Of a stretch of DNA of 64,000 nucleotides, positions 1-64,000 are shown in pieces. The notes beneath the pieces were generated by a model. That model did not search any database. It saw only the letters and a program-made list of their open reading frames with translations, and had not been told where the DNA came from. The DNA lies in NCBI GenBank assembly GCA_046050355.1, contig JBJOPW010000002.1, positions 43,853 to 107,852 on the forward strand, read 5' to 3'. The stretch comes from Candidatus Parcubacteria bacterium. Lineage in GTDB: Bacteria > Patescibacteriota > Minisyncoccia > Phycocordibacterales > UBA918. Within the stretch, counting starts at the first letter, position 1; each line of letters starts with the position of its first letter. The position numbers and the translations under genes are program-made.

Positions 1-2
1 TT

Positions 3-383
3 TTGACTGTCGCGATAGTTATTGCCGCGATTATTTTTGGTAACTTTTTGTTTGCGATATTAGCGGGTCTATCCGGTGCTTCACTGGCTGTTGCCGCTTC
101 TCAACCGCCACGAATAATTCGCTATGGAGTAAGTGTTCGTGGGATTACAGAAGAAAATAGTACCTATCCATTTACGTCACTTAAAGCGTATAGTATTAAT
201 GAAGACGATCCTCGTGGGCCGCAGTTACTCGTTTTGTCTAACAAAAATTTTGCACCGATGATCGTGATGCCAATACCAGAAGAGTACATTGATGAAATTG
301 ATGATATCTTAGCCGAACGATTACCCGAAGAGGCGCTCGAAGAACCATTGTTCAATCGATTGCTCGAGTTGGCCGGCTTTTAG
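3..383 (+). CDS. Hypothetical protein, C-terminal fragment (gene starts upstream of the window).
   Basis: Open frame running from the window edge to a stop at 383. Hydrophobic N-terminal stretch and acidic C-terminus. No recognisable family. Confidence 0.35.
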   Translation: MTVAIVIAAIIFGNFLFAILAGLSGASLAVAASQPPRIIRYGVSVRGITEENSTYPFTSLKAYSINEDDPRGPQLLVLSNKNFAPMIVMPIPEEYIDEIDDILAERLPEEALEEPLFNRLLELAGF

Positions 384-440
384 TGCAACGTGACAAGTGA
401 AAAAGCTTGTGGTACTATGCCACGCACCAGTAATGGTAAT

Positions 441-512
441 GCTCTCATAGTTTAATGGATAGAATGCCGGTTTGCGGTACCTGCGATCCAGGTTCGATTC
501 CTGGTGAGAGCA
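441..512 (+). tRNA. tRNA, predicted anticodon GCG (Arg-type loop TTGCGGT). Isotype uncertain.
   Basis: 72-nt cloverleaf. Acceptor stem GCTCTCA/TGAGAGC. D-arm contains GG. T-arm CCAGG-TTCGATT-CCTGG. The anticodon stem CCGGT/ACCTG has one C-U mismatch. No CCA encoded. Confidence 0.7.
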
Positions 513-521
513 CAGCAGTAT

Positions 522-587
522 AACGAAAGACCATCCATGCGCACATGGGTGGTCTTTCGTTATAGCAAGCAATTAGTATTGCTTGCG
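522..587. terminator. Two consecutive hairpins downstream of the tRNA: a 12-bp stem at 522-561 and a 9-bp stem at 566-587.
   Basis: AACGAAAGACCA...TGGTCTTTCGTT and GCAAGCAAT..ATTGCTTGC inverted repeats. Confidence 0.45.
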
Positions 588-603
588 GACTGCTGTGCTG
601 ACC

Positions 604-710
604 GGAGCGATGTTTTCTGCTTGGCTAAAGCAGAAAACCGCGAGGTGGGGTCGAGAACACTTAGTAGATTGGGAACGAAGTGAACCAATATACTTAGTGA
701 TTCGTGACCA
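604..710 (+). repeat. Copy A of a ~108-nt tRNA-associated repeat element.
   Basis: Variable 5' hairpin (GTTTTCTGCTT..AAGCAGAAAAC) followed by a conserved ~75-nt core. The core contains the hairpin AGTAGATTGG[GAACGAAGTGAA]CCAATATACT. About 90% identical to copies at 5437-5545 (minus) and 15505-15612 (plus). Confidence 0.65.
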
Positions 711-793
711 CAAACGGTACGAAAAAGCGCACCCTTATGGGTGCCTTTTTCGTTCGTGCTTTCACAGCAAAGCCTCTCGAGGCTTTGCGTCAG

Positions 794-864
794 GAATCGA
801 AGCCCGATTGAGAGTAGATTATGAGCTTGTGAAATAATCTAGCCACGAGCGTGATCGATTCCTG
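794..864 (+). repeat. Distal part of the composite element at the first tRNA locus: inverted T-arm copy, conserved-loop-type hairpin, partial direct repeat of the tRNA 3' region.
   Basis: GGAATCGAAGCC (794-805) is the reverse complement of the tRNA T-arm region. Hairpin TAGATTA[tGAGCTTGTGAAAt]TAATCTA at 815-841. TCGATTCCTG (855-864) matches the tRNA T-arm/acceptor junction. Confidence 0.4.
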
Positions 865-965
865 TTGACTTTGAGGCGCATAGTATACTTCCCGTGTTAC
901 AATCGACATGTTACAAAATAAAGTATTGTATGATTAAAACCATATCATTAGAACGGTTCATTATT

Positions 966-1769
966 ATGAGTTTGCTAGCGGCTGGATTTTTGCTTCAGGC
1001 AGGTATTGCCGCTGCTGCCACAACTGGCACTTTGCTTCCCACGACTGACGGCATCAATGCCAGTTGGACCCCAAAAACTGGCACTACCCACTACACGATG
1101 GTGGATGAGACGGCTTGCAATGGCACCACTGATTATGTATCAGAAACTACTGTCGGGGAGCGCGATTCATATCAGGTATCATTGGCTTCTGTGCCAGCCA
1201 ACGCTGAGATTACGAGTATTGCTATTGTGCCGTGCGCCTCTCGCAATAGTTCGGGTGGTGGTTCGTCAGTAATGGACGTGTTTTATCGCTTCAATGGCGC
1301 ACAGAGTGCTGACCAAGGTGGCTATGCGCTCACTGGTACCACTCCAACAGCCCTTGCAACGACTACTTTTTCTGGTTTGAGCCTAATCAATGCTGCATCG
1401 AGCACCCTTGAAGTAGGAGCGGTTTATACTTCAGGTACTAAGGGTGCTCGCTTGAGTCGTTTGGCTACGGTCATTACTTATACTCCGGCGGTGACGATCC
1501 CAACTGCGCCAACCAACTTCTTTGCCTTGGCGACCTCAACCGGTACCACTACCGGTGTTTACGCTTTTTGGACTGACAATTCAACCAATGAACAAGGTTT
1601 TAAGCTTGAACGTAGTACTGATAACGTGAACTTTAGTCTCGTAACAACCACTACTGGTCGCACCTTCCTCGATACTCCGGTTGCGAGTGGTACTTACTAC
1701 TACCGAGTCTACGCATACAATACTGCTGGTAACTCTAGTTACGCTACAAGTACTGCCATCGTACCGTAA
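966..1769 (+). CDS. Secreted protein with a C-terminal fibronectin type III-like domain.
   Basis: Signal-peptide-like N-terminus (MSLLAAGFLLQAGIAAAA). Thr/Gly/Ser-rich. C-terminal FWTDNS...YYYRVYAYNTAGNS resembles Fn3. The long ORF from 894 was trimmed to the ATG at 966. Confidence 0.5.
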   Translation: MSLLAAGFLLQAGIAAAATTGTLLPTTDGINASWTPKTGTTHYTMVDETACNGTTDYVSETTVGERDSYQVSLASVPANAEITSIAIVPCASRNSSGGGSSVMDVFYRFNGAQSADQGGYALTGTTPTALATTTFSGLSLINAASSTLEVGAVYTSGTKGARLSRLATVITYTPAVTIPTAPTNFFALATSTGTTTGVYAFWTDNSTNEQGFKLERSTDNVNFSLVTTTTGRTFLDTPVASGTYYYRVYAYNTAGNSSYATSTAIVP

Positions 1770-1859
1770 GCGAGAACAATATCCAACAAAATGCCACGCC
1801 ACTGCGCGTGGCTTTTTGTTTTTGCCATTTCACCCTATCTCGCATACAATACGACACAT

Positions 1860-2240
1860 ATGCGACTCATGGGTATTGATTACGGCACTAAAAAAGTGGG
1901 GATTGCCTTTACGGATGAAAGTGGGAAGATGGCGTTCCCGCATGGAGTAATACCCAATACACCCAAATTGCTTGATGTTATCACTGGCCTCATTAACGAA
2001 AAACGAGTAGGAGCGGTAGTCATCGGTCACTCACTAGATAAAGAAGGGAAACCTAACACTGTTCAGGCAGCGGTCGAGTCCCTGATGCTTGACCTTACAC
2101 TAGCGACCGGACTCCCCATCCATCTTGAACCCGAACAGTACTCAACCCAAGCCGCCTTACAATTACAAGGGAGGACGGCCCAGACTGATGCTTCAGCAGC
2201 AGCCCTCATTCTTGATGGATACCTTACTCGTAAAAAATAA
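1860..2240 (+). CDS. ruvX: Holliday junction resolvase-like protein YqgF/RuvX.
   Basis: MRLMGIDYGTKKVGIAFTDE N-terminal motif typical of the RuvX/YqgF RNase H-like family. Start chosen at the in-frame ATG at 1860. Confidence 0.8.
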   Translation: MRLMGIDYGTKKVGIAFTDESGKMAFPHGVIPNTPKLLDVITGLINEKRVGAVVIGHSLDKEGKPNTVQAAVESLMLDLTLATGLPIHLEPEQYSTQAALQLQGRTAQTDASAAALILDGYLTRKK

Positions 2241-2250
2241 TCAAACAATT

Positions 2251-2583
2251 ATGGAACAAATCACGTATGAAGATTTTGCTAAATTACATATTGGTATTGG
2301 TACAATACTGACTGTTGAAATTGTTGAGGGGGCAGATAAATTATTGAAACTCGCCGTGGAAGTAGGCGAGGAGAAACCACGACAGATTCTATCTGGTATC
2401 AGGGAATATTTTGCAGACCCGCAAGTACTGGTGGGGAAGCAATTTCCGTTTGTGCTTAATCTGGCTCCCCGGGTGATTCGGGGGTTTGAGAGTCAGGGCA
2501 TGATACTGGCGGCTAGTTATGAAGACGCATTGGCACTTCTAGCGCCGACAATCACCGTAGCACCTGGTACCAAAGTGAAATAG
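2251..2583 (+). CDS. tRNA-binding protein (Trbp111/CsaA-like OB-fold, EMAP domain).
   Basis: 110 aa. GIGTILTVEIVEGADKLLKLAVEVGEE...QILSGIREYF...GKQFPFVLNLAPRVIRGFESQGMILAA matches the tRNA-binding domain. Start at MEQITYEDF. Confidence 0.75.
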   Translation: MEQITYEDFAKLHIGIGTILTVEIVEGADKLLKLAVEVGEEKPRQILSGIREYFADPQVLVGKQFPFVLNLAPRVIRGFESQGMILAASYEDALALLAPTITVAPGTKVK

Positions 2584-2687
2584 GTGTGGGTTCCGGCAGC
2601 GAATTAGACAAAGCACAACGTATAATACAAGTAATGTCTTTTAGTTCGTTGCTTGCGCAGTATTTGCCACCGCCACAGTTCCTTAAA

Positions 2688-3728
2688 ATGCCAAGTTTAG
2701 GGGTTGATATTTCTGATACATCTCTTAAGTACATTCAATTTGGTGAGGGAAAGAAAAACATGCGCCCGCTCGTAACCTGGGGAGAGATTGATATTCCAAG
2801 TGGCATACTTGAACGAGGCTATGTGCATGATCAAAAAAAGCTGACCGATGTCTTAAAAGAATGTAAGGCTAAAACCGACGCTACATTTGTACGGGTATCA
2901 TTGCCTGAAGAGCGTGCCTATTTGTTTGAAACCGAAATAAAGCGATCAACACCAACTAAAGAAATTCGTAGCCTACTCGAATTTAGGTTGGAAGAAAATG
3001 TTCCGATTCCTGCCCGTGACGCTTTCTTTGATTTTGATATTTTAGCGGGAGAGACTAATGATAAAACTATACAAGTAGTAGTCGCCGCATATGCCCGCGA
3101 GACCATTCTTAATTATTTTGACGCCTGCAATGAAGCGGGTCTCGTGCCCATTGCCTTTGAAGTAGAAGCGCAGGCGATGGTGCGATCGGTACTACCGACT
3201 GGTATGCGAGGGGCGCATATGCTGGTAGATTTTGGAAAGACCCGGACCGGGGTTGGTATCGTGCTTGATGGAAAGTTGATGTACACCTCAACCATTGATT
3301 TTGGCGGCAATCAATTATCCGAAGTGCTCCGGAAAGTTCATGGACAAATCACAGAAGGAGAACTGACAACCATTAAAAATACTCAAGGGCTCATTAAGGG
3401 GGTACATGACACGAGAAGTTATGACGCGCTCATCTCAACCATGTCGGTGATTAAAGACGAACTCGCTTCGCGGATACAATATTGGCACAGTAGTGAAAAT
3501 AAAACCGAGTCACGTCGTATCCAATCAGTCATACTGTGCGGTGGCAGTTCTAATCTAAAGGGGTTGCCAGAGTATTTTACCGAGACACTTGGTGTACCAA
3601 CCTCACGGGCGAGTGTGTGGCAAAATGCATTTTCAGTACATAATTATATTCCACCTATTAGTATTCGCCATTCCTACGGCTATGCCACTGCTATTGGACT
3701 GGCATTACCACCCGATACTTCACTATGA
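2688..3728 (+). CDS. pilM: Type IV pilus assembly ATPase-like protein PilM.
   Basis: Actin-like fold pattern (GVDISDTSLKYIQ..., LVDFGKTRTGVGIV). First gene of a pilM-N-O-like operon with 4-nt overlaps. Start trimmed to MPSLGVD. Confidence 0.7.
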   Translation: MPSLGVDISDTSLKYIQFGEGKKNMRPLVTWGEIDIPSGILERGYVHDQKKLTDVLKECKAKTDATFVRVSLPEERAYLFETEIKRSTPTKEIRSLLEFRLEENVPIPARDAFFDFDILAGETNDKTIQVVVAAYARETILNYFDACNEAGLVPIAFEVEAQAMVRSVLPTGMRGAHMLVDFGKTRTGVGIVLDGKLMYTSTIDFGGNQLSEVLRKVHGQITEGELTTIKNTQGLIKGVHDTRSYDALISTMSVIKDELASRIQYWHSSENKTESRRIQSVILCGGSSNLKGLPEYFTETLGVPTSRASVWQNAFSVHNYIPPISIRHSYGYATAIGLALPPDTSL

Positions 3729-4261
3729 CCAATCTTATTCCCCCTAGTGCTGAAAAGCTTGTTATTAAAGAGTACTGGCTCCGGGTGGTGGCAGTCTGGT
3801 TATTTTTATTTGGAACTGGCTGTTTGATTGTAGCGAGTCTCCATCTGCCGACTTACGTATTGGTACGTAACGAGTTGACTGACTTGCGACAGCAGGTAGC
3901 AAATAATGCAGCCGAAACAGCCAGTATTGATACCAGCTCAGCCGCCATACAAGTAGCCATGACCGATGCCACTTTACTGCTAACGATGGGCACTAGCAGT
4001 GGTCAACATGTAGCAACAATTGAAGCGCTGACTACTATTGCCGGCAGTGATGTAGCACTGTCTTCGTTCTCACTCACGGTCAATGAAAAAAGTACCCAAA
4101 TAACTATCACTGGTACCGCACGAACTCGTACCGCTTTGGCGAATTTTCGTGACGCAATAGAAGCCGATGATCGATTTACTGATGCTATATTGCCAATATC
4201 CAGCTTAATTAAAGATCGCAACATTGACTTTACTATGACAGTAACAAGTAATAACCTATGA
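3725..4261 (+). CDS. pilN: PilN-like type IV pilus assembly protein.
   Basis: N-terminal NLIPP motif, single TM, then a periplasmic domain. Overlaps pilM by 4 nt (ATGA). Confidence 0.5.
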   Translation: MTNLIPPSAEKLVIKEYWLRVVAVWLFLFGTGCLIVASLHLPTYVLVRNELTDLRQQVANNAAETASIDTSSAAIQVAMTDATLLLTMGTSSGQHVATIEALTTIAGSDVALSSFSLTVNEKSTQITITGTARTRTALANFRDAIEADDRFTDAILPISSLIKDRNIDFTMTVTSNNL

Positions 4262-4767
4262 CCAAAAAGACTGTCACCACCCTTGGCATTGCTACCCTCT
4301 ACTTTGCGGTAGTATTGTCCGTGTTGATCTACGCGTATGTGTCAGTCCATTCACAAAAGGCTGATGCCCTGGCTTTAGCAACGACACTGGCTGAGCAGAC
4401 GAGCAAACAATCAATTGCTCGTTCTCTAGCTGCTACCTTTGATGCAACGATCGATGTACGCACTGAGATTGCCTCTTATTTTCTTGAGGAAAAAGAAACA
4501 ATCACCTTCATTGCTGAAATCGAGGCGTTAGCTCAGGCCCTAGGTGTCAGTATTGAACCGACGGCACTGGATTTTGTTACAACCGAATCAGGAAGGCGAG
4601 AGCTCAAAACCGGTTTCGCGGTTAAAGGTACTCGTACGGCCGTCTTACAATTCATGAAGGCAATTGAAACAATCCCGTACCATAGTCGGATTGCATCGCT
4701 GCAGGTGGTGGGGAATGATAATGAATGGAGCGGGCAGGTTGATCTTTTTGTTACAATAAAACCATGA
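4258..4767 (+). CDS. pilO: PilO-like type IV pilus assembly protein.
   Basis: Single N-terminal TM and about 140-aa periplasmic domain. Translationally coupled to pilN and the downstream ORF. Confidence 0.45.
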   Translation: MTKKTVTTLGIATLYFAVVLSVLIYAYVSVHSQKADALALATTLAEQTSKQSIARSLAATFDATIDVRTEIASYFLEEKETITFIAEIEALAQALGVSIEPTALDFVTTESGRRELKTGFAVKGTRTAVLQFMKAIETIPYHSRIASLQVVGNDNEWSGQVDLFVTIKP

Positions 4768-5222
4768 TAGACCAAGCAAAATTACAAACAATCATCACCC
4801 GCCTCGTACGGTCATCCTCGGTTGTTGAGCGACCAGCGATGAGTCCGGCTCGTGAATGGTTCACCGGTATCCTCATTACAATTTGTTTTGTATGTGTTGG
4901 TGGAGTAGTGAGTTATTGGTTATATCTTAATACCGTATCGGTAGAAGCGGAGGTGCAGGATAGTATAACCGCTACTTCATACAAAGGCGCCTTAGTCGAA
5001 GAGGCGGTTATGCGTTTTCGTGCCCGGGGCGCTGCTTACGAGCAGATTCGCGCCCGACAAAACGATCTGCAGCCAGTTGAGGCAATGGCGCCGGTGCCAC
5101 CAGTAACGACTGAGTCACCAATTACTGAGGTTCCTGCGGACCTTACGCCAGAACCACAGATACCAACGGTGGAGCCTGCAGAAGAAGCGACAGAGGAGTC
5201 TGCACCAACGTTGAGTTTTTAG
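4764..5222 (+). CDS. Membrane-anchored protein with a Pro/Glu/Thr-rich C-terminus (possible pilus-associated PilP-like component).
   Basis: Coupled to pilO by a 4-nt overlap. One TM. Low-complexity acidic C-terminal tail. Confidence 0.35.
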   Translation: MIDQAKLQTIITRLVRSSSVVERPAMSPAREWFTGILITICFVCVGGVVSYWLYLNTVSVEAEVQDSITATSYKGALVEEAVMRFRARGAAYEQIRARQNDLQPVEAMAPVPPVTTESPITEVPADLTPEPQIPTVEPAEEATEESAPTLSF

Positions 5223-5276
5223 TCGAAGTCACCGCACTAAACCACATCACTGTTGTGATGTGGTTTAGTGAATTTA

Positions 5277-5420
5277 CTCTGCCCCGGCTTGGAATCGTCC
5301 TGACGGTCACCAAGCTAGATTGTTTCGCTTTTGCTCACAATCTAGCAGGTGCCGCGGGACACGGCTCGCTGGCCCTAAAGGGGACCCCAGCTCCGCCGTT
5401 CGATTCCAAGCCGTGCCTAC
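5277..5420 (-). repeat. Structured tRNA-Arg 3'-end-derived segment: inverted and direct copies of the tRNA 3' end closing a multi-hairpin region that includes a conserved-loop hairpin.
   Basis: 5277-5297 is a 21/21 direct repeat of 5631-5651 (tRNA-Arg 3' end plus 4-nt trailer). 5399-5410 is its inverted complement (12-bp closing stem). Internal hairpin CTAGATTGT[GAGCAAAAGCGAA]ACAATCTAG. Confidence 0.5.
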
Positions 5421-5436
5421 AAATGTTAAATAATTT

Positions 5437-5545
5437 GGTCACGAATCACTAAGTATATTGATTCACTCCGTTCTCAATCTACTAAATGTTCGCGACCCCG
5501 TCTCGCGGTTTTCTGCTTTGGTCAAGCAGAAAACATCGCTGCGAC
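5437..5545 (-). repeat. Copy B of the ~108-nt tRNA-associated repeat element.
   Basis: Reverse complement aligns to copy A, including the GTTTTCTGCTT..AAGCAGAAAAC hairpin and the core ending GATTCGTGACCA. Core hairpin AGTAGATTGA[GAACGGAGTGAA]TCAATATACT. Confidence 0.65.
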
Positions 5546-5587
5546 TCAGAGAGAAGTCGAAAGCAATATTAATTGCTTTCTAAACCA

Positions 5588-5626
5588 AACAAAAGCGCTC
5601 GTTTTGAGCGCTTTTGTTTGGTTTTC
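5588..5626. terminator. Strong hairpin (14-bp stem) immediately downstream of tRNA-Arg(TCT).
   Basis: AAACAAAAGCGCTC-GTTTT-GAGCGCTTTTGTTT with flanking T/A runs. Confidence 0.55.
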
Positions 5627-5633
5627 TTCTCTC

Positions 5634-5705
5634 TGCCCCGGCTTGGAATCGAACCAAGAATAACGGCTTAGAAGTCCGCAGTTATATCCATTTAACTACC
5701 GGGAC
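5634..5705 (-). tRNA. tRNA-Arg (anticodon TCT).
   Basis: Reverse complement folds as a cloverleaf. Acceptor GTCCCGG/CCGGGGC, D-stem GTTA/TAAC with GG in the loop, anticodon loop CTTCTAA, T-arm CTTGG-TTCGATT-CCAAG. No CCA encoded. Confidence 0.8.
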
Positions 5706-5799
5706 GCACCCCATCTAACGATGAGGTGAAGACAGCATAGCAAAAAAATGGTGAGCCGGAAACTTCGTGAATCGCGCAGTGTTTTGTATACTACAAATT

Positions 5800-6537
5800 A
5801 TGCAAGACCGACCGACTATCCTTTTGGTGCAATTCAGACAAACTCCTGCCGCTGATCTCCTCGAACGCCAGAGTGTTGAACGTGAAGTTTCTCTCTTTGC
5901 GACGGTAAAAACTATATGTGGGGTTACCGGCAATGTACTCGAAGCGATACAGGGTGCTGATGGTGTGATACTCGGCGGTTCGGGAGACTATGATTTTGAT
6001 GGAGCGAGATCGCCCGATGATCCAGTACGGGCACGTACCGAAAATCTGTTTCGGTCACTTAGTCCAACGCTCGATTACTTATTTACTATCGATAAGCCAC
6101 TTCTTGGGATTTGTTTTGGACACCAGCTCATGGGTGCCTTTCGGGGTGCCAATGTCTATCACGACACTAACCAGAGCAAATTAAAGACGCATACCGTGAC
6201 GCTCCACGATGAAGGACGGAACCACCGCCTGTTTGCAAATATGCCAGTAACTTTTGATGCACAGTATGGACACAAGGATGTGCTCGCACATATTCCGACG
6301 GGTGCGACTTTGCTTGCGCATGGTGGTGAATCCTGTCGGGTGTCAGCGCTCGCGTATAGTGACAATATTATCTCGACACAATTCCATCCCGAATTATCGC
6401 TCGCTGATATGTATGACCGGGTGGCACATATTCCGCACTATTTACCAGAAGGTACAACCGTTGATGACGTGTTTTTTGATACGCCACACGCGCGGACGAT
6501 TTTGCATAATTTTGCGAAGGTGGTGGTAGCGGGGTAG
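5800..6537 (+). CDS. Class I glutamine amidotransferase-like protein.
   Basis: GICFGHQLM (catalytic Cys elbow) and TQFHPE motifs of the GATase1 family. Start trimmed to the ATG at 5800. Confidence 0.7.
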   Translation: MQDRPTILLVQFRQTPAADLLERQSVEREVSLFATVKTICGVTGNVLEAIQGADGVILGGSGDYDFDGARSPDDPVRARTENLFRSLSPTLDYLFTIDKPLLGICFGHQLMGAFRGANVYHDTNQSKLKTHTVTLHDEGRNHRLFANMPVTFDAQYGHKDVLAHIPTGATLLAHGGESCRVSALAYSDNIISTQFHPELSLADMYDRVAHIPHYLPEGTTVDDVFFDTPHARTILHNFAKVVVAG

Positions 6538-6754
6538 GGGCGGGGACTCGGTCACTCTCGTGGCTATATTAGTTCACAAGTTCATAATCTATGGACTCTT
6601 CAGGACTCGACCCAGAATCACGGTTCTTTTATTCAATACATTGAATAAAAGAAGCTCGTGTTCTTGGTCGGCGACTCCTCGTAATTTCTCTTGGTCAGAG
6701 AAATTACATCGTCCGTCGCTTCGAGTCCCTCACGGAAGCAAAACTATTTGCTTC

Positions 6755-7006
6755 CTATCGCCCACAAACAAAAAGAACCACTCCTGCGGTTCTTTTTGTT
6801 TGTGGCCATGACCGCGACAGAGATCGAACTATCACTGAGTTCCTCAAGAAGTTCGACAAGACGTCCGCCGATGCGTAAAGGCCTTGAAACTTCTGTAATG
6901 TGGCCATGATCGTGACACGGATCGAACTATCAGCGAGTTTCTGAATAAATTCGACAAGCCATCTGTCAGGGAATAAAGACCCTAAGACTTCTGTAAGGCG
7001 GCCCAC
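6755..7006 (-). pseudogene. Fused, frame-shifted tandem copies of a small-gene 3' end (shares the C-terminal peptide ...LQKxQGLYxSAxxLSNFxRNSVIVRSLSRS with 7976-8185).
   Basis: The ORF reads through two tandem ~100-bp DNA repeat units. The stop codon present in the 7976 copy (TGA) is TGG here, and unit 2 is frame-shifted. Confidence 0.3.
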
Positions 7007-7022
7007 ATCGACACATTTCTCG
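6764..7022 (+). repeat. 16-bp-stem hairpin (6764-6803) followed by two tandem ~100-bp repeat units (6803-6900, 6901-~7022). A third unit lies at 7973-8098.
   Basis: Units begin TGG(C/T)CATGA(C/T)CG(C/T)GACA..GATCGAAC and contain GTAAAG.CC.T.A.ACTTCTGTAA. Units 1 and 2 are directly adjacent with no spacer. Confidence 0.6.
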
Positions 7023-7678
7023 AACTTGGGCTCCCAACGACCTTCTAAGGTCGATCATTGAAAGGCTGGCGTCGCGTAAGTTGCCCCAGCAGGCTCGCGA
7101 CAATCATTGCGAGGCCTCCTTGCACTCATTCGATGCCGGCAACAATGGGTCGAAGAGCCTTGACATGCGGCAACGGACTGTTCCACCCTTAGACAGCACT
7201 CAATGAGAGGTTGAATCGACTCGCGCCGAAGTCCTGTTTCGGGTTCACAAAATGCTTCCAACTGTTACTGGTTCCATGCTCGGGATCGGAAGATATCTTA
7301 GTCACAGCGACAACCTAAGTACTTGATTTTATTGAGTTTTCCGCCTTTTTCCTTGCATTTGCCGCTGAGGTATGGGAAGATACTTGGGCGATAGGCTCGA
7401 GGCTGACCCGTCGCGGTGAAAGGTGCTGCAACACCAATCACATGTCCCACAAGGACGGCGCCCCAACCACAACCTGGTTGGGGCTTTCCTTTTATGTTGA
7501 CACGATGTCGTGGTCACATCCACCATGTTCCCATCAGGTTCGAGAATCGGGATGCAGCCCGCGAGCCTGACAGGGTCAGCCTCGGCCCTGCACTTTGTGG
7601 CGCGAATGCCGCTTATCGGCCCGGTGGCTGAGTTTGTACGCGCATTGGAGTGCAGGGCTTCTAGATTGGAGCCTACCC

Positions 7679-7864
7679 ATGTCGAAACATGGTATCATCG
7701 CCGATGTGCTCTTCGGAGCGATTGAAACCACCCTTGCGCCAGTCGTTGCTGTCGTCGAGGGAGTAACCGGTGAGGTCAGCAAGGAAGCCAGCGATGGTGT
7801 GCTTCGGGCAATTGTTGATCCGACCGATATCGCGATCAACGGCCTGATCAATATCACGAGGTAA
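7679..7864 (+). CDS. Small hypothetical protein (61 aa).
   Basis: ATG with GGAG 9 nt upstream. ORF is followed immediately by an 8-bp GC hairpin (CTCCGGCG..CGCCGGAG). Lies in the GC-elevated segment. Weak support. Confidence 0.25.
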   Translation: MSKHGIIADVLFGAIETTLAPVVAVVEGVTGEVSKEASDGVLRAIVDPTDIAINGLINITR

Positions 7865-7930
7865 CATCTCACTAACTCCGGCGGGATCTAGGTCTCGCCG
7901 GAGCCTAATAAATGTGTTTCTGATAGAAGA

Positions 7931-8098
7931 CAAGGGGAGTTGCGCAGTCCGCAACTCCCCTTGTCTTTACAGTGGTCATGACCGCGACAAGGATCGAACG
8001 ATCACGGAGTTCCTGAAGAAATTCGACAAGCCTCCCGCCGAAGAGTAAAGACCCTGAGACTTCTGTAAGGTGACCCAGAACGACACACTTCTCGAACC
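7931..8098 (+). repeat. Perfect 14-bp-stem hairpin (7931-7965) followed by repeat unit 3.
   Basis: CAAGGGGAGTTGCG-cagtcc-GCAACTCCCCTTG, then TGGTCATGACCGCGACAAGGATCGAAC... homologous to units at 6803-7022. Confidence 0.6.
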
Positions 8099-8185
8099 AT
8101 AAAAACGGTGCTCGAAAAATTGCAACATGTCGGTGGAAGAGACGCTAGACTTCGAAAACTCGAAAACTGAGTCTCTTGGTGGCAA
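7976..8185 (-). CDS. Small hypothetical protein (69 aa) ending in the repeated C-terminal peptide, followed by a terminator hairpin.
   Basis: Intact ORF whose last ~30 codons lie in repeat unit 3. TGA stop, then the 14-bp hairpin on the minus strand. Confidence 0.3.
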   Translation of the reverse strand: MPPRDSVFEFSKSSVSSTDMLQFFEHRFYGSRSVSFWVTLQKSQGLYSSAGGLSNFFRNSVIVRSLSRS

Positions 8186-8436
8186 TAGCAGAGACAGGGG
8201 TCAAAGCATCACGGAATTCTCGAGTAATCCACAATTCTTCTGGCTAAGAGTAAACTCTCTGAGATATCGGTACTGCGACCTTGACCGAGAAGGGTAGAAA
8301 GGAGAAAGCTATGACGTGAACTTACAGTGATCTAGACGCACAGCCCGACACGTTGGAGTTCAAATTGAAGTCAAGGTTCGGCAAGCATGCTCACAGTGAC
8401 AGTCTGTTCATTAGGGACGGAACCTGATGAACGCCA

Positions 8437-8859
8437 GTGGTGACACGCGATGTGCAAAGTGACATAGAGAGCTTCAAGTCAATTGATGACAGGGGTCAGT
8501 GGATGCTGCAACCAACATACTACGAGCACGAGTCGGGCTTGAACTGTGTTGACATAGCCAAGCGGTTGGCATTCCTTCGGGGAAACATTGTAAAGTACGT
8601 TTGGCGAGCAGGCAATAAGGGTGATTTGGTTCAAGACCTGCAGAAGGCGATTGAGTACGCGCAGATACTCATTGTTGACCCAGATCGGGTTTGCCAGGAC
8701 CAAGAGTTGGTTTCGATGATTGATTGGTATTGTAAGAATGAGTCGCACGACCTTCGTAGGACCATTATTAGAAGTGCCGCGCTGGACTCATCAGAGATCG
8801 ACTTGAAAGAAGGTGTTTTGATGAAGCTAGACCAGTGGGTTGATTCAACTCGGTCATGA
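8437..8859 (+). CDS. DUF3310-family protein (phage-associated).
   Basis: TYYEHESGLNCVDIAKRLAFLRGNIVKYVWRAGNKGDLVQDLQKAIEYAQIL matches the DUF3310 signature (..HY..G.E.ID.......FLLGNAIKYIWRAG.KG....DL.KA.WYL). GTG start. 3' end overlaps the convergent gene 8768-9454 by 92 nt, so its extent is uncertain. Confidence 0.5.
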   Translation: MVTRDVQSDIESFKSIDDRGQWMLQPTYYEHESGLNCVDIAKRLAFLRGNIVKYVWRAGNKGDLVQDLQKAIEYAQILIVDPDRVCQDQELVSMIDWYCKNESHDLRRTIIRSAALDSSEIDLKEGVLMKLDQWVDSTRS

Positions 8860-9454
8860 GTACTCGCTGCAGCAGCGTTAGTCGCGTATAATTCTTAGCA
8901 TCTTTGATGCAGGCAGGGTTGCGGATATTCAACATTAGGCAAGATCTGGTGAAGAACCATGACTTCAGATAGACTTCTCTCCCCCCAATAAACGGACAGC
9001 GAACAAGATCTACGGTACTTCTGCTAACGAGAAGGGAACGGTTGACCGAAGCTATCAGAGTGTCCATGACGGCATGATCAACAGTATTCCTGAACATCCG
9101 CGGATCGCCCCTTAGTACCTCCGAAAACAAACCTTCAGGTCCTATCTGATCGCGGAGGTCAGACTCTTCACGAAGAAGTTCATATATTTCTTTGACTAGT
9201 GCCCAATGCTTCTTGTCGCAGAGGTTGATCACGGACTCTGCTTCAATTCGTGCTTCAAGGACGACGGGAGTCAATTCAGTTCCGGCGCACTTGTTTTCCG
9301 TCCACGACAACGCATGGCGTGGGCCAGCTTCGAAGAAGTATATGCCTTCACCTAGCCAAAGGCCATCATGTTTACTCGGGTTGAATCTGTTCGATCGAGA
9401 GATTGACTCAGCAGACCCAAGGTCTGTTCCATGATACGCGATGTAGGTATACAA
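8768..9454 (-). CDS. ART-fold protein (RES-domain / PARP-like), putative NAD-utilizing toxin.
   Basis: N-terminal YHGT...NRFNPS...GEGIYFFEAGPRHALSWTE resembles the RES motif (GRFNPpG...lYlaes.etAllE) and the PARP H-G-[ST]/G.GIYF pattern. The C-terminal ~60 aa overlap the DUF3310 ORF and may be read-through. Confidence 0.45.
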   Translation of the reverse strand: MYTYIAYHGTDLGSAESISRSNRFNPSKHDGLWLGEGIYFFEAGPRHALSWTENKCAGTELTPVVLEARIEAESVINLCDKKHWALVKEIYELLREESDLRDQIGPEGLFSEVLRGDPRMFRNTVDHAVMDTLIASVNRSLLVSRSTVDLVRCPFIGGREVYLKSWFFTRSCLMLNIRNPACIKDAKNYTRLTLLQRVLMTELNQPTGLASSKHLLSSRSLMSPARHF

Positions 9455-9485
9455 AAAAATAGGCCCCCAGAGATTGTGGGGGACC

Positions 9486-10169
9486 TTAGCTTCCTACAAC
9501 GGTCTTTGCAAGACTCTCTCCCTGAACTGCATTGATGTTGTTGGGATCAGTGCAGTTGATGCGGTGAAATTCGTTCGCTGCAAAGACAATCACCGAGACA
9601 TTGGCTGAATCCGCCTCTGCCTTGACGATGCTGTAGGCCCTACGCAACTCATCGCGCGAAATCGCGTCAATGGTTAGGCCCATTCGCTTTGTCCTGTTTG
9701 ATAGAGGGGTTGCGTTGTCCCGTAGCTGATTTAAGCTAACCGGAAGAGCATCTGAGCTTGGTTTCCAAGTGCGAGATCCAAGAAGGACTTCGACACCATT
9801 ATCCCTTTGCTCTATATCTCCGCCTGTAATTATAAACTCTAAAGCAACAATTGCAATTAATATACCAACTTGAGGCAATAGAAGGAGAATTGTCAAGTAG
9901 AGCTCAGTTTCTGTCGTCTTTAGGAAGATTAGTGAGGCAGCGCTCGTTAGCAGAAGAATAAGATGGACTATTCCAAGTACAATAGATATCCCTACTCTGC
10001 GCGGAAGTATCTCCCCATGCTCATTTACTTGGGTTATCGGTTCAAAAAGGGTCCGAGCATTCAAAACTACTCGCCTCAATGTGCTTACAAACTGCCGCAA
10101 TGATGACGAACGCTTAACTAGCGCATAGAGGCCTGGTCCGACGGCGAAACTCAAAAGTGATGCTGACAT
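9486..10169 (-). CDS. Two-TM membrane protein of unknown function, directly upstream of and co-oriented with the ART-fold gene.
   Basis: Two adjacent hydrophobic helices (aa ~60-113) and a ~110-aa C-terminal soluble domain. 31-nt gap to the downstream gene. Confidence 0.45.
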   Translation of the reverse strand: MSASLLSFAVGPGLYALVKRSSSLRQFVSTLRRVVLNARTLFEPITQVNEHGEILPRRVGISIVLGIVHLILLLTSAASLIFLKTTETELYLTILLLLPQVGILIAIVALEFIITGGDIEQRDNGVEVLLGSRTWKPSSDALPVSLNQLRDNATPLSNRTKRMGLTIDAISRDELRRAYSIVKAEADSANVSVIVFAANEFHRINCTDPNNINAVQGESLAKTVVGS

Positions 10170-10273
10170 TTGGTCGAAAACTGCTTCTCGAACCGGACCA
10201 TAATCGGAAAATATCCAGTGTTAGAGCCCTATAATTGGCTTCAGATGAGGGAAAATTGTGGGGGTGTCCCCAA

Positions 10274-10349
10274 TGGTGGGCGATGAGGGACTCGAACCCC
10301 CGACCTCGATGGTGTAAACATCTTGCTCTACCAACTGAGCTAATCGCCC
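10274..10349 (-). tRNA. tRNA-Val (anticodon TAC), CCA encoded.
   Basis: Reverse complement GGGCGAT-TA-GCTC..GAGC-A-AGATG-TTTACAC-CATCG-AGGTC-GGGGG-TTCGAGT-CCCTC-ATCGCCC-A-CCA. A hairpin TGGGGGTGTCCCCA lies immediately 3'. Confidence 0.85.
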
Positions 10350-10434
10350 GAATGTCATGCAGTATAGCGTACTTTATTAAATTGTCCACCGGTAAGTTAT
10401 TAGAATAACACGTATATGGTATAATAATGAGCGT

Positions 10435-11100
10435 ATGAAAATACTCGAAAAGAAGAGGGCTATAGAGTTGCGTGAGCGGGGGATAGCTTTAGGTGAAATC
10501 GCTAAAAAATTAAACGTAGCAAAAGCTACAGTCAGTTATTGGGTACGGGATATTTCATTATCGAAGACACAGATCAAGCAACTCAGAGCGAATAGTCACT
10601 CAAGAGAAGCAATTGAAAAGCGACGATTGTCACGTATGACTGCAGCCGAAAAAATCCGAGATAGTATACGAGAAGAAGCTCGACAACAAGCAGTACAGTT
10701 AATCAAAAATCCATTATGGTGTGTTGCAATAGCCTTATATTGGGGGGAGGGTGGAAAGACGCAACGAACGGTTCGAATCGCAAATAGCGACCCCTCAGTT
10801 ATTAGACTACTTTGCCACTTCTTTAGAAATGAATGTCATGTGCCACTTTCTAAAATGCGAGCACATGTTCATGCGTTTTCGCACAGCGATATTGAATCAA
10901 TAGAGAAGTACTGGTCAAAAATTAGTGGCATACCCAGAAATCAATTTTTTAAGGCATATATTAAACAAAGTAGCTCTAGTAAAGAAAAAAGACAAACACT
11001 TCCAAATGGTACAATGCAAATATATGTACATGATAGTAGTTTGTTTATTAAAATTATAGCTTGGATAGAATATCTGAAAGAGATAAAACATTATGATTGA
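10435..11100 (+). CDS. HTH-domain protein with a possible LAGLIDADG-like motif (candidate free-standing homing endonuclease).
   Basis: N-terminal resolvase/sigma-70 region-4-like HTH (RGIALGEIAKKLNVAKATVSYWVRD). Central AIALYWGEGGK resembles LAGLI(E/D)GDG. AT-rich. Sits between tRNA-Val and acyP. Confidence 0.4.
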   Translation: MKILEKKRAIELRERGIALGEIAKKLNVAKATVSYWVRDISLSKTQIKQLRANSHSREAIEKRRLSRMTAAEKIRDSIREEARQQAVQLIKNPLWCVAIALYWGEGGKTQRTVRIANSDPSVIRLLCHFFRNECHVPLSKMRAHVHAFSHSDIESIEKYWSKISGIPRNQFFKAYIKQSSSSKEKRQTLPNGTMQIYVHDSSLFIKIIAWIEYLKEIKHYD

Positions 11101-11374
11101 ACTTCATGCCACAGTGACCGGTAAGGTACAGGGGGTACGGTACCGTGATTATGTCCAGCAAGCCGCGACTAATCTTGGGCTCGTAGGGTCGGTCGAAAAT
11201 CTCTCGGATGGTTCAGTTTTTGTTGTAGCACAAGGTATGCCAGATGTCCTCAAGGAATTTGTAGAGTATCTCCATGAGGGTTCGTTGTTGGCGCAGGTCG
11301 ATGGGGTGGCAGTTGAGTGGCGCAGTCAGGCGGGTCTATATCAAGAATTTTCAATCCTCTTTTCCTACCTATGA
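11093..11374 (+). CDS. acyP: Acylphosphatase.
   Basis: VTGKVQGVRYRDYV...GSVENLSDGSV acylphosphatase signatures. 93 aa. Confidence 0.8.
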   Translation: MIELHATVTGKVQGVRYRDYVQQAATNLGLVGSVENLSDGSVFVVAQGMPDVLKEFVEYLHEGSLLAQVDGVAVEWRSQAGLYQEFSILFSYL

Positions 11375-12039
11375 CTACACAGTTGTCATCACCATATTGC
11401 GTAGGTTTTATCATGGATGGCAACCGCCGGTACGCGGCCGAACGGGGATTGCCACAAGGAGCTGGGCACGAAGCCGGACTACAGGTTTTTGAACAGGTAA
11501 TTACCTGGTTGCAGGAGCAACATATACCGCATGGCGTATTCTACGCGTTTTCTACTGAGAATTGGCATCGTAGTGAGGCAGAAGTGTCGTTATTATTATC
11601 ATTGATAGAAATTGCTTTAGCGAAACAGCGATCTGTGCGATTGCGATTTATTGGTGACCGATTACGCTTTAGCACTATAATGCAAGATAAATTGTCCGCA
11701 GTAGAAGCTGAGGAGCACGGTAATACTAATGTAACAATCTGGGTAGCCTTATCATATGGTGGCAGACAGGAGATTATTTCTGCGGTTAATAAAGCTATCG
11801 CGGCTCGGGTTCCAGTAACTGAAAACAGTTTCTCGGCGTTATTTGATTCGGTGGGGATGCCCGATCCTGATCTTATTATTCGTACTGGCGGTGATATGCG
11901 CCTCTCTAATTTTTTACCGTGGCAAGCAGTCTATAGCGAGCTGATGTTTACCCCTACCTACTGGCCAGCATTTACGAAAGAGGAATTTACCAGTATGCTG
12001 GCGCAATATGGAGACAGAAAACGTCGTTTCGGACGCTAA
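11371..12039 (+). CDS. uppS: Undecaprenyl pyrophosphate synthase.
   Basis: FIMDGNRRYA and IRTGG..RLSNFLPWQ..YSE cis-prenyltransferase motifs. Start trimmed to the ATG at 11371 (ATGA overlap with acyP). Confidence 0.85.
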   Translation: MTTQLSSPYCVGFIMDGNRRYAAERGLPQGAGHEAGLQVFEQVITWLQEQHIPHGVFYAFSTENWHRSEAEVSLLLSLIEIALAKQRSVRLRFIGDRLRFSTIMQDKLSAVEAEEHGNTNVTIWVALSYGGRQEIISAVNKAIAARVPVTENSFSALFDSVGMPDPDLIIRTGGDMRLSNFLPWQAVYSELMFTPTYWPAFTKEEFTSMLAQYGDRKRRFGR

Positions 12040-12784
12040 AGATATTATTGAGCCAGTGGTCATTTACGAAGATGACGCGATTTTAGTCGTGAATAAGCCC
12101 TACGGGATGCTCGTGCATGAAGATTGGCAACAAAAAGACGGTACTTTAGTCGACTGGTTTTTGGTCCGCTGCCCGAGTGCTCGTGGGGTAGGGGAAGCGA
12201 CAGCAACACCAGAAGGAAAACCACTTGAACGCTCCGGAGTAGTGCATCGCCTCGATCGCGAGACGTCAGGGGTGATAGTCTTGGCAAAAACTGCCGAAGC
12301 CCACGCTCATCTCAAGGCTGAGTTTCATGACCGCAAGGCAAAAAAAGAGTATCGGGCTTTTGTCTATGGTCGACTCCACGAACGGTGGGGAACCATTGAT
12401 CGACCCATTGGCCGTAATACGCAGAATTTTCGACTCCGTTCGGCGCAGCGTGGTGCCAAGGGGACCTTGCGCAATGCGGTAACTGACTGGGAACGAATTG
12501 CGGCTGGTGAATACGAAGGTGAGCCCTTTTCATATATGAAATTAATGCCAAAGACCGGCCGTACTCACCAGCTCCGAGTCCATCTAAAGGCCATTGATCG
12601 ACCAATTGTTCAAGATGTGTTGTATAGCGGTAAGAAGCGCGAGACCTCAAACAATCTTGGTTTGGAGCGATTGGCCCTCCACGCCCACGTGCTCGAACTG
12701 ACCTTGCCTAGTGGTGAGCGAGAACGATTTATTGCGCCAGTGCCACATAGTTTTGAACTAGCTGCCGAAAAGCTCGAAGAATAG
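12008..12784 (+). CDS. RluA-family pseudouridine synthase.
   Basis: HRLDRETSGVIVLAK catalytic Asp motif. ILVVNKP..G N-terminus. Confidence 0.8.
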   Translation: METENVVSDAKDIIEPVVIYEDDAILVVNKPYGMLVHEDWQQKDGTLVDWFLVRCPSARGVGEATATPEGKPLERSGVVHRLDRETSGVIVLAKTAEAHAHLKAEFHDRKAKKEYRAFVYGRLHERWGTIDRPIGRNTQNFRLRSAQRGAKGTLRNAVTDWERIAAGEYEGEPFSYMKLMPKTGRTHQLRVHLKAIDRPIVQDVLYSGKKRETSNNLGLERLALHAHVLELTLPSGERERFIAPVPHSFELAAEKLEE

Positions 12785-12871
12785 GCGGTCGTATTGCAGA
12801 ATAGGGTCTCTTGTGGTAGATTAGGGCACGTTTTACACGGACAAGAGGCATTTTATTGTTATTACTATTGT

Positions 12872-13453
12872 ATGAACACAGCATTACAGGGCGTCGCTAT
12901 CTCGCCAGTACAGATGGCAGACCGTAAGGCGCTTGGCTTGAAGCCGGGCGATACGGTCAAGGTGCACCAGAAGATCGTTGATAAGGGAAAGACTCGTCTC
13001 CAAGTTTTTGAAGGCGTGGTGCTTGCCCGTAAGCATGGTGATGAACCAGGAGCTACCTTTACTGTCCGTAAAGTCTCAAGTGGCGTTGGTGTAGAAAAAA
13101 TCTTCCCTCTCTACACACCACTCATCGAAAAAATTGAGATTGTGAAGCGTGCCAAGGTACGTCGCGCCAAGCTCTACTACATTCGTGAGAAGGTGGCCCG
13201 TGAGATTAAGCGTCAGATGCGCCGCATGTCTCTCGTTTCAATGTCTACCGAAAGTGAGACCGAAGCCAATGCTCGTATTGAAGCAGAGGCTAAGGCAGTC
13301 GCTGAAGCAGCCGCTGCCGCCGAAGCGGCTGCTCTCGCAGCCGCTGCACCAGTTGTCGAAGAGACTCCAGTGGTAGCAGAAGCTCCAGCGGAAGTAGCAG
13401 CAGAAGAAACTCCTGCTGCTGAAACACCAGTTGAAGCAGAGAAGAAAGACTAG
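12872..13453 (+). CDS. rplS: 50S ribosomal protein L19 with an Ala/Glu-rich C-terminal extension.
   Basis: [49 protein letters not shown]. Start trimmed to the ATG at 12872. Confidence 0.85.
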
Positions 13454-13467
13454 TCTCTCATCAATAA

Positions 13468-13496
13468 CAAAACCGACCGTCAGGTCGGTTTTGTTA
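13468..13496 (+). terminator. Rho-independent terminator after rplS.
   Basis: AAAACCGACC-GTCA-GGTCGGTTTTGTT. Confidence 0.6.
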
Positions 13497-13508
13497 TATA
13501 CTGTCGCT

Positions 13509-14348
13509 ATGATAACGAAACCACTTTTTGAAGCACTTATTGCCGAGATTGAATCAGCGGGTGAATTAGCGCACAAATACTTTATTGATAATGAGTCTGA
13601 CAACGAACAAAAAGCTGACGGTTCAGTGGTTACCGTTATCGATACGACCATTGAGACCCGTTTGGTTGCGTTTATTCGTGCACATTTTCCCGACGACACA
13701 ATTGTTGGAGAAGAAGGAGAAGGTGTGATTGGCACCAGTAGTTTCGTTTGGCATATTGATCCGATAGATGGTACAGATAATTTTTTAAGAAGAATTCCAT
13801 TTTGTGCCATCTCAGTGGCACGACTGGGAGATACCGATGAAGATTCGTGTGCGGTGATTCATAACCCAATTACGCAACAAACCTTTTCTAGCTATATGGA
13901 TGAAGCAGTCTACGAAAAGCATATCGTACATCACATGAATGATGATTTAATTGGTGGTCGGGCCATGATTTCTATTGCGCGAGGACGGGTTTCTTGGATG
14001 AAATCAGCCAGCTACAATATACGCAAAGCCCTTGGTCTCCATTTTGGTGGCGGTAATTCGTTTGGTTGTTGTGCGCTTGAACATGCCTATGTGGCGGCCA
14101 ACCGTCTTGATGGAGTTCTTACTTTTGGGTTGCATACCTATGATTATGCTGCCGGATTATATCTTATAAAATCAGCTGGAGGTATTATTTCAGTATTTGA
14201 GGATGACCAATGGCAGCAATGGCAAGGAAGTATCAAAGCACTTTGCTCTCAACATGGCGCCACCATTTTCTCGTCACATCAGGGCATTCATGCTGAGGCG
14301 ATAGCCTATATTGGTAACCCACGAACTTGGAGTGATGAACCCGCTTAA
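13509..14348 (+). CDS. Inositol monophosphatase-family protein (SuhB/CysQ-like).
   Basis: WHIDPIDGTDNFL metal-binding motif. Start trimmed to the ATG at 13509 after the terminator. Confidence 0.75.
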   Translation: MITKPLFEALIAEIESAGELAHKYFIDNESDNEQKADGSVVTVIDTTIETRLVAFIRAHFPDDTIVGEEGEGVIGTSSFVWHIDPIDGTDNFLRRIPFCAISVARLGDTDEDSCAVIHNPITQQTFSSYMDEAVYEKHIVHHMNDDLIGGRAMISIARGRVSWMKSASYNIRKALGLHFGGGNSFGCCALEHAYVAANRLDGVLTFGLHTYDYAAGLYLIKSAGGIISVFEDDQWQQWQGSIKALCSQHGATIFSSHQGIHAEAIAYIGNPRTWSDEPA

Positions 14349-15058
14349 GAATCTTTCTCAGAACCAATCAGAACCTTGCGCAACATTGTACCAACGAGAC
14401 CGAGGAGCATACCAAGTAACAACATGCTTGTAAACCGAGACAGAATGAGCGTGATTGTTCCACCGAGGGTATCTGGTTGCGGATAGCTAATACCACCAAG
14501 AATTGCCCGCAACGCCCACCACATACCACTTGGAATATCCTGAGCAGCTACTTGATGATTTTCAAAAACGTAAAAGAGTGATCCGAGTAGTAATGTCGCA
14601 ATCAAAAGTGTCGCACTATAAATCTCGAGATTTATTTTATACAGTGATTGGGCGGCATTTTTCTTCCGTTTGATTTCTGAGAACTTCGCAAGACGAAGCA
14701 TTCGTAGAAGACGGATGATTCGTACCGCCCGAGTGGCTTTGAGGAAGGTGAGGTTATTTAATCCGAGGTATGAAGGGAGAATGGCAGCGAGGTCGATAAT
14801 ACCAAAAAAACTGAACATATAACGCAACCGGTTTGGACTATAATAGAGCCGAGTAACATACTCGAGACTAAAAATAGTCACAATTGCCATCTCGAGATTG
14901 TGAAATATACCCACATAGACAGATAGGGACGGGACTGTCTCAAGTGCTACAACAGCCACAGCAACTAGGGTTGTGATGGCAAGAAAATGTTCTGTTCCCG
15001 GTGGTGTTACGTCTGAAAACGAGCGTCGGATGACTGGATGTTTCTGTTTTCGTTTCAT
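14345..15058 (-). CDS. Voltage-gated-type ion channel (Ion_trans family).
   Basis: S4-like RAVRIIRLLRMLRLAKF voltage sensor, multiple TM segments, pore-like TLGG segment. Confidence 0.6.
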   Translation of the reverse strand: MKRKQKHPVIRRSFSDVTPPGTEHFLAITTLVAVAVVALETVPSLSVYVGIFHNLEMAIVTIFSLEYVTRLYYSPNRLRYMFSFFGIIDLAAILPSYLGLNNLTFLKATRAVRIIRLLRMLRLAKFSEIKRKKNAAQSLYKINLEIYSATLLIATLLLGSLFYVFENHQVAAQDIPSGMWWALRAILGGISYPQPDTLGGTITLILSRFTSMLLLGMLLGLVGTMLRKVLIGSEKDS

Positions 15059-15151
15059 TGCAATTATCGTAACATAGGGAATCGACAGTGACTTGATAAT
15101 ACTATTGCTTTAGTGCATAATGTCGCCACTTGAGAAATCAAGGTTCTCACC

Positions 15152-15236
15152 TGCCCAGGTGGCGAAATTGGTAGACGCACTACCTTGAGGTGGTAGCGCC
15201 TTCACGGGCATGCTGGTTCAAATCCAGTCTTGGGCA
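15152..15236 (+). tRNA. tRNA-Leu (anticodon GAG), long variable arm.
   Basis: GCCCAGG acceptor, GG in the D-loop, anticodon arm CTACC-TTGAGGT-GGTAG, variable arm CGCCTTCACGGGCAT, T-arm CTGG-TTCAAAT-CCAG. No CCA encoded. Confidence 0.85.
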
Positions 15237-15670
15237 CAAATAGCCGACCGAAACATGAATATGTTTCGGTCGTTGCTATTTGTAGACCAAGACTGGATTT
15301 GAAAGACAGTTTCGGGGTTCCCTTAGGGCCGAAACTGTCCGGGTCGGGCGAATGAGTTATATTGTGAGCAAAGCGAAATAATATAACCATGAGTGTGACC
15401 AAATCCAGTCTTGGGCACAAAGTCGTAAAACAAAAACAATTCTCCAAAAGAGAATTGTTTTTGTTTTAGAAAGCCAATGACTTGGCTTTCGACGACTTTG
15501 TGAAGCGGAGCGTTGTGAGTCGCCCCAGAAAGGCGACGAACCGCGAGCTGGGGTCGAGAACACTTAGTAGATTGAGAACGGAGTGAATCAATATACTTAG
15601 TGATTCGTGACCAGGACAAGCAAACAGGATTAAATAAAAAGCTTAGTAACTCATGACTTAATCCAGTCTT
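15237..15670 (+). mobile_element. Composite non-coding element(s) downstream of tRNA-Leu, bounded by direct repeats of the tRNA 3' end.
   Basis: Hairpin 15245-15276. Inverted copy of the tRNA 3' end at 15284-15302. Hairpin 15305-15338. Conserved-loop hairpin GTTATATTGT[GAGCAAAGCGAA]ATAATATAAC at 15355-15386. A 22-nt exact direct repeat of the tRNA 3' end at 15399-15420. Hairpin 15425-15468. Repeat copy C. A second partial repeat AATCCAGTCTT at 15659-15669. Confidence 0.5.
15505..15612 (+). repeat. Copy C of the ~108-nt tRNA-associated repeat element.
   Basis: Conserved core CCGCGAGCTGGGGTCGAGAACACTTAGTAGATTGAGAACGGAGTGAATCAATATACTTAGTGATTCGTGACCA. Its 5' hairpin differs from copies A and B (GTCGCC..GGCGAC). 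Confidence 0.65.
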
Positions 15671-15739
15671 ACCATGAGACGGAACGATCTTTCAGCTGTT
15701 CCTCATACCAAAATTGCCAAAGTGGTATACTACTCCCGT

Positions 15740-17128
15740 ATGACCTATCCGCTTGCTCTCCAGTACGAAAAAGCTTTTAAAGATGCTGATATCCGTGGCA
15801 TCTATCCAAAAGAGATAAATGAAGGACTGGTATATGCCGTTGCTCGCGCGTTCGTTGAGGAGTTTGCCTATACCAAGGTGGTAGTCGGGCGGGACATGCG
15901 TCTGTCTTCGCCCGAGCTCCATACTGCCTTTGTCTCTGGTGTGCGCGACGCGGGAGCGGATGTGATTGACGTGGGGATGGTCGCGACCCCGCAGCTCTAC
16001 TTTGCCTCCGGGTCTATGAATCTCCCTGGCGTGATGATTACTGCCTCACATAGTCCCGCTGCGTACAATGGACTCAAGCTCGTGCACGCTGAGGCGATAC
16101 CACTCACGAAGCGCAATGGTCTCACCCAAATTCTCAAACGGGTGAAGCGAGGGCAGTGGACGAAGCCAGCAAAAAAAGGAAAGTTCCAGAAAAAGAATAT
16201 CGACGCTGGGTACCAAAAGCGAGTGCTGGCCGGTATCAAGCCAAAGCACTATGCGGGTCTGCGTATCGCAACCGATATTGGCAACGGGATGGCGCATGAT
16301 ATCGTGCCACTCCTCGCAGCGAAGCTTCCAATCAAGTTTGATACTATCTTTGCTCGCCGTGATGGTCGTTTTCCTAACCGGGACTCTGATCCCAATCTTC
16401 GCGAAAATCAAGCAGCGCTTGATGACAAAATTGACCACGGTCATTTTGATTTTGGGATTTCTTTTGACGGGGACGCTGACCGCATTGCGTTTCTTGATGA
16501 ACACGGCAACTACGTCAACAGTGCGGCGATAGGAGCTCTTATTGCGAAGCGTATGTTGGCGCGCGAGCCAAAAGCGAAGATTGCTTCCACGAATCTCAAT
16601 AGCCGTATTTATGATGAGACTATCAAAGCTGCTGGTGGGAAGGTGGTGATGGCCCGCACCGGACATACCTTTGTGAAAGAAGCGATGCGAAAGCATCAGG
16701 CGGTGTTTGGCTGTGAGTACTCGGGACACTTCTTCTTCCGCGACTTTTTCTATACTGATTCGGAAGTACTCACCTTACGCGAGGTCCTTGATGCTTACGT
16801 GGAGGCGAAGGCAGCGGGGCAGACCTTTGGCGAGATGATGGCGCCGTATCTCGTGTACCACCAGACTGAGGATATTGTGATCAAGGTCGCCGACAAAGAC
16901 ATCGCGATGGCGAAAGTACATGAGTATCTGGTGTCTCTCAAACCAAAGACGCTCAAGAAATTTGACGGCTACTTTGTTGATTTTGGTGATGTCTGGGGCG
17001 CGGTCAAAATGAGTGTGACCGAGTACGGGGTGAAGCTCATGTTTGAATCTACGAGCAAAGCCAAAGCGGTAAAGCTCCAAAAGCAGATTGCGACGTTTGT
17101 GAAGTCGGTGGCGAAGGAGAGTTGTTGA
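15740..17128 (+). CDS. Phosphomannomutase/phosphoglucomutase-family phosphohexomutase.
   Basis: TASHSPAAYNG active-site Ser loop and GISFDGDADR metal-binding loop. Start trimmed to the ATG at 15740. Confidence 0.8.
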   Translation: MTYPLALQYEKAFKDADIRGIYPKEINEGLVYAVARAFVEEFAYTKVVVGRDMRLSSPELHTAFVSGVRDAGADVIDVGMVATPQLYFASGSMNLPGVMITASHSPAAYNGLKLVHAEAIPLTKRNGLTQILKRVKRGQWTKPAKKGKFQKKNIDAGYQKRVLAGIKPKHYAGLRIATDIGNGMAHDIVPLLAAKLPIKFDTIFARRDGRFPNRDSDPNLRENQAALDDKIDHGHFDFGISFDGDADRIAFLDEHGNYVNSAAIGALIAKRMLAREPKAKIASTNLNSRIYDETIKAAGGKVVMARTGHTFVKEAMRKHQAVFGCEYSGHFFFRDFFYTDSEVLTLREVLDAYVEAKAAGQTFGEMMAPYLVYHQTEDIVIKVADKDIAMAKVHEYLVSLKPKTLKKFDGYFVDFGDVWGAVKMSVTEYGVKLMFESTSKAKAVKLQKQIATFVKSVAKESC

Positions 17129-17150
17129 ATTTCAATAAATATAATCGACC

Positions 17151-17702
17151 ATGAAACAGCTCACATTTATCACTGGCAACCCAAACAAAGTTAAGCAACT
17201 AGAGCTTTATCTCAAGTTCCCGGTGGAGTACCGGGCAATTGATTTGCCCGAAATCCAAAGCCTCGATTTGGAAACGGTCGCGGTAGCAAAAGCGCAGGCG
17301 GCTTATGCGATTCACAAAGCGCCGGTGCTGATTGAAGATATTGGGCTGTCGTTTTCGGCGTTGGGCGGCCTCCCTGGTCCGTTTGTAAAGTGGTTCCTCG
17401 AAACGGTTGGTAACGAAGGTATGTGCCGCATGCTCGACAGCTATCAGGATCGCACAGCTATCGGAGCCGTCTGCTATGTCTTGTGTGACGAGCATGGACA
17501 CCAAGTGTTCACCGCTGCGCGAGAGGGGACTATTGCCATGACCCCGCGTGGCCCGAGTTACTTTGGTTGGAATCCGATTTTCATCCCTAAAGGGGAAACA
17601 AACACCTATGCCGAGATGTCGCCAGAAAAAGAACAGGCAACTTCACTCCGCCGAACAGCTATTGGCAAGCTTCAGACGTATCTCGACGCCAATTACCAGT
17701 GA
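17151..17702 (+). CDS. rdgB: Non-canonical purine NTP pyrophosphatase (RdgB/Ham1 ITPase).
   Basis: FITGNPNK N-terminus and FGWNPIF motif. Confidence 0.8.
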   Translation: MKQLTFITGNPNKVKQLELYLKFPVEYRAIDLPEIQSLDLETVAVAKAQAAYAIHKAPVLIEDIGLSFSALGGLPGPFVKWFLETVGNEGMCRMLDSYQDRTAIGAVCYVLCDEHGHQVFTAAREGTIAMTPRGPSYFGWNPIFIPKGETNTYAEMSPEKEQATSLRRTAIGKLQTYLDANYQ

Positions 17703-17760
17703 CAGGTCGCCCTTAGGGGCGGCTTTTGTTTGGTAGTAGCTGACAACATCACAGTTGCCG

Positions 17761-18105
17761 CTATTTAATTTTGTCCCCAATAGCGATATGGAAGTGGAGA
17801 TGAGGTGTGTCTTGCCACTTACCAATATTTGTTAGTAATTGTACTCCTTTATTCTGAAGCTCTTCTTCTGGTATGGTACGAATAATATCTCGGGCAACGG
17901 TGAGAATTTCTTCATATAAAGAAGTGTCAGTTACATGACGAATATCCCAAATATGCTCTTTAGGAATTATGACTATATGTTTTTCCCAAAACGGTTTGGT
18001 ATGGTAGTACGCTAATATGCGATCGCTTTCAAACACCTTTTCAATATCCGCATCTTGCTTGAGGGCTACATCGCAATAAAAATCGAAGTCATCGGGATTA
18101 CTCAT
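17761..18105 (-). CDS. HIT-family hydrolase.
   Basis: Histidine triad HLHFHI near the C-terminus. 114 aa. Confidence 0.75.
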   Translation of the reverse strand: MSNPDDFDFYCDVALKQDADIEKVFESDRILAYYHTKPFWEKHIVIIPKEHIWDIRHVTDTSLYEEILTVARDIIRTIPEEELQNKGVQLLTNIGKWQDTPHLHFHIAIGDKIK

Positions 18106-18182
18106 TAAAAAATTATAGCAGGTTTGTCTGCCTGCTAGGGATAAGGGTGAAAGTTAGTCGTGGGAGATAAAAAGAAACCGCC

Positions 18183-18935
18183 TTAGGGAGGGTCGGTTTC
18201 AGGAGGGGCAAGTTTTGCCCAGCGTGTGATAGCATCGTCGCAATGCTTGATCGCCACTTTGTTGCCAGCATCAGCTTGAGTGCGATTGCTGCTTTGGTCG
18301 AGCCACAGACGGGCGGTAGCGACCGGCAACCCCTTCTCGACTAGCCAGTCAAGACAGCCTGGGTCGACATCCACGTAGATTTCAGACAGACGACTGTGGA
18401 ACAGCGAGTCTGCCTGAGCGATATCCCCTCGGTCGAGGAAGATCGATACGACGAGGGTGTCGTACTGTCTACCATCCTGGTAGAAGAGAACGATCAACTC
18501 TTCCGCAGAAATGGGCGAATACTGCTCAAAAGCTTCCAAGAGCAGTTGACGGTTCTCGCCTTTGGGAAGTTTTTCCCAAAGCAGCTGCGCAATTTCAAGC
18601 AGGGCTGGATTCAGAACACCGTTGATTTGCGTCAGCAGGAGTACGTCTCGGACGGGGTGGCGCAACCCACGGAAGGTGGCAGGGATTCCAACCAAGTGAG
18701 CCAACTCGGCCCACTTTTCCAAGAGTGCCGCCACGACTGCGGTGAGGATGTTTGCTCGATCAGTTTCGGGCAGGTTGCTCACAGCAATGTGCTGAAAAGC
18801 CCGTCGGCATGGTGTAGCTTCGTAATCCGTGAGATTCTTGAAGTCTTTGGACAGATTCCGGTCGATGCCGAAGAAGTCCGTCCAGTCCTTTTGGGTGGCA
18901 GTGATTGCATCAAAGTCCATCGTCGTCTCCAGCAA
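18183..18935 (-). CDS. Hypothetical protein (250 aa), GC-elevated.
   Basis: Long protein-like ORF followed on its strand by a terminator hairpin at 18149-18178 plus a U-run. The overlapping plus-strand ORF 18396-19163 was judged less protein-like. Confidence 0.45.
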   Translation of the reverse strand: MLETTMDFDAITATQKDWTDFFGIDRNLSKDFKNLTDYEATPCRRAFQHIAVSNLPETDRANILTAVVAALLEKWAELAHLVGIPATFRGLRHPVRDVLLLTQINGVLNPALLEIAQLLWEKLPKGENRQLLLEAFEQYSPISAEELIVLFYQDGRQYDTLVVSIFLDRGDIAQADSLFHSRLSEIYVDVDPGCLDWLVEKGLPVATARLWLDQSSNRTQADAGNKVAIKHCDDAITRWAKLAPPETDPP

Positions 18936-19010
18936 AGATCGGTGCGTGACCTACGCAGCAAGGGAACATTCCGTGCCAGCTTACAATATAAACAAATCTC
19001 GTCAATGGAG

Positions 19011-19222
19011 AGGCGGCTACCGGAAGGAATTGGTCACAGGTTACTAAGCTTTTTATTTCGCTTTGCTCATAAAAATCTAAGTACCCGCGACCCCGCCTCG
19101 GCCGTTTTATTTCTAGAAAGAAATAAAACATGCCTGCGACTTTCAATTCCCGGACGCAAGTGATACTAATCACTTGCTTAGCCGCCCCAATATAAAAGAC
19201 CCCAAAAAGGGGTCCTTTATAT
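19011..19222 (-). mobile_element. Composite non-coding element downstream of tRNA-His, bounded by a direct repeat of the tRNA 3' end.
   Basis: Partial direct repeat GGCGGCTACCGG.A..GGAATTGG at 19013-19034. Conserved-loop hairpin (minus sense ATTTTTAT[GAGCAAAGCGAA]ATAAAAA) at 19049-19077. Palindromic hairpins 19106-19129 and 19157-19178. Inverted copy of the tRNA 3' end (TAGCCGCCCCAATAT) at 19179-19195. Terminator hairpin 19196-19218. Confidence 0.5.
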
Positions 19223-19298
19223 TGGGGCGGCTACCGGGAATTGAACCCGAATTGAGAGTTCCACAAACTCCAGTAATAACCATTATACCATAGCCGCC
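19223..19298 (-). tRNA. tRNA-His (anticodon GTG) with encoded G-1 and CCA.
   Basis: Reverse complement GGCGGCTA...anticodon arm GGAGT-TTGTGGA-ACTCT, T-arm TCGGG-TTCAATT-CCCGG, 3' end TAGCCGCC-C-CCA. The extra 5' G pairing with C73 is His-specific. Confidence 0.85.
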
Positions 19299-19422
19299 AG
19301 ATTGGTCACGCAAGTAGGGAGTTACTCGCGTGACCACTGTTATACCTATTTTTTCGGAAAAAGTCGAGTCCGCAACCCGCGACTAGCTATTAGATTGATA
19401 TTTTGTATACTGAAAGGTATCT

Positions 19423-19518
19423 ATGGATCAAGAGACACTTTTAATCGCTATCTTCTTCACCTTTATGATCGGGGCGGGGATTGGTTTTTACGTGACCAAA
19501 GCCATTATTGGTGTATGA
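19423..19518 (+). CDS. Small hydrophobic peptide (31 aa, single TM) overlapping the start of the YibE/F gene.
   Basis: MDQETLLIAIFFTFMIGAGIGFYVTKAIIGV. TATACT -10-like box and a GAAAGG Shine-Dalgarno upstream. TGA overlaps the ATG of the next gene (ATGA). Confidence 0.35.
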   Translation: MDQETLLIAIFFTFMIGAGIGFYVTKAIIGV

Positions 19519-20645
19519 GGCACTGGTTGCTCACACTGGCGACATTCCTCATCCTCTGTAGCGGCAGTAGCGTTGCCTTAGCCCAAGAAGTACACCAAGA
19601 ACTCCAAGAGACAGTTCGAGCGGAGGTGCTTGAGATAGTAAAAGCCTACGACCGGGATATTATGGGTACCGGAGCGACCACCACCGTGCAGGAACTGCGC
19701 GCCAAGCTCCTCTCGGGAAGTAAGGCGGGGGAGGTGGTCCGCTTTGAAAACGACCTCATGGTCCTCGCGGTCGGGGACAAAATATTTGTTAATCGACTGG
19801 TATCAATTGAAGGTGAGGAATACTACATCTTTAAAGATATTGAACGACGACCGCAGCTCCTTATTTTGGCGGTTCTCCTTTCGGTCCTGGTGGTAGTGTT
19901 TGCCCGCTGGCAGGGGATACGGGCTATCCTCAGTCTCGCTCTCAGTGTGGTCGCTATTCTCTTTTTGTTGGTGCCGGCACTCCTTGCGGGGTACGATCCG
20001 GCGCTCGCGAGCTTTGCCATTGCAGCGGTGATTCTCGCGCTCACGCTCTTTTTGACTCATGGGTTTGGTATTTATGTGCGGATTGCGTACTTTGGGACGA
20101 TGGCGGCGGTAGGGGTTACCTGTCTCGTGGCGTGGTTCTCGGTTACGTGGCTCCACCTTACTGGCTTTAGTGCAGACGCGTCGGTGTATCTCAACTTCGC
20201 CACCGGCGGACAGCTTGATCTTGCCGGACTCCTCCTTGGGGGGATTATCATTGGACTCTTAGGGGTGCTTGATGATGTCTCAATTACTCAAGCCTCGGTG
20301 GTGCAGGAACTCCGCCGGGCCAACTCTACTCTTGGGGTTCGTTCGCTCTACGAACGGGGAGTGCGGGTGGGGCGCGATCATGTTGGGTCACTGGTGAATA
20401 CTCTCGCACTCGCGTACGTGGGGACGGCGCTGCCGCTGGTGCTTCTCTATACCCAATCCCAAGCACCGTTCCTTGATATTCTCAATCAAGAGGTAGTGGC
20501 CGCTGAGCTCGTGCGTATTATTGTCGGGAGTATCGGGCTCGTGCTCGCGGTGCCGTTTACTACCTTGGTGGCCGCTTACTACTTTTCACGGCATGAAATT
20601 GACAACAACTTGTCCACAACGCACAGCCATCACCATCACCATTAG
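19515..20645 (+). CDS. YibE/F-family integral membrane protein with a C-terminal His5 tail.
   Basis: Multiple TM helices with YibE/F-like architecture. The long ORF from 19302 was trimmed to MRHWLLTLATF. Confidence 0.65.
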   Translation: MRHWLLTLATFLILCSGSSVALAQEVHQELQETVRAEVLEIVKAYDRDIMGTGATTTVQELRAKLLSGSKAGEVVRFENDLMVLAVGDKIFVNRLVSIEGEEYYIFKDIERRPQLLILAVLLSVLVVVFARWQGIRAILSLALSVVAILFLLVPALLAGYDPALASFAIAAVILALTLFLTHGFGIYVRIAYFGTMAAVGVTCLVAWFSVTWLHLTGFSADASVYLNFATGGQLDLAGLLLGGIIIGLLGVLDDVSITQASVVQELRRANSTLGVRSLYERGVRVGRDHVGSLVNTLALAYVGTALPLVLLYTQSQAPFLDILNQEVVAAELVRIIVGSIGLVLAVPFTTLVAAYYFSRHEIDNNLSTTHSHHHHH

Positions 20646-20854
20646 ACTGTGCCCAAAACGTCCTCATACGTTGTTGCGCTTCATTCAGAAACATTCACCG
20701 TATAAAAAATACGACTCATATTTCTTCATTCACGCGCCTAGTCTGAGGGCGTTTTGAACACAGTCATTGTTAGTTGTATAGGGTTTTGTCACTTACTTAA
20801 GAAGCGTATAATAGAGGTACCTTTATTTAATCAGGGTAATTTTAATACAAAGCT

Positions 20855-21244
20855 ATGAAAGGATTTGTTGAAGAGTTCAAAGCCTTCGCCATGCGAGGCA
20901 ATGTCGTCGATTTGGCAGTAGCGGTGGTTATTGGTGCAGCTTTTGGCAAGATCGTCTCATCGCTTGTCGAGAATATTTTTATGCCAGTCATTGGTATTCT
21001 CGTCGGCGGGGTTGATTTTACTGGTTGGGCTCTCAAGGTTGGGGAGGTGAATATTGCCTATGGCGCCTTCCTGCAGAGTGTCTTTGACTTTATCATCGTG
21101 GCTTTTGTCATCTTTATGGTGGTGAAGGGTATGGCAAAGATGAAGAAGGCTGAAGAGGCGGCCCCAGCGAAGCCAGCTGAACCATCAGTCGAAGCAAAGC
21201 TCCTGATGGAAATCCGTGATAGTTTGCGTCACCACCACAACTAA
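20855..21244 (+). CDS. mscL: Large-conductance mechanosensitive channel.
   Basis: [38 protein letters not shown] typical MscL N-terminus. 129 aa. Confidence 0.85.
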
Positions 21245-21733
21245 TTAAATGGAATACTCTCAGTAAGGAGTATTGCCACTATAACGGTATAAAACGTACA
21301 AATCGAGTGTCCAACCGGTCACTCGATTTGTTTGTCTCTCTCGCCAAAGTCATAAAACAGTTCTGCAATACGGACTGTCCACTAGTTATCCACATTTAGG
21401 GAGTGACCTAAACTAATCGAGCTATATTTTTCAAGCTTTTCTTCGAAAAGACTCGTCTTTTTACAAGACACCAAAACCACACTATGATAGAGATACCGCA
21501 CGAGTTCTCCAATCGTGCGTGTCGGGGTAATAGACACGCCACGGGCACGCCAATTTTTATGACGTGAACATTGGCCAGCATGTTCTGGTGTGTCTTTATT
21601 TCCCTCAGGTTCTTTACTAAACCCAATCGACTCATTGTATTGTAGTTAGCCGCTCACAAGAAGAGAGTACCACCACAGATTGTGTTTGGATGAGAATAAT
21701 TTATTACCGCTGTCGCCTAACTGTTGTTGTGAT

Positions 21734-23047
21734 ATGGAAATTAAGCAGATAAAAAAGCGTGATGGTTCAATTAAGCCATTTGATATTGGCAAGATCGAGC
21801 ACGCCATCCTCATGGCTCTCTCGGAGACTAATGCTGGGGGGGTGGAGGATGCCAAAAAAGTCGCGACATTGGTTCACCAAAAAGTAGTATCAATGTGTGT
21901 GCAGGCTGGTACGGCTGAAAATGGAGACCCAAAAGCTCAGAAGTGTATCGATGGCTACCCAACGGTAGAAGAGATCCAAGACCTGGTCGAAGCGTCTCTG
22001 ATGGAGCTCAATTACTTTGATACCGCTAAGGCGTACATCATTTATCGCAATGAACGCAAGAAGATGCGCGAGCGCGATATCTTCCGCAAGCGTCAGAACT
22101 TGAAACCCTACGAGTACCCTGAGCTTTACGAGTATGTCGATGCCATTCGTCACTCCTACTGGGTACATACCGAATTTAACTTCACCGGCGATGTGCAGCA
22201 TTTCCATGTGAATGTGAATGATGCCGAGCGTAATGCCATCAAGAACACCATGCTCGCCATCGCGCAGATTGAAGTAGCGGTGAAGAGTTTCTGGGGGGAC
22301 ATCTACAAAAAGATGCCAAAGCCAGAAATTGGGGCAGTGGGATCGACGTTTGCTGAGTCAGAGATTCGTCACACTGATGCCTACTCACACCTGCTTGAAA
22401 TCCTTGGGCTCAACAACGAGTTTGCAAAGATTAAAGATATTCCGGTGATTCAGCAGCGGATGGACTACCTTGATAAGGTGGCAGAACTCTCGCGCACCCA
22501 GGAGAATCGCGAGTACGCCCATGCCATCATGCTCTTCTCGCTCTTTATTGAGCACGTGTCACTGTTCTCACAGTTCCTTATTATGATGTCGTTTAACAAG
22601 CACAAGAACTTGTTTAAGGGTATCAGTAATGCGGTTGAGGCGACGAGTAAAGAAGAAAACCTGCATGGTCTCTTCGGTATTGACGTCATTAACATTATCA
22701 AAGAAGAGCATCCAGAGTGGTTTGATAAGGCCATGCAGGAAGCTATCCTCAAGGCCTGTGAAGAAGCCTATGAAGCTGAAAGCCGTGTGGTGGACTGGAT
22801 CTTCGAAGCTGGAGAATTGGACTTTTTGCCGTCACAGAACGTCAAGGAGTTTATCAAGAATCGTCTCAATAACTCGCTTGCAGCGATTGGCATGCCTCGG
22901 CACTTTGAGGTGAGTGAGGCCCTCCTTGAAGAAACTGATTGGTTTGACAATGAAGTGATTGCCACGAAGCATGTCGACTTCTTTGATAAGCGTTCAATCA
23001 ATTACAACAAACGCGCCGCCAGTGTTACCAGTGAAGATTTATTCTAG
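21734..23047 (+). CDS. nrdB: Ribonucleotide reductase small (radical-generating) subunit NrdB with an N-terminal ATP-cone domain.
   Basis: MEIKQIKKRDGSIKPFDIGKIEHAIL is an ATP-cone, followed by a ferritin-like R2 core with E..H iron-ligand pairs. Start at the ATG at 21734. Confidence 0.8.
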   Translation: MEIKQIKKRDGSIKPFDIGKIEHAILMALSETNAGGVEDAKKVATLVHQKVVSMCVQAGTAENGDPKAQKCIDGYPTVEEIQDLVEASLMELNYFDTAKAYIIYRNERKKMRERDIFRKRQNLKPYEYPELYEYVDAIRHSYWVHTEFNFTGDVQHFHVNVNDAERNAIKNTMLAIAQIEVAVKSFWGDIYKKMPKPEIGAVGSTFAESEIRHTDAYSHLLEILGLNNEFAKIKDIPVIQQRMDYLDKVAELSRTQENREYAHAIMLFSLFIEHVSLFSQFLIMMSFNKHKNLFKGISNAVEATSKEENLHGLFGIDVINIIKEEHPEWFDKAMQEAILKACEEAYEAESRVVDWIFEAGELDFLPSQNVKEFIKNRLNNSLAAIGMPRHFEVSEALLEETDWFDNEVIATKHVDFFDKRSINYNKRAASVTSEDLF

Positions 23048-23077
23048 TTTGTCGCGCAGCTGACTTAATTTCCGTTT

Positions 23078-24766
23078 ATGCAAAAGAATGTACCGTGGAG
23101 TTGGATTAATGAAAATACGCGTGCGTTCATGTCACGTGGCTACCTCGTTGATGGACAGACGACCGAAGAACGAGTGCGGGCGATTGGTGAACATGCCGAA
23201 AAAATCCTCGGCCAAAAAGGCTTTGCGGATAAGTTCGAAAAGTACATGAGTCTCGGATGGATTTCACTCGCAACGCCGGTCTGGGCGAACTTTGGCCTTA
23301 AGCGCGGGCTTCCTATCAGTTGCTTCGGTTCATACGTAGCTGATGATATGGCGAATATTCTCCATACTCAGGCCGAGGTAGGCATGATGAGTAAGTACGG
23401 TGGGGGATGTTCTGCCTACTTTGGTGACCTTCGCCCGCGGGGGAGTGAAATTACCCAAAACGGTAATTCCTCTGGCCCGGTGCATTTTATGCAACTCTTT
23501 GAAAAGATTCTTGATGTGGTGAGTCAGGGGGCGACCCGCCGTGGTGTGTTTGCTGCCTACTTACCAGTCGAGCATCCCGATATCCTCGAATTCCTCGATA
23601 TTGGTACCGAAGGTAACCCGATTCAAAAAATTAACCATGCGGTCACTGTCACTAATAAGTGGATGGAAGAGATGGTGGCCGGTGACGCCGACAAGCGCGC
23701 TATCTGGGCCAAGGTTATTCAGCGGCGTGGTGAAATTGGGTATCCGTATATTATCTTTATTGATAATGCGAACGATGGTAAGCCAGAAGTCTACAAGGAC
23801 AAAAATCTCCCGATCTACGCGAGTAATGTTTGTAGTGAGATTATGTTGCCAAGTAATCGTGATTGGTCATTTGTGTGCTGTCTCTCGTCTATCAACATCA
23901 TGCACTACGATGATTGGAAGGATACTGATTTGGTGGAAACGATGACGTATTTCCTGGAAGCAGTCATGACCGAGTTCATAAATAAACTCGAAGCCATGCG
24001 TGATCACGAAGATGCTGATAAGCGTCTCGCATTTCGGTTTATGGAACGACCGTACAACTTTGCGGTCGCGAACCGTGCGCTTGGCCTTGGAGTACTTGGG
24101 TACCACTCGTATTTGCAGTCCAAAGGCCTCGCTTTTGAAAGTGATGAAGCGGGTCGCCTGAATACCGAAATCTTCAAGCTCATGCAAGAGCGATCACTCA
24201 AGGCATCAGCCGAGATGGCCAAAGAAATTGGCGAACCAGAGATTCTCAAAGGGTATGGTCGCCGTCATACGACGACGATGGCGATTGCGCCAACTACTTC
24301 GTCAGCCTTTATTCTCGGGCAGGTGTCACAGGGTATTGAGCCGATTTGGTCTAACTGCTACATCAAGGATGTAGCGAAGCTCAAGGTGGTGATTAAGAAC
24401 CCAACTCTCGAAACACTACTTGAAGCTAAGGATAAAAACACCAAAGAAGTCTGGGATAGTATTCGTGATAATGACGGGTCGGTCCAACATCTCGATTTCC
24501 TTAGTGAAGATGAAAAGGCCGTCTTCCGTACATTTGCGGAGATTGATCAGGGTAAGCTTATTGAGCATGCCGCCGAACGCCAGCAGTACATTGATCAAGG
24601 CCAGTCACTAAACGTGATGGTGGCGCCCGATACGCCAGTGAAGGAGATCAACCAGCTCTACCTCAAGGCATGGAAGCAGGGTTGCAAAGCGCTCTACTAC
24701 CAACACAGTATGAATGCTGCGCAGCAGCTGACCCGCAAGAAGATTCAGGAACGAGCCAATAAATAA
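23078..24766 (+). CDS. nrdA: Ribonucleotide reductase catalytic subunit NrdA (class I), no ATP-cone.
   Basis: NVCSEIMLPS catalytic Cys/Glu region and a C-terminal Tyr pair (KALYYQHS). The N-terminus lacks a VxKRDG ATP-cone. Confidence 0.85.
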   Translation: MQKNVPWSWINENTRAFMSRGYLVDGQTTEERVRAIGEHAEKILGQKGFADKFEKYMSLGWISLATPVWANFGLKRGLPISCFGSYVADDMANILHTQAEVGMMSKYGGGCSAYFGDLRPRGSEITQNGNSSGPVHFMQLFEKILDVVSQGATRRGVFAAYLPVEHPDILEFLDIGTEGNPIQKINHAVTVTNKWMEEMVAGDADKRAIWAKVIQRRGEIGYPYIIFIDNANDGKPEVYKDKNLPIYASNVCSEIMLPSNRDWSFVCCLSSINIMHYDDWKDTDLVETMTYFLEAVMTEFINKLEAMRDHEDADKRLAFRFMERPYNFAVANRALGLGVLGYHSYLQSKGLAFESDEAGRLNTEIFKLMQERSLKASAEMAKEIGEPEILKGYGRRHTTTMAIAPTTSSAFILGQVSQGIEPIWSNCYIKDVAKLKVVIKNPTLETLLEAKDKNTKEVWDSIRDNDGSVQHLDFLSEDEKAVFRTFAEIDQGKLIEHAAERQQYIDQGQSLNVMVAPDTPVKEINQLYLKAWKQGCKALYYQHSMNAAQQLTRKKIQERANK

Positions 24767-25094
24767 TGAATCGAAAAGATGGAGTATTGAAAAGGGATAG
24801 AGAAAATGAAAAAGGTATAAAACAGCCAGAAAGCAAAGCTTTCTGGCTGTTTTATATGTTGCAATTCCATTTCCAATTTTCCATAATTAATACGGTGGAT
24901 ATGTACCCTCGACGTTCGATAGGCTCATGTATGATAGAGGGTAAGGAGTAAGCGATATTGGGCAGGGACTATGTTTCGCGACGACATGGTCCCCGCCGAG
25001 CATCGCTTTTTCTTATGGTCGAATGCAGCCTGGCTTAGCGTAGAAATGGTTGTGATACCTAGAGCTTTATTGCCAATTTTGTATAATAACCAAT

Positions 25095-26033
25095 ATGTTA
25101 CGTCTGTTAGCGGTGTTGCTCATCTGTTCGTTGGCACTATATTGGTATGCGGCGGTGGGTATGGTCTGTCCGGCTCCTTTGACATACCAGATCAATCAGC
25201 AAATCGATGAACGTTTTGGTATTACAGCAACTGAGCTCGAAGAGGCAACGGAAAAAGCAATTGGTATCTGGGAGACCGCGTCAGGACGTGAACTTTTTAC
25301 GCTAGCGACCAGTAAGGATGTCGAGGTTACTATCAACCTCGTATTTGACGACCGACAGGCCGCCTTGCTAGCAGAAGAGACAATCAGGGAGTCTTTAACT
25401 CATAAAGAAATGAGCTCAGTACAACTCCAAGAAACCTATGACTCCTTGGTGGCGGAATACCAAACAGCCAAGCAGACACATGAGGCACATGTGGCTGCAT
25501 ACGAAGATCGACTGGCAGCCCATAATGCGCTTGTGGCAACCTACAATGAAGCTGGTGGGGTGCCAGAGGCAGAGTATGCGGCCTTACAAAAAGCCGAGAG
25601 TGCCCTCGCTCGTGAGGCAGACACCCTCGAAAGCGAAACCGAGCGACTCAACAATCTAGCGCGCGAGATTAATAGTGTCGGTGAAAGAGGTAACCAAATC
25701 ATCCGTCAATATAATGAAGGCGTCACCACGTACAATGAACGTTTTGGTGCCGCTGAAGAGTTTACGGAGGGTGACTATCAAAATGGACAAATCAATATTT
25801 ATACCTTTAAAAATAAGGATGAATTAGTTAAGGTGTTGGCTCATGAGTTTGGTCACGCGCTCTCTATCCCTCACGTTGAGGGAAGTGAATCCGTCATGTA
25901 TTATTTACTTGAGGATCAACCGACGCCTCTCACCCTTTCTGCTGAGGACACGGCCGCTCTCGTGACGGTATGTGGCAACACTGGCAGTGTGGGGACGCAG
26001 GTTCGTACACTCATTAATCGTTATATTATTTAG
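25095..26033 (+). CDS. Membrane-anchored zinc metalloprotease (metzincin/matrixin-like).
   Basis: HEFGHALSIPH = HExxHxxGxxH zinc-binding motif. N-terminal TM/signal. Central coiled-coil-like Ala/Glu-rich region. Confidence 0.65.
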   Translation: MLRLLAVLLICSLALYWYAAVGMVCPAPLTYQINQQIDERFGITATELEEATEKAIGIWETASGRELFTLATSKDVEVTINLVFDDRQAALLAEETIRESLTHKEMSSVQLQETYDSLVAEYQTAKQTHEAHVAAYEDRLAAHNALVATYNEAGGVPEAEYAALQKAESALAREADTLESETERLNNLAREINSVGERGNQIIRQYNEGVTTYNERFGAAEEFTEGDYQNGQINIYTFKNKDELVKVLAHEFGHALSIPHVEGSESVMYYLLEDQPTPLTLSAEDTAALVTVCGNTGSVGTQVRTLINRYII

Positions 26034-26036
26034 TTT

Positions 26037-26825
26037 ATGAATAGTCTATTTAGCTCAGCTATCAATCGCACATTGGCAACCTTGGTGTTGGTTGGTGTTG
26101 TTATTGCTCTTGGTAGTTATGCGTACGTCACACTCAAGAATGCTGGTGGTTGGGTGGGTCCAACCACCATCAACGTGGTTGGCAATGGAGAAGTAACAGC
26201 CGTACCAGATATTGCCACGTTCTCTTTTTCGGTTAAAGCTGAGGGCGCCGATGCTGCTACCGCTCAGGCTAAGTCTGCTGAAGCCATGAAGGCAGTCAAT
26301 GACTACCTCAAAGGGGAAGGAGTAGAAGAAAAAGATATAAAAACTACCGGTTATAATCTCAATCCAAAGTACTCCTATGAAGAGCGACCATGTGCCATGG
26401 GTATGTGGTGTCCACCAGGTGAGCAGAAGATGAATGGCTTTGAGGTCTACCAGACCGTTACCGTTAAGGTTCGAGATACTGCTAAGGCTGGGAATCTTCT
26501 AACTGGAGTTGGTGAGAAAGGAGCCACTGATATTAGTGGGCTTGGCTTCACTATTGATAATGAAGAAGAATCGAAAGCTAAAGCGCGTGAGTTGGCGATC
26601 AAAGATGCCAAGGCACAAGCAGAAGCTCTCGCTACACAACTGGGTGTCCGATTGGTCGAAATGACTGGTTACTATGAAGAGTCACCATATAATCCATCAC
26701 CATACTATGGTATGGGTGGTGATATGGCCATGTCGGCGAAGGCTGAAATGGCACCAGCAGCTGATGTACCGATGGGTGAAAATACGATTACGAGTCGAGT
26801 CAATTTGACCTACCGAGTACGGTAA
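26037..26825 (+). CDS. SIMPL-domain (DUF541, YggE-like) secreted protein.
   Basis: N-terminal TM/signal. Two-lobed SIMPL-like pattern (VTAVPDIATFSFSV..., ...ITSRVNLTYRV). Confidence 0.65.
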   Translation: MNSLFSSAINRTLATLVLVGVVIALGSYAYVTLKNAGGWVGPTTINVVGNGEVTAVPDIATFSFSVKAEGADAATAQAKSAEAMKAVNDYLKGEGVEEKDIKTTGYNLNPKYSYEERPCAMGMWCPPGEQKMNGFEVYQTVTVKVRDTAKAGNLLTGVGEKGATDISGLGFTIDNEEESKAKARELAIKDAKAQAEALATQLGVRLVEMTGYYEESPYNPSPYYGMGGDMAMSAKAEMAPAADVPMGENTITSRVNLTYRVR

Positions 26826-26887
26826 CAATATCCCCTAGACAGGACACAGAGAACAAAAGACCCAAAAAGGGTCTTTTGTTTAATTGT

Positions 26888-26916
26888 TTGACACCCTCAC
26901 AATTGGGGAGTATAGT
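26888..26916 (+). promoter_or_regulatory. Sigma-70-type promoter upstream of secE-nusG.
   Basis: TTGACA, 17-bp spacer, TATAGT. Followed at 26925-26950 by a short hairpin CGCC-ACCCGA-GGCG and a T-run. Confidence 0.45.
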
Positions 26917-26981
26917 GTAGTCAAATCGCCACCCGAGGCGTTTTTATTTTGACCAGTCATTAGTAATATATACATCTATCT

Positions 26982-27170
26982 ATGGAACGTTTCTCGCGCT
27001 ATATTCGCGCAACAATCGCTGAGATGAAGCATGTGAAGTGGCCTAGTCGTCGTCAGGCAACAGTATACACCGCCTTGGTACTGGGTATTTCAGCGGTAGT
27101 GATGACCTTTGTGTCGTTAGCAGACTTTGTCTTTACTTCCGGTATCGACTTTATTGTTAACCGTATCTAA
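26982..27170 (+). CDS. secE: Preprotein translocase subunit SecE.
   Basis: 62-aa protein with a single C-terminal TM (VYTALVLGISAVVMTFVSLADFVF). Conserved position immediately upstream of nusG. Confidence 0.7.
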   Translation: MERFSRYIRATIAEMKHVKWPSRRQATVYTALVLGISAVVMTFVSLADFVFTSGIDFIVNRI

Positions 27171-27175
27171 TTCCT

Positions 27176-27721
27176 ATGGCCAAACAACATTCAACCGGTG
27201 AGCGTCGCTGGTACGCCATTCATACTTATTCCGGGTATGAAAACGCGGTTGCGCGTAATCTCCGTCAGCGTATTGATTCTCTCAATATGCAGGACAAAAT
27301 CTTTGATGTCGTCGTTCCGTCAGAGAAGAAGATCCGTGTCAAAGGTGGTAAGCGAGTGACTGAAGAAGAAAATTTGTTTCCAGGGTATGTACTGGTCGAG
27401 ATGATTGTTGATGATGAATCATGGTATGTCGTTCGGAACACGCCTCGGGTAACGGGCTTTGTGGGATCAGGTACTCAACCAGTCCCACTCTCAGACGCTG
27501 AATACCGCGCGCTCGTGCGCCAGATGTCTGATGATACACCAACTCACAAAGTTGATCTCTCGGCTGGAGATATGGTTATTATTGCGGATGGTCCATTTAA
27601 GGATCTCGAAGGTAAAGTGGGTGAGGTCGACGAGAAGTCAGGTAAGGTAAAGGTCTTGGTGGCTATGTTCGGGCGCGAGACACCGGTTGAACTCGACTTT
27701 CTCCAGATCAAGAAGGTGTAA
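27176..27721 (+). CDS. nusG: Transcription termination/antitermination factor NusG.
   Basis: RRWYAIHTYSGYENAV NGN domain and C-terminal KOW (GKVGEVDEKSGKVKVLVAMFGRETPVEL). Confidence 0.85.
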   Translation: MAKQHSTGERRWYAIHTYSGYENAVARNLRQRIDSLNMQDKIFDVVVPSEKKIRVKGGKRVTEEENLFPGYVLVEMIVDDESWYVVRNTPRVTGFVGSGTQPVPLSDAEYRALVRQMSDDTPTHKVDLSAGDMVIIADGPFKDLEGKVGEVDEKSGKVKVLVAMFGRETPVELDFLQIKKV

Positions 27722-27822
27722 GGCTGCGTTCACTTTGGGAGTAAAATATTCCGTGTCGACACTGCCAAGCGAATGCAAAACGCACAGAAAGCCACCGGTA
27801 GCAAACCCGGTGGCTTTCGCCA

Positions 27823-27851
27823 TTTTACAAAACTACACTTCATGGTATAAT
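27823..27851 (+). promoter_or_regulatory. Promoter of rnpB.
   Basis: TTTTAC, 17-bp spacer, TATAAT, ending about 8 nt before the RNA start. A hairpin terminator of nusG lies at 27790-27819. Confidence 0.45.
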
Positions 27852-27859
27852 CAAGAAAC

Positions 27860-28265
27860 GCGGATGGTTGCGAATTCGAGTTGTGTAATTACCATCTCGA
27901 GTTTGAGGAAAGTCCGGACACAGCGTCAATAGAAATATTGTCGAGACAGGTAGTGGGTAATACCCATCCTGAGCAATCAGCGAGGTGCGAGCAGAGACGC
28001 CCGCGGCGAAAGCCAACGGCTACCCACCAGGGTAGAGCTTGTATGGCAACATACAAGGTGAAACGGCTAAATCCTTACCCCTGTGCAAGGCCGTGCCGAG
28101 CACGTAGTCTGGATACATAATCTCTATGATTACATTTCAGACTACGTGCTTGGAGAGCTGCAAGAGGTGATCAGTAATGATCATCCCAGGTATATAACCA
28201 TCTCGAGCCAATGGCTCGAACAGAATCCGGCTTACAGCGTATCAAACACTCCCTTAGGGGAGTTT
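27860..28265 (+). ncRNA. rnpB: RNase P RNA (bacterial type).
   Basis: P4 5' strand GAGGAAAGTCCGGAC at 27905-27919 and P4 3' strand ACAGAATCCGGCTTA at 28220-28234 match the universally conserved RNase P RNA motifs. Ends with terminator hairpin CTCCCTTAGGGGAG plus T5 at 28247-28268. All six-frame ORFs inside are judged spurious. Confidence 0.8.
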
Positions 28266-28359
28266 TTGATTGCTACAATTACATCACTTTAACCATACTT
28301 TGTGTCTAGAGTTATTTGACATGTAGCTACATTAGTATATTATTGTAGCTACAACTGGT

Positions 28360-28602
28360 ATGACACGAAAGCAGAAAGTATTAGAACAATTTCTGGCAGA
28401 TCCAGTCCGCTGTTCACTGTCTGAGATTGAACAAATATTGTTGACTCATGATTGCATGCGGATTACTGCCAAAGGCAGTCATGTGAAATGGAAACATTAC
28501 AATCTGTCCCGAGACCTTGTTATTCCAGTACACCAAAACGACTGTAAAAATTTTTACAAAAAAGAAGCGCTGAAGTTTATAAAAGAAATTCGTAACACCT
28601 AG
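28360..28602 (+). CDS. hicA: HicA-family toxin (mRNA interferase, YcfA-like).
   Basis: 80 aa. GSHVKWKHYNLSRDLVIPVH matches the HicA core (GSH..f.hp....v.vP.H). AT-rich. Confidence 0.55.
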   Translation: MTRKQKVLEQFLADPVRCSLSEIEQILLTHDCMRITAKGSHVKWKHYNLSRDLVIPVHQNDCKNFYKKEALKFIKEIRNT

Positions 28603-28606
28603 AACC

Positions 28607-28924
28607 ATGACTACCGCCACTATAACTGTCCAAAACAAAAAGTATGAATATACCCTTGCTCCCGTAAGGGGGACGGGTGACGTTGTGCGTTTTGTCTGCA
28701 AAGCGGCCAAGATTGATCAAGAGTTTCTCGCTGAGGATATTCCAGCGCTTATATTTGACCTTCCCGCCCTTATTGTGGCCGAAAAGAAACATAATGCCAG
28801 TCAATCTGAGGTGGTGCGTTTCCGCGTATCCTCCGTCGATAAGAAAAAAATTGAACAAAAAGCCATTGCTAAAGGTTATGATTCAGTTTCTGATTACTTG
28901 CGCGCTGTTGCTGTAGCACCTTAG
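28607..28924 (+). CDS. hicB: Putative HicB-like antitoxin with a C-terminal ribbon-helix-helix-like segment.
   Basis: Immediately downstream of hicA with a 4-nt gap. C-terminal KKIEQKAIAKGYDSVSDYLRAVAV resembles a CopG/RHH DNA-binding motif. Confidence 0.4.
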   Translation: MTTATITVQNKKYEYTLAPVRGTGDVVRFVCKAAKIDQEFLAEDIPALIFDLPALIVAEKKHNASQSEVVRFRVSSVDKKKIEQKAIAKGYDSVSDYLRAVAVAP

Positions 28925-29043
28925 TGTAATGTTGCAAAATAGCGGTTTTCTTGTATACTGAGCCTCGCTTCTAAAAGCTAGTCGCTCGTGGCTATGGAAA
29001 ACACGGCGGGTAGCGCACACGTTAATTATTTCAACAAAACATC

Positions 29044-29472
29044 ATGGCAAAGAAACTTGTAAAGAAGATCAAGGTTCAGTCAGTGGGTGGTAAGGCAACG
29101 CCAGCTCCACCACTCGGACCAGTACTCGGTCAGGCCGGTATTAATATCGGTGAGTTCGTCAATCAGTTCAATGAACAGACTCGTGGCGAGCGCATGGGTG
29201 AAGTAGTCCCAATCGAAATCTCAGTCTACGATGACCGTTCGTTTACGTTTATCCTCAAGACCTCACCAGCGTCACGCCTCATCTTGAAGAAGATGGGTAA
29301 GGATAAAGGTTCGCAAAAGCCAGGTATTCAGAGTGGTGGAACTATTACCAAGGCGCAGATTCGCGAGATTGCCGAAATCAAGGCCGTTGATCTCACTGCC
29401 GCTTCAGTTGAAGCTGCGATGAAGAGTATTGAAGGTACAGCTCGATCAATGGGCGTAAAAGTCGTTGACTAG
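29044..29472 (+). CDS. rplK: 50S ribosomal protein L11.
   Basis: KVQSVGGKATPAPPLGPVLGQAGINIGEFVNQFNEQT highly conserved L11 N-terminal domain. A terminator hairpin follows at 29493-29522. Confidence 0.9.
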   Translation: MAKKLVKKIKVQSVGGKATPAPPLGPVLGQAGINIGEFVNQFNEQTRGERMGEVVPIEISVYDDRSFTFILKTSPASRLILKKMGKDKGSQKPGIQSGGTITKAQIREIAEIKAVDLTAASVEAAMKSIEGTARSMGVKVVD

Positions 29473-29659
29473 TCTCATTCCTTAAACTAACAAAAGACCG
29501 GCACATTTGTGTCGGTTTTTTGTATTTGCGGTTGACGCATCCCCTCAGCTGTCCTCTCGTGTCCTGATCTTGAGGGTCTCTGTAAGAAATGGGGAAGTGA
29601 GGCGTCAAAGGGTTTGGAGCCCCAATAATGGGGTGTGTAAAAATGAAAGAGAGGCAGTC

Positions 29660-30064
29660 ATGCTAGATCAACTGTTGGCCATCAAGAAGCCGGAACTTGT
29701 CATCGTTGTTCACGATCTCGTTCCCGGTCCGTCACCTTTTTCGCGTCCTTCGCCGCGAAGTGTTTCGGCAGCGGTTGCAGACCAGCCTTCTATCTGGGGT
29801 GTTGCCAAGCGTGTGCAGATGTTGCTGGTTCCTCCGAGCGATCGAGTAACCGGTTCGTTCACCGTCCACGAGTCTCGGCGTGTCGAAGTGAATGGTGCTG
29901 ACCGATTCTACTTCATGGTCAGTGGTCACAATTTCAGCTTTCACGAACGACTGCCGAGGCAGTTCTTCCAACCAGGTTCAGCAGCTGCCATGTTTGGACC
30001 CACCGACGGTCCAATCGTCGAAGAGATGATCCAAAAGTTCCTCGATGAGTTGCGACAGAAGTAA
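29660..30064 (+). CDS. Hypothetical protein (134 aa) with atypically GC-rich, Pro/Ser-rich composition.
   Basis: ATG with AAAGAGAGG Shine-Dalgarno. Codon usage visibly more GC-rich than neighbours. Followed by a GC-rich terminator at about 30096-30135. The ORF from 29507 was trimmed. Confidence 0.4.
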   Translation: MLDQLLAIKKPELVIVVHDLVPGPSPFSRPSPRSVSAAVADQPSIWGVAKRVQMLLVPPSDRVTGSFTVHESRRVEVNGADRFYFMVSGHNFSFHERLPRQFFQPGSAAAMFGPTDGPIVEEMIQKFLDELRQK

Positions 30065-30138
30065 GTCGCCAGCCAAGGTCAGCATCGCTGACCAATCCAC
30101 CCGTCCGGTTCTGTGTATCCGGGCGGTTTTGCAATCAG

Positions 30139-30654
30139 TTAATTTAGGCGTTTAAAATCAACCCACTCAAAGTTGATACCGTCATGCGTCTGCATCTCAC
30201 TGGTATGTACGGGCGTAAAGCTGGTAGCAAAATCAGGGAAGATGGTATCGCCTGGTGTATCGTCATGAAAAAAGGTGAGATGGAGGAAGTCGGTGTAGGG
30301 GAGTGCCAGGCGATAGAGCTCAGCGCCACCACCGATGTGGATCTCGGACGGATTCTCCTCCGCTGCCAAGGCAAAAGCCGTTTCCAAATCATTGGCGACG
30401 AGCACACCTTGGGGCGCCGGATATGTTGTGTCTCTCGTGACCACAATGTTCGTCCGTCCTGGTAGTGGTTTGCCGAGAATTGCCACTATCGATTCAAAGG
30501 TCTTCCGACCCATAATCACCGGCTTGCCGAGGGTGAGTTCCTTAAACCGCTTCATATCAGCTGGTACATGCCACAAAAGACCATTGTCTTGGCCAATAGC
30601 GCGGGTGCTTTTGCCCATACTGGCTACAATAACGATAGGGATATTTCTATACAT
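30139..30654 (-). CDS. folA: Dihydrofolate reductase.
   Basis: IVIVASMGKSTRAIGQDNGLLWHVPADMKRFKELTLGKPVIMGRKTFESI... canonical DHFR motifs. Confidence 0.85.
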   Translation of the reverse strand: MYRNIPIVIVASMGKSTRAIGQDNGLLWHVPADMKRFKELTLGKPVIMGRKTFESIVAILGKPLPGRTNIVVTRDTTYPAPQGVLVANDLETAFALAAEENPSEIHIGGGAELYRLALPYTDFLHLTFFHDDTPGDTIFPDFATSFTPVHTSEMQTHDGINFEWVDFKRLN

Positions 30655-30751
30655 AATACTATTATGACATGTTCAAAGGCGGCTGTCTTTTGGTGGTCTT
30701 TGTTGCGTAATGGTACACTTATGGTCACTAATCACTAAGAACTACAAACTT

Positions 30752-31426
30752 ATGGCTCATTATGAAATCGAAATTAAGAGTTTGCTTGGTACACCGGAGC
30801 GTGCAGCTGAGATTAAATCAAAAATGGCGACCGCTGACCCAAGTTTAAAACTCACTTCAGAAAACACCCAGCTCAATCACTATTTTGAAGGTGGCGATAT
30901 AAAAGTGCTGGCTTCCAGTGTCGAACACCTATTTTTAGTCGATATATTTGCTAAACTGACGAAGATTGTTTCTATTGGCAAAAACTTCTCTGTCCGGACA
31001 CGGCAACGAGACGAGGAAGTCCTGTTGGTGATAAAAGCTTCGATTGATTCAGGTACAAGTGAGAATACAGTTTCGCGGTTAGAGTTTGAGGAACCAGTTG
31101 TATTGAGTCTCGAGGAACTAGACGTTTTGGTCTTATCTGCCGGCTACACGTATCAAGCTAAATGGTCTCGCACTCGCGAAGAATATGCATACAAAGGGAT
31201 CAATGTCTGTTTCGATAAAAATGCTGGTTATGGATATGTGGCTGAATTTGAGAAAATTCTCCACGATGAATCAGAACTGTCAGCTGCACGTCAAGAACTT
31301 GATGAGCTAATGGGTGAGTTGGGAGTAGAAGAGTTATCGCAAGAGCGTTTGGCACGAATGTTTGCTCACTATAATACTAACTGGTCTCAGTACTACGGAA
31401 CTGATAAAATATTTATCATAGAATAA
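30752..31426 (+). CDS. CYTH-domain protein (CyaB-like triphosphate tunnel metalloenzyme).
   Basis: N-terminal YEIEIKSLL resembles the CYTH EIERKF-type motif. About 224 aa. Start trimmed to the ATG at 30752. Confidence 0.6.
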   Translation: MAHYEIEIKSLLGTPERAAEIKSKMATADPSLKLTSENTQLNHYFEGGDIKVLASSVEHLFLVDIFAKLTKIVSIGKNFSVRTRQRDEEVLLVIKASIDSGTSENTVSRLEFEEPVVLSLEELDVLVLSAGYTYQAKWSRTREEYAYKGINVCFDKNAGYGYVAEFEKILHDESELSAARQELDELMGELGVEELSQERLARMFAHYNTNWSQYYGTDKIFIIE

Positions 31427-31434
31427 TTCGTTAT

Positions 31435-31995
31435 ATGTTTCTGTCAGATAAAGATATTTTAGCGGAGGTTAAGGCTGGTAATATTACCCTCGAACCATTT
31501 GTGCAAAAACAATTACAACCGGCTACCTACGATATTCGGTTAGGTAATACATTTATTGTCAATGATGCTCACTCAACTAAAGCCATCGATCCTGTTAAAG
31601 GAATTTTTCCTAAGACACAAACAATTGAGGTAGCTGATGGTGGTGAGTTTGTACTTCATCCCGGAGTGAGTATCCTTGGCTACTCAAAAGAACGGTTTGG
31701 TTCCGATAGCTATTTGATTGAAGTAAATGGTAAGTCGAGCCTTGCGCGCATTGGTCTTATCGTTCACAACTCAGCTAGTATCGTAAACCCAGGTCATTAT
31801 CTACAAATCGCCCTTGAGCTTTGCAATCTCAACAATGTGCCAATCATTCTTCGACCTGGAATGCTTATCGCTCAACTCTCGTTTTCAACTCTCAGTTCAC
31901 ACACGAATAAGACCTACGGTGAGACAGGTCGCTATCACGAAAACAACATTGTAGGGTATGTTCCACCGAAGACAAAGAAGTCGACCAAAAAATAG
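31435..31995 (+). CDS. dcd: dCTP deaminase.
   Basis: MFLSDKDILAEVKAGNITLEPF..ATYDIRLG.. dUTPase-fold Dcd pattern. 186 aa. Confidence 0.85.
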   Translation: MFLSDKDILAEVKAGNITLEPFVQKQLQPATYDIRLGNTFIVNDAHSTKAIDPVKGIFPKTQTIEVADGGEFVLHPGVSILGYSKERFGSDSYLIEVNGKSSLARIGLIVHNSASIVNPGHYLQIALELCNLNNVPIILRPGMLIAQLSFSTLSSHTNKTYGETGRYHENNIVGYVPPKTKKSTKK

Positions 31996-32021
31996 TAGCA
32001 CTTTAAATACATTATTATATT

Positions 32022-33035
32022 ATGTCAACCAAACACCCAGAGTACCAATACCTTGATCTGTGTCGGGATATTTTAGAAAATGGAGCTGATAAAGAGTTGT
32101 TTTTCAATCAAGTCGTATTGGATGAATACAAAACTAAGGGCGAGGAACCTCCGTTTATTCGTTCAGTTTTTGGAAGACAAATCCGTTTTGATTTATCTAA
32201 AGGTTTTCCATTGTTAACTACTAAAAGAACTTTTTGGCGTGGGATTACTACAGAACTTATTTGGTTTCTGAGTGGCAGTTCAAATATCCGACCGCTACTT
32301 GAGGTCAATAATCATATCTGGGATGAATGGGCATGGAAAATGTATCATATGTGGGCTTTGGAACACGCTCCAAATGAAGATTTATCACAAGAAGATTTTA
32401 TTCAAAAATTAACTGATTTACCAGCCGATGATCCATTTGTACAGAGATGGGGAGATCTCATTACAATTTATGGTCGCATGTGGCGTCGTTGGCCAGCAAA
32501 AGACGGACGTGAGATAGATCAGCTGGCGTGGGTAATTGAAGGGCTAAAGAAAAAGCCCGATCGAAAATCTTATGTCGTGAGCGCTTGGAACCCCGACTTC
32601 ATTTATGAAATGGCATCTGAGGGGCAGAAATCTCACGTACCGCCGTTCTGCCACACCATGTTTCAGTTTCAGGTTGCAGATGGAAAATTAAATCTCGGAC
32701 TGTATCAACGGTCGGCCGACTTATTCCTTGGTGTGCCATTTAATATTGCCAGTTATGCCTTATTACTTGAAATGGTTGCTCAAATTGTAAATATTCCAGC
32801 TGGAGAGTTCGTACATACTTTCGGTGATGTTCATATTTACAGTAATCATTTTGATCAAGTAAAAGAGCAGCTTACTCGTGAACCGTATAAGTTTCCAACC
32901 TTGTCACTTAATAAGAGTGTAACTAATATTGATGATTTCAAACTTGACGATATCATCCTCAATGATTATCAAGCACACCCGTTGCTTAAGGGCGAAATAG
33001 CTAATATTGGTGGTTTTGACGAAAAGAAGAAATAA
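32022..33035 (+). CDS. thyA: Thymidylate synthase (ThyA-type).
   Basis: PPCHTMFQFQV and YQRSADLFLGVPFNIASYALLLEMVAQ active-site motifs. Confidence 0.9.
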   Translation: MSTKHPEYQYLDLCRDILENGADKELFFNQVVLDEYKTKGEEPPFIRSVFGRQIRFDLSKGFPLLTTKRTFWRGITTELIWFLSGSSNIRPLLEVNNHIWDEWAWKMYHMWALEHAPNEDLSQEDFIQKLTDLPADDPFVQRWGDLITIYGRMWRRWPAKDGREIDQLAWVIEGLKKKPDRKSYVVSAWNPDFIYEMASEGQKSHVPPFCHTMFQFQVADGKLNLGLYQRSADLFLGVPFNIASYALLLEMVAQIVNIPAGEFVHTFGDVHIYSNHFDQVKEQLTREPYKFPTLSLNKSVTNIDDFKLDDIILNDYQAHPLLKGEIANIGGFDEKKK

Positions 33036-33046
33036 TTCGAATCAGT

Positions 33047-33733
33047 ATGGAAAAAGCAAAATTAATTGTGGTCGACGGCGGAGCCAATATTGGTAAGGCG
33101 ACGCAGGCCGATATGCTCATGAATCGTCTTATCAATGAGGGGTACCAGGTCGGAAAGATGGATTTCCCACGTTACAACCAAAACACTATCGGACACTTCA
33201 TTAACGAGTTTATTGATAGTGATAGTCCGTCGCTCGCAACCTTGCCACCAAAGTGTTTTGCTGTTCTCTTTGCGGCTGACCGCTACGAATCAAAAAAGCA
33301 GATTGAAGAGTGGGTGGCCGAAGGTCGGGTGATTATCTTCGACCGCTATGTGAGCGCCTCGATGTTGCACCAAGGGAGCAAGATTGCCGATATCGACCAA
33401 CGTGAAGAATTTCTCCGCTGGGTAGAGCATGTTGAGTACGAAATCTTTGGGATGCCACGACCGGATTTGACCGTCTATCTTGATGTGCCGCCAAACGAAA
33501 GCGACAAGCTCCTCGGCTATGTGGAGGAACTTGGCGTAAAAGTGGTCAATGACGAAAGTAAGGCAAAGATTGACCAAGCCAAAGTCTCAGACTGTGCCAA
33601 GTATCTTGCTGCCATCAATCACAACTGGGTGACAGTACCGTGTCTTGAGGGAGGGGAACTCCGTAACCGTGATGCGATTCACGAAGAAGTGTATACCGCA
33701 GTAAAGTCCAAATTACTCACTACACCAGCCTAA
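33047..33733 (+). CDS. tmk: Thymidylate kinase-like protein (divergent P-loop).
   Basis: IVVDGGANIGKATQ (variant P-loop), FDRYVSASMLHQG (DRY..S..YQG-like) and PDLTVYLDV lid/LID motifs. Confidence 0.65.
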   Translation: MEKAKLIVVDGGANIGKATQADMLMNRLINEGYQVGKMDFPRYNQNTIGHFINEFIDSDSPSLATLPPKCFAVLFAADRYESKKQIEEWVAEGRVIIFDRYVSASMLHQGSKIADIDQREEFLRWVEHVEYEIFGMPRPDLTVYLDVPPNESDKLLGYVEELGVKVVNDESKAKIDQAKVSDCAKYLAAINHNWVTVPCLEGGELRNRDAIHEEVYTAVKSKLLTTPA

Positions 33734-33752
33734 ATATCGGACTGGTATAGGG

Positions 33753-34124
33753 TTAGTACATTGCGGTGCGAACACGATTCACCACCTCTTTGGGTTCGAC
33801 ATTGGCTTTGACAATGTAGTCTTCTGGCTTGAGCGACACCGCCTCGTAGACATTGACTGGGTCACTGAAGTTGGTGAGGTAGATGACTTTGGCCGTTCGC
33901 CCCCACTCATCTTCGCGGATTTTTTTCATGGCTTCATAGCCGTCCATGTTGGGCATGTCGATGTCCATGAGGATAATTGATGGATGATGTTCGAGCGCCA
34001 GGGCGATAGCCTCGTTGCCGTCTTTGGCGATGATCACGTTGATACCCGCTTCGCTGAAGGCAAAGCGATACATCTCACGGAGCACCATGTCGTCGTCAAC
34101 AAGTAAAATAGATTTTTGATCCAT
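33753..34124 (-). CDS. Stand-alone response-regulator receiver domain (CheY-like).
   Basis: ILLVDDD...D..MP.MDG...KKIR receiver signature with the phospho-acceptor Asp in ILMDIDMP. Confidence 0.8.
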   Translation of the reverse strand: MDQKSILLVDDDMVLREMYRFAFSEAGINVIIAKDGNEAIALALEHHPSIILMDIDMPNMDGYEAMKKIREDEWGRTAKVIYLTNFSDPVNVYEAVSLKPEDYIVKANVEPKEVVNRVRTAMY

Positions 34125-34284
34125 GTTGACAGTATAGCACTGCCGTAGGCTGGTGGGTAGCCGGCCCCTAGATTTGGCCTCACCGCCAATAATCTTGTAT
34201 ACTGGAGCTACTAATATTCTTTGGCTTATGATCTAAGTTTCTGCGACATTGATGAGGAGATTACTGATATTTAATTCTTTAAAC

Positions 34285-35553
34285 ATGGAACACTATTCAT
34301 TCATCAAAGCGCAGGATCCGGAATTATATGCCGCTCTTATGGGCGAAGAAGCGCGTGAAGCCCGTGGGGTAGAGCTCATCCCGAGTGAGAACTACGTCTC
34401 ACGAGCGGTACTTGAGGCCAATGGCTCAGTCTTTACAAACAAATACTCAGAAGGGTATCCCGGAAAGCGTTACTACGGCGGACAAGAGTACACTGATATC
34501 GCGGAGACGCTCGCGATTGAACGTGCTAAAGAGCTCTTTAAGGCCAAATATGCGAATGTTCAGCCACTTGGTGGTGCGGCGGCGAATGTCGCGATGTACT
34601 TTGCCCTCATGGAGCCAGGCGACACGGTCCTCGGGATGGATCTCTCACACGGCGGACACCTGACGCACGGACACCCAACCACCGCCATTAACAAAGTCTT
34701 TAACTTTGTCCGGTACAAGATGAAAGACGTTGATACGGGTGAAATTGATTACGAGGAACTCCGTCGAGTCGCCCTTGAGCACAAGCCAAAAATTATCCTC
34801 GCGGGCTTCTCAGCGTACAGTCGTGAGCTTGATTATGAAAAGTTTGTCGCAATTGCGCGGGAAGTGGGAGCGTACACAGTGGCTGATATGGCGCATATTG
34901 CTGGACTCATTGCTGGTGGGGTAGCCAAAAACCCATTTGATTATGGTTTTGATGTGATCACCACTACCACCCACAAGACGCTCCGTGGTCCGCGGGGAGG
35001 CATGATTCTTGTACGTGAGAGCGAAGAGATTGCGAAGAGAATCAACAAAGCGGTCTTCCCGGGGATGCAGGGAGGTCCACATATGCACATCATTGCCGCG
35101 AAAGCGGTGGCCTTTGGTGAAGCCCTCACACCAGCTTTTAAGGTGTATGCTGCCCAGATCCTCAAAAACGCCAAAGCGATGGAAGCGGTCTTCAAAGCGG
35201 AAAACATTCGCCTCCTCTGCGGCGGGACGGACAACCATCTCCTTGTCGCCGACGTATTTGGTAGTCTTGGGGTTACCGGCCAGCAGGCAGAGACGGTCCT
35301 TGATGAGGTGGGTATTACCCTTAACAAAAATATGATTGCGGACGACACCCGTAGTGCGATGGATCCGTCTGGTATCCGCTTTGGGACACCAGCGATGACT
35401 ACCCGTGGGATGAAAGAAGGGGAAGCGACCAAGCTTGCGGAGATCATGATCACCGCCATGCGGGCTAAAGACGATAGTGCGAAGAAAGCAGAACTCCAGA
35501 AAGAGGTACAGGCGCTGTGTGAGGCTTTCCCAGTCCCAGAGAAAATGGTTTAA
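34285..35553 (+). CDS. glyA: Serine hydroxymethyltransferase.
   Basis: VTTTTHKTLRGPRGG PLP-Lys motif and overall SHMT similarity. Terminator at 35566-35603. Confidence 0.9.
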   Translation: MEHYSFIKAQDPELYAALMGEEAREARGVELIPSENYVSRAVLEANGSVFTNKYSEGYPGKRYYGGQEYTDIAETLAIERAKELFKAKYANVQPLGGAAANVAMYFALMEPGDTVLGMDLSHGGHLTHGHPTTAINKVFNFVRYKMKDVDTGEIDYEELRRVALEHKPKIILAGFSAYSRELDYEKFVAIAREVGAYTVADMAHIAGLIAGGVAKNPFDYGFDVITTTTHKTLRGPRGGMILVRESEEIAKRINKAVFPGMQGGPHMHIIAAKAVAFGEALTPAFKVYAAQILKNAKAMEAVFKAENIRLLCGGTDNHLLVADVFGSLGVTGQQAETVLDEVGITLNKNMIADDTRSAMDPSGIRFGTPAMTTRGMKEGEATKLAEIMITAMRAKDDSAKKAELQKEVQALCEAFPVPEKMV

Positions 35554-35748
35554 ATCTAGTTTTGAAAAGCAATCGCCGGTCAATTGGCCGGCGATTGCTT
35601 TTTTATTTCAAATGTGTCATAATACATCTGACGCGGAATTGCAACAACCCGTCATCTGTCCCTGTTGCACACTGCCTATGGCACCGCCCGACCGTCTCCT
35701 TTGCAGGATCGACGTCGGGCGGCTTTTTTCATCTGCTACAATATTGGT

Positions 35749-36840
35749 ATGGACGATGAGCGTGAACCATTTTTTCATCGACTGCGACGCACTATTCGAC
35801 ACCACTGGCTAACACTGGCCTTTGTCTGTGGGTTCATTACCGACTTCCTTCTCCTTAATCGTGTTGACGATGCAATTGATAATGCAATTCTCTCAGCATA
35901 CGTGGTGCTCGCAACTGTTTCACTTTTACTCTTTTATGCGGGGATTGCGCAGCGCTTCGGTTATGTGTGGTCACCGCGGGTACAACGGGGTGCAAGTATG
36001 GTGATGCAGTATGCGTACGGCGGTCTTTTTTCCGGCATGCTCATTTTCTACGGCAAGAGTGGCGCGATTCTTTCGAGTTGGCCGTTCCTGTTTCTCATCA
36101 TCATTGCCATTCTCGGTAATGAGCTAATAAAGAATCGCGGGCAGCAGCTCGTCTTTAATCTCTTTGCCTACTTTGTGGGGCTATTTTCGTTTGCTGTACT
36201 CCAGGTACCGGTCCTCAGTGGACACATGGGGGGATGGGTCTTCTTCGGCTCAGGACTCTTGGCCCTCATTGGTGTTTACATTGTCATTCAACTCCTTACC
36301 TTCATTATTCCAAACTACCTCCTCCTTGAGATGCGGAAGATCGTTTTTATTATTCTCAGTACCTTTGTGATCTTTCAAGGTTTATATCTCACGAACATCA
36401 TTCCGCCGATTCCACTCTCCTTAAAAGAAATAACTATCGCTCAATCAGTTGTAAAAGTGGGGAGTGACTACGAGGTCGTCTATGAACCAGCCCCGTGGTG
36501 GCAGTTCTGGGTCCGAGTACACGAGACCTTTCACCCTGCGACTGGCTCTGTCGCTTGCTTCACCCGCGTCTTTGCTCCGACCAAACTCACTACCGAAATA
36601 GAGCATGTTTGGGAGTACAAAGACCCCAAGACCGGCAAGTGGGTGCATCATTTTAGTTTACCGTTCGCAATTGTGGGTGGGGGAGATAATGGCTACCGGG
36701 GCTTCACCGCTATCTCGAGTTACCAAGATGGTACCTGGCGCTGCCGGGTGACCACGAAGCGGGGGCAAGTTATTGGCCAGCAGGTCTTTACGATTGATTC
36801 GAGTACTAAGCCAACCCGTACCGAGCGGAGGGTTGAATAA
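35749..36840 (+). CDS. Polytopic membrane protein with a C-terminal soluble domain (DUF2914-like architecture).
   Basis: About 7 TM helices followed by a ~130-aa Trp/Tyr-rich C-terminal domain. Preceded by its own hairpin (35650-35726) and a TACAAT box. TTG ORF trimmed to the ATG at 35749. Confidence 0.5.
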   Translation: MDDEREPFFHRLRRTIRHHWLTLAFVCGFITDFLLLNRVDDAIDNAILSAYVVLATVSLLLFYAGIAQRFGYVWSPRVQRGASMVMQYAYGGLFSGMLIFYGKSGAILSSWPFLFLIIIAILGNELIKNRGQQLVFNLFAYFVGLFSFAVLQVPVLSGHMGGWVFFGSGLLALIGVYIVIQLLTFIIPNYLLLEMRKIVFIILSTFVIFQGLYLTNIIPPIPLSLKEITIAQSVVKVGSDYEVVYEPAPWWQFWVRVHETFHPATGSVACFTRVFAPTKLTTEIEHVWEYKDPKTGKWVHHFSLPFAIVGGGDNGYRGFTAISSYQDGTWRCRVTTKRGQVIGQQVFTIDSSTKPTRTERRVE

Positions 36841-36910
36841 ATTATAATAGTGTGGTATGGTTCTTGTCCGCTAACAGGGCGGAAGTACCAAAAAAGAGGG
36901 ACTAACTTTA

Positions 36911-37093
36911 ATGCAAAGCAGTCAAGATACCACCCGAATGCCGCGTCGCATTTCGAACATGATGGCGAATGCTATCGTGGGCTCGGCAAAAGCGTTCAAA
37001 GGGCGCGAAGCCGTTGGACGGGGCGGAAAGCCGTTCAAGAAACCCGGCCAGGTCAAGGTGGTGAAGAAAACCAAAAGGGGACAGATCCAATAA
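36911..37093 (+). CDS. Small, very basic protein (60 aa; Lys/Arg/Gly-rich).
   Basis: AGAGGG Shine-Dalgarno 10 nt upstream. Followed by a long GC hairpin (37104-37130) and a second hairpin plus T6 (37150-37175). Confidence 0.35.
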   Translation: MQSSQDTTRMPRRISNMMANAIVGSAKAFKGREAVGRGGKPFKKPGQVKVVKKTKRGQIQ

Positions 37094-37196
37094 GAGGCAA
37101 GAGCAGGGAGCGGCCAAGCTGGCCCTCCCGACTCATCCATATACGCACGACCGTCCGGTCGGGCGTTTTTTCATTTTTCTGCTATAGTGTGCCCAT

Positions 37197-38876
37197 ATGG
37201 AAGTTGTTATCCGTGCCGCCATCACTGATGTACTCAAGGAACTTGGTCTCCCCGAGGTGGCATTTACCATTGAGCACCCAAAGATGCTTGATCATGGCGA
37301 CTACGCGTGTAACGTGGCGATGGTTTTGGGTAAGCAGGTGGGCCAATCACCGCGCGCTGTGGCGGAGCAAATCCTCGCGAAGCTTCAGGGTCAGATTGAA
37401 TACGTCGAGCGTATCGAGATTGCTGGTCTGGGTTTTTTGAACTTCTACCTCAGTCGCGATTTCTTTTCCGCTGAAGCGGCCCGAGTACTCGAAGAGGGAG
37501 CCGGTTGGGGTGAACATGACACCGAGGTAGACGAGGTAGTGCTGTTTGAGTACACCAGTCCAAACCTGTTTAAGCCACTCCATATTGGTAACCTGGTAGG
37601 GAATATTATTGGCGAATCATTTACCCGACTATTTGAAATGGCCGGGGCTGATGTGCGTCGCCTGAACTATCCGTCTGATATTGGTCTCACGGTGGCGAAG
37701 GGAGTCTGGGGTCTTAAGACTACTGGCAGTGACCCAAGCGATATCACAGCCCTGGGGAATGCCTATCGAGTTGGGAATGATGCGTACGAGAATGACGAGA
37801 CTGCCAAAGCCGAAATCGAAAGCATCAACCGTGCCCTCTATGCCCGCACGGACGAATCCCTCAATGCGCTGCGCGATGCCGGTATCGCGACTTCGCGCCG
37901 CAGTCTCACCGCGCTGTGCGAACTTCTTGGAACACATTTTGATACCGAGATAACGGAAAGCCAAGCGAGTGCTCCTGGTACAGAAATAGTGAAAGCCAAT
38001 ATCGGCACAGTCTTTACTGAGAGCGAGGGCGCGGTAGTGTATCAGGGAGAGAAAGCGGGTCTCCATACCCGTGTCTTTCTCAACTCACAAGGTCTCCCGA
38101 CGTATGAAGCGAAGGATGTTGGACACTTTACCCTCAAGCAGCAGGCCCACCCTGACTGGACGGAGTCTATCATTGTGACCGGCAACGAACAGACCGAATA
38201 TTTCAAAGTCCTCTATGCGGCACTGCGCGAACTGTTTCCCGAGATTGCCGACAAAAATCTCGAACATATCCCAACCGGCTTTTTGACCCTCACGACGGGC
38301 AAGATGTCTTCACGTAAGGGTAATGTCCTCACCGGCGAATCGCTCTTTGCCGAAGTGGCTGAGGCGGCACGCGAACGAGCGCAGGAGAGTCGAGCCGATG
38401 ATATCGAGAAGCTTGCGAATCAAATTGCGGTAGCGGCCATCAAATACCAGATACTAAAATACAGTGTTGGTTCAAATATCGTCTTTGATAAAGAAAAGGC
38501 CCTTTCATTTGAAGGAGACTCCGGTCCGTACCTACAGTATACGTACGCGCGCTGTCTCTCAGTGCTCGAAAAAGCGCGCGGGGTAGAGATCGAGCCACAG
38601 CTCGCACCGGCACCCGAGACACCATACGTCCTTGAACGTATCTTGTACCGGTTCCCGGAGGTGACCGAAGCGGCGCTCCGTGACCGTGCTCCACATACTG
38701 TCGTCACCTATCTCACTGAACTAGCTGGCGAGTTCAACTCGTTTTATGCGCATGAGATAATAGCGGACGCCAGCGATACCTACGCTCCGTACAAGGCGTT
38801 GCTGACGTCCGCTGTCGCAACGACACTGAAGAATGGTCTTTGGGTCCTCGGTATCGAAGCGCCTGAACGACTCTAG
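37197..38876 (+). CDS. argS: Arginyl-tRNA synthetase.
   Basis: N-terminal ArgRS add-1 domain, HIGN (class I HIGH variant) and KMSSRKGN (KMSKS) motifs. TATAGT box just upstream. Confidence 0.9.
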   Translation: MEVVIRAAITDVLKELGLPEVAFTIEHPKMLDHGDYACNVAMVLGKQVGQSPRAVAEQILAKLQGQIEYVERIEIAGLGFLNFYLSRDFFSAEAARVLEEGAGWGEHDTEVDEVVLFEYTSPNLFKPLHIGNLVGNIIGESFTRLFEMAGADVRRLNYPSDIGLTVAKGVWGLKTTGSDPSDITALGNAYRVGNDAYENDETAKAEIESINRALYARTDESLNALRDAGIATSRRSLTALCELLGTHFDTEITESQASAPGTEIVKANIGTVFTESEGAVVYQGEKAGLHTRVFLNSQGLPTYEAKDVGHFTLKQQAHPDWTESIIVTGNEQTEYFKVLYAALRELFPEIADKNLEHIPTGFLTLTTGKMSSRKGNVLTGESLFAEVAEAARERAQESRADDIEKLANQIAVAAIKYQILKYSVGSNIVFDKEKALSFEGDSGPYLQYTYARCLSVLEKARGVEIEPQLAPAPETPYVLERILYRFPEVTEAALRDRAPHTVVTYLTELAGEFNSFYAHEIIADASDTYAPYKALLTSAVATTLKNGLWVLGIEAPERL

Positions 38877-39455
38877 GTTTGCAAAAATAAATAATACTGA
38901 TAGGCTCATGGCAGTCAGTTAAAACAGCGGGGTAGGCATGGGCTGGTGGCAAGAATTGTTCGGGTTTGAGTTCTGGGCCTATCTCGGGTGGCAGTTTTAC
39001 CTCGAGACGCTCATGTGGCAAATCCCAGAGGATGATCCACCCGATGGTGGTATCCCAAACGGGGTCGCGTACGCGGCCCCGTTTTAGCGCTTGACGGTAA
39101 AGATGGCAGGTGTACGATTATGACTTACCGCTTTGCAAGGAGGCAAAAGGCGGTAGTTGCGAAGGGAGGGTAAGACTTTGATTACTACAAGCTTGGTTAT
39201 TGCGGGGCTTATAAGTGTCATCGTGCTGCTGTTGGCTGCGTTTTGGCCAAGAAAAACAAATATGGCAGAAAGCCATATCGAGCAAGGAACTGGGCGGGGT
39301 TAACACCCTGCTCTTTGCTTTATGTGGCCGCTCGCCAAAAGAGAGAATCGTGGTACTATGCCAAGTACCGGCCTGATATGTCGGTGAGTTTAGTTTCGGG
39401 GTTGGACCCCTAAATCATACTCATTACTAATGTCTGATATACATTTTATATTTTT

Positions 39456-42400
39456 ATGTCAAAAATGCATGGTCGTGAAAACGACACCGTAGCGGTTGAA
39501 ACTGCTACACAAAAGAGTGACGTTGCCCTGCGCGAAGAGACTATCCTTGCGTTCTGGCAAGAGCACGATATTTTTAATAAAACCCTAGCGACACCGGCGG
39601 GGGACGCACCAATTGGTGACTATATCTTTTATGATGGTCCACCGTTTGCGACCGGGACACCACACTACGGCCATATCTTAGCAAGTACCATCAAGGACGC
39701 CGTCCCACGCTTTTGGACGATGCGTGGCTACCATGTTCCCCGCAAGTGGGGGTGGGACTGTCATGGGTTGCCGCTCGAGAACCTTATCGAAAAGAAGCTC
39801 GGACTTGCGACCAAGCGTGACATCGAAGACTATGGGGTCAAGAACTTCAATGAAGCCGCACGCGGTACCGTCATGGAGTACGCTGACTACTGGAAGATGG
39901 CCATTCCGCGTATGGGACGCTGGGCTGACATGGAGAACGACTACAAAACCATGGACAGTACCTACACCGAAAGTGTGTGGTGGGTATTCTCTGAACTGTA
40001 CAAAAAAGGTCTTGCGTTTGAGGGTTTCAAGACCATGCATCTCTGTCCACGCTGTGGCACGACCCTGTCTAACTTCGAAGTGAATCAGGGGTACAAAGAT
40101 ATCAAAGACATCGCCGTGACGGTGAAGCTACCACTGCTCGATGACGCCGGGCAGGTGACTGACACCGCACTCCTCGTGTGGACGACGACACCATGGACCC
40201 TCCCAGGGAACTTGGCTGCCGCTATCAATCGCGAGTTTGATTATGTGAAAGTGAAGGTTCTTCCCAAGGTTGATATAGGGCAGCTAAACGGTGAGTATGT
40301 TTCAAAGTCTGAAGAATATGTTGTTTTAGCAAAAGGAATACTAGAAAAATGCTATGCAGAAAAAATGTCCATTCAGACTTTCTATGCTTTTGGCGATCAT
40401 TGGCTTGTGCCAGTTGAAACATTTTCTGGCGACACTCTTATCGGACGCTCGTACCAACCACCATTTCCGTTTATGGCAGGACAGAGTTTTGACCAGACTA
40501 ACGCCTGGAAGATTTGGCATGCCGACTACGTCGAACTCGGTGAGGAGGGAACCGGCGCCGTCCATATCGCGCCTGCCTACGGTGAAGACGACATGCAGCT
40601 CGCTAAGGCCAATAATGTCCCAATTGTCCACCATGTCGATGAGAGTGGTCGGTTCAAAGACTGGGTGACCGGCTTTAACTGCGCCTTAGTAAAGCCAAAA
40701 GATGACGATACGTCTGGCGTTGATCACAAAGATACTGATATTGAAATCTTGAAGTTCCTCCAGGCCGCTGGCAAGATTTTCAAAAAGGAGAATATCACAC
40801 ACAGTTACCCACACTGTTGGCGCTGCGATACACCGCTCCTCAACTACGCGACTACCTCATGGTTCGTAAATGTACCAAAGATCAAAGACGAACTCGTCGC
40901 CGTGAACAACGGTGTCCACTGGGTCCCAGAACATGTTGGTACAAATCGTTTTGGTAAGTGGCTCGAGGGGGCGCGTGACTGGGCTATCTCTCGCCAGCGT
41001 TACTGGGGTGCGCCACTGCCAATTTGGAAGAATCCAACCACTGGTGAAGTGAAAGTGATAGGCTCGCTTAAAGACCTACAAACGTATGTGCGAAAGAGTG
41101 GTAACACCTATACCATCACCCGCCATGCTGAGGCGGAGAGTAATCTCTCTGGGGTTATTGATGCGATTAAGGATGAAGCCAATCATTTGACTGAAACTGG
41201 CAAAGCGCAAGCTAAAGCGACCGCCGAAACATTACGTGTCAAAGGAATCACCCGGATTGTGCATTCGGGTATGACCCGAGCTCGTGAGACAGCGGAATTA
41301 ATTGCCAATGAACTAGGGCTGTCTCAGGCTGTGGTCGTTGCCGATGAACGGTTGCAGGAATTTAAAGTAGGGACTGCTTGGGAGGGTAAGACTTGGGCTG
41401 AGTTTAACTCTCAGTTCGCAACCGAAGAAGAAAAATTTGAGAAGACTTTTGCCGGTGGCGAGAGTCGCTTTGATTTGATCAAACGAGTAGGACAGTGGCT
41501 TTATGAATATGACGCCTCGAACCAAAACGAGCACACACTTGTGATTGGGCACGGTAGCTCACTTTTTGCACTACAAACAGTAGCCCGAGGAGCTGATTAT
41601 GATGAGATGATTACCCTCAAAAAAACTGGGTATCTCAAAAATGCCGAGGTGCGAGATCTGCCCTTTATCCCTATACCCCACAATGACCTCTACCAGCTCG
41701 ACTACCATCGACCATACATCGATGAGATTGAGCTCTACGACACCGATGGTGCGAAGCTTGAGCGCATCAAGGATGTCTTTGATTGTTGGTTCGAGTCGGG
41801 TTCGATGCCATATGCCCAGCATCACTACCTGGGTGAGAACCCAGAGGAGTTTGCCCCGAAGTGTTTCCCAGCCCAGTTTATTGCCGAAGGACTCGATCAG
41901 ACTCGCGGCTGGTTCTACTCACTCATTGTACTCGGTACTGCACTCTTCGGCCGTTCGCCGTATGAGCATGTGATTGTAAATGGTCTCGCCTTGGCTGAAG
42001 ACGGCAAGAAGATGTCAAAGAGTCTCCGCAACTATCCTGATCCGATGGAGCTTGTTGACCGAGTGGGGGCAGACGCTATTCGTTACTACATGATGTCTGC
42101 GCCAATCATTCGGGGTGAAGACCTGAACTTCAGTGAAAAGGAAGTAACTGAACAACAGCGCAAAAATATCGGTCGTTTGCACAATGTACTCGCCATGTAC
42201 GACATGTATGCCGATGGTACTACTGCAAATGCCGCCTCTGCCAACACACTCGATCGTTGGATTGTCTCACGCCTCAATCAGCTGATAGCTGAAGTAACTG
42301 TAGGGTACGAGAGCTACGAGCTCGATAAGGCCACTCGACCAATCGCCGATTTCATTGATGATGTTTCTGTCTGGTATCTACGCCGTTCTCGCGAACGATT

Positions 42401-43061
42401 GAAGAGTGATGATGTGGCAGATAAAGCACTGGCTCTCGGCACCCTCCGCTATATCTTGCGAGAGCTTGCAAAGGTAATGGCACCTGCCATGCCGTTCTAT
42501 GCTGAGTACCTCTACCGTGCAGTCCGAGAGGAGAGTGAGGCAGAAAGTGTCCACCTCACCAAGTGGCCAGAATGTGCAATTGTGGACGAAAGTAGTATTG
42601 ATCTTATGAAGCAAGTACGTGAAGTCGTGACTGCCGCACTTGAAGCGCGCATTAAGTCTGGTATCAAAGTGCGTCAGCCGATTGCCAGTGTCACTGGTCC
42701 AGAGTTGCCAGCCGAGTATCAATCAATTGTGCTTGATGAGCTCAATGCCAAAGCGTATCAAGTAGGGGAAATCATCTCAATTGACACTACCCTCACCCCT
42801 GAACTCATCGCCGAAGGAGCGGTCCGTGAAGTGATGCGCGCCATCCAAGATATGAGAAAGCAGACCGACCTCACCCCTAATGATATTGTCAGTCTCATTA
42901 TTGAGACCGATGCGGCCGGGCAAACGGCGCTTGAAACCCCAGCACTCAAAGCCCTCCTCATGAAGACGGTTAATGCCAAGAGTATTACCTACGCTAGTAC
43001 ATCAGGAACTGAAGTCATTGCTGGCGAGTATCGCTTTGTGGTGAATGTAGTGAATGAGTAG
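39456..43061 (+). CDS. ileS: Isoleucyl-tRNA synthetase with an inserted ~200-aa histidine-phosphatase (PGAM-like) domain.
   Basis: PHYGHILAS (HIGH), WTTTPWTLPGN (editing CP1), HCWRCDTP, WAISRQRYWGAPLP, DCWFESGS, KMSKS. Between the last two core blocks there is a segment with RHAEAE...GHGSS, which are histidine-phosphatase motifs. Confidence 0.9.
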   Translation: MSKMHGRENDTVAVETATQKSDVALREETILAFWQEHDIFNKTLATPAGDAPIGDYIFYDGPPFATGTPHYGHILASTIKDAVPRFWTMRGYHVPRKWGWDCHGLPLENLIEKKLGLATKRDIEDYGVKNFNEAARGTVMEYADYWKMAIPRMGRWADMENDYKTMDSTYTESVWWVFSELYKKGLAFEGFKTMHLCPRCGTTLSNFEVNQGYKDIKDIAVTVKLPLLDDAGQVTDTALLVWTTTPWTLPGNLAAAINREFDYVKVKVLPKVDIGQLNGEYVSKSEEYVVLAKGILEKCYAEKMSIQTFYAFGDHWLVPVETFSGDTLIGRSYQPPFPFMAGQSFDQTNAWKIWHADYVELGEEGTGAVHIAPAYGEDDMQLAKANNVPIVHHVDESGRFKDWVTGFNCALVKPKDDDTSGVDHKDTDIEILKFLQAAGKIFKKENITHSYPHCWRCDTPLLNYATTSWFVNVPKIKDELVAVNNGVHWVPEHVGTNRFGKWLEGARDWAISRQRYWGAPLPIWKNPTTGEVKVIGSLKDLQTYVRKSGNTYTITRHAEAESNLSGVIDAIKDEANHLTETGKAQAKATAETLRVKGITRIVHSGMTRARETAELIANELGLSQAVVVADERLQEFKVGTAWEGKTWAEFNSQFATEEEKFEKTFAGGESRFDLIKRVGQWLYEYDASNQNEHTLVIGHGSSLFALQTVARGADYDEMITLKKTGYLKNAEVRDLPFIPIPHNDLYQLDYHRPYIDEIELYDTDGAKLERIKDVFDCWFESGSMPYAQHHYLGENPEEFAPKCFPAQFIAEGLDQTRGWFYSLIVLGTALFGRSPYEHVIVNGLALAEDGKKMSKSLRNYPDPMELVDRVGADAIRYYMMSAPIIRGEDLNFSEKEVTEQQRKNIGRLHNVLAMYDMYADGTTANAASANTLDRWIVSRLNQLIAEVTVGYESYELDKATRPIADFIDDVSVWYLRRSRERLKSDDVADKALALGTLRYILRELAKVMAPAMPFYAEYLYRAVREESEAESVHLTKWPECAIVDESSIDLMKQVREVVTAALEARIKSGIKVRQPIASVTGPELPAEYQSIVLDELNAKAYQVGEIISIDTTLTPELIAEGAVREVMRAIQDMRKQTDLTPNDIVSLIIETDAAGQTALETPALKALLMKTVNAKSITYASTSGTEVIAGEYRFVVNVVNE

Positions 43062-43105
43062 ACCGAATACTTCATTTAAATGAAGTATGTAGGGTAAGGA
43101 AAAGA

Positions 43106-43146
43106 AAACCGCCCCAGAATCACTGCGTGATTCTGGGGCGGTTTTG
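43106..43146 (+). terminator. Rho-independent terminator after ileS.
   Basis: AAAACCGCCCCAGAATCAC-TGC-GTGATTCTGGGGCGGTTTT. Confidence 0.65.
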
Positions 43147-43173
43147 TGCTGGACGTCAATGGTATAATAGCCA

Positions 43174-43761
43174 ATGATGTCGTACCAGACTTACATTACG
43201 GACGCGGTGGTGGTCGGGAGCTATCACTCCAATACCGCGGACAAATCGTACCTCCTGTTTACCGAGCGCGCCGGCATGCTCTACGCGACTGCTCGCAGTG
43301 TCCGCGAAGAGCGAAGCAAACAGCGCTATGCCTTGCAGGACTTTTCGCATATCACCGTGACCTTGGTCAAAGGCAAAGCGGGCTGGCGCATTGGTAGTGT
43401 TGAATCATACCAAAACTTCTATGCCGATGCGGTCTCACGGTTGGCACGGGGGAGTGTTGTCCGCCTGACAAAAACCCTCCGTCGCTATGTCCAAGGTGAG
43501 GTACCAGACGAAAATCTATACCGTACCTATACCGAAGCACTGGCACTCCTCTCGACTGAGTGTGAAGCGCGTACTGCCTACGAACGCTGTGCTGAAGTCC
43601 GTCTCTTGTCCCATCTTGGGTATGTCGCGAGTGATGCGGTAGTAGCACCACTATTTGAGACATCACTTCATGAACTATCGCCGGCGCTGGTCGGGGAACA
43701 CGAAGCAATATTGGAATTACTCTACCGTGGCGCACAGGCAGTGAGTCATTTGGAACGATAG
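43174..43761 (+). CDS. recO: DNA repair protein RecO (short form).
   Basis: N-terminal OB-fold-like region (ITDAVVVGSYHSNTADKSYLLFTERAGMLYATARSVR) and overall length and charge pattern similar to RecO. Moderate similarity only. Confidence 0.55.
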   Translation: MMSYQTYITDAVVVGSYHSNTADKSYLLFTERAGMLYATARSVREERSKQRYALQDFSHITVTLVKGKAGWRIGSVESYQNFYADAVSRLARGSVVRLTKTLRRYVQGEVPDENLYRTYTEALALLSTECEARTAYERCAEVRLLSHLGYVASDAVVAPLFETSLHELSPALVGEHEAILELLYRGAQAVSHLER

Positions 43762-43775
43762 GGGGTGATATACTG

Positions 43776-45722
43776 ATGCATATGTCAGGTATTAAAGATC
43801 AAGCAGAGCTTGATGAGATTCGCAAACGTCTCTATGAACGTGGTGGTCAGCCACGGGCAGCGAGCCGTGTTCACTTGGCTACCGATGAGCAAACGCCGGT
43901 GGCTCGAGAATGGCAGGCTCCTGCTGTCCCGCCCAAAGCACCAACCGAAATGCTTCAACCTCGTGCTGAAGCTAAGCCGTTTGTAGTAAAACGGAAGACG
44001 TATCGATCAATTATTATTTTAGCAACACTGGCCATATTTCTATTGGTGTTAGGGGTGACCGGCCTCTATATGTTCCTCGGTAATAATCAGATTTCAAACG
44101 AGAATATCAACGTCACGATTTCTGGTCCGATTACCGTTGGAGGAGGGGAAACACTACCACTTGAAATTACATTAGAAAATAAAAATACCGTTTCTATTGA
44201 AGGTGCTGTCTTGATAGTAAATTTACCCCCCGGTACAAAAACAGCCGGAGAGAACCCGCAAGATATGCTAGAGGAACGTATATCAGTAGGTTCTGTTGGT
44301 GCTGGTGAGGTAATTACTCTGCCACTTAATGCGGTGATATTCGGTGAAGAGAATCAAGAACGACAAGTCAAAGCGACCATTGAGTATCGCCTCATTGGAT
44401 CAAACGGGACCTTTTATAAAGAGTCAGAGCCGTTCAATTTCAAAATTAACTCTTCGCCGGTTGTGATTAGAGTTAATACGTTAAAAAAAGTCTCCGCGGG
44501 ACAAGAAATTGAAGTCGAATTGCAGGTACAATCAAACGCATCAGCGCCTCTTAAGGATATTTTGGTACAAGCTGATTATCCAAACAACTTTGACTTTAGT
44601 CGCTCCGAGCCAAATCCAATGTATCGTGAGAGTGCCTGGCTGCTTGATGAAATCAAGCCAGAAGAAACAAAAAAGATCAAAATATATGGAGTGATTGTTG
44701 GTCAGCAGGCTGAGGAGTTCCAGCTTAAGTTTAGCGCTGGAACCCCAAAGCCTGAAAATCAATTTGAAGTAGGATCTATCCTCACTGTTGCCAATGCCGA
44801 TTTTATCATTGAGCAACCTTTTATTAATGTGGGCTTAAGTGTTAATGATACCGAGAGTGAAATTGTGACTACCAAAATCGGTTCGCAGACAAATGTAGCG
44901 GTGACTGTCCGTAACACACTCACCGATACGCTCTATGATATGGCCGTTGAGGTAAAGGTGGCTGGTAATGTACTCATACGTGACCGGGTCAATGTACAGC
45001 GTGGTTATTATGATTCGGTAAAGGATGTTATTCGTTTTGATCCATCTGGTGATAGCGACCTTTCAGAGGTTTCGCCTGGTGAGAGTAAAACGTTCACGTT
45101 CACCCTTAATCCTGGTGACCAAGTGAACACTCCATCCTTTAATCTAACAGCCAATGCGTACGCAAGACGTGTGTCTGAATCGCAAGCAACTGAACAATTA
45201 GTTGGTACCGCCAAAACAGAGGTGAAATTCACTTCAGCAGTCCGCATTAATCGTGAGTTGGGGCGTAATAATAGTTTTGTTGAGAGTGGGCCGTTCCCGC
45301 CGGTAGCTGACCAAGCGACCACCTATACCGTTACTCTCATTGCGGGAGCTGGAGGTAATGATGTGACCGGCGCCACGGTGGCGACAGCGCTCCCACAATA
45401 TGTGTCGTGGCAAAATCAATCTGCCGGCGATGGCACGGTGTCATTTAATCCGGTCTCCAAAGAGATTGTTTGGTCGATTGGCGACATTGAAGCTGGTAAA
45501 GACAAACAAATAAAGTTTCAAGTGAGTATTTTGCCAAGCCAGACACAGATTGGTAGTGCGCCGGCCATTCTCGCCGCTAGCCGCTTTAGAGCGACAGATC
45601 GATTTACTGGCGATGTGGTACGAGCTGATGCTGCGCCACTTTCAACCGAACTCTCCACCGAAGCCGGCTTTGAAAAAGATAATGGTGTGATTAGACGGAG
45701 TGTTGGGGCTTCGCTTGAGTAA
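43776..45722 (+). CDS. Large single-TM surface protein with repeated beta-rich domains.
   Basis: One TM near aa 85-110, then about 530 aa of Thr/Val/Asn-rich repeats with a CARDB/DUF11-like pattern. Confidence 0.5.
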   Translation: MHMSGIKDQAELDEIRKRLYERGGQPRAASRVHLATDEQTPVAREWQAPAVPPKAPTEMLQPRAEAKPFVVKRKTYRSIIILATLAIFLLVLGVTGLYMFLGNNQISNENINVTISGPITVGGGETLPLEITLENKNTVSIEGAVLIVNLPPGTKTAGENPQDMLEERISVGSVGAGEVITLPLNAVIFGEENQERQVKATIEYRLIGSNGTFYKESEPFNFKINSSPVVIRVNTLKKVSAGQEIEVELQVQSNASAPLKDILVQADYPNNFDFSRSEPNPMYRESAWLLDEIKPEETKKIKIYGVIVGQQAEEFQLKFSAGTPKPENQFEVGSILTVANADFIIEQPFINVGLSVNDTESEIVTTKIGSQTNVAVTVRNTLTDTLYDMAVEVKVAGNVLIRDRVNVQRGYYDSVKDVIRFDPSGDSDLSEVSPGESKTFTFTLNPGDQVNTPSFNLTANAYARRVSESQATEQLVGTAKTEVKFTSAVRINRELGRNNSFVESGPFPPVADQATTYTVTLIAGAGGNDVTGATVATALPQYVSWQNQSAGDGTVSFNPVSKEIVWSIGDIEAGKDKQIKFQVSILPSQTQIGSAPAILAASRFRATDRFTGDVVRADAAPLSTELSTEAGFEKDNGVIRRSVGASLE

Positions 45723-45848
45723 CGTTTTGGCGGACTGACTTTTTTGTGGTACAACAGTACCTGTAATCTATACATATATGTCAGCCGAAACCACATCGCC
45801 AACTACTGTCACTATGGATCCCGTTAGAAGTACTGACAAAGCATAATT

Positions 45849-47249
45849 TTGTATATGGACACAAATACTGTAAACCAAAAAACTTCTAATGGGATGGAGA
45901 AAATCACTGCGCTTTGTAAGCGTCGCGGGTTTGTCTTTCAGGGCTCTGATATCTACGGCGGACTCAAAGGGGCGTGGGACTTAGGTCCACTCGGGGTCGC
46001 GCTCAACAACCGCATCAAGAGTGAATGGTGGAAGATGTTTGTCGAAGGACGTGAAGATATGTACGGCCTTGATGCAGCGATTTTGATGAACGCCAAAGTC
46101 TGGGAGGTGTCTGGACACGTGGCCGGATTTGTTGATCCACTCGTCGAAGATACCGAAACCGGTGAGCGTTTTCGTGCGGACCATCTACTCAAGGACAATG
46201 GTATTGATGCCGACGGGCTTTCACTCGAAGCGATTGATGCCTTGATTCTTGAAAAGGGCATCAAAAGTCCAAAGGGTAATCCACTTTCAAAAGCCCGCAC
46301 CTTCAACATGATGTTCGAGACTCGGATTGGCGCCACTGCTGGTCCGGAGGGGCAGGTCTACCTCCGTCCCGAAACCGCTCAAGGTATTTTTGTAAACTTC
46401 AAAAATGTGATGGACAGTATGTCACCAAAGTTGCCGTTTGGTATTGGGCAAATCGGTAAGGCCTTTCGTAATGAAATTGCACCACGTGAATTCCTGTTCC
46501 GGGTGCGTGAATTTGAACAAATGGAAATCGAGTACTTCGTCCGACCTGAGGAGTGGGAAGCCAAGTTCGAAGAGTGGCGACAGGCTATCTGGGCGTGGTT
46601 TGACCACCTTGGTCTCTCCCGTGCAAATGTGCAGGAGTTTGAAGTGCCCGAAAACGACCTCGCTCACTACAGTAAGCGGACAATCGATTTTGAGTATAAT
46701 TTTCCTGGCAAGGGCTTTGATGAGCTCGCTGGTTTTGCCTACCGCACCGACTTCGATCTCCGCGCGCACATGGCGGGGAGTGGTCAGTCGCTTGAGTATG
46801 TCGAAGCCGATGGGACGAAGCTCGTGCCACATGTCCTTGAACCATCGTTCGGGGTTGGTCGTGCCTTGACTGCGGTCCTCTGCGAAGCCTACCGCGAAGA
46901 CGAGGTGAATGGGGAAGTCCGTACCTACCTCGCTCTCCCGACACATCTTGCACCATACCGGGCCTGTGTCTCACCATTGTTAAAGAACAAACCAGAGTTG
47001 GTGGACAAAGCACGGGGAGTATTTCAGCTTCTCAAAAAAGAGTTTGGTAATGTTGCCTGGGATGACAATGGCAACGTCGGCAAGCGCTACCGTCGCCAAG
47101 ACGAAATTGGTACCCCGTACTGTATTGTCATCGACTTTGATACTCTTGGCGAAAACCCTGACCTCCTCGACACCGTCACCATCCGCCACCGTGATACTGG
47201 GGAGCAGGAGCGGGTAGCGATTGCAGACCTTGTCAGTCGCCTCAAATAA
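45849..47249 (+). CDS. glyQS: Glycyl-tRNA synthetase, dimeric alpha2 (eukaryote/archaeal-like) type.
   Basis: ALCKRRGFVFQGSDIYGGLKGAWDLGPLGVALNNRIKSEWWKMFV closely matches the GlyRS N-terminal signature. Class II motifs (FRNEIAPR). C-terminal anticodon-binding domain. Confidence 0.85.
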   Translation: MYMDTNTVNQKTSNGMEKITALCKRRGFVFQGSDIYGGLKGAWDLGPLGVALNNRIKSEWWKMFVEGREDMYGLDAAILMNAKVWEVSGHVAGFVDPLVEDTETGERFRADHLLKDNGIDADGLSLEAIDALILEKGIKSPKGNPLSKARTFNMMFETRIGATAGPEGQVYLRPETAQGIFVNFKNVMDSMSPKLPFGIGQIGKAFRNEIAPREFLFRVREFEQMEIEYFVRPEEWEAKFEEWRQAIWAWFDHLGLSRANVQEFEVPENDLAHYSKRTIDFEYNFPGKGFDELAGFAYRTDFDLRAHMAGSGQSLEYVEADGTKLVPHVLEPSFGVGRALTAVLCEAYREDEVNGEVRTYLALPTHLAPYRACVSPLLKNKPELVDKARGVFQLLKKEFGNVAWDDNGNVGKRYRRQDEIGTPYCIVIDFDTLGENPDLLDTVTIRHRDTGEQERVAIADLVSRLK

Positions 47250-47438
47250 CTATATTCTGGAGCTACCACAGTCGAAACCGACGATGACTTATGGGCGTGC
47301 CTGATGACTGTTCGGGTGCAGATACTGGTATAGTGCGTGAAACGATGTGCCAGGAGTAGATTGTGGGAGGGGTGATGTTGGTGATGATCCGGTATGTGAT
47401 CAAGTTTCATCAACATCACCCCTTATGTTTTCTGTAAC

Positions 47439-47603
47439 TCAATGGGTGAGGCGAAACATCACCCAGATACCAACGAGGGCGCCGACGGCATTGCCGATGA
47501 TAGAGGCAAACGAGAACAAGCTATCACCCCAGAGCGCTGGGATATAGCCACCGATAAGACCGCCTACAAACATCCCAAAATAGATAGCTCGTCGTGAATC
47601 CAT
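47439..47603 (-). CDS. GlsB/YeaQ/YmgE-like small membrane protein (54 aa).
   Basis: MDSRRAIYFGMFVGGLIGGYIPALWGDSLFSFASIIGNAVGALVGIWVMFRLTH. Gly-zipper two-TM pattern. Followed on its strand by a 13-bp perfect inverted repeat (47362-47420). Confidence 0.4.
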   Translation of the reverse strand: MDSRRAIYFGMFVGGLIGGYIPALWGDSLFSFASIIGNAVGALVGIWVMFRLTH

Positions 47604-47668
47604 GAGATAAGTATACCGTACTGGGGCAGGGTTTGTATTTTGCTATTTCGTGGTACAGTATTTTGACT

Positions 47669-49108
47669 ATGGCAGACAAAAAAGCCCGATATATTACCAC
47701 CACCTTACCGTATGTGAACGCGGACCCACACATCGGTTTTGCGTATGAAATTGTAAATGCCGATGCACTCGCTCGGTACTGGCGCCTGATGGGGGACGAG
47801 GTATTTTTTAATACTGGTACCGATGAGCACGGGCAGAAGATTGCCCAGAAGGCTGACGAAAAAGGCGAGAGTCGCCAGGCCTATGTCGATCACTACGCGG
47901 GCGAGTTCAAGCGTCTTGGTGATGCCCTCAATCTCTCTTTTGATGCCTTCATCCGTACCACTGATGCTGGTCATGTGGCTGCAGCGCAAGAAATCTGGCG
48001 CCGCTGTGTCGCACAAGGCGATATCTACAAAAAGTCTTATAGTGGTCACTACTGTGTTGGGTGTGAGCTGTTTTATAAGCCCGAAGAGCTCCTCCCAGGT
48101 AATGTCTGTCCGATTCACATCACCCCGTGTCAGGTGATTGAGGAAGAGAACTATTTCTTCAAACTTTCAAACTATCAAGCGTACCTCGAGGAGTACCTTA
48201 GTCGCGAAGGAGTCATCGAGCCTGAGTGGCGTCGCCAAGAAGCGATTAACTTTGTAAAAGCTGGACTCGAAGACTTTAGTATCTCGCGTGAGAAAGCACG
48301 CCTTGATTGGGGTATCCCCGTGCCGGGTGATGAGAACCAAGTGATGTACGTCTGGTTTGATGCCCTCACAAACTATATCTCGACTCTCGGCTGGCCCGAT
48401 GAGTCTGGTGCCTTTGGTAAGTTCTGGCGCGACGGGGAGGTGATGCAAGTGGCCGGCAAAGACCAGGTGCGCTTCCAATCAATTATGTGGCAGGCAATGC
48501 TGAAGAGTGCGGGAGTGAAGGCAACCGATAAGGTGGTCTACCACGGCTTTATCAATAGTGGGGGACAGAAGATGAGTAAGTCCTTGGGGAACGTCATTTC
48601 ACCATACGAACTGATTGCAAAATATGGTACCGACGCAACGCGGTACCTCCTCCTTCGCCACGTCCATCCCTTTGATGACAGTGATGTCACCTGGGAGAAA
48701 CTCGATGAGTGGTATACCGCCAACCTCGTAAATGGCCTTGGTAACCTGGTCGCCCGCGTGATGAAGATGGCGGAGACGCATCTTGATACTCCAGTTGAAC
48801 GACCAGAAGCAATCGACTTTGCATCAGAGTACACCGACGCATTTGCTGCATATAACCTCCAGCAGGTTTGTGACTATGTTTGGTCACGAGTGGGCGCACT
48901 TGATGAGCGTATCGCTACCGAAGAACCGTTTAAACTCGTAAAGGTAGATAAAGAAAAAGCCCAAGCTATCATCCGCGAATTGGTGCTTGAGGTCTACAGC
49001 ATTGGTCGTTTCCTTAATCCACTCATGCCAGAAACCAACCGTATTATCAAAGAGACCGTTCTCGCGAACCAGAAGCCAGAAAATCTTTTTACTCGTCTCG
49101 AATCCTAG
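47669..49108 (+). CDS. metG: Methionyl-tRNA synthetase (short form).
   Basis: PYVNADPHIGFAYE (HIGH-region), CxxC zinc knuckle (CVGCE...CPIH), KMSKSLGN. Start trimmed to MADKKARY at 47669. Confidence 0.9.
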   Translation: MADKKARYITTTLPYVNADPHIGFAYEIVNADALARYWRLMGDEVFFNTGTDEHGQKIAQKADEKGESRQAYVDHYAGEFKRLGDALNLSFDAFIRTTDAGHVAAAQEIWRRCVAQGDIYKKSYSGHYCVGCELFYKPEELLPGNVCPIHITPCQVIEEENYFFKLSNYQAYLEEYLSREGVIEPEWRRQEAINFVKAGLEDFSISREKARLDWGIPVPGDENQVMYVWFDALTNYISTLGWPDESGAFGKFWRDGEVMQVAGKDQVRFQSIMWQAMLKSAGVKATDKVVYHGFINSGGQKMSKSLGNVISPYELIAKYGTDATRYLLLRHVHPFDDSDVTWEKLDEWYTANLVNGLGNLVARVMKMAETHLDTPVERPEAIDFASEYTDAFAAYNLQQVCDYVWSRVGALDERIATEEPFKLVKVDKEKAQAIIRELVLEVYSIGRFLNPLMPETNRIIKETVLANQKPENLFTRLES

Positions 49109-49111
49109 TCT

Positions 49112-49753
49112 ATGAAAATCTTTGTTTTTGGAGACAGTATTACCGAGGGTTACTTTGATACTGACAGTGGCGGTTGGTGCAATCGTCTTATTCAGTATGT
49201 AATGAAAAAGGAGTTAGAGACAGATTTTTCATACAATCGGCAAGTTTTCAATCTTGGTGTGGCGGGGAATACGAGCACTGATATCGTGGCAAGAATGGAG
49301 TCAGAGATTGAATCGAGATGTAAAAAGACTTCAAGTGAAGAAAAGGTTCTCATGATTGCTGTTGGCGTAAACGATAGCCAATACAATGTTGATACCAAAG
49401 AGACTAAAGTTCACATAAACCAGTTCGAGAATAATGTTCTCGAAATGATTAAAATTGGAAAAGAGCATCAAGCCAAGATTGTTGTGATTGGTCTATTACC
49501 TGTAGTTGAAAGATTAGTTCAACCAATGCCTTGGAAGCCGACACATGCTTACAGCAATCAAATGATCGATGTATACGATGATAAGCTAAAGGTAATTGGC
49601 GAAAACAACAGTTGCTCATTTATAAGTTTACAAAACATTTTTACAGATGACGTTGAGTCGTATTTTGTAGATGGGGTACATCCAAATGAAAAGGGACACG
49701 CACTTTTGGCAGAAAAAATTCACGAGGCATTAAAAATAGAATCAATTTTGTAA
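49112..49753 (+). CDS. SGNH/GDSL-family hydrolase.
   Basis: FVFGDSITEG (block I Ser), GVND..., DGVHPNEKGH (block V Asp-x-x-His). AT-rich relative to its neighbours. Confidence 0.7.
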   Translation: MKIFVFGDSITEGYFDTDSGGWCNRLIQYVMKKELETDFSYNRQVFNLGVAGNTSTDIVARMESEIESRCKKTSSEEKVLMIAVGVNDSQYNVDTKETKVHINQFENNVLEMIKIGKEHQAKIVVIGLLPVVERLVQPMPWKPTHAYSNQMIDVYDDKLKVIGENNSCSFISLQNIFTDDVESYFVDGVHPNEKGHALLAEKIHEALKIESIL

Positions 49754-49754
49754 T

Positions 49755-50003
49755 ATGACTACAACTGAAACAATTGAAGAACGAAATCGTCGAGTAGAAC
49801 TTGATAAAGCCTGGGAGACCAGCAAGACACGTCGCTTCTGTATTGCCACTGTTACATATATGATCGCAACATTATTCATGTGGCGAATCGGTGTACCAGA
49901 TCCGTTCATCAATGCACTCGTGCCAACTGGTGGTTACCTACTCTCCACACTCTCATTACCTTTTATTAAAGCGTGGTGGGTTCAGCGATATGGAAACAAA
50001 TAA
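49755..50003 (+). CDS. Small membrane protein (82 aa).
   Basis: Two hydrophobic helices. 1-nt gap after the upstream gene. Overlaps the next gene by 14 nt. Confidence 0.35.
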   Translation: MTTTETIEERNRRVELDKAWETSKTRRFCIATVTYMIATLFMWRIGVPDPFINALVPTGGYLLSTLSLPFIKAWWVQRYGNK

Positions 50004-50586
50004 ACCACAAGTCGTATTCATACACGGTGGGGATGCTATCCGTGATCCGGAAAAGCTCTACCGATTACTGAAGAACCGGTCATTTAATCCGTACGAACAA
50101 AAGAAAAAATGGCGAGACGAACTCATAGAGCATATTGAAAGTGATTTTGAGTGCCATACACTCTCGATGCCAAATGCGTTTTGGGCAGACTACGAAGCGT
50201 GGAAGATTTGGTTTGAAAAAATGCTACCATACATGCGTGATGGCATTATCCTGGTCGGACACTCGCTTGGTGGGGGATTTCTCTTGCGATACCTCGGCGA
50301 AAATACCTTGCCAGTCCGAGTAGCGCAGGTACACCTCCTGGCACCAGTGGTACTTGAGCTCGAAGACTGCGAAGGCTTTTTGATTGATGTCGACACCTGG
50401 TCAGGTTTCAAAACTGCCATAGACGCCGTACATGTCTGGCACTCAATGGACGATAACCTCGTGCCAATTGCCCATAGTGAGAAGTTGATAGAACTCTACC
50501 CGGCAGCTCATTTTCATCCTTTCACCAACTACGGACATTTTCTCATGGAGTCATTTCCAGAATTGGAAACCGTTATCACAACATAA
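49990..50586 (+). CDS. Alpha/beta-hydrolase-fold serine hydrolase (YdeN/FSH1-like).
   Basis: VVFIHGG..., GHSLGG nucleophile elbow, C-terminal His (NYGHF). Start trimmed to METNKPQV. Confidence 0.6.
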   Translation: METNKPQVVFIHGGDAIRDPEKLYRLLKNRSFNPYEQKKKWRDELIEHIESDFECHTLSMPNAFWADYEAWKIWFEKMLPYMRDGIILVGHSLGGGFLLRYLGENTLPVRVAQVHLLAPVVLELEDCEGFLIDVDTWSGFKTAIDAVHVWHSMDDNLVPIAHSEKLIELYPAAHFHPFTNYGHFLMESFPELETVITT

Positions 50587-50587
50587 T

Positions 50588-51121
50588 ATGCGACACTTAA
50601 TTGTATTACCGGGGAATAGTCAAAAAAATAAAGCCTGGGGCGAATTGATGCTCGAGCACTACGCTCCAGAGTTTGATTCATCGTTCATGCTTGAGTACGA
50701 TCATTGGGAGAGTGAGAAGACCACTATAGATTTTGCCCGAGAAGAAGATAAGCTCCGTACTCACGTAGCGACACTGCCGTCAAATACTGATGTTGTACTC
50801 TTTGCGAAGTCAGCGGGATCACTTTTGGCTTTCCTGGCTATCCACCATGGAGCTATTACACCAAACTACTGTGTCCTCTTTGGGATTCCATTTGACCTAG
50901 CGGCAGATAATCTTTTCAAAGATCATTGGTCACCGGTTGATAGTTTTGGAGTCAAAGCGATCGCGTTTCATAATCTGGCCGACCCGACCACCAGCTACGA
51001 GTTCACCAAGTCGATACTTGGTACACACGCTCCACAGATCACACTTATTACCACTAATGAAACGGACCATTGGTATGGAGATATTGCTACATATAGTCCA
51101 TCTATAGCTGCACTCTTGTAA
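50588..51121 (+). CDS. Hypothetical alpha/beta-hydrolase-like protein.
   Basis: LFAKSAGS (G-x-S-x-G-like) and DHW motifs. 1-nt gap to the upstream paralogous-type gene. Confidence 0.4.
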   Translation: MRHLIVLPGNSQKNKAWGELMLEHYAPEFDSSFMLEYDHWESEKTTIDFAREEDKLRTHVATLPSNTDVVLFAKSAGSLLAFLAIHHGAITPNYCVLFGIPFDLAADNLFKDHWSPVDSFGVKAIAFHNLADPTTSYEFTKSILGTHAPQITLITTNETDHWYGDIATYSPSIAALL

Positions 51122-51129
51122 ACAATTCT

Positions 51130-51975
51130 ATGAAATACATTGACACCCATGCCCATCTCAATCTCGCGGCCTTCCACGATGATGTGGATGCCGTGGTGGC
51201 ACGCTGTGTCGCTGAGGAAGTCGGTGTTATCAATATTGGTACGAAGCTCACGACAAGCCTACGGGCAGTAGAGCTTGCAGCACGCTATGACAATATGTAT
51301 GCGATAGTCGGGCTCCACCCGATTCAGACGGTGCCCGGCACTCATGATGAGGATGAGATAGGGGAAGGTGGGCAACCGTTTATTAGTCGAGGTGAGACAT
51401 TTGATGTGGCTGCTTTTCGTGTGCTCGCACAGTCACCAAAGGTAGTCGGGATAGGTGAGTGCGGTTTTGACTACTGGCACTGCCCAAAGGAGACATACGA
51501 AATCCAGGAGACGGCTTTTCTCGAACAGATCAAACTCGCTAACGAACTAGAGTTACCGCTCATGATCCACACCCGCGGGCCAAAGCCAGGGGAGGAGAGT
51601 CCAACAGGCCGGAGTGTCTACGAGGATGTCTACGAGATATTGAAGAACCATGCCAAGGTGCCGTTTAATGTGCATTTCTATGCTGGTACTGTTGAAGAAG
51701 CTAAGGCGTTTATCGATATTGGCGGCACCGTCTCATTCACTGGTGTGATTACCTTCGCAAAAGCCTACGAAGAGATTATTAAAGCGCTCCCGTTCGATAA
51801 GATTCATGCTGAGACGGATTGTCCGTATGTGGCACCGATACCGTATCGCGGACAACGCTGCGAACCATGGATGGTCAAGGAGGTATATAAGAAGATTGCG
51901 GCAATCAGAAGTGAAGACGAGGAGGTGGTATACGGCACACTGCTCGAGAATGCCAAACGCTGGTATAAGATCTAA
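51130..51975 (+). CDS. tatD: TatD-family metal-dependent DNase/hydrolase.
   Basis: MKYIDTHAHLN N-terminal His pair, GECGFDYWH, HTR..., ETDCPY motifs. Confidence 0.85.
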   Translation: MKYIDTHAHLNLAAFHDDVDAVVARCVAEEVGVINIGTKLTTSLRAVELAARYDNMYAIVGLHPIQTVPGTHDEDEIGEGGQPFISRGETFDVAAFRVLAQSPKVVGIGECGFDYWHCPKETYEIQETAFLEQIKLANELELPLMIHTRGPKPGEESPTGRSVYEDVYEILKNHAKVPFNVHFYAGTVEEAKAFIDIGGTVSFTGVITFAKAYEEIIKALPFDKIHAETDCPYVAPIPYRGQRCEPWMVKEVYKKIAAIRSEDEEVVYGTLLENAKRWYKI

Positions 51976-52063
51976 AACTGCCAAACTGGCCGGGAGTTGA
52001 TTTCACATAGTTTTGCTTTTTGTTTCTAGTATACTTTGAGGAGGTATTACATAATCATTAACT

Positions 52064-53854
52064 ATGGAACTATTAATTGTGTTGGTGGTTGGATATGTCT
52101 TTATTTTTCCAATCTACCTGTTGGTACGTCTCAATCAACTTAGTCGTGAGGTAAAAGAGTTACGCGAGGGTCGTAGTCAGGGGACACCCGCAATTAGTAA
52201 CAGTGCCACGATACCGTCGACGCCATTACCAACAACCCCGGTAGCGCCGGCATCAACAGTGACTCCAATACCGGAAGTCAGCCACCTTGCAGTCGGCTTA
52301 CGTCCACAGCCGGTCTTAGTTCCGAACGCAGTAGCCAGTACTGCCAATCACCAAGGATTTGATTTGGTTGCCTGGTTCAAGAAAGACCTATTGGTAAAGG
52401 TCGGCGCACTGCTGCTCCTTATTGGCTTTGGGTGGTTTTTGAGTTTTGCCTTCAGTAATGGACTCATTGGTCCCCGCGGACAAATATCGCTTGGTATTCT
52501 CGCGGGCATCATTTTCATGGTGGTCGGGGTATGGCGCTTATCACGTTCGGTACACCAGGCTGGTATCTTTGTGATACTGGGCTCGGGGATTGTGCTCATG
52601 ACGGTCTTTTCGGCTCGACTCATTTATGACTTCTTTACTCCAACCACGGCACTGATTACGATGTTTATGTCAATTGCGCTCGTTGCCTTTGTAGCGGTGC
52701 GAGCTAAGAGTCAAAACATCGCCATTGTTGGGTTACTCATGGGGGCGGCGGTACCATACCTGACCTATACGCCAGAGCCATCAGTGATTGGACTCTTTGC
52801 GTATCTGGCAGTGTTGGTGCTTGGTAGTCTTTGGGTGATGTTCCAGATCAAGTCCGAATGGTTGCTGTTCGTGGCGCTGTCGATTGTCTTTCTCTTTAGT
52901 GCTCCGTATATGGAGTACGGCACCGGGGATGATTCAATGATTGTACTCTTGTTTAGCTTTGGCTTTACGCTCATCTTTTTCCTTGGCAGTCTGGTGTCGT
53001 TTATCCGTCGTCAGGCCGTTGCAGCACATGGTATTCATATGATTACCGCGGCTGGTACTGGACTCTACTTGGCGACGAGTATCACTGCTATGGCGCCCGA
53101 ATCGTGGCAGGCATCACTCTACGCGATGTGGATGGTCGTATTTGCGACCGGAGCGTTCCTCGTATTTCGGTTCGCAAACGACCGTATCCCGTTTTATGTC
53201 TATAGCGCGGTGAGTATTGGTCTCTTGGGTGCTGCGACCGCTTCGTTACTTGAAGGGTATGCACTGACCATTGCCCTCACGCTCGAGATTACCGCCGTTG
53301 TATCGCTCGCAGCTCTCTTTACCAAAGAGCAGAAGATTACTCAGAGTCTCTGCTTCTTGTTTGCGCTCCCAGTACTGCTGTCGGTGGAGAGTATTACTGC
53401 TTCCAATTGGAACAGTGGCTTTCTACACTCTGACTTCTTTGTGCTGGCGTCACTTATCCTAGGGCTCGCGTTTGCAGCTTCGCTACTCAACACCCAGTAC
53501 CGTCGTGGGGTGCTGATTGATGCTTCAGCTGCGCAAGCCCTTGCTGGTTTTGCTGGCGGGTACGGGGTCATCTTGGTGTGGCTTATTACTCATAGTGTCT
53601 TGACTGATGACACGGCCACCCTTGTGTCGTTAGTGTTGTATACGCTTACCGGTATGGCGCTCTACATCCGCGGCGTCACCATAGCGAGCAGTCAGCTCAA
53701 AGTCTGGGGTGGGATACTCATTGGTTTGGTCGTCGGCCGACTTCTCCTTATCGATGTGTGGGACATGGATATCGTTGGTCGTATCATCACGTTCTTCGTG
53801 ATTGGCTTACTCCTCATCTCAACGGCGTTTATCCGAAAGTTTAATCAATCATAA
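52064..53854 (+). CDS. Large polytopic membrane protein (DUF2339-like architecture).
   Basis: N-terminal helix plus charged linker, a Pro/Thr-rich segment, then about 14 TM helices. Confidence 0.55.
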   Translation: MELLIVLVVGYVFIFPIYLLVRLNQLSREVKELREGRSQGTPAISNSATIPSTPLPTTPVAPASTVTPIPEVSHLAVGLRPQPVLVPNAVASTANHQGFDLVAWFKKDLLVKVGALLLLIGFGWFLSFAFSNGLIGPRGQISLGILAGIIFMVVGVWRLSRSVHQAGIFVILGSGIVLMTVFSARLIYDFFTPTTALITMFMSIALVAFVAVRAKSQNIAIVGLLMGAAVPYLTYTPEPSVIGLFAYLAVLVLGSLWVMFQIKSEWLLFVALSIVFLFSAPYMEYGTGDDSMIVLLFSFGFTLIFFLGSLVSFIRRQAVAAHGIHMITAAGTGLYLATSITAMAPESWQASLYAMWMVVFATGAFLVFRFANDRIPFYVYSAVSIGLLGAATASLLEGYALTIALTLEITAVVSLAALFTKEQKITQSLCFLFALPVLLSVESITASNWNSGFLHSDFFVLASLILGLAFAASLLNTQYRRGVLIDASAAQALAGFAGGYGVILVWLITHSVLTDDTATLVSLVLYTLTGMALYIRGVTIASSQLKVWGGILIGLVVGRLLLIDVWDMDIVGRIITFFVIGLLLISTAFIRKFNQS

Positions 53855-53861
53855 ATCACGT

Positions 53862-55037
53862 ATGTTTCGTCCTATTGTAATTCTCGTACTCACGCTCCTC
53901 ATTATCGTAGCGCCTGTCTACGCTGCACCGCGTGAAGATGCCACTGCCTTTCGTACCATCTTTGCGCTTGCGCCATTAACGATCACCTTGCCGTCAGTGG
54001 TTGAGGTCGATCTCAGTCAATACTCGTTTTCTAGTGCTGAGTTTATGGTCTATGAGGTGGGATCAAATGCGTGGGTCACGCCAACATATCGCAATCAATC
54101 TGAAACACTTCGAAACAAACCGGTGGTTACTGATTCAGATACTGGTAATAGAATCCCGGCATTAACAGACAAAAACCAAGCCACCCCCTACACCTTTCAA
54201 GTAGCCGGCAATCAGATTAGCACGGTAACGTTGAATTTCACGTACTCGAAGCCGATTACTGCCGGACAGCTGGTCCTAGATCTAAGTCAAAACGTCCAGT
54301 TGCCGCGTACGGTGATGATCAGTGTGGGGGACGGGGACAATGAGCAAGTAGCGCTCGCTACTACAGCTGTCACCGGTAGAACTATAGTTTTCCCAAAACT
54401 CACGGGGACAGTGTGGAAAGTAACTTTTACCCATAATCAACCACTCCGTATCAGCGAACTCACGTTTGTGGATGAAGCGGCGCCACAGCAGATCACCAAG
54501 TCACTGCGCTTCCTGGCACAACCTGGTCAGTCGTATGTAGTGTATGCCAATCCCGACCGTCCAAACACCGTGCAAGGGCGGGAGAGTGGCAATGTGTGGG
54601 GCAACACCGTCGTGCCAGTGCCAGTTCAAGTATTGTCGAGCAAGGACAATCCCTATTACGTACAGAAAGATTCTGATAAGGACACCGTTCCCGACGAAGC
54701 TGACAATTGTCCCTTTATCGCCAACCTTGACCAAATCGACGTGAATGCTAACAAGCAGGGTGATGCCTGTGAGGACTTTGACCAAGACGGTGCCATGAAC
54801 AATACCGATAACTGTCCTGATTTACCAAACCGCTACCAAGCAGACAAAGATAGTGATGGTATTGGTGACGAGTGTGATGACGATGAGAGTCGCCTTACCG
54901 AGAAGTATGCTTGGCTACCGTGGGTAGCTCTTGGTGCGGCACTCCTCACTATCGTTGGCATGTTTGTGGTTGTCTCCAGGCGTCCGCTTCCAAGTGAACA
55001 AACGGCAGTCAGTGATAATACCACCACCATGCTGTAA
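53862..55037 (+). CDS. Secreted, C-terminally anchored protein with thrombospondin type-3-like calcium-binding repeats.
   Basis: Signal peptide. Repeated D.D.D..PD..DNCP...N.DQ.D.D.DG.GD.CD motifs. C-terminal TM. Confidence 0.55.
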   Translation: MFRPIVILVLTLLIIVAPVYAAPREDATAFRTIFALAPLTITLPSVVEVDLSQYSFSSAEFMVYEVGSNAWVTPTYRNQSETLRNKPVVTDSDTGNRIPALTDKNQATPYTFQVAGNQISTVTLNFTYSKPITAGQLVLDLSQNVQLPRTVMISVGDGDNEQVALATTAVTGRTIVFPKLTGTVWKVTFTHNQPLRISELTFVDEAAPQQITKSLRFLAQPGQSYVVYANPDRPNTVQGRESGNVWGNTVVPVPVQVLSSKDNPYYVQKDSDKDTVPDEADNCPFIANLDQIDVNANKQGDACEDFDQDGAMNNTDNCPDLPNRYQADKDSDGIGDECDDDESRLTEKYAWLPWVALGAALLTIVGMFVVVSRRPLPSEQTAVSDNTTTML

Positions 55038-55086
55038 TGAAAGGTAAAAACAAACGCTCGACACTGTAAGTGTCGAGCGTTTGTTT

Positions 55087-56013
55087 TTAATCAAAGATCT
55101 TAATGAGATACTCGTCGATTTTGCGCTGGTCCCAGTCGTAGAAGTGAGCCTCGTCGCGTTTGAGGTCTGAGGCCAAGTCTTCACCGACAAAGCGCCAGTG
55201 CCATGGTTCGTAGACATAGTAGGCGTTACCTTCAGGGTAGGAGAGCGTGAAGCCATACTTATGGGCATTTTCCTTGAGCCATGCATAGGCTTTGGTGTCA
55301 CCAAAGCCACCAAGACTACCACCAAGGTCGGGCGTAGAAAAATCGAGGGTGGTGCCGAGTTGATGTTCAGAGTAACCTTGATCGGCAGAGAAAGTGTTCG
55401 CACCACTACCATACGATTGGAGGTAGGCACCTTTGAGGTCGGCTTGCGTTTCAAACGAACGATACGCTGAGACTACCGTAAGTTCAATATCGTCACGTTT
55501 AGCGGCTGCCAGCAAATCGTCGAGAAATGGCAGAGCATCGGTGTGGAAGTACTGTTCTTTACGACCGGGAGCCAGATAGTCACTGTCGATAACCTTTAAT
55601 TTTGAGGGGATGTAGTTTTCATTGAGGAAATACACCTTTGAGTATTTTTGGAGCAGTTCTTCGTCGGTCTTTGAGAGCTTATCAAGTCGTCCGACGGTTC
55701 CTGAGATTTTTTTGATTTGCCGTTCGAAGGCATCATTCTTGGCTTCTTCCTGTTCGAGTTTGGCGATAAGATCATTGCGCTCGAGCGTGAGCGCAGCAAT
55801 CGAACTACTAGCAGACTCTGCTTCGGCCACCCGCTGGTCAGTTGAAGAGGCGACTTCAAGCAGGAAATAGTTGCGTTCTTGGAGGAGCATGAGGACACGC
55901 TCGTGTTGCGTGTAGCTGTAGTACCCGAGTCCACACAGGAGTGAGAGGAGGACACCGGAGAGTCCCGCCAAAGCTGGGACAAGGAGACGATGGGCGGACT
56001 TTTTGCTTTCCAT
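55087..56013 (-). CDS. D-alanyl-D-alanine carboxypeptidase (VanY / peptidase M15B family), membrane-anchored.
   Basis: SAYRS..Q, SEHQLGTTLD and EPWHWR zinc-binding motifs. N-terminal TM. Confidence 0.75.
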   Translation of the reverse strand: MESKKSAHRLLVPALAGLSGVLLSLLCGLGYYSYTQHERVLMLLQERNYFLLEVASSTDQRVAEAESASSSIAALTLERNDLIAKLEQEEAKNDAFERQIKKISGTVGRLDKLSKTDEELLQKYSKVYFLNENYIPSKLKVIDSDYLAPGRKEQYFHTDALPFLDDLLAAAKRDDIELTVVSAYRSFETQADLKGAYLQSYGSGANTFSADQGYSEHQLGTTLDFSTPDLGGSLGGFGDTKAYAWLKENAHKYGFTLSYPEGNAYYVYEPWHWRFVGEDLASDLKRDEAHFYDWDQRKIDEYLIKIFD

Positions 56014-56135
56014 GTTCCGTATTGTAGCATGGAAACCCGACTTGAATCACCGCTCACTTTGTGGTATTGTTCTGCCGTTATTAGAAGCTGGTGTGCCTGT
56101 AGTGATACAAAGCTACAAACACCAAACAATTACAT

Positions 56136-56648
56136 ATGAACGATACAAACATGCCAGTTACCGAGGCCGGTCGTGAGCCAGTGGCTTACGAACTCGCCTA
56201 CCACGTACTTCCAACGGTAGCTGAAGGGGAAGTAGATAGTGTCACCGCCGAGGTGAAAGCGTTTATTACAAAAGCGGGGGGTCAGATTTTTGACGAGGAG
56301 GTCGCTGAGCGCTTCGAACTTGCCTACGAGATTGAAAAATACCTCGAAGGACGATACCGCCGCTTCAGTAGTGCGTACTTTGGTTGGGTGCGATTCCGTT
56401 TGGATCCAGCCGCCCTGGCTGCGGTACAGGAAGAGATCGATACCCACAAAGCGTTGCTTCGTACCCTCACGATCCGCCTTACCAAGACCGAAGAAGAGAA
56501 CCCATTTCGTTTTCACGAAGCATTGGCTGACCTCAAAACTCGCAACGTGACCATTACCGATGAAGAGGTGGTTGAGGTTGAAGAAGTGGTGGAGGGTGAC
56601 GTCGAGGCAGTAGAGGGTGACGAAAAGACTGAAGAAGTGGTAAAATAG
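56136..56648 (+). CDS. rpsF: 30S ribosomal protein S6 with an acidic C-terminal tail.
   Basis: YELAYHVLP...GG.I......G.R.LAY.I S6 pattern. Part of the rpsF-ssb-rpsR arrangement. Confidence 0.85.
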   Translation: MNDTNMPVTEAGREPVAYELAYHVLPTVAEGEVDSVTAEVKAFITKAGGQIFDEEVAERFELAYEIEKYLEGRYRRFSSAYFGWVRFRLDPAALAAVQEEIDTHKALLRTLTIRLTKTEEENPFRFHEALADLKTRNVTITDEEVVEVEEVVEGDVEAVEGDEKTEEVVK

Positions 56649-56675
56649 TCCTACTATTCAATAACCACACACTGT

Positions 56676-57113
56676 ATGTACCTTAACAAAGCGATGATTT
56701 ATGGGAATTTGACCCGTGATCCAGAGATGAAAGCACTCCCTAGTGGTATGCAAGTTTGCTCGTTTTCGGTGGCTACAAATCGTACGTATACTGACCGCGA
56801 TGGCAAAAAACAAGAATCAGTTGATTATCACAATGTCGTCGCCTTCGGCAAGCAGGCCGAAGTCATCGGTAAGTATCTGGCCAAAGGACGTGGTATCTAC
56901 GTCGAGGGCCGGATGCAAACCCGCAGTTGGGAAAAAGATGGTCAAAAACAATACCGTACCGAAATCATCATGGATCGCTTTGAATTTGGTCCAAACAGCA
57001 ATAGTGGAGGAGGGGCCAGTGCGCCAGCCGCAAATAATAGTGCACAGCAGTCAGCACCGGTGCTCCCGGATTATCCAGAGGAGGAAATCAACCCTGAAGA
57101 CATCCCATTTTAA
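56676..57113 (+). CDS. ssb: Single-stranded DNA-binding protein.
   Basis: MYLNKAMIYGNLTRDPE..., OB-fold motifs, Gly-rich linker and C-terminal acidic tip ending DIPF. Confidence 0.9.
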   Translation: MYLNKAMIYGNLTRDPEMKALPSGMQVCSFSVATNRTYTDRDGKKQESVDYHNVVAFGKQAEVIGKYLAKGRGIYVEGRMQTRSWEKDGQKQYRTEIIMDRFEFGPNSNSGGGASAPAANNSAQQSAPVLPDYPEEEINPEDIPF

Positions 57114-57289
57114 AGTCTAGATATACGGTATCTACGGCGTTGCAGTTCAGTCAAATAACAGTCAACGTACAAAAGTACGCCTCCCGTTATTTGCTTCCTG
57201 CGCCTGGTATCTACCGCATCCTAAACTTTAAAATAATTGGAAAAATAAAACTTGAAATCCCGTTCAATTATTAGACTCATACAAATATT

Positions 57290-57502
57290 ATGGAACAAAC
57301 AGAACGACACAATATTCACAAGAAGGCGAAGATGGAACATATCGATTACAAAGATATCGTTCGTCTCGGACACCACGTGAACCCGCACGCGCGCATGAAC
57401 AGTCGCAAGCGCACTGGCTTTGGTGCCAAGCAGCAACGTGATTTTGCCAATGCGATCAAGCGCGCTCGCTTTATGGCCTTGATGCCATACATTGCTCACT
57501 AA
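57290..57502 (+). CDS. rpsR: 30S ribosomal protein S18.
   Basis: IDYKD...GKI..RR.TG....QR.LA.AIKRARF.ALMPY. Confidence 0.85.
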   Translation: MEQTERHNIHKKAKMEHIDYKDIVRLGHHVNPHARMNSRKRTGFGAKQQRDFANAIKRARFMALMPYIAH

Positions 57503-57579
57503 CAGAAAGCCCATAAAAACACCTGCGGATATTGCCCGTAGGTGTTTTTAGGTGTAGCATATGGGGAGGAGGTGTACCA

Positions 57580-57789
57580 ATGCCCAACACGTTTTTTCCT
57601 GGGCCGATCTACGTTCTGGTGTCTGCTCTAGGTCTGCTCCTTTTCTTCGTTCTTTTGAAGGTGGCTGGGGTGTCGAATGCAATAGTGAGCATACTTATGA
57701 TCATTGCGATCGTGGTAGTGCTGATACCGTTCGTTCGAGCGCTCCAGAGACTGTCACGCGCGCCTGTGTCAACAAAAGATCGAGCCTAG
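57580..57789 (+). CDS. Small two-TM membrane protein (69 aa).
   Basis: GGGAGGAGG Shine-Dalgarno before the ATG at 57580. Terminator AAGCCCGCAG-ACTA-CCGCGGGCTTTTT at 57801-57827. Confidence 0.4.
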   Translation: MPNTFFPGPIYVLVSALGLLLFFVLLKVAGVSNAIVSILMIIAIVVVLIPFVRALQRLSRAPVSTKDRA

Positions 57790-57857
57790 CCGAAAACGAA
57801 AAGCCCGCAGACTACCGCGGGCTTTTTCACTGCTTGTTCTTTCGGTAGCGTCTGGAG

Positions 57858-58433
57858 TTAGGCCTTTTCAACTCGCTCGGAGTAGGCACTATCTTCGGTG
57901 TTGACCGCCACGATATCACCTTCATTAATAAACATAGGTACCATGAGTTTGGCTCCTGTCTCTAGAGTTACTTCTTTGAGTGCGCCACCAGAAGAATTAC
58001 CTTTGACAGCGTCAGCGGCTTCAGTGACTTTGAGTTCAACCTTGATAGGGAACTTGAGACCAATGATCTCGTCATCAAACACGAGTGCTTGGATCTCACT
58101 ACGATCCTTAAGGAATTTACCCTGGTCACCCACAAATTCTTCTGCGAGCATAAAGCGCTCAGCTGGTTTGCCAGCATTATGGAACCAGTATTCGCTACCT
58201 TTGCGGTAGATAAATGTCGCCATTTTGGTTTCCAGCTCTGCTTCCTCGGCCGTCTCGTTCACATGGAAGGTATTTTCAATCACGCGACCAGTTTTGATGT
58301 TCTTGAGCTTTGTGATGTTGACCGGTTTACGTTGCTGTTTACGAAATACGTGATAGGAGATAACGATATACGGTTCATCGTTAAAAAGAATCACTTTTTT
58401 GGGGGTAATTTCGTTGTAAGATAAGACTGCCAT
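57858..58433 (-). CDS. efp: Elongation factor P.
   Basis: Full-length EF-P similarity (three-domain, KOW-like N-terminus, conserved GK..G loop). Confidence 0.9.
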   Translation of the reverse strand: MAVLSYNEITPKKVILFNDEPYIVISYHVFRKQQRKPVNITKLKNIKTGRVIENTFHVNETAEEAELETKMATFIYRKGSEYWFHNAGKPAERFMLAEEFVGDQGKFLKDRSEIQALVFDDEIIGLKFPIKVELKVTEAADAVKGNSSGGALKEVTLETGAKLMVPMFINEGDIVAVNTEDSAYSERVEKA

Positions 58434-58659
58434 GAAGTAAAGAAACGAGCGTAGCGACTATTCTGAACTTCGTTCCCGATTTGGTCCTTCTTAGACCAAA
58501 TCGCTGGAACTGGTACACACAGTCAACGTGCTTACTAAAATTTAATAATAATCTATTGCAAAATAGATCTAGTAACGCTACTTTATAACAAAACTACACC
58601 AAAAAAGCAAAGCTTTGTACAACACCAAAAGGGCAGTAATGGTGGTACTATAGAGATAT

Positions 58660-59250
58660 ATGCAGTGGTTTTCTACAACTGACGACGCTCGTGAATTACC
58701 CGACGAAGAATTGTTACTGCGCTCCACCGGCCAGCCTTGGCTCTTTGCGGTCCTGCTTGATCGCTACGAACAAGCCTTTATGCGTCGCGCTTTAGCTATA
58801 ATTCGGGACGAACGCGATGCCGAAGAGATCGTCCAAGATACCTTTACCAAGATCTATATGCACGCGAAGAGTTTCAAGCCACAAGAAGGCGCTAAGTTTT
58901 CGTCTTGGGCGTACCGCATCCTCCTTAATACGAGCTATACCTACTATGTGCGCAGACGTAAGCTTGGAGAGCGGGTGAGTGCGCTTGATCCTGAGTTTGA
59001 AGCGTTGGTGGCGGATAAAGGGCAAGACCCCGAACGAGCTGTTGATCGTGACATTGTCGATCGGGTGTTAGCTCGGTTGCCAGGACACTTTGCTCAAGTG
59101 TTGCGCCTCCATTACCTCGAACGCTGGAGCCAAGACGACATTGCTCGTCTTACGGGGGAAGAGGTGGGAACGGTAAAGGCACGGGTACATCGTGCCAAAG
59201 CAGCGTTTCGAAAAGCCGTTTTACCAGGAGAAATTGAGCCGACGCTGTAA
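58660..59250 (+). CDS. ECF-type RNA polymerase sigma factor.
   Basis: Sigma-70 region 2 (FMRRALAIIRDERDAEEIVQDTFTKIY) and region 4 HTH (LERWSQDDIARLTGEEVGTVKARVHRAK). Confidence 0.8.
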   Translation: MQWFSTTDDARELPDEELLLRSTGQPWLFAVLLDRYEQAFMRRALAIIRDERDAEEIVQDTFTKIYMHAKSFKPQEGAKFSSWAYRILLNTSYTYYVRRRKLGERVSALDPEFEALVADKGQDPERAVDRDIVDRVLARLPGHFAQVLRLHYLERWSQDDIARLTGEEVGTVKARVHRAKAAFRKAVLPGEIEPTL

Positions 59251-59284
59251 CTTTTTTGAGGCTTTACTCGTTATAATAATTTGT

Positions 59285-59641
59285 ATGGAAACCCTACAAT
59301 CACAATTTGCCAAAAGTCGTAGCCTACGTCGAGCCGTCATGCGCCGCGTGTGGTATGTCTTTATGGTGAGTCTGATACTACGACCGGCCCTCGTGCTCGG
59401 CTTTGTCTTTGGGGCCAGTGCCATAGCGTTTTGGCGATTGGTATCCATTACCAGTATTGTGGAGAATTTCCTTCAGGTACAAGTGGGGCATTTACCAACC
59501 TACGTCGGTACGGCCTTGATGCAGGCGGATACGACCGCCCTGTTGGCTTTTATTGGTCTTTGTATTGTGGCGATGATTGTATGTGGCCAAATGCTTGCCA
59601 TACTGGTTGCAACATGGCGTTCACGTCCACAATTAATCTAA
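59285..59641 (+). CDS. Membrane protein downstream of the ECF sigma factor (possible anti-sigma factor).
   Basis: Short cytoplasmic N-terminus, then three TM helices. The position immediately 3' of the sigma factor gene is the only functional hint. Confidence 0.35.
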   Translation: METLQSQFAKSRSLRRAVMRRVWYVFMVSLILRPALVLGFVFGASAIAFWRLVSITSIVENFLQVQVGHLPTYVGTALMQADTTALLAFIGLCIVAMIVCGQMLAILVATWRSRPQLI

Positions 59642-59710
59642 CCAAAGCAGGGTAGGGTAACAACAAACAACGACCCAGGGGGTCGCTGTTTGTTGTTACC
59701 AATCACCGGA

Positions 59711-60802
59711 TTAATCGTCGCTACCTCCAGTAGCTTTTTCTTCCTTGAGTGACTTACGGACGTGTTTGAGGAGTTCGGTTCGTACTTTGGGATTTTCTCG
59801 AAGGAAGGTGCGAGCGGCATCGTAGCCTCGACCGAGCTTCACTTCACTCGAGTCGTCGCCCCCGGGCGGATTAAAGGTATATGAAGAACCAGACTTCGTG
59901 ACATACTTGTACTTTTCACCAAGGGCGAGGAGTTCACCTTCAAGAGAGATGCCTTCGTTGTAGATAAGGTCAAATTCGGTGGCTTTAAATGGGGCAGCCA
60001 CCTTATTTTTTACTACTTTAACCCGATGGCGACCACCAACCACCTCTTCACCCTTTTTGATCTGGGCAATCCGGCGAATATCAAGACGGACAGATGTGTA
60101 GAATTTGAGGGCCTTTCCACCGGGGGTAGTTTCAGGATTACCAAACATCACACCAACCTGCATACGGATCTGGTTAATGAAGATAACAACCGTCTTACTC
60201 TTGGCAACAATACCAGTGAGCTTACGCAAGGCCTGACTCATGAGTCGCGCCTGCTTACCAACATGGTGCGCCCCCATTTCACCTTCGATCTCATCGCGTG
60301 GGGTAAGGGCGGCGACGGAGTCAATCACGATGACGTCAATCTTGCCCGAGCGAACCAGGGATTCGACGATTTCGAGGGCTTGTTCACCATTGTCTGGCTG
60401 TGAGATGAGGAGTTCATCGAGCTTTACTCCCAGATTCCTGGCGTATTCAGGATCCATGGCATGTTCAGCGTCAATAAAGGCGCAAATACCACCCGCTTTT
60501 TGAGCTTCAGCAATGGCGTGGAGGGAGAGGGTGGTTTTTCCTGATGATTCAGGGCCATAGATCTCAATAATACGACCCCGGGGGTATCCACCAATCCCAA
60601 GCGCTTCATCGAGGCCAATTGAACCTGAAGCAATAGCGTCGACATCAACCTTGCGGCTATCACTTAAGGTCATGATTGCTTCTTCACCAAACTTGGTTTT
60701 GAGACTACGGAGGGTCTCCGCAATGTCACTGAGTCCACTCTGTTTATCAGTAGCGGGGGAACCAATCGTCTTCGGTGCTTTGGCGGCTTTTTTTGGTTTC
60801 AT
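59711..60802 (-). CDS. recA: Recombinase RecA.
   Basis: [20 protein letters not shown]alker A region and full-length RecA similarity, with a Lys-rich N-terminal extension. Confidence 0.95.
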
Positions 60803-60880
60803 GGTCAGATAGGTTACTTATTTATTTCTACAAACACAGCAATTATACCATATGGGTGCTTTTGCGGGGGTGTATGCACG

Positions 60881-61264
60881 TTACGGAGTGACAAGTGATG
60901 CCGGTGTATACATAAACGGTCGCTCGAGTTTGGTGACGCGTCCATAGCGGTCGGTGGCGGCGAGTGTTGCTATGGTATACCCATTTTCGAGCACCAGCGC
61001 TTCCTTAAAGTGTCCAGTTGGATCAGTGAAGATCTGCCGACCGTTGAGGGAGAGATTGGTGATGTTTACCGCCATCCCTTCAAGGGTTACGATGCGCTCG
61101 TTATGAACACGTTCCGGTTCAAAAGCGAGGACAATCTGTGGCCCAGCAATTAGAAAACGCGCCTGCCAGAGGATATAGAGCACTAAGAGCAACAGGCTGG
61201 TGGCGATGAGAGCACCTTTTATGAGGGTGCGAAAGGTAAAACGAGGTAAGGTAATCGGGGCCAT
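60881..61264 (-). CDS. Hypothetical N-terminally anchored protein (127 aa).
   Basis: Single TM after a short basic N-terminus. Co-oriented between ftsK and recA. Confidence 0.4.
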   Translation of the reverse strand: MAPITLPRFTFRTLIKGALIATSLLLLVLYILWQARFLIAGPQIVLAFEPERVHNERIVTLEGMAVNITNLSLNGRQIFTDPTGHFKEALVLENGYTIATLAATDRYGRVTKLERPFMYTPASLVTP

Positions 61265-61270
61265 AGTGTA

Positions 61271-63496
61271 TTAGAATGTATCTCGACCTTCATCCTCCTC
61301 ACGTTCATTGGCCACATCAGTATCGCCACCAATAAGTACCTGTCTTGGCTTGGCGCCATCGGCGGGTCCGATCACCCCTTTCTCTTCGAGGAGATCCATC
61401 AGACGAGCGGCTCGTGAATAACCAACCCGAAGCTTGCGCTGAATATATGAGGTTGAGGCTTTGCCAGCTTCGATCACAGCTACTTTTGCATCCTCATAGA
61501 GGTCATCGTCATCGTTGCTGTCATCATCCTGAAGCATGCCTATAAAGCTGTCGCCAGTGCCGCCAGACTTCTCGTCGAGGTTAATTGAGTCAAGCGACTG
61601 GGCTTCAGCCTGAGCCTTGAGGTAGGCAACCACATTTTTGGTTTCGTCTTCAGAGATGAAGGCCGATTGGAGACGGATTGGTTTTGGTGAATCACTCGAA
61701 AGGAAGAGCATATCGCCACGACCGAGGAGCTTTTCTGCACCAATTTGATCGAGAATGGTCCGTGAGTCAATTTGAGAAGCCACATTAAGCGCGAGACGAG
61801 TAGGGATATTGGCCTTAATGGTACCAGTGATAACGTTCACACTTGGTCGCTGGGTGGCGAGGATGAGGTGAATACCGACCGCGCGACTCATCTGGGCGAG
61901 GCGGACAATGAGGGCTTCGAGTTCCCGTGGGTAGGCAAGCATGAGGTCGGCGAGCTCGTCCATCACAATCACGATATACGGGAGTGGCTCAGGGAGTTCT
62001 GCTCGAGTTTCTTCGAGTGCGCCGGCCTCCTCCCAGGCTTTTTTGGCAGGTTGGTAGATATTGTTGTGGTACGAATCGAGATTTTGAATTTTCTTACTCT
62101 GGAGGATGTCATAACGTCGTTCCATTTCCTTTACCGCCCACTTGAGCATGAGGAGGGTCTTCTTGGCGTCAGTGATGACCGAGGTCAGGAGATGGGGAAT
62201 GCCCTCGTAGAGGGTGAGTTCCACGCGCTTTGGGTCAACCATGAGGAGACGAAGTTGATCTGGTGAGTTACGGAAGAGAAGCGAGACCACAATATTGTGA
62301 ATCATGATCGACTTACCAGAACCGGTAGTACCAGCGATGAGGGCGTGTGGCATGCGAGCGATATTCGCAAAGTGGGCGTGTCCGGTTACATCTTTACCGA
62401 GGGCTACTAAGAGTGGGTGTGGAGAGTCGGTATATTCGGGAGTCTTGAGGAGTGATGCCAGACCGACCGTAGCGCGTTGCAAGTTCGGGATTTCGATGCC
62501 CACCAGTGATTTCCCGGGAATCGGAGCTTCAATACGAAGGGCGCTCGTTGAGAGGTTTAGTTGGAGTTCTTGTTGCAGACCGACAATACGAGCGATCTTC
62601 ACCCCTTGGGCGGGCTTCAGCGCATAGCGGGTGATAGTTGGTCCCACCTCAACTGCGTCCATCTCCACATTAATACCGAACTCTTTGAGGGTGCGCTTGA
62701 TGATGTTGGCGTTTGCCTTCACATCACCGGTTTGGGCTTTACCGGTATCTTTTTTAAGGAGTGAAAGAGACGGAGGAGCGTATCGTCCCCGGAACGTAGA
62801 AACCACAAAATCTCCATTTTTAGTACTGAGACCGAGGGATTCTTTGGCTGCCGCCACAAGCGGTCGCTTGGCTGGAGTCTCGCTTTCCTCAAGTTCTGCG
62901 TCATCATCACTGGCGACTTTCTGCTTAGCTGGCAGCTCGTCGGGTTCATCCAGCGGAATATCAAGGTTATCGATGTCGCTATCGTCATCATAATCAAAGG
63001 CCTTTTTCTTCGGGAGGGCGAGTCCTGTGTTAAAGAAGAGGAACGTACTGATGAGAGTAAGTCCAAAAAGAATTACACCAGCCAATACCCCACCAAGGAG
63101 CGATTCAAGTGGCCACAAGAGCGCCAGGCCAGTATAGCCCCCAAGGCCAGCGCTGGTGTGCTCAAGGAGTCCCAGGACCGCGAGGAAGAAGAGCACGATA
63201 CCAATAATCTTTGAGCCGCTAATGTGGTTGTCATCTTTCGGATTGAGGAGTATGTATACAAAGAAAGCGCAGGCAATTGGTGAGAGATACGCACCAGCAC
63301 CAAACATCGTATCAAGTGCCAGATAGGTGTAGTGCCCAAGGGGTCCACTCATATCAAAAAGTGCAGCCAAAAAAAAGACACCGACAATCGCCACGAGTAC
63401 CGCCCAAATCGCCTGTTTGGCTTGCGGCGACAGGTCGTCAAAGAATGAAGAACGTTCAACTACTATTTCTTTCGGTGCAGATTTCTTTTTTGCCAT
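61271..63496 (-). CDS. ftsK: DNA translocase FtsK/SpoIIIE.
   Basis: N-terminal TM domain. Motor domain with GTTGSGKS Walker A. C-terminal gamma winged-helix (QRKLRVGYSRAARLMDLLEEKGVIG). Start trimmed to MAKKKSAPK. Confidence 0.9.
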   Translation of the reverse strand: MAKKKSAPKEIVVERSSFFDDLSPQAKQAIWAVLVAIVGVFFLAALFDMSGPLGHYTYLALDTMFGAGAYLSPIACAFFVYILLNPKDDNHISGSKIIGIVLFFLAVLGLLEHTSAGLGGYTGLALLWPLESLLGGVLAGVILFGLTLISTFLFFNTGLALPKKKAFDYDDDSDIDNLDIPLDEPDELPAKQKVASDDDAELEESETPAKRPLVAAAKESLGLSTKNGDFVVSTFRGRYAPPSLSLLKKDTGKAQTGDVKANANIIKRTLKEFGINVEMDAVEVGPTITRYALKPAQGVKIARIVGLQQELQLNLSTSALRIEAPIPGKSLVGIEIPNLQRATVGLASLLKTPEYTDSPHPLLVALGKDVTGHAHFANIARMPHALIAGTTGSGKSIMIHNIVVSLLFRNSPDQLRLLMVDPKRVELTLYEGIPHLLTSVITDAKKTLLMLKWAVKEMERRYDILQSKKIQNLDSYHNNIYQPAKKAWEEAGALEETRAELPEPLPYIVIVMDELADLMLAYPRELEALIVRLAQMSRAVGIHLILATQRPSVNVITGTIKANIPTRLALNVASQIDSRTILDQIGAEKLLGRGDMLFLSSDSPKPIRLQSAFISEDETKNVVAYLKAQAEAQSLDSINLDEKSGGTGDSFIGMLQDDDSNDDDDLYEDAKVAVIEAGKASTSYIQRKLRVGYSRAARLMDLLEEKGVIGPADGAKPRQVLIGGDTDVANEREEDEGRDTF

Positions 63497-63697
63497 AAAC
63501 AACGTTGTAAAATATGCCCCTATCATACCACGTGACGCCCCCAAGCAGCTGTGGACTGATGACCAAAAGGTGGTCTTGTGTAGTAGGACATAAAAGCCAA
63601 GCATTGTCTCTTGTGGAAAGGACAGCAAATCAGTACCATAGAGACACGATACGAGTAAAAATGTCGTTTAAAGAATTGCAATAATAAAAGACAATAT

Positions 63698-64000
63698 ATG
63701 GAATATATACGTCATGATAGTCTCATACAGGTGTCGTTATTGTCCGCTAATGAAGACTTTTATAATAATGTTTTTAAAAAGACAGAACGAATAATCTCGG
63801 CTGCCTTTTATCTCACGACCCATCTCGAGTCCTCAAAGACGTATACGACATTCAAAACACTCCTCGAAGAGCAGGCACTCACACTCCATGGTGCCAACCT
63901 ACAGACCCTCGCGGTCCGGGTGGGCGACAGTGCTGCCTTGGTCCCACTGCAAGCGGCCCTCGTCGCCGTCGACAGTACGCTCACTATTATGAGCGGCGCC
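63698..64000 (+). CDS. Hypothetical protein, N-terminal fragment (continues beyond the window).
   Basis: ATG at 63698. Open frame of 101 codons to the window edge with no stop. No family recognised. Confidence 0.3.
   Translation, partial: MEYIRHDSLIQVSLLSANEDFYNNVFKKTERIISAAFYLTTHLESSKTYTTFKTLLEEQALTLHGANLQTLAVRVGDSAALVPLQAALVAVDSTLTIMSGA

What the first reader, a model, noticed from the sequence alone, without database searches (positions are those of the whole stretch)
441..19298. A recurring composite element sits downstream of four tRNA genes: inverted plus direct copies of the host tRNA's 3' end flank a hairpin with a conserved loop
Four tRNAs share the same non-coding architecture immediately 3' of the tRNA, in tRNA-sense orientation. 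They are the GCG-anticodon tRNA at 441-512, Arg-TCT at 5634-5705, Leu-GAG at 15152-15236 and His-GTG at 19223-19298. The order is: terminator-like hairpin, an inverted copy of that tRNA's own T-arm/acceptor 3' end, a hairpin whose stem differs between copies while its 12-13-nt loop is conserved, then a direct repeat of the tRNA 3' end. The loop-conserved hairpins are at 815-841 (GAGCTTGTGAAA), 5310-5345 (GAGCAAAAGCGAA), 15355-15386 (GAGCAAAGCGAA) and 19049-19077 (GAGCAAAGCGAA). The direct repeats are at 855-864, 5277-5297 (21/21 nt), 15399-15420 (22/22 nt) and 19013-19034. Different stems with one loop is the covariation pattern of a functional RNA or protein-binding site. Target-derived inverted and direct repeats are the footprint of site-specific insertion at tRNA 3' ends. 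No integrase or transposase is present and the elements are only 160-360 bp. This looks like a family of miniature tRNA-targeting elements, or trailer-encoded structured RNAs. I cannot match it to any family known to me.
Basis: seen in the sequence. Interest (0 to 1): 0.85.

Follow-up and report, generated by a model that had tools for sequence, protein, structure and literature searches.

The report
Tiny insertion cassettes at tRNA ends
Four tRNA genes in this candidate-phyla-radiation (Patescibacteria) bacterium are followed by stacked copies of small, gene-free insertion cassettes that carry a spare copy of the tRNA's tail, an antisense 'guide' to it and a conserved folded core. The family occurs across this whole bacterial superphylum and matches no mobile-element or RNA family that I could find.

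Summary
Downstream of tRNA-Arg(GCG), Arg(TCT), Leu(GAG) and His(GTG) lie seven units plus remnants. Each unit has the same plan:
- a copy of the tRNA 3' end plus a terminator-like hairpin;
- a 'guide' complementary to that 3' end and to 1-3 nt upstream of the junction;
- a ~100-nt structured core;
- the displaced original 3' end.

A pattern from one core type hit at least 119 loci, nearly all Patescibacteria. It lies 80-140 nt behind tRNAs of every amino acid, behind tmRNA, and inside the 3' ends of ftsZ and rpsI. Covariation supports a three-helix, sense-strand fold. The junction is fixed: after tRNA position 56, or after position 72.

Sister genomes carry different units, orders and remnants at the same tRNAs. 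One core, 93% identical, sits at tRNA-Arg here and at tRNA-His in relatives, with guide and repeat re-matched. This window's tRNA-Val is empty where relatives are filled.

No integrase, transposase or reverse transcriptase is nearby. Rfam, viral contigs and literature gave nothing.

Best reading: a new family of non-autonomous, target-guided insertion cassettes. The enzyme and the nucleic-acid form (RNA or single-stranded DNA) are unknown.

The parts
441..513 (+). tRNA-Arg(GCG); no CCA encoded
514..598 (+). Front module of unit B1. It comprises trailer b (510-519, overlapping the tRNA end), terminator-like hairpin T (520-563), conserved hairpin hp2 (564-586) and guide ACTGCTGTGC (589-598). The guide is complementary to GCACAGCAGT, which spans the tRNA 72/73 junction.
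600..709 (+). Core B1 (GGGGTCG type): P1, GGA, P2, GAG, P1', GG, P3, ending GTGACC
   Evidence: CM hit of 65 bits, E = 5e-12; covariation
718..801 (+). Front module of the older unit A1: intrinsic-terminator-like hairpin (718-753), guide part 1 (about 755-766), hairpin (767-788) and guide part 2, CAGGAATCGAA (791-801).
   Evidence: the same module occurs in sister locus L133
802..855 (+). Core A1. It is a degraded chimera: a D-type head (GCCCGATTGAG) joined to an A3-type tail (..CCACGAGCGTGAT). It contains the capped hairpin at 815-841.
856..864 (+). Displaced copy of the tRNA-Arg(GCG) T-loop and T-stem, CGATTCCTG (9 nt)
5634..5705 (-). tRNA-Arg(TCT)
5547..5633 (-). Front module of B2: trailer, T hairpin (5582-5625), hp2 (5559-5580) and guide CTTCTCTCTG (5547-5556)
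5437..5546 (-). Core B2 (GGGGTCG type)
   Evidence: CM hit of 61 bits
5399..5417 (-). Guide of A2, complementary to tRNA-Arg(TCT) from position 54 onward
5297..5398 (-). Core A2, ending GGTGACCGTCAGGAC. It is 90-93% identical to cores sitting at tRNA-His in sister genomes.
5277..5296 (-). Displaced tRNA-Arg(TCT) 3' end. Together with the preceding C it makes a 21/21-nt repeat.
15153..15237 (+). tRNA-Leu(GAG)
15236..15303 (+). Front module of A3: trailer plus terminator-like hairpin (15236-15283) and guide (15287-15303)
15304..15400 (+). Core A3, ending GTGACC. This unit is absent from the same tRNA in relatives L120, L121, L122, L124, L133 and L136.
15400..15421 (+). Displaced tRNA-Leu 3' end (22/22 nt). 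The trailer that follows it is orthologous to the relatives' native trailer.
15427..15502 (+). Front module of B3: T hairpin (15427-15467), hp2 (15470-15489) and guide (15492-15502)
15503..15612 (+). Core B3 (GGGGTCG type)
   Evidence: CM hit of 60 bits
15636..15670 (+). Tail remnant of a third unit (..CTTAGTAACTCATGACT) plus a third, partial copy of the tRNA-Leu T-loop region (TAATCCAGTCTT)
19223..19298 (-). tRNA-His(GTG), with G-1 and CCA encoded
19142..19223 (-). Front module of H: T hairpin (19189-19223), guide part 1 GGGGCGGCTA (19179-19188), hp2 (19156-19178) and guide part 2 CCGGGAATTGAA (19142-19153)
19032..19141 (-). Core H (GGGGTCG type, with the GA/GAA cap in P3)
   Evidence: CM hit of 64 bits
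19012..19031 (-). Displaced tRNA-His 3' end (with a 2-nt insertion)

Best explanation
These are members of an undescribed family, or two superfamilies, of ORF-less insertion cassettes of about 150-250 bp. They are found across Patescibacteria and colonise the 3' ends of genes, above all tRNA genes.

Shown:
- A cassette sits inside the gene at a fixed point, after tRNA position 56 in the T loop or after position 72.
- It keeps the gene intact by supplying its own copy of the remaining 3' end (b) followed by a terminator-like hairpin (T).
- Next comes a 'guide' complementary to b and to the 1-3 host nucleotides upstream of the junction. The junction therefore lies inside a long hairpin.
- Then comes a conserved core with a covariation-supported fold that works only on the gene's sense strand.
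- The displaced original 3' end follows and decays.
- New cassettes enter at the live gene, so the newest unit is the one nearest the tRNA.
- Arrays, tail remnants, module shuffling and lineage-specific presence or absence result.

Inferred:
- Insertion is a strand exchange at the junction. It is directed by base-pairing or homology between the cassette's b/guide hairpin and the target.
- It is catalysed by something encoded elsewhere.
- My preferred concrete version is that the b/guide hairpin is a self-folding, single-stranded attachment site that mimics the duplex target. This resembles integron attC sites, CTX-phage attP and IS200/IS605 guide-defined cleavage. The core would then be the handle for the trans-acting factor.
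- Co-transcription with the tRNA probably also yields a core RNA.
For: - Distribution and association. The core pattern hit at least 119 loci, nearly all Patescibacteria. Of 128 copies, 98 have a same-strand tRNA or tmRNA no more than 460 nt upstream, typically 80-140 nt, covering all amino acids. Copies also sit inside the ftsZ and rpsI 3' ends.
- Fixed junction. 31 of 36 clear repeats start exactly at tRNA position 57. The other class starts at the discriminator.
- Guide specificity. A complement of at least 12 nt anchored at T54 occurs in 23/90 cognate comparisons against 1/816 non-cognate ones.
- Structure. 88.5% of cells are paired against 73% in shuffles. The covariation score is 0.415 against 0.137 (0/500 shuffles) and against 0.06-0.11 for slid controls. 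G.U outnumbers A.C by 141 to 21.
- Turnover. Orthologous Leu, His, Arg-TCT, Arg-GCG and Val loci differ in content and order between genomes whose flanking proteins (PMM, GATase) are 76-95% identical to the window's.
- Retargeting. The A2 core is 93% identical at tRNA-Arg here and at tRNA-His in relatives, with guide and repeat re-matched to the local tRNA.
- Insertion versus ancestral state. A3 is present only in this genome, and the trailer after its repeat is orthologous to the relatives' native trailer.
- Core conservation. Cores are 90-97% identical between genomes whose coding DNA, where alignable, is about 65-67% identical.
- No recombinase in cis. No integrase, transposase or reverse transcriptase is in the window.
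Against: - No empty and filled alleles were seen within one population. Nine near-identical contigs were all alike.
- No free or circular form, no trans-acting enzyme and no autonomous relative was found.
- There were 0 hits in viral contigs.
- Guide complementarity often stays perfect while the displaced repeat decays. This suggests the hairpin has a function in place, not only at insertion.
- How a cassette acquires a new guide together with a new 3' end copy when it changes target is unexplained.
- The terminator-like hairpin lies upstream of the guide and core, so their transcription may be weak.
Confidence: 0.6

Rival explanations
1. RNA-level, intron-like element. The guide acts like a group I internal guide sequence. 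It pairs with the last 1-3 nt of the '5' exon' plus the element's first nucleotides (a P1-like helix), or alternatively with the displaced 3' end (P10-like). The small core, alone or with a host protein, would then cut and join at 56/57 or 72/73, and spread by reverse splicing.
For: - The junction lies inside the guide helix, 1-3 bp from its end, at tRNA, ftsZ and rpsI targets alike.
- The guide can pair with either copy of the 3' end. MFE folds show both alternatives.
- The structure is sense-strand-specific and always co-oriented with the upstream gene.
- Patescibacteria are rich in self-splicing tRNA introns (PMC13011429).
Against: - Every copy keeps an intact upstream gene. In 0 of 30 candidates does a tRNA appear only after virtual splicing; the positive control gave 21/25.
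- No reverse transcriptase is in the window.
- There is no Rfam intron or ribozyme hit.
- The core has only three helices.
- The 3' terminal nucleotide is C, not the omega-G of group I introns.
Confidence: 0.15
2. The units are not mobile. They are host-beneficial RNAs encoded in tRNA trailers, acting as processing, termination or quality-control devices or as small regulatory RNAs. The guide would sequester the tRNA 3' end in read-through transcripts or create an RNase III or RNase P site. The arrays would arise by local duplication.
For: - Core sequence is extremely conserved, comparable to the tRNAs themselves.
- Guide/3'-end complementarity is maintained in place while the distal repeat decays.
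- In isolation the guide, hp2 and displaced end fold into a tRNA-like four-way junction.
- tRNA 3' trailers giving functional sRNAs are known in E. coli (my own knowledge).
Against: - Presence is not conserved per tRNA. tRNA-Val lacks a unit here but has one in relatives, and unit type and order differ between close relatives.
- The same core occurs at different tRNAs.
- Units are inserted inside the ftsZ coding 3' end with a 37-nt repeat.
- Tail remnants accumulate.
Confidence: 0.15
3. The units are scars (attL/attR remains) of classical integrase-encoding prophages or genomic islands that integrated at tRNA genes and were later deleted.
For: - A regenerated tRNA 3' end plus a displaced fragment is the hallmark of tDNA islands (PMC4383910).
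- Repeat starts at the T loop and at the 3' end correspond to known integrase sublocations (my own knowledge of Williams 2002).
Against: - Size and full architecture are uniform across more than 100 loci.
- The core is conserved and covarying.
- A target-complementary guide has no role in integrase att sites.
- All tRNA species, tmRNA and protein genes are targets of the same core.
- No integrase was seen in the window (flanks of the other loci were not screened).
- There are no hits in 2.9 million viral contigs.
Confidence: 0.05

Closest known systems
tRNA/tmRNA-targeting genomic islands and prophages (tyrosine integrases; Islander database, PMC4383910)
   Same: - They insert inside the 3' part of tRNA or tmRNA genes.
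- The element supplies a replacement 3' end.
- The original fragment is displaced and marks the far end.
- The newest insertion lies next to the gene.
- Junctions fall at the T loop or at the 3' end.
   Different: - Size is 150-250 bp, with no integrase or any ORF.
- One core family is found at every tRNA species and also at ftsZ and rpsI.
- It carries an inverted copy of the target (the guide) and a covarying, strand-specific structured core.
Folded single-strand attachment sites: integron attC cassettes and CTX-phage attP; IS200/IS605 (IS608) guide-defined cleavage, and the derived PATE/REP elements mobilised in trans
   Same: - They are small, ORF-less and hairpin-based, and are recognised by structure rather than sequence.
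- The enzyme is encoded elsewhere.
- Cassette arrays have the newest unit proximal (integrons).
- The cleavage site is specified by base-pairing with an internal guide next to a hairpin foot (IS608; my own knowledge).
   Different: - The hairpin here is built from the target gene's own sequence, 10-35 nt.
- There are no attC R/L boxes.
- No IntI, Xer, TnpA or RAYT was identified.
- IS200/IS605 elements make no target copy, whereas these always carry one.
Group I introns (including the tRNA introns common in Patescibacteria, PMC13011429)
   Same: The guide spans the junction like P1 with its internal guide sequence, and can pair with the downstream 'exon' like P10. The host is a tRNA gene, and the structure is sense-strand-only.
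   Different: - There is no Rfam Intron_gpI hit.
- The core is far too small, with three helices and no P3-P9 fold.
- The 3' end is C rather than G.
- The gene is never left interrupted, so splicing is not required.
RNA-guided homing to tRNA genes by type V-K CRISPR-associated transposons (delocalised crRNA), and TnpB/IscB omega-RNAs
   Same: A guide matching a tRNA gene, or the flanking target, is encoded at the element's edge next to a structured scaffold (my own knowledge).
   Different: Those systems encode Cas12k, TnsB/C, TnpB or IscB. Here there is no protein gene, the scaffold is unrelated (no Rfam hit), and guide and target copy form an intramolecular hairpin.
sRNAs derived from the tRNA 3' external transcribed spacer
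   Same: Encoded immediately 3' of tRNA genes, on the same strand, and probably co-transcribed.
   Different: Those are single-locus trailers. They lack target-derived repeats, multi-copy arrays and insertion polymorphism.

Membership tests
tDNA-integrating genomic island / prophage | Regenerated tRNA 3' end plus a displaced direct-repeat fragment | tested here: met
   Exact repeats of 22/22 and 21/21 nt. 31 of 36 repeats start at position 57.
tDNA-integrating genomic island / prophage | Tyrosine (or serine) integrase gene within the element, with kb-scale cargo | tested here: not met
   Units are 150-250 bp with no ORF. Pfam on about 50 window ORFs found no integrase.
MITE | Terminal inverted repeats belonging to the element, fixed-length target-site duplication, and a related autonomous IS | tested here: not met
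   The only inverted repeat is target-derived (guide versus gene 3' end). Repeat length varies from 9 to 37 nt and ends at the gene end. No transposase was found.
Group I intron | Conserved P3-P9 catalytic core (Rfam RF00028) | tested here: not met
   No hit at gathering threshold or at E <= 10.
Group I intron | 5' splice site inside a P1 helix formed with an internal guide, with the 3' exon pairing to the same guide | tested here: inconclusive
   The geometry is analogous. The helix proportions are reversed, and no catalysis has been shown.
Group I / group II intron | The host gene is interrupted and needs splicing | tested here: not met
   Virtual splicing gave 0/30, with a positive control of 21/25. 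Every copy keeps an intact upstream 3' end.
Group II intron | Domain V/VI and GUGYG...AY ends (Rfam RF00029 and relatives); reverse-transcriptase ORF | tested here: not met
   No Rfam hit. No reverse transcriptase in the window.
IS200/IS605 derivatives (PATE), omega-RNA, REP/RAYT | Match to known scaffold RNAs (Rfam IS605-orfB, HEARO) or presence of TnpA, TnpB, IscB or RAYT | tested here: not met
   No Rfam hit. No such Pfam domain among the window ORFs scanned. The rest of the genome was not available.
Integron gene cassette | attC with R''/L''/L'/R' boxes (GTTRRRY) and an IntI integrase | not tested
   Nothing resembling them was noticed while reading the sequences, and no specific scan was run. 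No integrase is in the window.
Any curated RNA family (Rfam 15) | Covariance-model match | tested here: not met
   Only tRNAs and RNase P RNA reach threshold in the window. Low-threshold scans of two element regions give only hairpin-like noise.
Structured RNA (generic) | Compensatory base changes supporting helices, specific to one strand | tested here: met
   Caveats: P1 pairing was required by my parser (98 of 126 copies passed). The GGGTCG, YTTAG and GTGACC columns were fixed by the search pattern.
Structured RNA (generic) | Transcribed as RNA | not testable with these tools
   No expression data. The structure could equally form in sense-strand single-stranded DNA. The caps are mostly C-GNA-G triloops, 24 of 30.

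The most novel reading that the evidence does not exclude
A protein-gene-free mobile element of about 150-250 nt whose own nucleic acid programmes where it inserts. A 10-35-nt guide pairs across the insertion point. A compact three-helix core either is the catalyst (a new small splicing or integrating ribozyme) or recruits a housekeeping enzyme. The element makes itself harmless by carrying the part of the gene it displaces. This would be a new class of guided mobile element, endemic to the candidate phyla radiation.
Probability: 0.25. Interest if true: 0.95.

Novelty: categorically new. Interest (0 to 1): 0.85.

Why it matters
- Prevalence. Patescibacteria have tiny genomes under strong reduction. 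Yet here four of five tRNA genes in a 20-kb stretch carry one to three of these cassettes, and the same cores recur across classes of the superphylum. That is either a very successful selfish element of a new kind or an unrecognised layer of tRNA biology.
- Retargeting. The architecture, a target copy plus an antisense guide plus a small conserved fold with no protein gene, suggests a retargetable insertion mechanism. Its specificity is written in 10-35 nt, and the same core was seen at tRNA-Arg and at tRNA-His. If the trans-acting factor is found, this could be of practical interest for programmable insertion.
- Annotation. The cassettes create tRNA 3' fragments, pseudo-terminators and spurious ORFs (for example 583-837, 15202-15447 and 15323-15619). 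Annotators of these genomes should know about them.
- Strain markers. The cassettes offer markers for strain-level dynamics in uncultured lineages.

Tried and rejected
- Rfam at gathering threshold on the whole window, and at E <= 10 on two element regions, gave only tRNAs, RNase P RNA and hairpin noise.
- I compared the cores by eye with hammerhead, hairpin, HDV-like, K-turn and loop-E consensus motifs and with group II domain V, recalled from memory. None fits; these were not formal tests.
- A viral-contig scan with the core pattern gave 0 hits, so there is no evidence for a phage attP origin.
- Literature searches on Patescibacteria/CPR with tRNA, ncRNA, mobile element and T-loop terms found nothing on this family. 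The nearest paper concerns anticodon-loop group I introns (one search failed on syntax).
- I searched for split tRNAs that would need the element removed. There were none.
- I searched for 'legacy' repeats or guides left over from a previous target. The repeats always fit the local gene. A few guides fit the same tRNA of another genome 2-4 nt better than the resident one. I judge this too weak to count as evidence for horizontal transfer.
- Nine contigs of one sister strain from different samples showed no presence/absence polymorphism.
- The idea that repeat length equals guide length (a guide-measured staggered cut) fits Leu but fails at ftsZ, where a 10-nt guide goes with a 37-nt repeat.
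- The covariance model R1 detects only the GGGGTCG-type cores. It does not detect the A2, A3 or D types.

Full report
**1. What is in the window**

ARAGORN and Rfam find five tRNA genes and an RNase P RNA. This shows seven units plus remnants, not four. All units share one plan.

- The live tRNA gene runs uninterrupted to its 3' end.
- From a fixed point inside it, the sequence belongs to the inserted unit. This stretch is the rest of the tRNA (I call it b) and a short trailer.
- Next comes a stable, often terminator-like hairpin T. Two of these are flagged by the terminator scan.
- In many units a second, sequence-conserved hairpin follows (hp2, for example AGCAAGCAATTAGTATTGCTTGC).
- Then comes a 'guide' that is the reverse complement of b and of the 1-3 nucleotides upstream of the junction.
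- Then a core of about 100 nt.
- Finally a second copy of b, which is the displaced original 3' end.

The arrays, reading away from each tRNA, are:

| tRNA | Array |
|---|---|
| Arg(GCG) | B1, then A1, then a 9-nt repeat |
| Arg(TCT) | B2, then A2, then a 21-nt repeat |
| Leu(GAG) | A3, a 22-nt repeat, B3, a tail remnant, then a third partial repeat |
| His(GTG) | H, then a repeat |

The exact repeats were found independently by the repeat finder. RNA folds of the Leu and His loci are 13 standard deviations more stable than shuffles.

**2. The family outside this genome**

I built a pattern from the B/H core: GGGTCGNGNNNNYTTAG, a gap of 25-50, YTTAG, a gap of 5-7, then GTGACC. I estimate about 5 chance matches in 596 Gb.

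- Nearly all loci are Patescibacteria: Saccharibacteria, Paceibacteria/Parcubacteria, Kaiser-, Yonath- and Nomurabacteria.
- Of 128 copies, 98 have a tRNA or tmRNA gene on the same strand no more than 460 nt upstream. The tRNA end is typically 80-140 nt from the core motif. All twenty amino-acid classes and tmRNA are represented.
- Most of the rest are cut loci, masked sequence or undetected tmRNA ends.
- Three copies follow protein genes. Two sit inside the last ~37 nt of ftsZ, and one is at the end of rpsI. Pfam confirms both gene identities.
- In ftsZ of L107 the repeat is 37 nt, ends at the stop codon, and differs at two positions, both synonymous.
- The window's own genome is a Paceibacteria-like organism. 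Its phosphomannomutase has homologues of up to 95% identity in such bins.

**3. The core is a structured nucleic acid**

I parsed 98 of 126 copies into segments. I then trimmed the two variable hairpin tips. This gave a gap-free alignment of 87 distinct sequences over 76 columns (A3).

The model is:
- P1 (3 bp);
- a GGA/GAG internal loop;
- P2;
- two unpaired G;
- a long P3 with an invariant bulged A, a U.U mismatch inside CUUAG/CUUAG, and a G.U pair, closing with GGUC/GACC.

On this model:
- 88.5% of cells pair, against 73% in column shuffles.
- The covariation score is 0.415 against 0.137 (0 of 500 shuffles reach it), and against 0.06-0.11 when partners are slid by 1-3 columns.
- P1 alternates GCC/GGC, GAC/GUC, GGC/GCC, AGC/GCU and ACC/GGU.
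- P3 positions 38-68, 39-66 and 40-65 switch between G-C, A-U, U-A and C-G.

Caveats:
- My parser required P1 to pair.
- The pattern fixed several columns.

G.U pairs outnumber A.C by 141 to 21, so the fold exists only on the gene-sense strand. This is compatible with RNA or with sense-strand single-stranded DNA.

It sits on P3 or P2, and 24 of 30 triloops are GNA.

Other cores occupy the same chassis:
- A2, ending ..GGTGACCGTCAGGAC.
- A3.
- A C/D superfamily: GAAGCCCGATTGAG, a hairpin, CCAATTGGGGTACTG, a hairpin. It is found in L009, L022, L062, L063, L074, L109, L121, L133 and L136.
- The window's A1 is a degraded D/A3 chimera.

**4. The junction and the guide**

Among 36 copies with a clear distal repeat, 31 repeats begin exactly at tRNA position 57, that is, after T54-Psi55-C56. 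The C/D-type copies read by eye begin at the same position.

The B-type copies end GTGACC|AC... and have only a short repeat starting at the discriminator. Their junction is therefore after position 72.

In both classes, and at ftsZ and rpsI, the guide pairs with b and runs 1-3 nt past the junction into host sequence. For T-loop sites this is GAA opposite TTC. For acceptor-end sites it is tRNA-specific nucleotides 70-72. At ftsZ it is GCG or GCC.

Guides are target-specific. Complementarity anchored at T54 reaches at least 12 nt in 23/90 cognate comparisons against 1/816 non-cognate ones.

In many units hp2 interrupts the guide exactly between its acceptor-complement and its T-arm-complement. 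On its own, the stretch from guide to displaced end then folds into a tRNA-like four-way junction, with the core in place of the T loop. In the full transcript the MFE instead pairs the guide with the live tRNA's 3' half, and pairs the tRNA's 5' half with the displaced end.

**5. Evidence for insertion and turnover**

I fetched orthologous regions from sister genomes through two flanking proteins.

| tRNA site | This window | Relatives |
|---|---|---|
| Leu(GAG) | A3 + B3 + tail | L124/L133: B + tail. L121 and L136: a truncated B. L120: only a terminator plus a tail. L122: a degenerate core plus four or five tails, most followed by a decaying AAATCC.. repeat |
| His(GTG) | H | L120: A2 + an H-like unit. 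L124: A2 + a different unit. L121: the L120 array with an extra C/D-type unit inserted next to the tRNA, bringing its own tRNA end and trailer |
| Arg(TCT) | B2 proximal, A2 distal | L138: the same, plus more. L136: A2 proximal, with only the front module of a B behind it. L133: B only |
| Arg(GCG) | B1 + D/A3 chimera | L133: D, an A3 tail, a second D and another unit. L136: an A3-like unit plus a partial D |
| Val(TAC) | none, only an ordinary terminator | L133 and L136: an H-type unit plus repeat |

- A3 exists only in this window. The trailer after its 22-nt repeat is the orthologue of the relatives' native trailer. A3 is therefore a lineage-specific 181-bp insertion at 56/57.
- The nesting is always consistent with the newest unit being the one nearest the tRNA.
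- The A2 core is 90-93% identical between tRNA-Arg(TCT) here and tRNA-His in L120, L121 and L124. Its guide and repeat are those of the local tRNA, and P1 and P2 carry compensatory changes.
- Front modules and cores also recombine. L002 has the same 75-nt front module twice with two different cores. The window and L121 share the His front module but not the core.
- Cores are 90-97% identical between genomes whose coding DNA, where alignable, is about 65-67% identical.

**6. What is absent**

- Pfam scans of about 50 ORFs covering most ORFs above 130 aa in the window found no integrase, transposase, HUH enzyme or reverse transcriptase. The 1201-aa ORF at 39456-43061 is the largest left unchecked.
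- Those scans did find housekeeping genes: RecA, RecO, RuvX, SSB, FtsK and type IV pilus PilM/N.
- The core pattern is absent from 2.9 million viral contigs.
- No Rfam family matches.
- No tRNA needs the element removed to be complete.
- I found no paper describing the family.

**7. Interpretation**

Shown:
- a widespread, strand-specific, structured, multi-copy element family;
- it sits at fixed positions in gene 3' ends;
- each unit carries a replacement 3' end and a target-complementary guide;
- it differs between close relatives in ways that require repeated insertion, loss and module exchange.

Inferred: how it moves.

- The guide spanning the junction argues that base-pairing defines the site. 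The reaction could occur in RNA (a group I-like P1/P10 logic) or in folded single-stranded DNA (an attC/CTX-like self-made duplex site, or IS608-like guide-defined cleavage).
- I favour the DNA version with a trans-acting enzyme, for two reasons. Every copy carries the replacement 3' end, so splicing is evidently not relied upon. No reverse transcriptase is in view.
- These organisms carry type IV pilus genes (PilM/N) and RecA. From my own knowledge, some Patescibacteria take up DNA. That would supply single-stranded DNA, but this is speculation.
- The guide hairpin often stays perfect while the displaced repeat decays. So the hairpin probably also has a role in place, such as termination, processing or maintenance of excision competence.
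- A purely host-functional, non-mobile reading is hard to reconcile with the presence/absence data and the ftsZ insertions.
- A scar-of-prophage reading is hard to reconcile with the uniform miniature architecture and the guide.

**8. Verdict**

I could not place the elements in any known family. The nearest systems each share one or two principles: regeneration of a tRNA 3' end, folded-hairpin sites, or internal guides. None shares the combination.

Noticed in passing
window 6540-11100: A block of about 4.5 kb lies between the GATase gene (5767-6537) and the acylphosphatase gene (11093-). It is absent from sister genomes L133 and L136, where those genes are about 380 bp apart. It holds three copies of a 150-nt repeat (6802-6951, 6900-7049, 7972-8121), a DUF3310 (phage-associated) protein (8437-8859), several ORFs with no Pfam hit, and an HTH protein (10435-11100). 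It also holds tRNA-Val, which the relatives have too. It may be a small island at tRNA-Val. No direct repeat of the tRNA-Val 3' end was found.
   Followed up: partly
window 10196-10349 (-): tRNA-Val(TAC) encodes CCA and is followed only by an ordinary terminator. The orthologous tRNA-Val in L133 and L136 carries an H-type cassette plus a displaced repeat.
   Followed up: yes
window 30723-30739 (-): A lone 17-nt tail, CTTAGTGATTAGTGACC (16/17 identical to the 3' end of the B cores; zero mismatches to the CTTAGTNNNNNGTGACC pattern). It lies between the DHFR gene (30139-30654, -) and a CYTH-domain gene. No tRNA or co-oriented upstream gene is nearby. It is probably a relic.
   Followed up: partly
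window 27852-28250 (+): RNase P RNA, bacterial class A, scoring just above threshold (109 against 100 bits) with several insertions and deletions. It is followed by a plain hairpin and carries no cassette.
   Followed up: no
L120 8128-8799, L124 2665-3333, L133 10561-11229: A free-standing LAGLIDADG-like gene of 222-223 aa sits 2-18 nt upstream of tRNA-Leu(GAG) in three sister genomes. The window has an inositol monophosphatase and an ion-channel gene there instead.
   Followed up: no
L001 2524-2595: Besides the T-loop repeat, tRNA-Gln is followed by a 35-nt copy of its own 3' part starting in the anticodon stem. This suggests a third insertion point used by some other element.
   Followed up: no
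window 583-837 (+), 15202-15447 (-), 15323-15619 (-), 18910-19173 (-): Mechanical ORFs of 81-98 aa lie entirely within the cassette arrays. They are almost certainly spurious and could be mis-annotated as genes.
   Followed up: no
window 39456-43061 (+): A 1201-aa ORF, not examined.
   Followed up: no

What the first reader, a model, noticed from the sequence alone, without database searches (positions are those of the whole stretch)
604..15612. ~108-nt repeat family with three tRNA-adjacent, tRNA-sense copies and a compensatory base-pair change
Copies at 604-710 (+), 5437-5545 (-) and 15505-15612 (+) share a ~75-nt core. The core reads CCGCGAG.TGGGGTCGAGAACACTTAGTAGATTG.GAACG.AGTGAA.CAATATACTTAGTGATTCGTGACCA. 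In it the hairpin AGTAGATTGG/CCAATATACT (copy A) becomes AGTAGATTGA/TCAATATACT (copies B and C). A G-to-A change on one strand is matched by a C-to-T change on the other, which preserves pairing. The 5' hairpin is swapped between copies: A and B carry GTTTTCTGCTT..AAGCAGAAAAC, C carries GTCGCC..GGCGAC. The core hairpin loop GAACG(A/G)AGTGAA is a variant of the GAGCAAAGCGAA loop found in the other tRNA-flanking hairpins, and the stems share TAGATTG. The two hairpin types therefore appear to be paralogous. Copies A and B lie inside the tRNA-flanking composite elements. Copy C lies in a second tandem unit after tRNA-Leu.
Basis: seen in the sequence. Interest (0 to 1): 0.75.

Follow-up and report, generated by a model that had tools for sequence, protein, structure and literature searches.

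The report
tRNA-end structured repeat cassette family
The ~108-nt repeat is real: it is the conserved two-hairpin core of a previously undescribed family of small structured cassettes that sit just after tRNA and tmRNA genes in Paceibacteria (CPR bacteria), and that look like miniature insertions carrying both an inverted and a direct copy of the tRNA's 3' end.

Summary
The window holds six clear units plus a displaced seventh. All are tRNA-sense, and they lie next to 4 of its 5 tRNAs. The core is domain 1 (P0, P0b, P1) plus a 61-nt irregular hairpin, P2. P2 is strongly supported by covariation: 24 of 25 pairs change on both sides, there is a near-invariant G-U wobble, and G-U outnumbers A-C by 125 to 12.

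One strict pattern found 85 loci, almost all in Patescibacteria/Paceibacteria genomes. Of 144 model hits, 112 lie within 700 nt downstream of a same-strand tRNA or tmRNA. A few follow terminators of protein genes. Rfam 15 and the literature searches gave no match.

The usual layout is: tRNA 3' segment X, terminator-like hairpin T, inverse copy X', core, then a direct copy of X. A related genome has an empty tRNA-Arg(tct) site. Presence differs at orthologous tRNAs, and tandem arrays occur.

Best reading (about 0.45): a non-autonomous integrative cassette with a folded single-strand attachment site and an unknown trans-acting enzyme. Main rival (about 0.3): a host-useful RNA in tRNA 3' trailers. 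No recombinase gene was found nearby.

The parts
441..513 (+). tRNA-Arg(gcg), host gene of composite 1. Its last bases plus trailer (509-519, AGCACAGCAGT) pair with 'anti' 589-599.
   Evidence: ARAGORN, Rfam, coordinates
520..586 (+). T, a terminator-like near-perfect palindrome (520-563), and H, a 9-bp stem with a 4-nt loop (565-586).
   Evidence: H is homologous between copies A and B, with compensatory stem changes.
589..599 (+). 'anti' segment ACTGCTGTGCT, the reverse complement of the tRNA-Arg(gcg) end plus trailer. It is a locus-specific cassette inside a conserved scaffold.
   Evidence: comparison of the same scaffold at other tRNAs
601..646 (+). Domain 1 of copy A: P0 (601-603 / 644-646), internal loop GGA / GA, P0b (607-609 / 639-641), P1 hairpin (612-638).
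649..709 (+). P2 of copy A. A 61-nt irregular hairpin with loop GA[AC-GAA-GU]GAA, followed by CACA, which matches the tRNA end.
   Evidence: model R1 hit 639-711, 92.8 bits; covariation
719..864 (+). Second, degenerate module after tRNA-Arg(gcg): T2 (719-753), anti-a (756-765), H2 (767-788), anti-b CAGGAATCGAA (791-801), variant P2-like hairpin (810-846), direct copy of the T-arm CGATTCCTG (856-864).
   Evidence: (partial hit 815-841). Two tandem copies of this module occur in L094.
5634..5705 (-). tRNA-Arg(tct), host gene of composite 2. X = CGATTCCAAGCCGGGGCAGAG at 5631-5651.
5437..5625 (-). Copy B with its module: T (5582-5625), H (5559-5580), anti CTTCTCTCTG (5547-5556), domain 1 (5508-5545, with P1 at 5508-5534), P2 (5437-5497).
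   Evidence: (88.0 bits)
5277..5416 (-). 'Closed' unit: inverse copy of the tRNA 3' half (5398-5416), P1 (5362-5397), P2 with GAGCAAAAGCGAA loop (5297-5360), 21-nt direct repeat of X (5277-5297).
   Evidence: -80.1 kcal/mol, z -7.0; 42.2 bits. Empty orthologous site in L094.
5235..5270 (-). Native bidirectional terminator, retained to the right of the insert. It is shared with the convergent gene ending at 5222.
15153..15240 (+). tRNA-Leu(gag), host gene of composite 3. X = CAAATCCAGTCTTGGGCACAAA at 15219-15240.
15242..15421 (+). Closed unit 1 after tRNA-Leu: T (15242-15277), inverse copy CCAAGACTGGATTTG (15287-15301), P1 (15305-15339), P2 (15342-15400), 22-nt exact direct repeat of X (15400-15421).
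   Evidence: -68 kcal/mol, z -8.1; 31.9 bits
15427..15612 (+). Copy C with its module: T (15427-15467), H (15469-15490), anti CGACTTTGTG (15493-15502), domain 1 with P1 at 15519-15537, P2 (15552-15612).
   Evidence: (89.5 bits)
15632..15671 (+). Truncated third unit (3' half of a P2, 15632-15657) followed by a degenerate copy of the tRNA-Leu T-arm (15659-15671).
   Evidence: (I3)
19012..19297 (-). tRNA-His (19223-19297) with a closed unit: palindrome of tRNA end + T + anti-a (19179-19233), H (19156-19177), anti-b CCGGGAATTGAA (19142-19153), P1 (19104-19129), P2 with GAGCAAAGCGAA loop (19032-19092), decayed direct repeat (19012-19031).
   Evidence: I4; 88.3 bits
6540..6820 (-). Displaced tRNA-Val-type composite with no adjacent tRNA: decayed tRNA-Val 3' half, T, anti-a TGTGGGCGAT, H, anti-b GAGGGACTCGAA, P1, two divergent P2-like hairpins, and a copy CGAGTCCCCGCCCC. 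The tRNA-Val gene lies 3.5 kb upstream on the same strand.
   Evidence: (weak hit 6607-6680, 19 bits); segments read by eye

Best explanation
The repeat is the conserved core of a lineage-specific family of small, gene-less, structured cassettes of about 110-350 nt. They are inserted at the 3' ends of tRNA and tmRNA genes, and occasionally after the terminators of protein genes, in Paceibacteria.

Shown: the core is two hairpin domains that fold on the tRNA-sense strand. In the commonest ('closed') layout the order is: tRNA 3' segment X (from the T loop to the end), a terminator-like hairpin T, an inverse copy X' (often split by a small hairpin H), the core, then a direct copy of X.

Inferred: this order is what results if a small circle [X'-core-X-T], whose X'/X stem imitates the double-stranded target, recombines through X with the identical X of the tRNA gene. 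That is how folded single-strand attachment sites work in integron cassettes and in the CTX phage. The tRNA stays intact, the displaced X decays, and repeated events give tandem arrays. In the 'open' copies A, B and C the identity segment is only the last few tRNA bases. There, a locus-specific 10-13-nt segment inside a constant scaffold pairs with the tRNA end plus trailer.

Also inferred: the invariant features of P2 are the recognition surface for a conserved enzyme encoded elsewhere in the genome. The enzyme, and whether the active form is DNA or RNA, are unknown.
For: Family and structure:
- Three near-identical copies plus divergent ones lie only at tRNAs in the window.
- 85 loci were found in other genomes with one strict pattern.
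- 112 of 144 model hits lie within 700 nt downstream of a same-strand tRNA/tmRNA, covering all isoacceptor types and four tmRNAs.
- P2 covaries: 91% of cells paired, 24 of 25 pairs changed on both sides, score 0.44 against 0.15 shuffled and 0.04-0.10 slid.
- G-U 125 against A-C 12 fixes the strand.
- P0 and P0b covary.

Insertion signature:
- An inverse copy of the tRNA end is present in about 63 of 70 tRNA-linked loci.
- In roughly a dozen of them a direct copy starts at the unit's last base, at T-loop position C56.
- L094, syntenic with the window, has an empty tRNA-Arg(tct) site. The window has about 355 nt there, bounded by a 21-nt direct repeat, with the native terminator kept to the right.
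- Orthologous tRNA-His, tRNA-Val and tRNA-Leu sites are filled, empty, partial or differently arranged in related genomes.
- Tandem identical arrays occur (L077, L025, L094).
- A unit sits inside a partial tRNA-Val copy (L016), and one is nested in another unit's repeat (L035).
- The same P1 subfamily sits at tRNA-Lys(ttt), Lys(ctt), Arg(tcg), Arg(gcg) and Arg(tct) with different 'anti' segments, and after an rpsI-like gene, where by-eye reading of the sequence shows a 7-nt flanking repeat.
- Composites displaced from their tRNA by islands (window 6540-6820; L082, L039, L003) show that these tRNA ends are integration hot spots.
- The predicted excised circles are 78-79% paired.
Against: - No integrase, transposase or reverse transcriptase was found among the 45 window ORFs scanned.
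- No recombinase family appeared among the families displayed for 150 ORFs flanking units (only 25 of 91 families were shown, so a single occurrence could be hidden).
- No copy was found in 2.9 million viral contigs.
- No excised form or circle junction was observed.
- P2 is 92-100% identical between genomes whose coding DNA is about 73% identical. The whole Arg(gcg) composite is about 97% identical between the window and L084. Dead insertions would decay, so this suggests constraint on each copy, or recent exchange.
- Nearest relatives of a unit are usually in other genomes, not in the same genome (90 of 105), so there is no sign of recent bursts.
- The inverse copy X' is better kept than the direct copy (mean 17.9 against 13.0 of 22 positions). 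This fits selection for X/X' pairing as well as it fits the circle model.
- A 160-200-nt circle is unusually small for a mobile DNA.
Confidence: 0.45

Rival explanations
1. The unit is a host-useful RNA element of tRNA/tmRNA 3' trailers, transcribed by read-through of T. P2 and domain 1 would bind a conserved protein involved in processing, termination back-up, insulation or stability. In closed units the X'/X helix reproduces the acceptor and T stems of the neighbouring tRNA, so RNase P, RNase Z and the CCA-adding enzyme could cut out a discrete RNA of about 150 nt. The long X-T-X' duplex could be an RNase III site. The elements would spread by duplication but be kept by selection.
For: - The unit is on the same strand as the tRNA in essentially every tRNA-linked case.
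- There is covariation with G-U pairs, a near-invariant G-U wobble, conserved G-A mismatches and two GNA/GA internal loops, which is typical of RNA-protein sites.
- P2 and the whole composite are far more conserved than neighbouring coding DNA.
- Within one population the unit varies less than its flanks: 2 variable sites in about 150 nt, against 9 in 205 nt of coding sequence and 7 in 45 nt of flank.
- X' is kept perfectly complementary to the tRNA while the direct copy decays. This state is shared by the window and L074 at tRNA-His.
- tRNA and tmRNA share processing enzymes.
Against: - T looks like an efficient intrinsic terminator placed before the unit.
- Units are absent from many tRNAs, and presence differs at orthologous tRNAs of genomes about 79% identical.
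- Tandem arrays, nested and truncated copies, and copies after protein genes fit a repeat element better.
- The strict pattern was found in only about 70 of 185,579 species genomes, although the pattern is strict and repeats break assemblies.
- There is no expression evidence.
Confidence: 0.3
2. The units are scars of classical integrase-driven islands that target tRNA genes. The two arms of an attachment site would be left fused (attL-attR) after the island's genes were deleted, or would be mobilised in trans like the cis-mobilisable elements (CIMEs) of streptococci.
For: - Direct repeats run from the T loop to a few bases past the tRNA end, the classical identity block of tRNA-targeting integrases.
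- tRNA and tmRNA genes are the classical targets.
- Islands with phage-like genes sit between a tRNA and a displaced composite (window 6800-10273; L082).
Against: - No integrase was seen in the scanned window ORFs or among the families displayed for flanking ORFs.
- The base next to the repeat is the constant GTGAC of P2 whatever the tRNA, so there is no inverted core-binding site matched to each T stem.
- One conserved arm serves more than 20 different tRNA targets, which is not how integrase specificity behaves.
- Strand-specific covariation with G-U pairs is not expected of double-stranded arm sites.
- The inverse copy X' is not a feature of such sites.
Confidence: 0.12
3. There is no specific element. 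The inverted and direct copies and the hairpins are by-products of replication template switching (fold-back copying) at terminator palindromes downstream of highly transcribed genes.
For: - T plus X' forms perfect palindromes of 25-38 bp centred on the terminator loop.
- Paired 'compensatory' changes in T between the window and L084 are what one templated event would give.
- Template switching is known to create and maintain hairpins and inverted triplications (PMC8794818, PMC10766183, found).
Against: This cannot explain a 61-nt hairpin conserved at 90-100% across orders, with invariant mismatches, bulge and loop. It also cannot explain why the same core is found at more than 20 kinds of tRNA. 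It may well explain how X' arises.
Confidence: 0.05

Closest known systems
Integron gene cassettes (attC sites) and CTX-phage-type folded attP sites (elements that exploit Xer recombinases)
   Same: The recombination site is an imperfect hairpin that folds on one strand, with conserved unpaired or extrahelical bases. A small circular, non-replicating intermediate is involved. Integration occurs into one defined double-stranded site. Arrays are built by repeated insertion, and gene-less cassettes exist. After integration, the two halves of the hairpin lie in inverted orientation in the chromosome.
   Different: The attC core motifs (RYYYAAC / GTTRRRY) are absent from P2. The target is a tRNA/tmRNA 3' end, not attI or dif. 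The stem of the putative site copies the target sequence and differs from locus to locus. No IntI or Xer link has been shown. Most copies carry no gene.
REP/BIME (REPIN) elements with RAYT, and IS200/IS605-derived palindrome-associated elements
   Same: They are short, structured, multi-copy, extragenic repeats placed after genes, with strand-specific hairpins containing conserved mismatches. They are mobilised in trans by a single-copy enzyme that acts on single-stranded DNA. In IS200/IS605 the element carries an internal guide that pairs with the flanking target.
   Different: The units here are larger and have two domains. Their targets are tRNA/tmRNA ends. The complementarity to the flank is 10-24 nt rather than 4 nt. 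A direct repeat of the target is present. No Y1/HUH transposase gene was seen in the sequence examined.
tRNA-gene-targeting genomic islands and cis-mobilisable elements (CIMEs)
   Same: There is a direct repeat of the tRNA 3' part from the T loop to the end. The tRNA gene is restored. There is tandem accretion. tmRNA genes are also used.
   Different: The size is 110-350 nt, there are no genes and no integrase, one conserved arm serves many tRNA targets, and an inverse copy of the target is present.
Bacterial class C group II introns
   Same: Insertion occurs just after intrinsic terminator hairpins, with short base pairing between the element and the upstream flank.
   Different: There are no group II intron domains (no Rfam hit) and no reverse transcriptase, and the size is several-fold smaller.
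tRNA 3' external transcribed spacer RNAs and tRNA-like modules (bacterial Y RNA YrlA, the tRNA-like domain of tmRNA)
   Same: These are RNAs made from or beside tRNA transcripts. Closed units have an acceptor/T-stem mimic that could recruit tRNA-processing enzymes.
   Different: Those RNAs are single-copy genes without repeats of the tRNA end. There is no Rfam match. Transcription of the units is untested.

Membership tests
Any Rfam 15 family | Covariance-model match at or near the gathering score | tested here: not met
   cmscan of the window at gathering thresholds returned only tRNAs and RNase P RNA. A permissive E-value scan of 380-900 gave only weak chance-level hits (RNAI 22 bits against a gathering score of 47). 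14 related loci returned only tRNA, tmRNA and LOOT.
Integron attC site | Inverse core RYYYAAC and core GTTRRRY at the foot of the hairpin | tested here: not met
   The foot of P2 is GGGGTCG / CGTGACC in 83 of 83 aligned copies. Checked by eye only, not with IntegronFinder.
Integron attC site | Imperfect palindrome folding on one strand, with conserved extrahelical bases | tested here: met
   Bulged A62, a U-U mismatch, A-G and G-A mismatches, and G-U 125 against A-C 12.
Integron attC site | Associated IntI integrase and attI site | not tested
   Only 64 kb plus 8-kb loci were available. None was seen in the scanned window ORFs or among the families displayed for flanking ORFs.
tRNA-targeting integrative island / CIME | Direct repeat of the tRNA 3' segment flanking the insert | tested here: met
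   21-nt and 22-nt exact repeats in the window. In roughly a dozen other loci a repeat of up to 22 nt starts exactly at the unit's end. An empty site exists in L094.
tRNA-targeting integrative island / CIME | Tyrosine or serine integrase encoded in the element (island), or a related full-length element in the same genome (CIME) | tested here: not met
   No integrase domain in 45 window ORFs, and none among the 25 of 91 families displayed for 150 ORFs flanking units. Whole genomes were not available.
REP/RAYT or IS200/IS605-derived element | Y1 (HUH) transposase gene flanked by, or co-occurring with, the repeats | tested here: inconclusive
   None in the window or displayed among flanking ORFs. 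Genome-wide co-occurrence could not be tested.
REP/RAYT or IS200/IS605-derived element | Short hairpin of 20-40 nt with a conserved 5' tetranucleotide (REP), or similar hairpins at both ends (IS200/IS605) | tested here: not met
   The unit is 110-130 nt with two unlike domains. T, H, P1 and P2 are not similar to each other.
Group II intron, class C | Ribozyme domains (domain V and others) and position after a terminator hairpin | tested here: not met
   The position after a terminator-like hairpin is met. No group II intron model matched.
Retroviral-type primer binding site | Complementarity to the mature tRNA 3' end, including CCA | tested here: not met
   The 'anti' segments complement the genomic trailer after the discriminator, not CCA.

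The most novel reading that the evidence does not exclude
The cassettes are a new kind of target-programmed integration system. The locus-specific segment X', embedded in a constant scaffold (H, linker, P1, P2), acts as a guide or as half of a folded attachment site. It sets the target by base pairing or by mimicry of the tRNA/tmRNA 3' end. A conserved host enzyme recognises P2. The result would be an integron- or CTX-like single-strand recombination whose specificity is written in nucleic acid rather than in the protein.
Probability: 0.2. Interest if true: 0.9.

Novelty: new variant of a known kind. Interest (0 to 1): 0.72.

Why it matters
CPR bacteria have very small genomes, yet this window spends about 1.5 kb on these cassettes around five tRNAs. 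A conserved, covarying, strand-specific structure that recurs at tRNA and tmRNA ends across several Paceibacteria lineages, and that matches no Rfam family or any paper found here, points to one of two things. It is either a new non-autonomous mobile element with an unusual, target-copying attachment site, or a new class of tRNA-linked RNA. If the first is right, it leads to an unidentified recombinase whose target choice may be set by sequence carried in the element, which is of interest for genome engineering. If the second is right, it bears on how tRNAs are matured or insulated in organisms that lack many standard RNases. On the practical side, these repeats break metagenomic assemblies at tRNA loci. 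They could also serve as a marker for integration hot spots in CPR genomes.

Tried and rejected
- Rfam at gathering and permissive thresholds: nothing.
- Six literature searches and two papers read: the paper on group I introns in Patescibacteria tRNAs and the TIGR-Tas paper. Neither describes these elements.
- Viral contigs, two patterns: no hit.
- The look-up of encoding contigs with the neighbouring phosphomannomutase gene: only a 2.4-kb contig that starts just after the units. This probably reflects an assembly break at the repeat.
- Known RNA motifs checked by eye and rejected. Hammerhead: no CUGAUGA core at the three-way junction. K-turn: the GNA/GA loops lack the 3-nt bulge followed by GA. 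H/ACA guide: no pseudouridylation pocket, and ACA follows only some copies. Hairpin ribozyme, T-box and the sarcin-ricin loop: only scattered short similarities.
- Primer-binding-site idea: rejected, because the complement covers the trailer and not CCA.
- Correlation between the P2 loop variant and the tRNA's T-loop sequence: none seen.
- Clustering of units by genome or by tRNA identity: none. This argues against both simple vertical descent and recent bursts.
- A short match at 30722-30738(-): an isolated 17-mer next to a gene start. The model does not support it, so it is treated as chance.
- Search for an autonomous copy, meaning a unit next to a recombinase: none in 150 flanking ORFs or in the window, with the caveat that only 25 of 91 families were displayed for the flanking ORFs.

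Full report
**Observation**

- The repeat finder gives 603-710 against 5436-5543 as inverted arms (108 nt, 91%). It gives 636-710 against 15539-15613 as direct copies (75 nt, 95%).
- The sequences show the quoted core, the G-to-A change matched by C-to-T, and the exchanged 5' hairpin.
- Each copy folds into two adjacent hairpins, with z-scores of -5.6 to -7.0 against dinucleotide shuffles.

**Context**

The window carries five tRNA genes: Arg-gcg 441-513+, Arg-tct 5634-5705-, Val-tac 10274-10349-, Leu-gag 15153-15237+ and His-gtg 19223-19297-. It also carries an RNase P RNA. Its genes are housekeeping ones: pilM, ruvX, uppS, rplS, ribonucleotide reductase, aminoacyl-tRNA synthetases and nusG. 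The nearest public genomes are Paceibacteria/Patescibacteria MAGs, at about 73-84% nucleotide identity in coding regions.

**Anatomy of the unit**

I aligned 83 copies and wrote the structure of the long hairpin, P2, by hand.
- On that alignment 91.6% of cells pair and 12 of 25 pairs change on both sides. The covariation score is 0.352, against 0.130 in shuffles (0 of 500 reach it) and 0.05-0.10 for slid partners.
- That set was retrieved with a sequence pattern that fixes part of the 5' strand and the loop. I therefore built model R1, collected 103 copies with it, and counted again. This gave 91.2% paired, 24 of 25 pairs changed on both sides, and 0.440 against 0.147. An alignment fitted to a model leans towards that model, but the slid controls keep relatedness and stay below 0.10.
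- One pair is a G-U wobble in 83 of 83 pattern-selected copies and in 90 of the 98 scorable model-collected copies. Overall G-U outnumbers A-C by 125 to 12, or 42 to 12 without the invariant pair. So the fold belongs to the tRNA-sense strand, either as RNA or as single-stranded DNA.
- Conserved irregularities: an A-G mismatch, a bulged A, a U-U mismatch and a G-A mismatch.
- The apical loop reads GA[R-C RRA G-Y]GAA. Its inner pair covaries (GC 51, AU 30).
- Upstream of P2, two 3-bp helices (P0 and P0b) enclose a GSA/GA internal loop and lead into the variable hairpin P1. P0 and P0b covary: GAC/GTC 18, GCC/GGC 16, GGC/GCC 11, AGC/GCT 5, ACC/GGT 4. I searched for the best register in a 60-nt span, so that test is weaker than the one for P2.

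**Copies in the window**

With filters off, R1 finds six units, all tRNA-sense and all beside four of the five tRNAs.
- The four high-scoring hits (88-93 bits) are 639-711+ (copy A), 15542-15614+ (copy C), 19030-19102- (the His unit) and 5435-5507- (copy B).
- The two more divergent hits are 5295-5370- (42 bits) and 15332-15402+ (32 bits).
- A partial hit lies at 815-841.
- A seventh, divergent composite lies at 6540-6820 on the minus strand (see "Islands at tRNA ends").

**Distribution**

- One scan of 185,579 species genomes with GGGGTCGNGNNNAYTTAGN{8,12}GARCRRAGYGAA returned 85 loci. Nearly all are labelled Patescibacteria: Kaiser-, Nomura-, Lloyd-, Zambryski- and Yonathbacteria, 'Paceibacterota', and some 'Saccharibacteria' labels that I could not verify.
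- 66 of 86 matches lie within 500 nt downstream of a same-strand tRNA or tmRNA, most of them 78-138 nt from it. All kinds of tRNA are represented. Two further matches follow tmRNA genes that only Rfam detected.
- With R1, 144 hits were found in these loci. 112 lie within 700 nt downstream of a same-strand tRNA/tmRNA, 13 are at a locus edge, and 19 lie elsewhere. 86 of the 121 tRNA/tmRNA genes in the loci carry a unit. This fraction is inflated, because the loci were chosen for having a unit.
- Two patterns found nothing in the viral collection.

**The surrounding grammar**

Folding 40 tRNA-linked loci showed a constant layout. I use these names:
- **X**: the tRNA segment from T-loop position C56 to a few bases past the discriminator.
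- **T**: a terminator-like hairpin with an A tract and a U tract.
- **X'**: the reverse complement of X, contiguous with the 3' arm of T. Together, X, T and X' form a perfect palindrome of 25-38 bp.
- **H**: a 9-bp hairpin, often with a CUGC loop, that interrupts X' at a variable point.

In 'closed' units the order is tRNA(X), T, X'(H), core, X. In roughly a dozen loci the direct copy of X starts at the very base after the GTGAC of P2.

It pairs with the last 4-5 tRNA bases plus the trailer. Only a few bases after P2 (CACA, CCGC, CACATACG) repeat the tRNA end.

An inverse copy of at least 8 nt is present in about 63 of 70 tRNA-linked loci. In 61 loci it matches on average 17.9 of 22 positions of X, against 13.0 for the direct copy. 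With the lenient gaps used, a random baseline is near 8-11.

Between copies A and B, the parts H, linker, P1 and P2 are homologous. H shows compensatory changes. T is unrelated, and 'anti' is specific to each tRNA.

The same scaffold, with the same P1, was recovered from metagenomes:
- after tRNA-Lys(ttt), Lys(ctt) and Arg(tcg), each with its own 'anti';
- after the stop codon of an rpsI-like gene. By-eye reading of the sequence there shows the gene end (AAAACGATAA) paired with its complement across an H-like hairpin, and a 7-nt repeat (ACGATAA) before what looks like the native terminator.

So the rule is 'after a terminator-type hairpin, mostly of tRNA/tmRNA genes', not 'tRNA only'.

**Evidence for gain, loss and rearrangement**

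- L094 is syntenic with window 1-6100 at about 73-82% identity. Its tRNA-Arg(tct) is followed directly by one terminator and the stop of the convergent gene. The window has about 355 nt there, bounded by the 21-nt repeat CGATTCCAAGCCGGGGCAGAG (5631-5651 and 5277-5297). Its native terminator (5235-5270) is still next to the gene end.
- tRNA-His is filled in the window, L070 and L074, and empty in L085. L085 is the closest relative in that region (about 79%).
- tRNA-Val(tac) has no adjacent unit in the window, is filled in L006 and L040, and carries a module without P2 in L054.
- At tRNA-Leu, the window and L085 carry different kinds and numbers of units.
- L094 has two tandem modules of about 240 nt at tRNA-Arg(gcg), where the window has copy A plus one module.
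- L077 has three identical tandem units of 146 nt after a uppS-like gene.
- L016 has a unit inside a partial copy of tRNA-Val, between the D arm and the anticodon stem, just upstream of the intact gene.
- L035 has a canonical P2 nested in the direct repeat of another unit.

**Islands at tRNA ends**

On the minus strand at 6540-6820 there is a composite whose 'anti' segments (TGTGGGCGAT and GAGGGACTCGAA) complement the 3' half of tRNA-Val. That gene lies 3.5 kb upstream.

Between the two lie ORFs that match phage protein families (phrog_236, phrog_14664). There are also three copies of a 150-nt repeat (6802-6951, 6900-7049, 7972-8121). Each copy ends in a decayed tRNA-Val 3' half.

The same picture appears in L082 (tRNA-Gly, a 2.6-kb island, then a Gly-type composite), L055, L003 and L039 (three His-type composites alternating with genes). 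In each case a decayed tRNA 3' half precedes T. These tRNA ends are therefore integration hot spots, and older composites get pushed downstream.

**How it most likely works**

Shown: the order X, T, X', core, X; the empty site; the arrays; and the strand-specific fold.

Inferred: a circle reading X', core, X, T has a stem X'/X that imitates the double-stranded target, with the core as one end-loop and T as the other. If this circle recombines through X with the tRNA gene, it gives exactly the observed order. It restores the tRNA and leaves a displaced X beside the native terminator. The predicted circles are 78-79% paired, which is expected from their hairpin content. This is how integron cassettes and the CTX phage integrate.

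Open units would use a much shorter identity segment at the very end of the tRNA, with 'anti' pairing to the flank.

The perfect X-T-X' palindromes could instead arise by fold-back copying at the terminator. Such template switching is documented to make and maintain hairpins and inverted triplications (PMC8794818, PMC10766183). I regard that as a possible source of X', not as an explanation of the conserved core.

**What speaks against a purely selfish element**

- No recombinase, transposase or reverse transcriptase was found among the 45 window ORFs scanned, nor among the families displayed for 150 ORFs flanking units (25 of 91 families shown).
- P2 is 92-100% identical between genomes whose coding DNA is about 73% identical or not alignable.
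- The whole tRNA-Arg(gcg) composite of the window and L084 is about 97% identical over about 385 nt. The sequence just upstream of the tRNA cannot be aligned, and the few changes in T are paired.
- In one population (L088, L090, L092) the unit has 2 variable sites in about 150 nt, against 9 in 205 nt of coding sequence and 7 in the next 45 nt.
- Units do not cluster by genome.
- X' stays complementary to the tRNA while the direct copy decays. The window and L074 share this state at tRNA-His.

These points fit either a conserved trans-acting partner with ongoing exchange of copies, or a host function of the RNA. I therefore give the integrative-cassette reading 0.45 and the functional trailer-RNA reading 0.30. 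The two are not exclusive.

**Comparison with known systems**

- Nothing in Rfam 15 matches.
- The closest analogies in how it works are integron attC / CTX-type folded sites, REP/RAYT and IS200/IS605-derived repeats, tRNA-targeting islands and CIMEs, and class C group II introns.
- Each fails at least one defining feature: the core motifs, the associated enzyme, the size, or the ribozyme domains.
- I therefore file the units under none of these. I rate the finding as a new variant of the general kind 'small structured non-autonomous repeat or integration cassette'.

**Limits**

- Only 64 kb of the source genome and 8-kb pieces of other genomes were available.
- Repeats of this kind break assemblies, so copy numbers per genome are unknown.
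- Whether the units are transcribed, and whether the active form is RNA or DNA, could not be tested with these tools.

Noticed in passing
window 6800-10273 (minus-strand reading), with repeats at 6802-6951, 6900-7049 and 7972-8121: An island lies between tRNA-Val(tac) and a displaced Val-type composite. Its ORFs match phage protein families (8437-8859 phrog_236 'nucleotide kinase'/DUF3310-like; 8768-9454 phrog_14664, with an HGT..GIYF motif seen by eye). It also has three copies of a 150-nt repeat, each ending in a decayed tRNA-Val 3' half and followed by a hairpin. On the plus strand these repeats show third-codon-like variation in a frame reading ..GHDRDxDRTITEFLKKFDK..*, so they may also encode a short peptide tail.
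   Followed up: partly
window 27852-28250 (+): A bacterial class A RNase P RNA scores just above Rfam's gathering score (109 against 100 bits). No unit lies next to it.
   Followed up: no
window 10274-10349 (-) and 19223-19297 (-), compared with 441-513, 5634-5705 and 15153-15237: By eye, tRNA-Val and tRNA-His encode the 3' CCA, whereas tRNA-Arg(gcg), Arg(tct) and Leu(gag) do not. Orthologous tRNAs in related genomes differ in this respect (for example Val in L006 and L040 lacks CCA).
   Followed up: no
window 10435-11100 (+): An ORF beside and divergent from tRNA-Val has an N-terminal HTH_23 domain and a weak phage DNA-binding match (phrog_664). The rest of the protein is unassigned.
   Followed up: partly
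L016 4040-4330 (minus strand): A partial copy of tRNA-Val(gac) (acceptor 5' strand plus D arm) is followed by an H hairpin, a short unit and the anticodon stem-loop. All of this lies about 30 nt upstream of the intact tRNA-Val gene. It is a unit inserted inside a tRNA fragment, at position 26.
   Followed up: partly
L021, L039 (three times), L055, L082, L003 (twice): Units not next to a tRNA are preceded by a conserved box, (C/A)AGTTCTAAC or GTTCTGAA, 20-25 nt before T. I read this box as the T-loop end of a decayed tRNA 3' half. A promoter -10 function was considered but not established.
   Followed up: partly
L029 1534-1651 (+): A LOOT RNA (RF03000, 64.8 bits) occurs in one of the Patescibacteria loci. 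It is unrelated to the units.
   Followed up: no
L082 1438-4050: A 2.6-kb islet lies between tRNA-Gly(tcc) and a Gly-type composite. It carries three ORFs, one of them DUF3800-like by eye (MFKLYIDESG...). It has no integrase.
   Followed up: no
L086 (Logan contig, 2408 nt, identical to window 15584-17991): The only other contig carrying the identical phosphomannomutase starts inside P2 of copy C. This suggests that these repeats break short-read assemblies at tRNA loci.
   Followed up: no
window 39456-43061 (+): A class I aminoacyl-tRNA synthetase of 1201 aa has a histidine phosphatase (His_Phos_1) domain inserted at residues 554-721, which is an unusual fusion.
   Followed up: no

What the first reader, a model, noticed from the sequence alone, without database searches (positions are those of the whole stretch)
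5277..5633. tRNA-Arg(TCT) locus: a 357-bp insert bounded by an exact 21-nt repeat of the tRNA 3' end, with a 12-bp closing stem
CTCTGCCCCGGCTTGGAATCG at 5277-5297 is identical to 5631-5651, which is the tRNA 3' end plus a 4-nt trailer. Inside the insert, GGCTTGGAATCG (reverse strand, 5399-5410) can pair with the repeat to close a ~145-nt multi-hairpin domain that includes the conserved-loop hairpin. Repeat copy B and a 14-bp terminator hairpin lie between this domain and the tRNA. The six-frame ORF 5255-5452 that covers the region is implausible as a protein.
Basis: seen in the sequence. Interest (0 to 1): 0.7.

Follow-up and report, generated by a model that had tools for sequence, protein, structure and literature searches.

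The report
Tandem structured elements behind tRNA-Arg
The 357-bp "insert" behind this tRNA-Arg gene is two tandem copies of an uncatalogued ~200-nt non-coding, RNA-like structured element that sits behind tRNA genes across candidate-phyla-radiation bacteria, carries an inverted and a direct copy of the tRNA's own 3' end, and comes and goes between related genomes like a tiny mobile element.

Summary
The repeat is real. 5277-5297 equals 5631-5651 exactly, and an inverted copy lies at 5398-5413. It is not one insert. It is two tandem units of one family that I call E. Unit X is 5438-5633 and unit Y is 5277-5437, both on the minus strand. The 21-nt repeat belongs to Y only.

The same family follows tRNA-Arg(gcg), tRNA-Leu and tRNA-His in this window. 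A pattern scan found at least 119 more stretches in other genomes, nearly all labelled Patescibacteria/CPR. These lie behind tRNAs with 33 different anticodons, behind tmRNA, and at the 3' ends of ftsZ, rplK-like and rpsI-like genes.

Each unit has a terminator-like hairpin, a segment complementary to the host gene's 3' end, and a conserved two-domain core ending in GTGAC. Often a displaced copy of that 3' end follows. The core shows strong covariation (94% paired, 30 of 32 pairs compensatory) and a near-invariant G·U pair on the tRNA-sense strand. No Rfam family matches. No partner protein recurs nearby.

Orthologous loci show X present or absent exactly after discriminator A73. There are also tandem arrays, truncated copies and a solo copy.

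Best reading (confidence 0.55): a new non-autonomous, structure-dependent selfish element that targets gene 3' ends. The insertion mechanism is unknown.

The parts
5634..5705 (-). tRNA-Arg(tct), no encoded CCA. The acceptor 3' strand is CCGGGGC and the discriminator A is at 5634. It carries the upstream copy of the repeated 3' segment (S_up, 5634-5651).
   Evidence: ARAGORN; Rfam tRNA, 56.6 bits.
5438..5633 (-). Unit X, the '3'-end mode' member of family E. It is a discrete ~196-nt unit inserted directly after A73. It starts GAGAGAAG and ends GTGAC. C5437 could belong to either side.
   Evidence: Empty versus filled orthologous sites. Empty: GGGGCA|CAAAT in L003, L125, L126. Filled: GGGGCA|GAG...GTGAC|CAAAT in the window, L004, L124, L127.
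5547..5635 (-). Three-way junction at the 5' end of X. P1 pairs 5626-5635 (C72, A73 and an 8-nt trailer) with 5547-5556. P2 is a perfect 19-bp terminator-like hairpin at 5582-5624. P3 is a conserved hairpin at 5558-5581 (AGAAAGCAATTAATATTGCTTTCG).
   Evidence: (I12, I1). P1 covaries between orthologues: GAGAGAAG/CTTCTCTC in the window and GAGTGAGG/CCTCACTC in L004.
5437..5546 (-). Conserved core of X. It has two domains. P4/P5 runs from 5546 to about 5500. P6 is a long irregular hairpin at 5437-5499, from GGGGTCG to GTGACC, with the apical loop motif GAGAACGGAGTGAA.
   Evidence: Model R1 scores 116.1 bits. Covariation. The copies at 600-709 and 15503-15612 are 91-95% identical.
5414..5437 (-). 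Shrunken remnant of unit Y's own leading hairpin (CAAAT-TATTTAA-CATTTG, then TAGGCA). In L003, L125 and L126 this is a full hairpin that directly follows the tRNA.
   Evidence: Comparison of orthologous loci.
5398..5413 (-). IC, the inverted copy. CGGCTTGGAATCGAAC on the minus strand is complementary to T-loop, T-stem 3' strand and the first 3 nt of the acceptor 3' strand.
   Evidence: I3: 16 nt with the tRNA; I5: 13 nt with DC. In the Leu locus the IC is the true complement of the 3' strand (CCAAG), not a copy of the tRNA 5' strand (CCAGG).
5298..5397 (-). Core of unit Y, a divergent subfamily. It ends GGTGACCGTCAGGA.
   Evidence: Model R1 hit at 5305-5398, E = 3.8e-5 in the window alone. 94% identical to L003 9643-9791. 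The Y core at 15304-15400 scores 37.7 bits.
5277..5297 (-). DC, the displaced direct copy of the tRNA 3' end (C56 to A73 plus GAG). It pairs with IC to close Y's three-way junction.
   Evidence: D1, I5. In other genomes the DC begins exactly at the C after GTGAC in 37 loci.
5235..5270 (+). 16-bp hairpin. It is the terminator of the upstream plus-strand gene 4764-5222. It is a neighbour, not part of the element.
   Evidence: (I2).
514..880 (+). Sister locus behind tRNA-Arg(gcg) (441-513). It has unit X (core 600-709), then a hairpin, then a degenerate Y-like unit (about 795-870) with a short IC and DC.
15237..15670 (+). Sister locus behind tRNA-Leu(gag) (15153-15236). The order is the opposite of the Arg(tct) locus. 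Hairpin, IC (15291-15306) and Y core (15304-15400) come first. Then a 21-nt DC (15401-15421), then X (core 15503-15612), then a remnant with a decayed DC.
19005..19222 (-). Sister locus behind tRNA-His (19223-19297). This is the cleanest 'T-loop mode' unit. In order: trailer hairpin, anti-acceptor GGGGCGGCTA, P3, anti-T CCGGGAATTGAA, core (19032-19141), then GTGAC followed by DC AATTCCTTCCGGTAGCCGCC.

Best explanation
The finding is two tandem members of a previously uncatalogued family of small (~180-220 nt), non-coding, strand-specifically structured selfish elements. I call the family E. They colonise the 3' ends of highly conserved genes in Patescibacteria: mainly tRNA genes, also tmRNA, ftsZ, and L11-like and S9-like ribosomal protein genes. 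They always lie in the sense orientation.

Shown:
- A unit consists of a long terminator-like hairpin P2, often a conserved hairpin P3, a segment IC complementary to the host gene's last nucleotides, and a conserved two-domain core ending in GTGAC.
- There are two insertion modes. In 'T-loop mode' (unit Y here, and the tRNA-His unit) the host 3' segment from T-loop C56 onward occurs twice. One copy is an intact upstream copy that completes the gene. The other is a displaced downstream copy (DC) that decays.
- In '3'-end mode' (unit X here) the unit sits exactly after discriminator A73, has its own covarying P1 helix and makes no repeat.
- In this locus Y came first and carries the 21-nt repeat. 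X inserted later between the tRNA and Y.

Inferred:
- The conserved fold is the active form. It is RNA made by read-through from the host gene, or the sense-strand ssDNA.
- The IC·3'-end helix is what ties a unit to its site.
- Insertion uses machinery encoded elsewhere, and the host gene survives because its 3' end is kept or regenerated.

The enzymology is not known. Candidates are site-specific strand exchange on a folded intermediate, copy-choice or template switching, and an RNA intermediate.
For: Same family in both halves: model R1 hits 5437-5546 (116 bits) and 5305-5398 (30 bits), plus four more sites in the window.

Distribution:
Nearly all carry Patescibacteria/CPR labels. One record is named Patiriisocius sp. 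and several are just 'bacterium'.
- Of 140 pattern matches, 105 have a same-strand tRNA ending 67-516 nt upstream, covering 33 anticodons.
- Units also follow tmRNA (L085, L025) and lie at the ends of protein genes (L017, L018, L048, L055, L038).

Structure:
- 94.3% of cells are paired, against 71.7% in shuffles.
- 30 of 32 pairs show double changes.
- The covariation score is 0.522, against 0.162 in shuffles and at most 0.074 with slid partners.
- One G·U pair is present in 141 of 148 sequences, which fixes the strand.

Site-matched segments:
- IC of at least 8 nt against the tRNA body in 66/105 loci (3.7% in shuffles). DC of at least 8 nt in 52/105 (0.5% in shuffles).
- IC and DC co-occur: 40 loci have both, 33 have neither, 19 have only one.
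- The DC starts at the C after GTGAC in 37 loci.

The DC is a relic: in 12 of 12 loci where the two copies differ, the tRNA 5' strand pairs better with the upstream copy. Mismatch counts run from 0 to 15 of 17.

Turnover:
- X is present or absent at the identical tRNA-Arg(tct) gene with clean boundaries.
- L003 and L004 encode the identical GATase protein but have different layouts.
- Tandem arrays occur, for example L017 with a 200-nt period and L001 ArgGCG with at least 3 units.
- There are truncated and degenerate copies and P6-only fragments, and a solo copy 3 kb from tRNA-His.
- Cores within one genome are 91-95% alike, while the orthologous X in L001 is about 70% alike.
- The window's tRNA-Val has no unit, but its orthologues do.

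No ORF, no Rfam match at E up to 10, and no recurrent neighbouring protein within 2.5 kb.
Against: - No transposase, integrase or reverse transcriptase was found near any copy, or among the 33 window proteins scanned, which cover ORFs up to about 45.7 kb; ORFs beyond that were not scanned. No free or circular form has been seen, so mobility is inferred only from comparisons.
- None of eight related genomes has a completely empty tRNA-Arg(tct) site, and almost every tRNA in these syntenic regions carries a unit. That density would also fit a host function.
- Similarity of cores within a genome could come from gene conversion rather than transposition.
- How the IC becomes matched to each new target is unexplained.
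- Mismatches in the IC·tRNA helix are not clearly biased towards G·U (14 against 9 A·C-type). Selection on that helix at the RNA level is therefore not shown.
- At ftsZ the displaced copy still encodes VPAFLRRSKLK* in two genomes, and all differences between them are synonymous. That is not what simple neutral decay predicts.
- Alignment A4 was fitted to the model, and the retrieval pattern fixed parts of P6, so both lean towards the structure.
Confidence: 0.55

Rival explanations
1. E is a host-beneficial, cis-linked RNA module of the tRNA transcription unit. One version: a trailer-encoded small RNA released by RNase Z cleavage after A73. Another: a processing, termination or quality-control device whose IC toggles between the tRNA 3' half and the DC. 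The multiple similar copies would be kept alike by gene conversion.
For: - E always lies in sense orientation directly behind a transcribed gene.
- Unit X starts at the nucleotide after the discriminator, which is where RNase Z cuts CCA-less precursors (established knowledge), and its 5' end is paired in its own P1.
- Covariation is strong and a G·U pair is conserved.
- Nearly all tRNAs in the window, L001 and L003 carry a unit, and no relative has an empty Arg(tct) site.
- IC and DC co-occur, and a 7-nt DC stub that still pairs with the IC often survives when the rest has diverged.
Against: - Content at one and the same tRNA gene differs between close relatives: X only, Y only, X-Y, Y-X remnant. 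Truncated and degenerate copies are tolerated.
- The window's tRNA-Val lacks a unit altogether.
- Units also sit at protein-gene ends and in a solo position.
- A strong terminator-like hairpin precedes the conserved core, so only read-through would make the RNA.
- Tandem arrays of up to three units are hard to justify functionally.
Confidence: 0.27
2. The repeat marks the two ends (attL/attR) of a conventional tyrosine-integrase genomic island in a tRNA gene that has been deleted down to 333 bp.
For: A regenerated tRNA plus a displaced 3' fragment that starts in the T-loop is the signature of tDNA islands (Islander abstract, PMC4383910). tmRNA is also a target.
Against: - There is no integrase gene or remnant, and the interior is two copies of a conserved structured repeat.
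- The same core is linked to 33 anticodons and to protein genes. Integrases are specific for one or a few sites.
- Most units are about 200 nt in more than 100 genomes. Independent deletions would not produce that.
Confidence: 0.06
3. E is an intron-like sequence. The downstream copy (DC) is the true 3' exon, and E with the upstream copy is spliced out.
For: Removing the stretch from S_up to GTGAC keeps the ftsZ reading frame, and the DC encodes the same C-terminal peptide. Group I introns do occur in Patescibacteria tRNA genes, but at position 35/36 (bioRxiv 10.1101/2025.07.03.662931).
Against: - At tRNA loci the DC decays and pairs worse with the tRNA 5' strand than the upstream copy in 12 of 12 cases.
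- The ARAGORN and Rfam tRNA calls use the contiguous upstream copy.
- X-type units have no DC.
- No intron family matches in Rfam.
Confidence: 0.03
4. The region is translated (ORF 5255-5452), or the repeat is chance or an assembly artefact.
For: An open frame of 65 codons exists.
Against: - The ORF is antisense to a covarying structured repeat. It starts inside the neighbouring gene's terminator. It is broken in L004.
- The same architecture recurs in independent assemblies from many projects.
Confidence: 0.01

Closest known systems
Genomic islands integrated in tRNA/tmRNA genes by tyrosine integrases (Islander-type tDNA islands; cis-mobilisable elements that lack an integrase)
   Same: The target gene is split in its 3' part. 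The element supplies a replacement 3' end, and the displaced fragment remains as a direct repeat that marks the far end (PMC4383910 abstract). The repeat starts in the T-loop, and tmRNA is also used.
   Different: There is no integrase and no cargo, and a unit is only about 200 nt. One core family is linked to at least 33 tRNA species and to protein genes. It has an internal inverted copy of the target and a conserved, covarying, strand-specific fold. A second mode inserts exactly after the discriminator and makes no repeat.
Bacterial miniature structured repeats (MITEs, REP/BIME, Correia elements, Rickettsia palindromic elements). From my own knowledge, not tested here.
   Same: They are short, non-coding and multi-copy, fold strongly, lie at gene ends, vary between strains and depend on functions supplied in trans.
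   Different: E has no element-specific terminal inverted repeats and no fixed-length target duplication. Its inverted repeat comes from the target. It is strictly oriented with the upstream gene. Its core evolves like a functional RNA, with compensatory changes and a conserved G·U pair.
Folded single-strand attachment sites (CTX phage attP formed from two inverted dif-like sites; integron attC). From my own knowledge.
   Same: Two inverted copies of the target sequence lie about 100 nt apart. In a single strand they can fold into a duplex that imitates the target site.
   Different: No Xer or IntI link has been shown. The target sequences are many and unrelated apart from the T-arm. The conserved core between the arms has no counterpart.
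Guide-bearing mobile-element nucleic acids (IS200/IS605 guide/cleavage-site pairing and TnpB omega RNA; IS110 bridge RNA; R2 elements whose 5' ribozyme helix pairs with 28S rRNA sequence). From my own knowledge.
   Same: A structured non-coding part of the element carries a short segment matched to the sequence at its insertion site. For R2, the element is co-transcribed with the host RNA gene.
   Different: No associated nuclease, recombinase or reverse transcriptase gene was found. The guide lies opposite the same segment that is duplicated, not opposite adjacent left and right halves. There are no Rfam hits. Orientation follows the gene, not replication.
RNAs released from tRNA co-transcripts by RNase Z or RNase P (tRNA-snoRNA and tRNA-miRNA units, mascRNA-type processing). 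From my own knowledge.
   Same: Unit X begins at the first nucleotide after the discriminator of a CCA-less tRNA gene, so normal tRNA 3' processing would free it.
   Different: Those are eukaryotic or viral cases. Here a terminator-like hairpin lies between the tRNA and the core, and the units are polymorphic and often decayed.

Membership tests
Any Rfam 15 family (including tmRNA, Y RNA-like, group I/II introns, self-cleaving ribozymes, HEARO, GOLLD/ROOL) | A match to the family covariance model at or near the gathering score | tested here: not met
   In 5100-5800 at E up to 10, only the tRNA passes. All other hits are hairpin look-alikes well below their gathering scores. Across the whole window at gathering threshold there are only 5 tRNAs and RNase P RNA.
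tRNA-integrated genomic island (tyrosine integrase) | A regenerated tRNA gene plus a displaced 3' fragment as a direct repeat | tested here: met
   21-nt exact repeat from C56 to A73 plus 3 nt. The same pattern holds in 52/105 tRNA-linked units elsewhere.
tRNA-integrated genomic island (tyrosine integrase) | An integrase gene inside the element, next to one end | tested here: not met
   Only 333 nt lie between the repeats, all occupied by two structured units. No recombinase domain was found in the 33 window proteins scanned (ORFs up to about 45.7 kb), nor among the additional locus ORFs scanned. No recurrent neighbour was found.
tRNA-integrated genomic island (tyrosine integrase) | One element family uses one or a few attachment sites | tested here: not met
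   The same core follows tRNAs with 33 anticodons, tmRNA and protein genes.
MITE / classical transposon derivative | Element-specific terminal inverted repeats and a target-site duplication of fixed length | tested here: not met
   The inverted repeat is the complement of the local target and differs at every locus. The duplication ranges from none (X) to more than 45 nt (L017).
Self-splicing intron with the DC as 3' exon | The downstream copy is the functional exon | tested here: not met
   The upstream copy pairs better with the tRNA 5' strand in 12 of 12 informative loci, and the DC decays.
Structured functional RNA (generic criterion) | Compensatory base changes that keep the helices, and strand-specific G·U pairs | tested here: met
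   30 of 32 pairs have double changes. The covariation score is 0.522, against 0.162 in shuffles and at most 0.074 with slid partners. G·U occurs in 141/148 sequences. Caveats: the alignment was fitted to the model, and sense-strand ssDNA would give the same signal.
Mobile element (generic criterion) | Presence/absence at orthologous sites with clean boundaries, plus multiple dispersed copies | tested here: met
   X: GGGGCA|CAAAT against GGGGCA|GAG...GTGAC|CAAAT at identical tRNA genes. There are four loci in the window, tandem arrays and a solo copy.
Mobile element (generic criterion) | An identified mobilising enzyme or a free intermediate | not testable with these tools
   Nothing lies adjacent. 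Whole genomes and transcriptomes of the hosts were not available. Two sequence patterns found no copy in IMG/VR viral contigs.
IS200/IS605-type single-strand transposition | Insertion orientation tied to the replication direction (lagging-strand template) | tested here: inconclusive
   Within 20 kb, units lie on both strands and always follow the tRNA's strand. That speaks against a pure replication-strand rule, but the replication direction was not determined.

The most novel reading that the evidence does not exclude
E is a new class of catalytic or guide RNA. It would be co-transcribed with the host gene and use its target-matched segment (IC) to act on the gene's own 3' end. One version is a self-processing ribozyme that cuts at the N|C boundary where both the upstream copy and the DC begin, giving unit-length or circular RNAs that are copied back into DNA (a bacterial 'retrozyme'). 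Another version is a programmable splint for strand exchange at the ends of tRNA genes. Either would be a protein-gene-free, RNA-structured mobile system specific to CPR bacteria.
Probability: 0.25. Interest if true: 0.92.

Novelty: categorically new. Interest (0 to 1): 0.8.

Why it matters
CPR (Patescibacteria) bacteria have tiny, streamlined genomes. Even so, in these syntenic regions almost every tRNA gene carries about 200-400 nt of this element.

If E is a selfish element, it would be the smallest known system that keeps an essential gene intact while inserting into it, and it carries no gene of its own. That makes it a good case for asking how a structured nucleic acid can specify its own integration site.

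If E is a host RNA, it is a widespread unknown step in tRNA gene expression in a major, uncultivated part of the bacterial tree.

In practice, the units create false ORFs, partial-tRNA repeats that look like the ends of genomic islands, and rearrangement hot spots that matter for annotating and binning CPR genomes. A covariance model such as R1 could annotate them.

Tried and rejected
- tmRNA or a permuted tmRNA: ARAGORN finds none and Rfam has no match.
- Known ribozymes, Y RNA-like RNAs, and GOLLD, ROOL or HEARO: no Rfam match at E up to 10.
- Phage origin: two patterns gave no hit in IMG/VR viral contigs.
- Partner protein: clustering all ORFs within 2.5 kb of units in about 120 loci gave no cluster in more than 11 loci. 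The top clusters are housekeeping genes (PilM, MiaA, L19, LepA, RluD, CCA-adding enzyme) or spurious antisense ORFs over E itself.
- HTH-LAGLIDADG-like genes upstream of tRNAs as the engine of a composite 'HE-tRNA-E' cassette: no tRNA 5' fragment lies upstream of those genes.
- IC as a copy of the tRNA 5' strand: rejected, because at tRNA-Leu it is the exact complement of the 3' strand (CCAAG, not CCAGG).
- RNA-level selection on the IC·tRNA helix, judged from a G·U against A·C mismatch bias: inconclusive, 14 against 9.
- Literature: five full-text searches ran; a sixth errored. None found a description of this element. The one related paper concerns group I introns at tRNA position 35/36.
- The 20-nt partial match at 30723-30742 looks like chance.
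Full report
**1. The observation**

tRNA-Arg(tct) lies at 5634-5705 on the minus strand. It has no encoded CCA. Its acceptor 3' strand is CCGGGGC and its discriminator A is at 5634.

The 21-mer CTCTGCCCCGGCTTGGAATCG occurs exactly at 5277-5297 and 5631-5651. On the tRNA strand this is T-loop C56 through A73 plus three trailer bases (GAG), not four.

A third, inverted copy lies at 5398-5413. It is 16 nt complementary to the tRNA and 13 nt complementary to the downstream repeat (I3 and I5). The "closing stem" is therefore 13 bp around a 129-nt domain. The hairpin next to the tRNA is a perfect 19-bp stem (I1). The region folds much better than shuffles, and better on the tRNA-sense strand: -183.5 against -166.4 kcal/mol, with z = -14.2 and -11.9.

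**2. The locus is not unique in the window**

A self-comparison shows 5436-5540 repeated at 606-710 (91%) and 15539-15613 (95%). Each copy lies downstream of a tRNA and on the same strand as it: Arg(gcg) at 441-513 and Leu(gag) at 15153-15236.

Reading the three loci side by side gave two modules.

- X consists of trailer, long hairpin P2, conserved hairpin P3, an anti-trailer segment, and a conserved core ending GTGACC.
- Y consists of an inverted copy of the tRNA 3' part (IC), a three-way junction, and a direct copy of the tRNA 3' end (DC).

The order is tRNA-X-Y-DC at Arg(tct). At Leu it is tRNA-hairpin-Y-DC-X. In each locus the IC and DC match that locus's own tRNA.

**3. X and Y belong to one family**

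I built a covariance model from nine X-type cores. In the window it finds four strong copies: 600-709, 5437-5546, 15503-15612 and 19032-19141, at 104-118 bits. It also finds the two Y cores, at 15304-15400 (37.7 bits) and 5305-5398 (30.3 bits, E = 3.8e-5).

The tRNA-His locus shows the complete architecture. In order it has: the tRNA; a trailer hairpin; anti-acceptor GGGGCGGCTA; P3; anti-T-arm CCGGGAATTGAA; the core; then GTGAC followed by a copy of the tRNA from the T-loop onward.

**4. Host organism and relatives**

The flanking glutamine amidotransferase gene has its best homologues in "Candidatus Pacebacteria/Paceibacterota" MAGs. The syntenic loci L001-L004 and L124-L127 carry the same, mostly identical, tRNA-Arg(tct) gene but different element content:

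| Genome | Content behind tRNA-Arg(tct) |
|---|---|
| L001 | X only |
| L003 | Y then an X remnant |
| L125 | Y followed by a P6-only fragment |
| L126 | Y directly (contig ends inside it) |
| window | X then Y |
| L004 | X then Y |
| L124 | X then Y, with extra fragments |
| L127 | X then Y, with extra fragments |

L003 and L004 encode the identical amidotransferase protein yet differ in layout.

The comparison gives a clean empty-against-filled pair for X. The empty site reads ...CCGGGGCA|CAAAT.... The filled site reads ...CCGGGGCA|GAG...X...GTGAC|CAAAT.... So X is a discrete unit of about 196 nt (window 5633 to 5438), inserted exactly after the discriminator and without target duplication.

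Its P1 helix covaries between orthologues: GAGAGAAG/CTTCTCTC against GAGTGAGG/CCTCACTC. The 21-nt repeat travels with Y. In L003 and L125 it lies right behind the tRNA plus Y, with X absent or outside it.

**5. Distribution**

Nearly all are labelled Patescibacteria/CPR: Paceibacteria, Kaiser-, Yonath-, Nomura- and Lloydbacteria and others. One record is named Patiriisocius sp. and several are just "bacterium".

- Of 140 matches, 105 have a same-strand tRNA ending 67-516 nt upstream, mostly 80-145 nt. They cover 33 anticodons.
- Two of the rest follow tmRNA genes.
- Several sit at the 3' ends of protein genes: an L11-like gene (L017, two tandem units with a 200-nt period), ftsZ (L018, L048, L055) and an S9-like gene (L038). 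I identified these genes from their C-terminal translations, not from database hits.
- A complement of at least 8 nt to the last 22 nt of the tRNA lies between the tRNA and the core in 66/105 loci, against 3.7% in shuffles.
- A direct copy of at least 8 nt follows GTGAC in 52/105 loci, against 0.5% in shuffles.
- The two features co-occur: 40 loci have both, 33 have neither, 19 have only one.
- The direct copy begins exactly at the C after GTGAC in 37 loci, which is T-loop C56.
- Unit periods cluster at 180-220 nt.

**6. Structure**

On 148 distinct sequences aligned to the model:

- 94.3% of cells form standard pairs, against 71.7% in column shuffles and 30-44% when partners are slid.
- 30 of 32 pairs show changes on both sides.
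- The covariation score is 0.522, against 0.162 in shuffles and at most 0.074 with slid partners.
- The pair G147·U270 is G·U in 141 sequences.

That G·U pair would be C·A on the other strand. The selected fold is therefore on the tRNA-sense strand, as RNA or as sense-strand ssDNA.

Caveats: the alignment was fitted to the model, and the retrieval pattern fixed parts of P6. Even so, the nine-sequence MAFFT alignment already showed 21 of 32 compensatory pairs.

No Rfam 15 family matches the region.

**7. What the direct copy is**

Where the upstream and downstream copies of the tRNA 3' segment differ, the tRNA's 5' strand pairs better with the upstream copy. This holds in 12 of 12 informative loci. 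Mismatch counts run continuously from 0 to 15 of 17. The DC is therefore a displaced relic and not a 3' exon.

This regenerated-target-plus-displaced-fragment logic is that of tDNA islands (PMC4383910).

At ftsZ the picture is less simple. The upstream copy and the displaced copy encode the same peptide, VPAFLRRSKLK*, using different codons. Two genomes differ in the displaced copy only at synonymous sites. A third has a premature stop. This fits import of a foreign 3' end together with the element, or some continuing selection. I could not decide between the two.

**8. What it most likely is**

The following points argue for turnover of a selfish element rather than a fixed component of tRNA genes:

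- presence/absence with clean boundaries at orthologous sites;
- tandem and nested arrays;
- truncated and degenerate copies;
- a solo copy 3 kb from its tRNA;
- several core subfamilies (X, Y, and a third "Z" type at L003 His/Ser and L001 ArgGCG);
- cores that are more alike within a genome than between orthologous sites;
- occurrence at protein-gene ends.

The conserved, covarying, strand-specific core and the strict sense orientation say that the fold itself is functional. Because units lie downstream of a transcribed gene, read-through RNA is the obvious candidate for the active form.

I therefore commit to this reading: a non-autonomous, structure-dependent element that targets gene 3' ends (confidence 0.55). 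It has two insertion modes. In T-loop mode the 3' end is duplicated. In 3'-end mode the unit sits after the discriminator and makes no duplicate.

How the target-matched IC arises is inferred, not shown. The universal T-loop gives 7 bp of pairing at any tRNA. The rest could be adjusted by mutation, or by template switching around the long P2 palindrome.

The main rival (0.27) is a host-useful trailer RNA or processing module that is homogenised by gene conversion. Its high occupancy, and the fact that X starts at the RNase Z site, support it.

I consider three other readings unlikely: classical island remnants, an intron, and a coding ORF. The reasons are in the rival list.

**9. What is missing**

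- No recombinase, transposase or reverse transcriptase lies nearby.
- No copy was found in viral contigs.
- There are no expression data.
- The literature searches found no description.

The decisive experiments are end-mapped RNA-seq, in vitro processing assays, read-level allele analysis in the source metagenomes, and phylogenetic profiling with the covariance model.

Noticed in passing
window 10435-11100 (+); L065 1251-1976, L001 13561-14229, L015 2047-2742, L031 2119-2775, L059 1928-2617, L075 7169-7867, L098 53-481, L108 2581-3264: A family of ~220-240-aa proteins with an N-terminal HTH (HTH_23). One member has a LAGLIDADG_3 match. In many CPR loci the gene sits 0-50 nt upstream of a tRNA gene on the same strand. 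The window homologue (27% identity, E = 3e-20) lies 86 nt from tRNA-Val, divergently oriented. It may be a second tRNA-associated selfish gene.
   Followed up: partly
window 39456-43061 (+): A 1201-aa isoleucyl-tRNA-synthetase-like protein carries a histidine-phosphatase (His_Phos_1) domain inserted at residues 554-721.
   Followed up: no
window 21680-23047 (+): A ribonucleotide reductase small subunit has an N-terminal ATP-cone domain. That domain is usually found on the large subunit.
   Followed up: no
L001 17500-17800 (-): A 'solo' His-type unit has the inverted and direct copies of the tRNA-His 3' end but no tRNA upstream. It lies 3 kb from the real tRNA-His. Its left junction retains only CCC plus the trailer.
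   Followed up: partly
L018 6772-7050, L048 3121-3504, L055 4302-4418 (ends of ftsZ): Units are inserted at the ftsZ C-terminus. The intact and displaced copies encode the same VPAFLRRSKLK* peptide with different codons. Between two genomes the displaced copy differs only synonymously.
   Followed up: partly
L003 His and Ser loci, L001 5186-5600 (Arg-gcg array), L039: A third core subfamily ('Z') ends in ...GGGTACTG, then a hairpin with a GTAA loop, then the DC. Model R1 does not detect it. It shares the GAG...CGAA loop hairpin and the IC/DC layout.
   Followed up: no
L125 and L127 (tRNA-Arg(tct) loci), L124: P6-only fragments of a unit are fused directly to the displaced tRNA end through the shared GGGG of the acceptor (CCGGGG) and the P6 start (GGGGTCG). 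This suggests microhomology-mediated rearrangements between units.
   Followed up: no
window 27852-28250 (+): RNase P RNA, class A, scores just above the Rfam gathering score (109 against 100 bits).
   Followed up: no
window 30723-30742 (-): A 20-nt match with 3 mismatches to the 3' end of the unit (GTTCTTAGTGATTAGTGACC) lies in the intergenic region between the DHFR and CYTH-domain genes. No other unit features surround it, so it is probably chance.
   Followed up: partly
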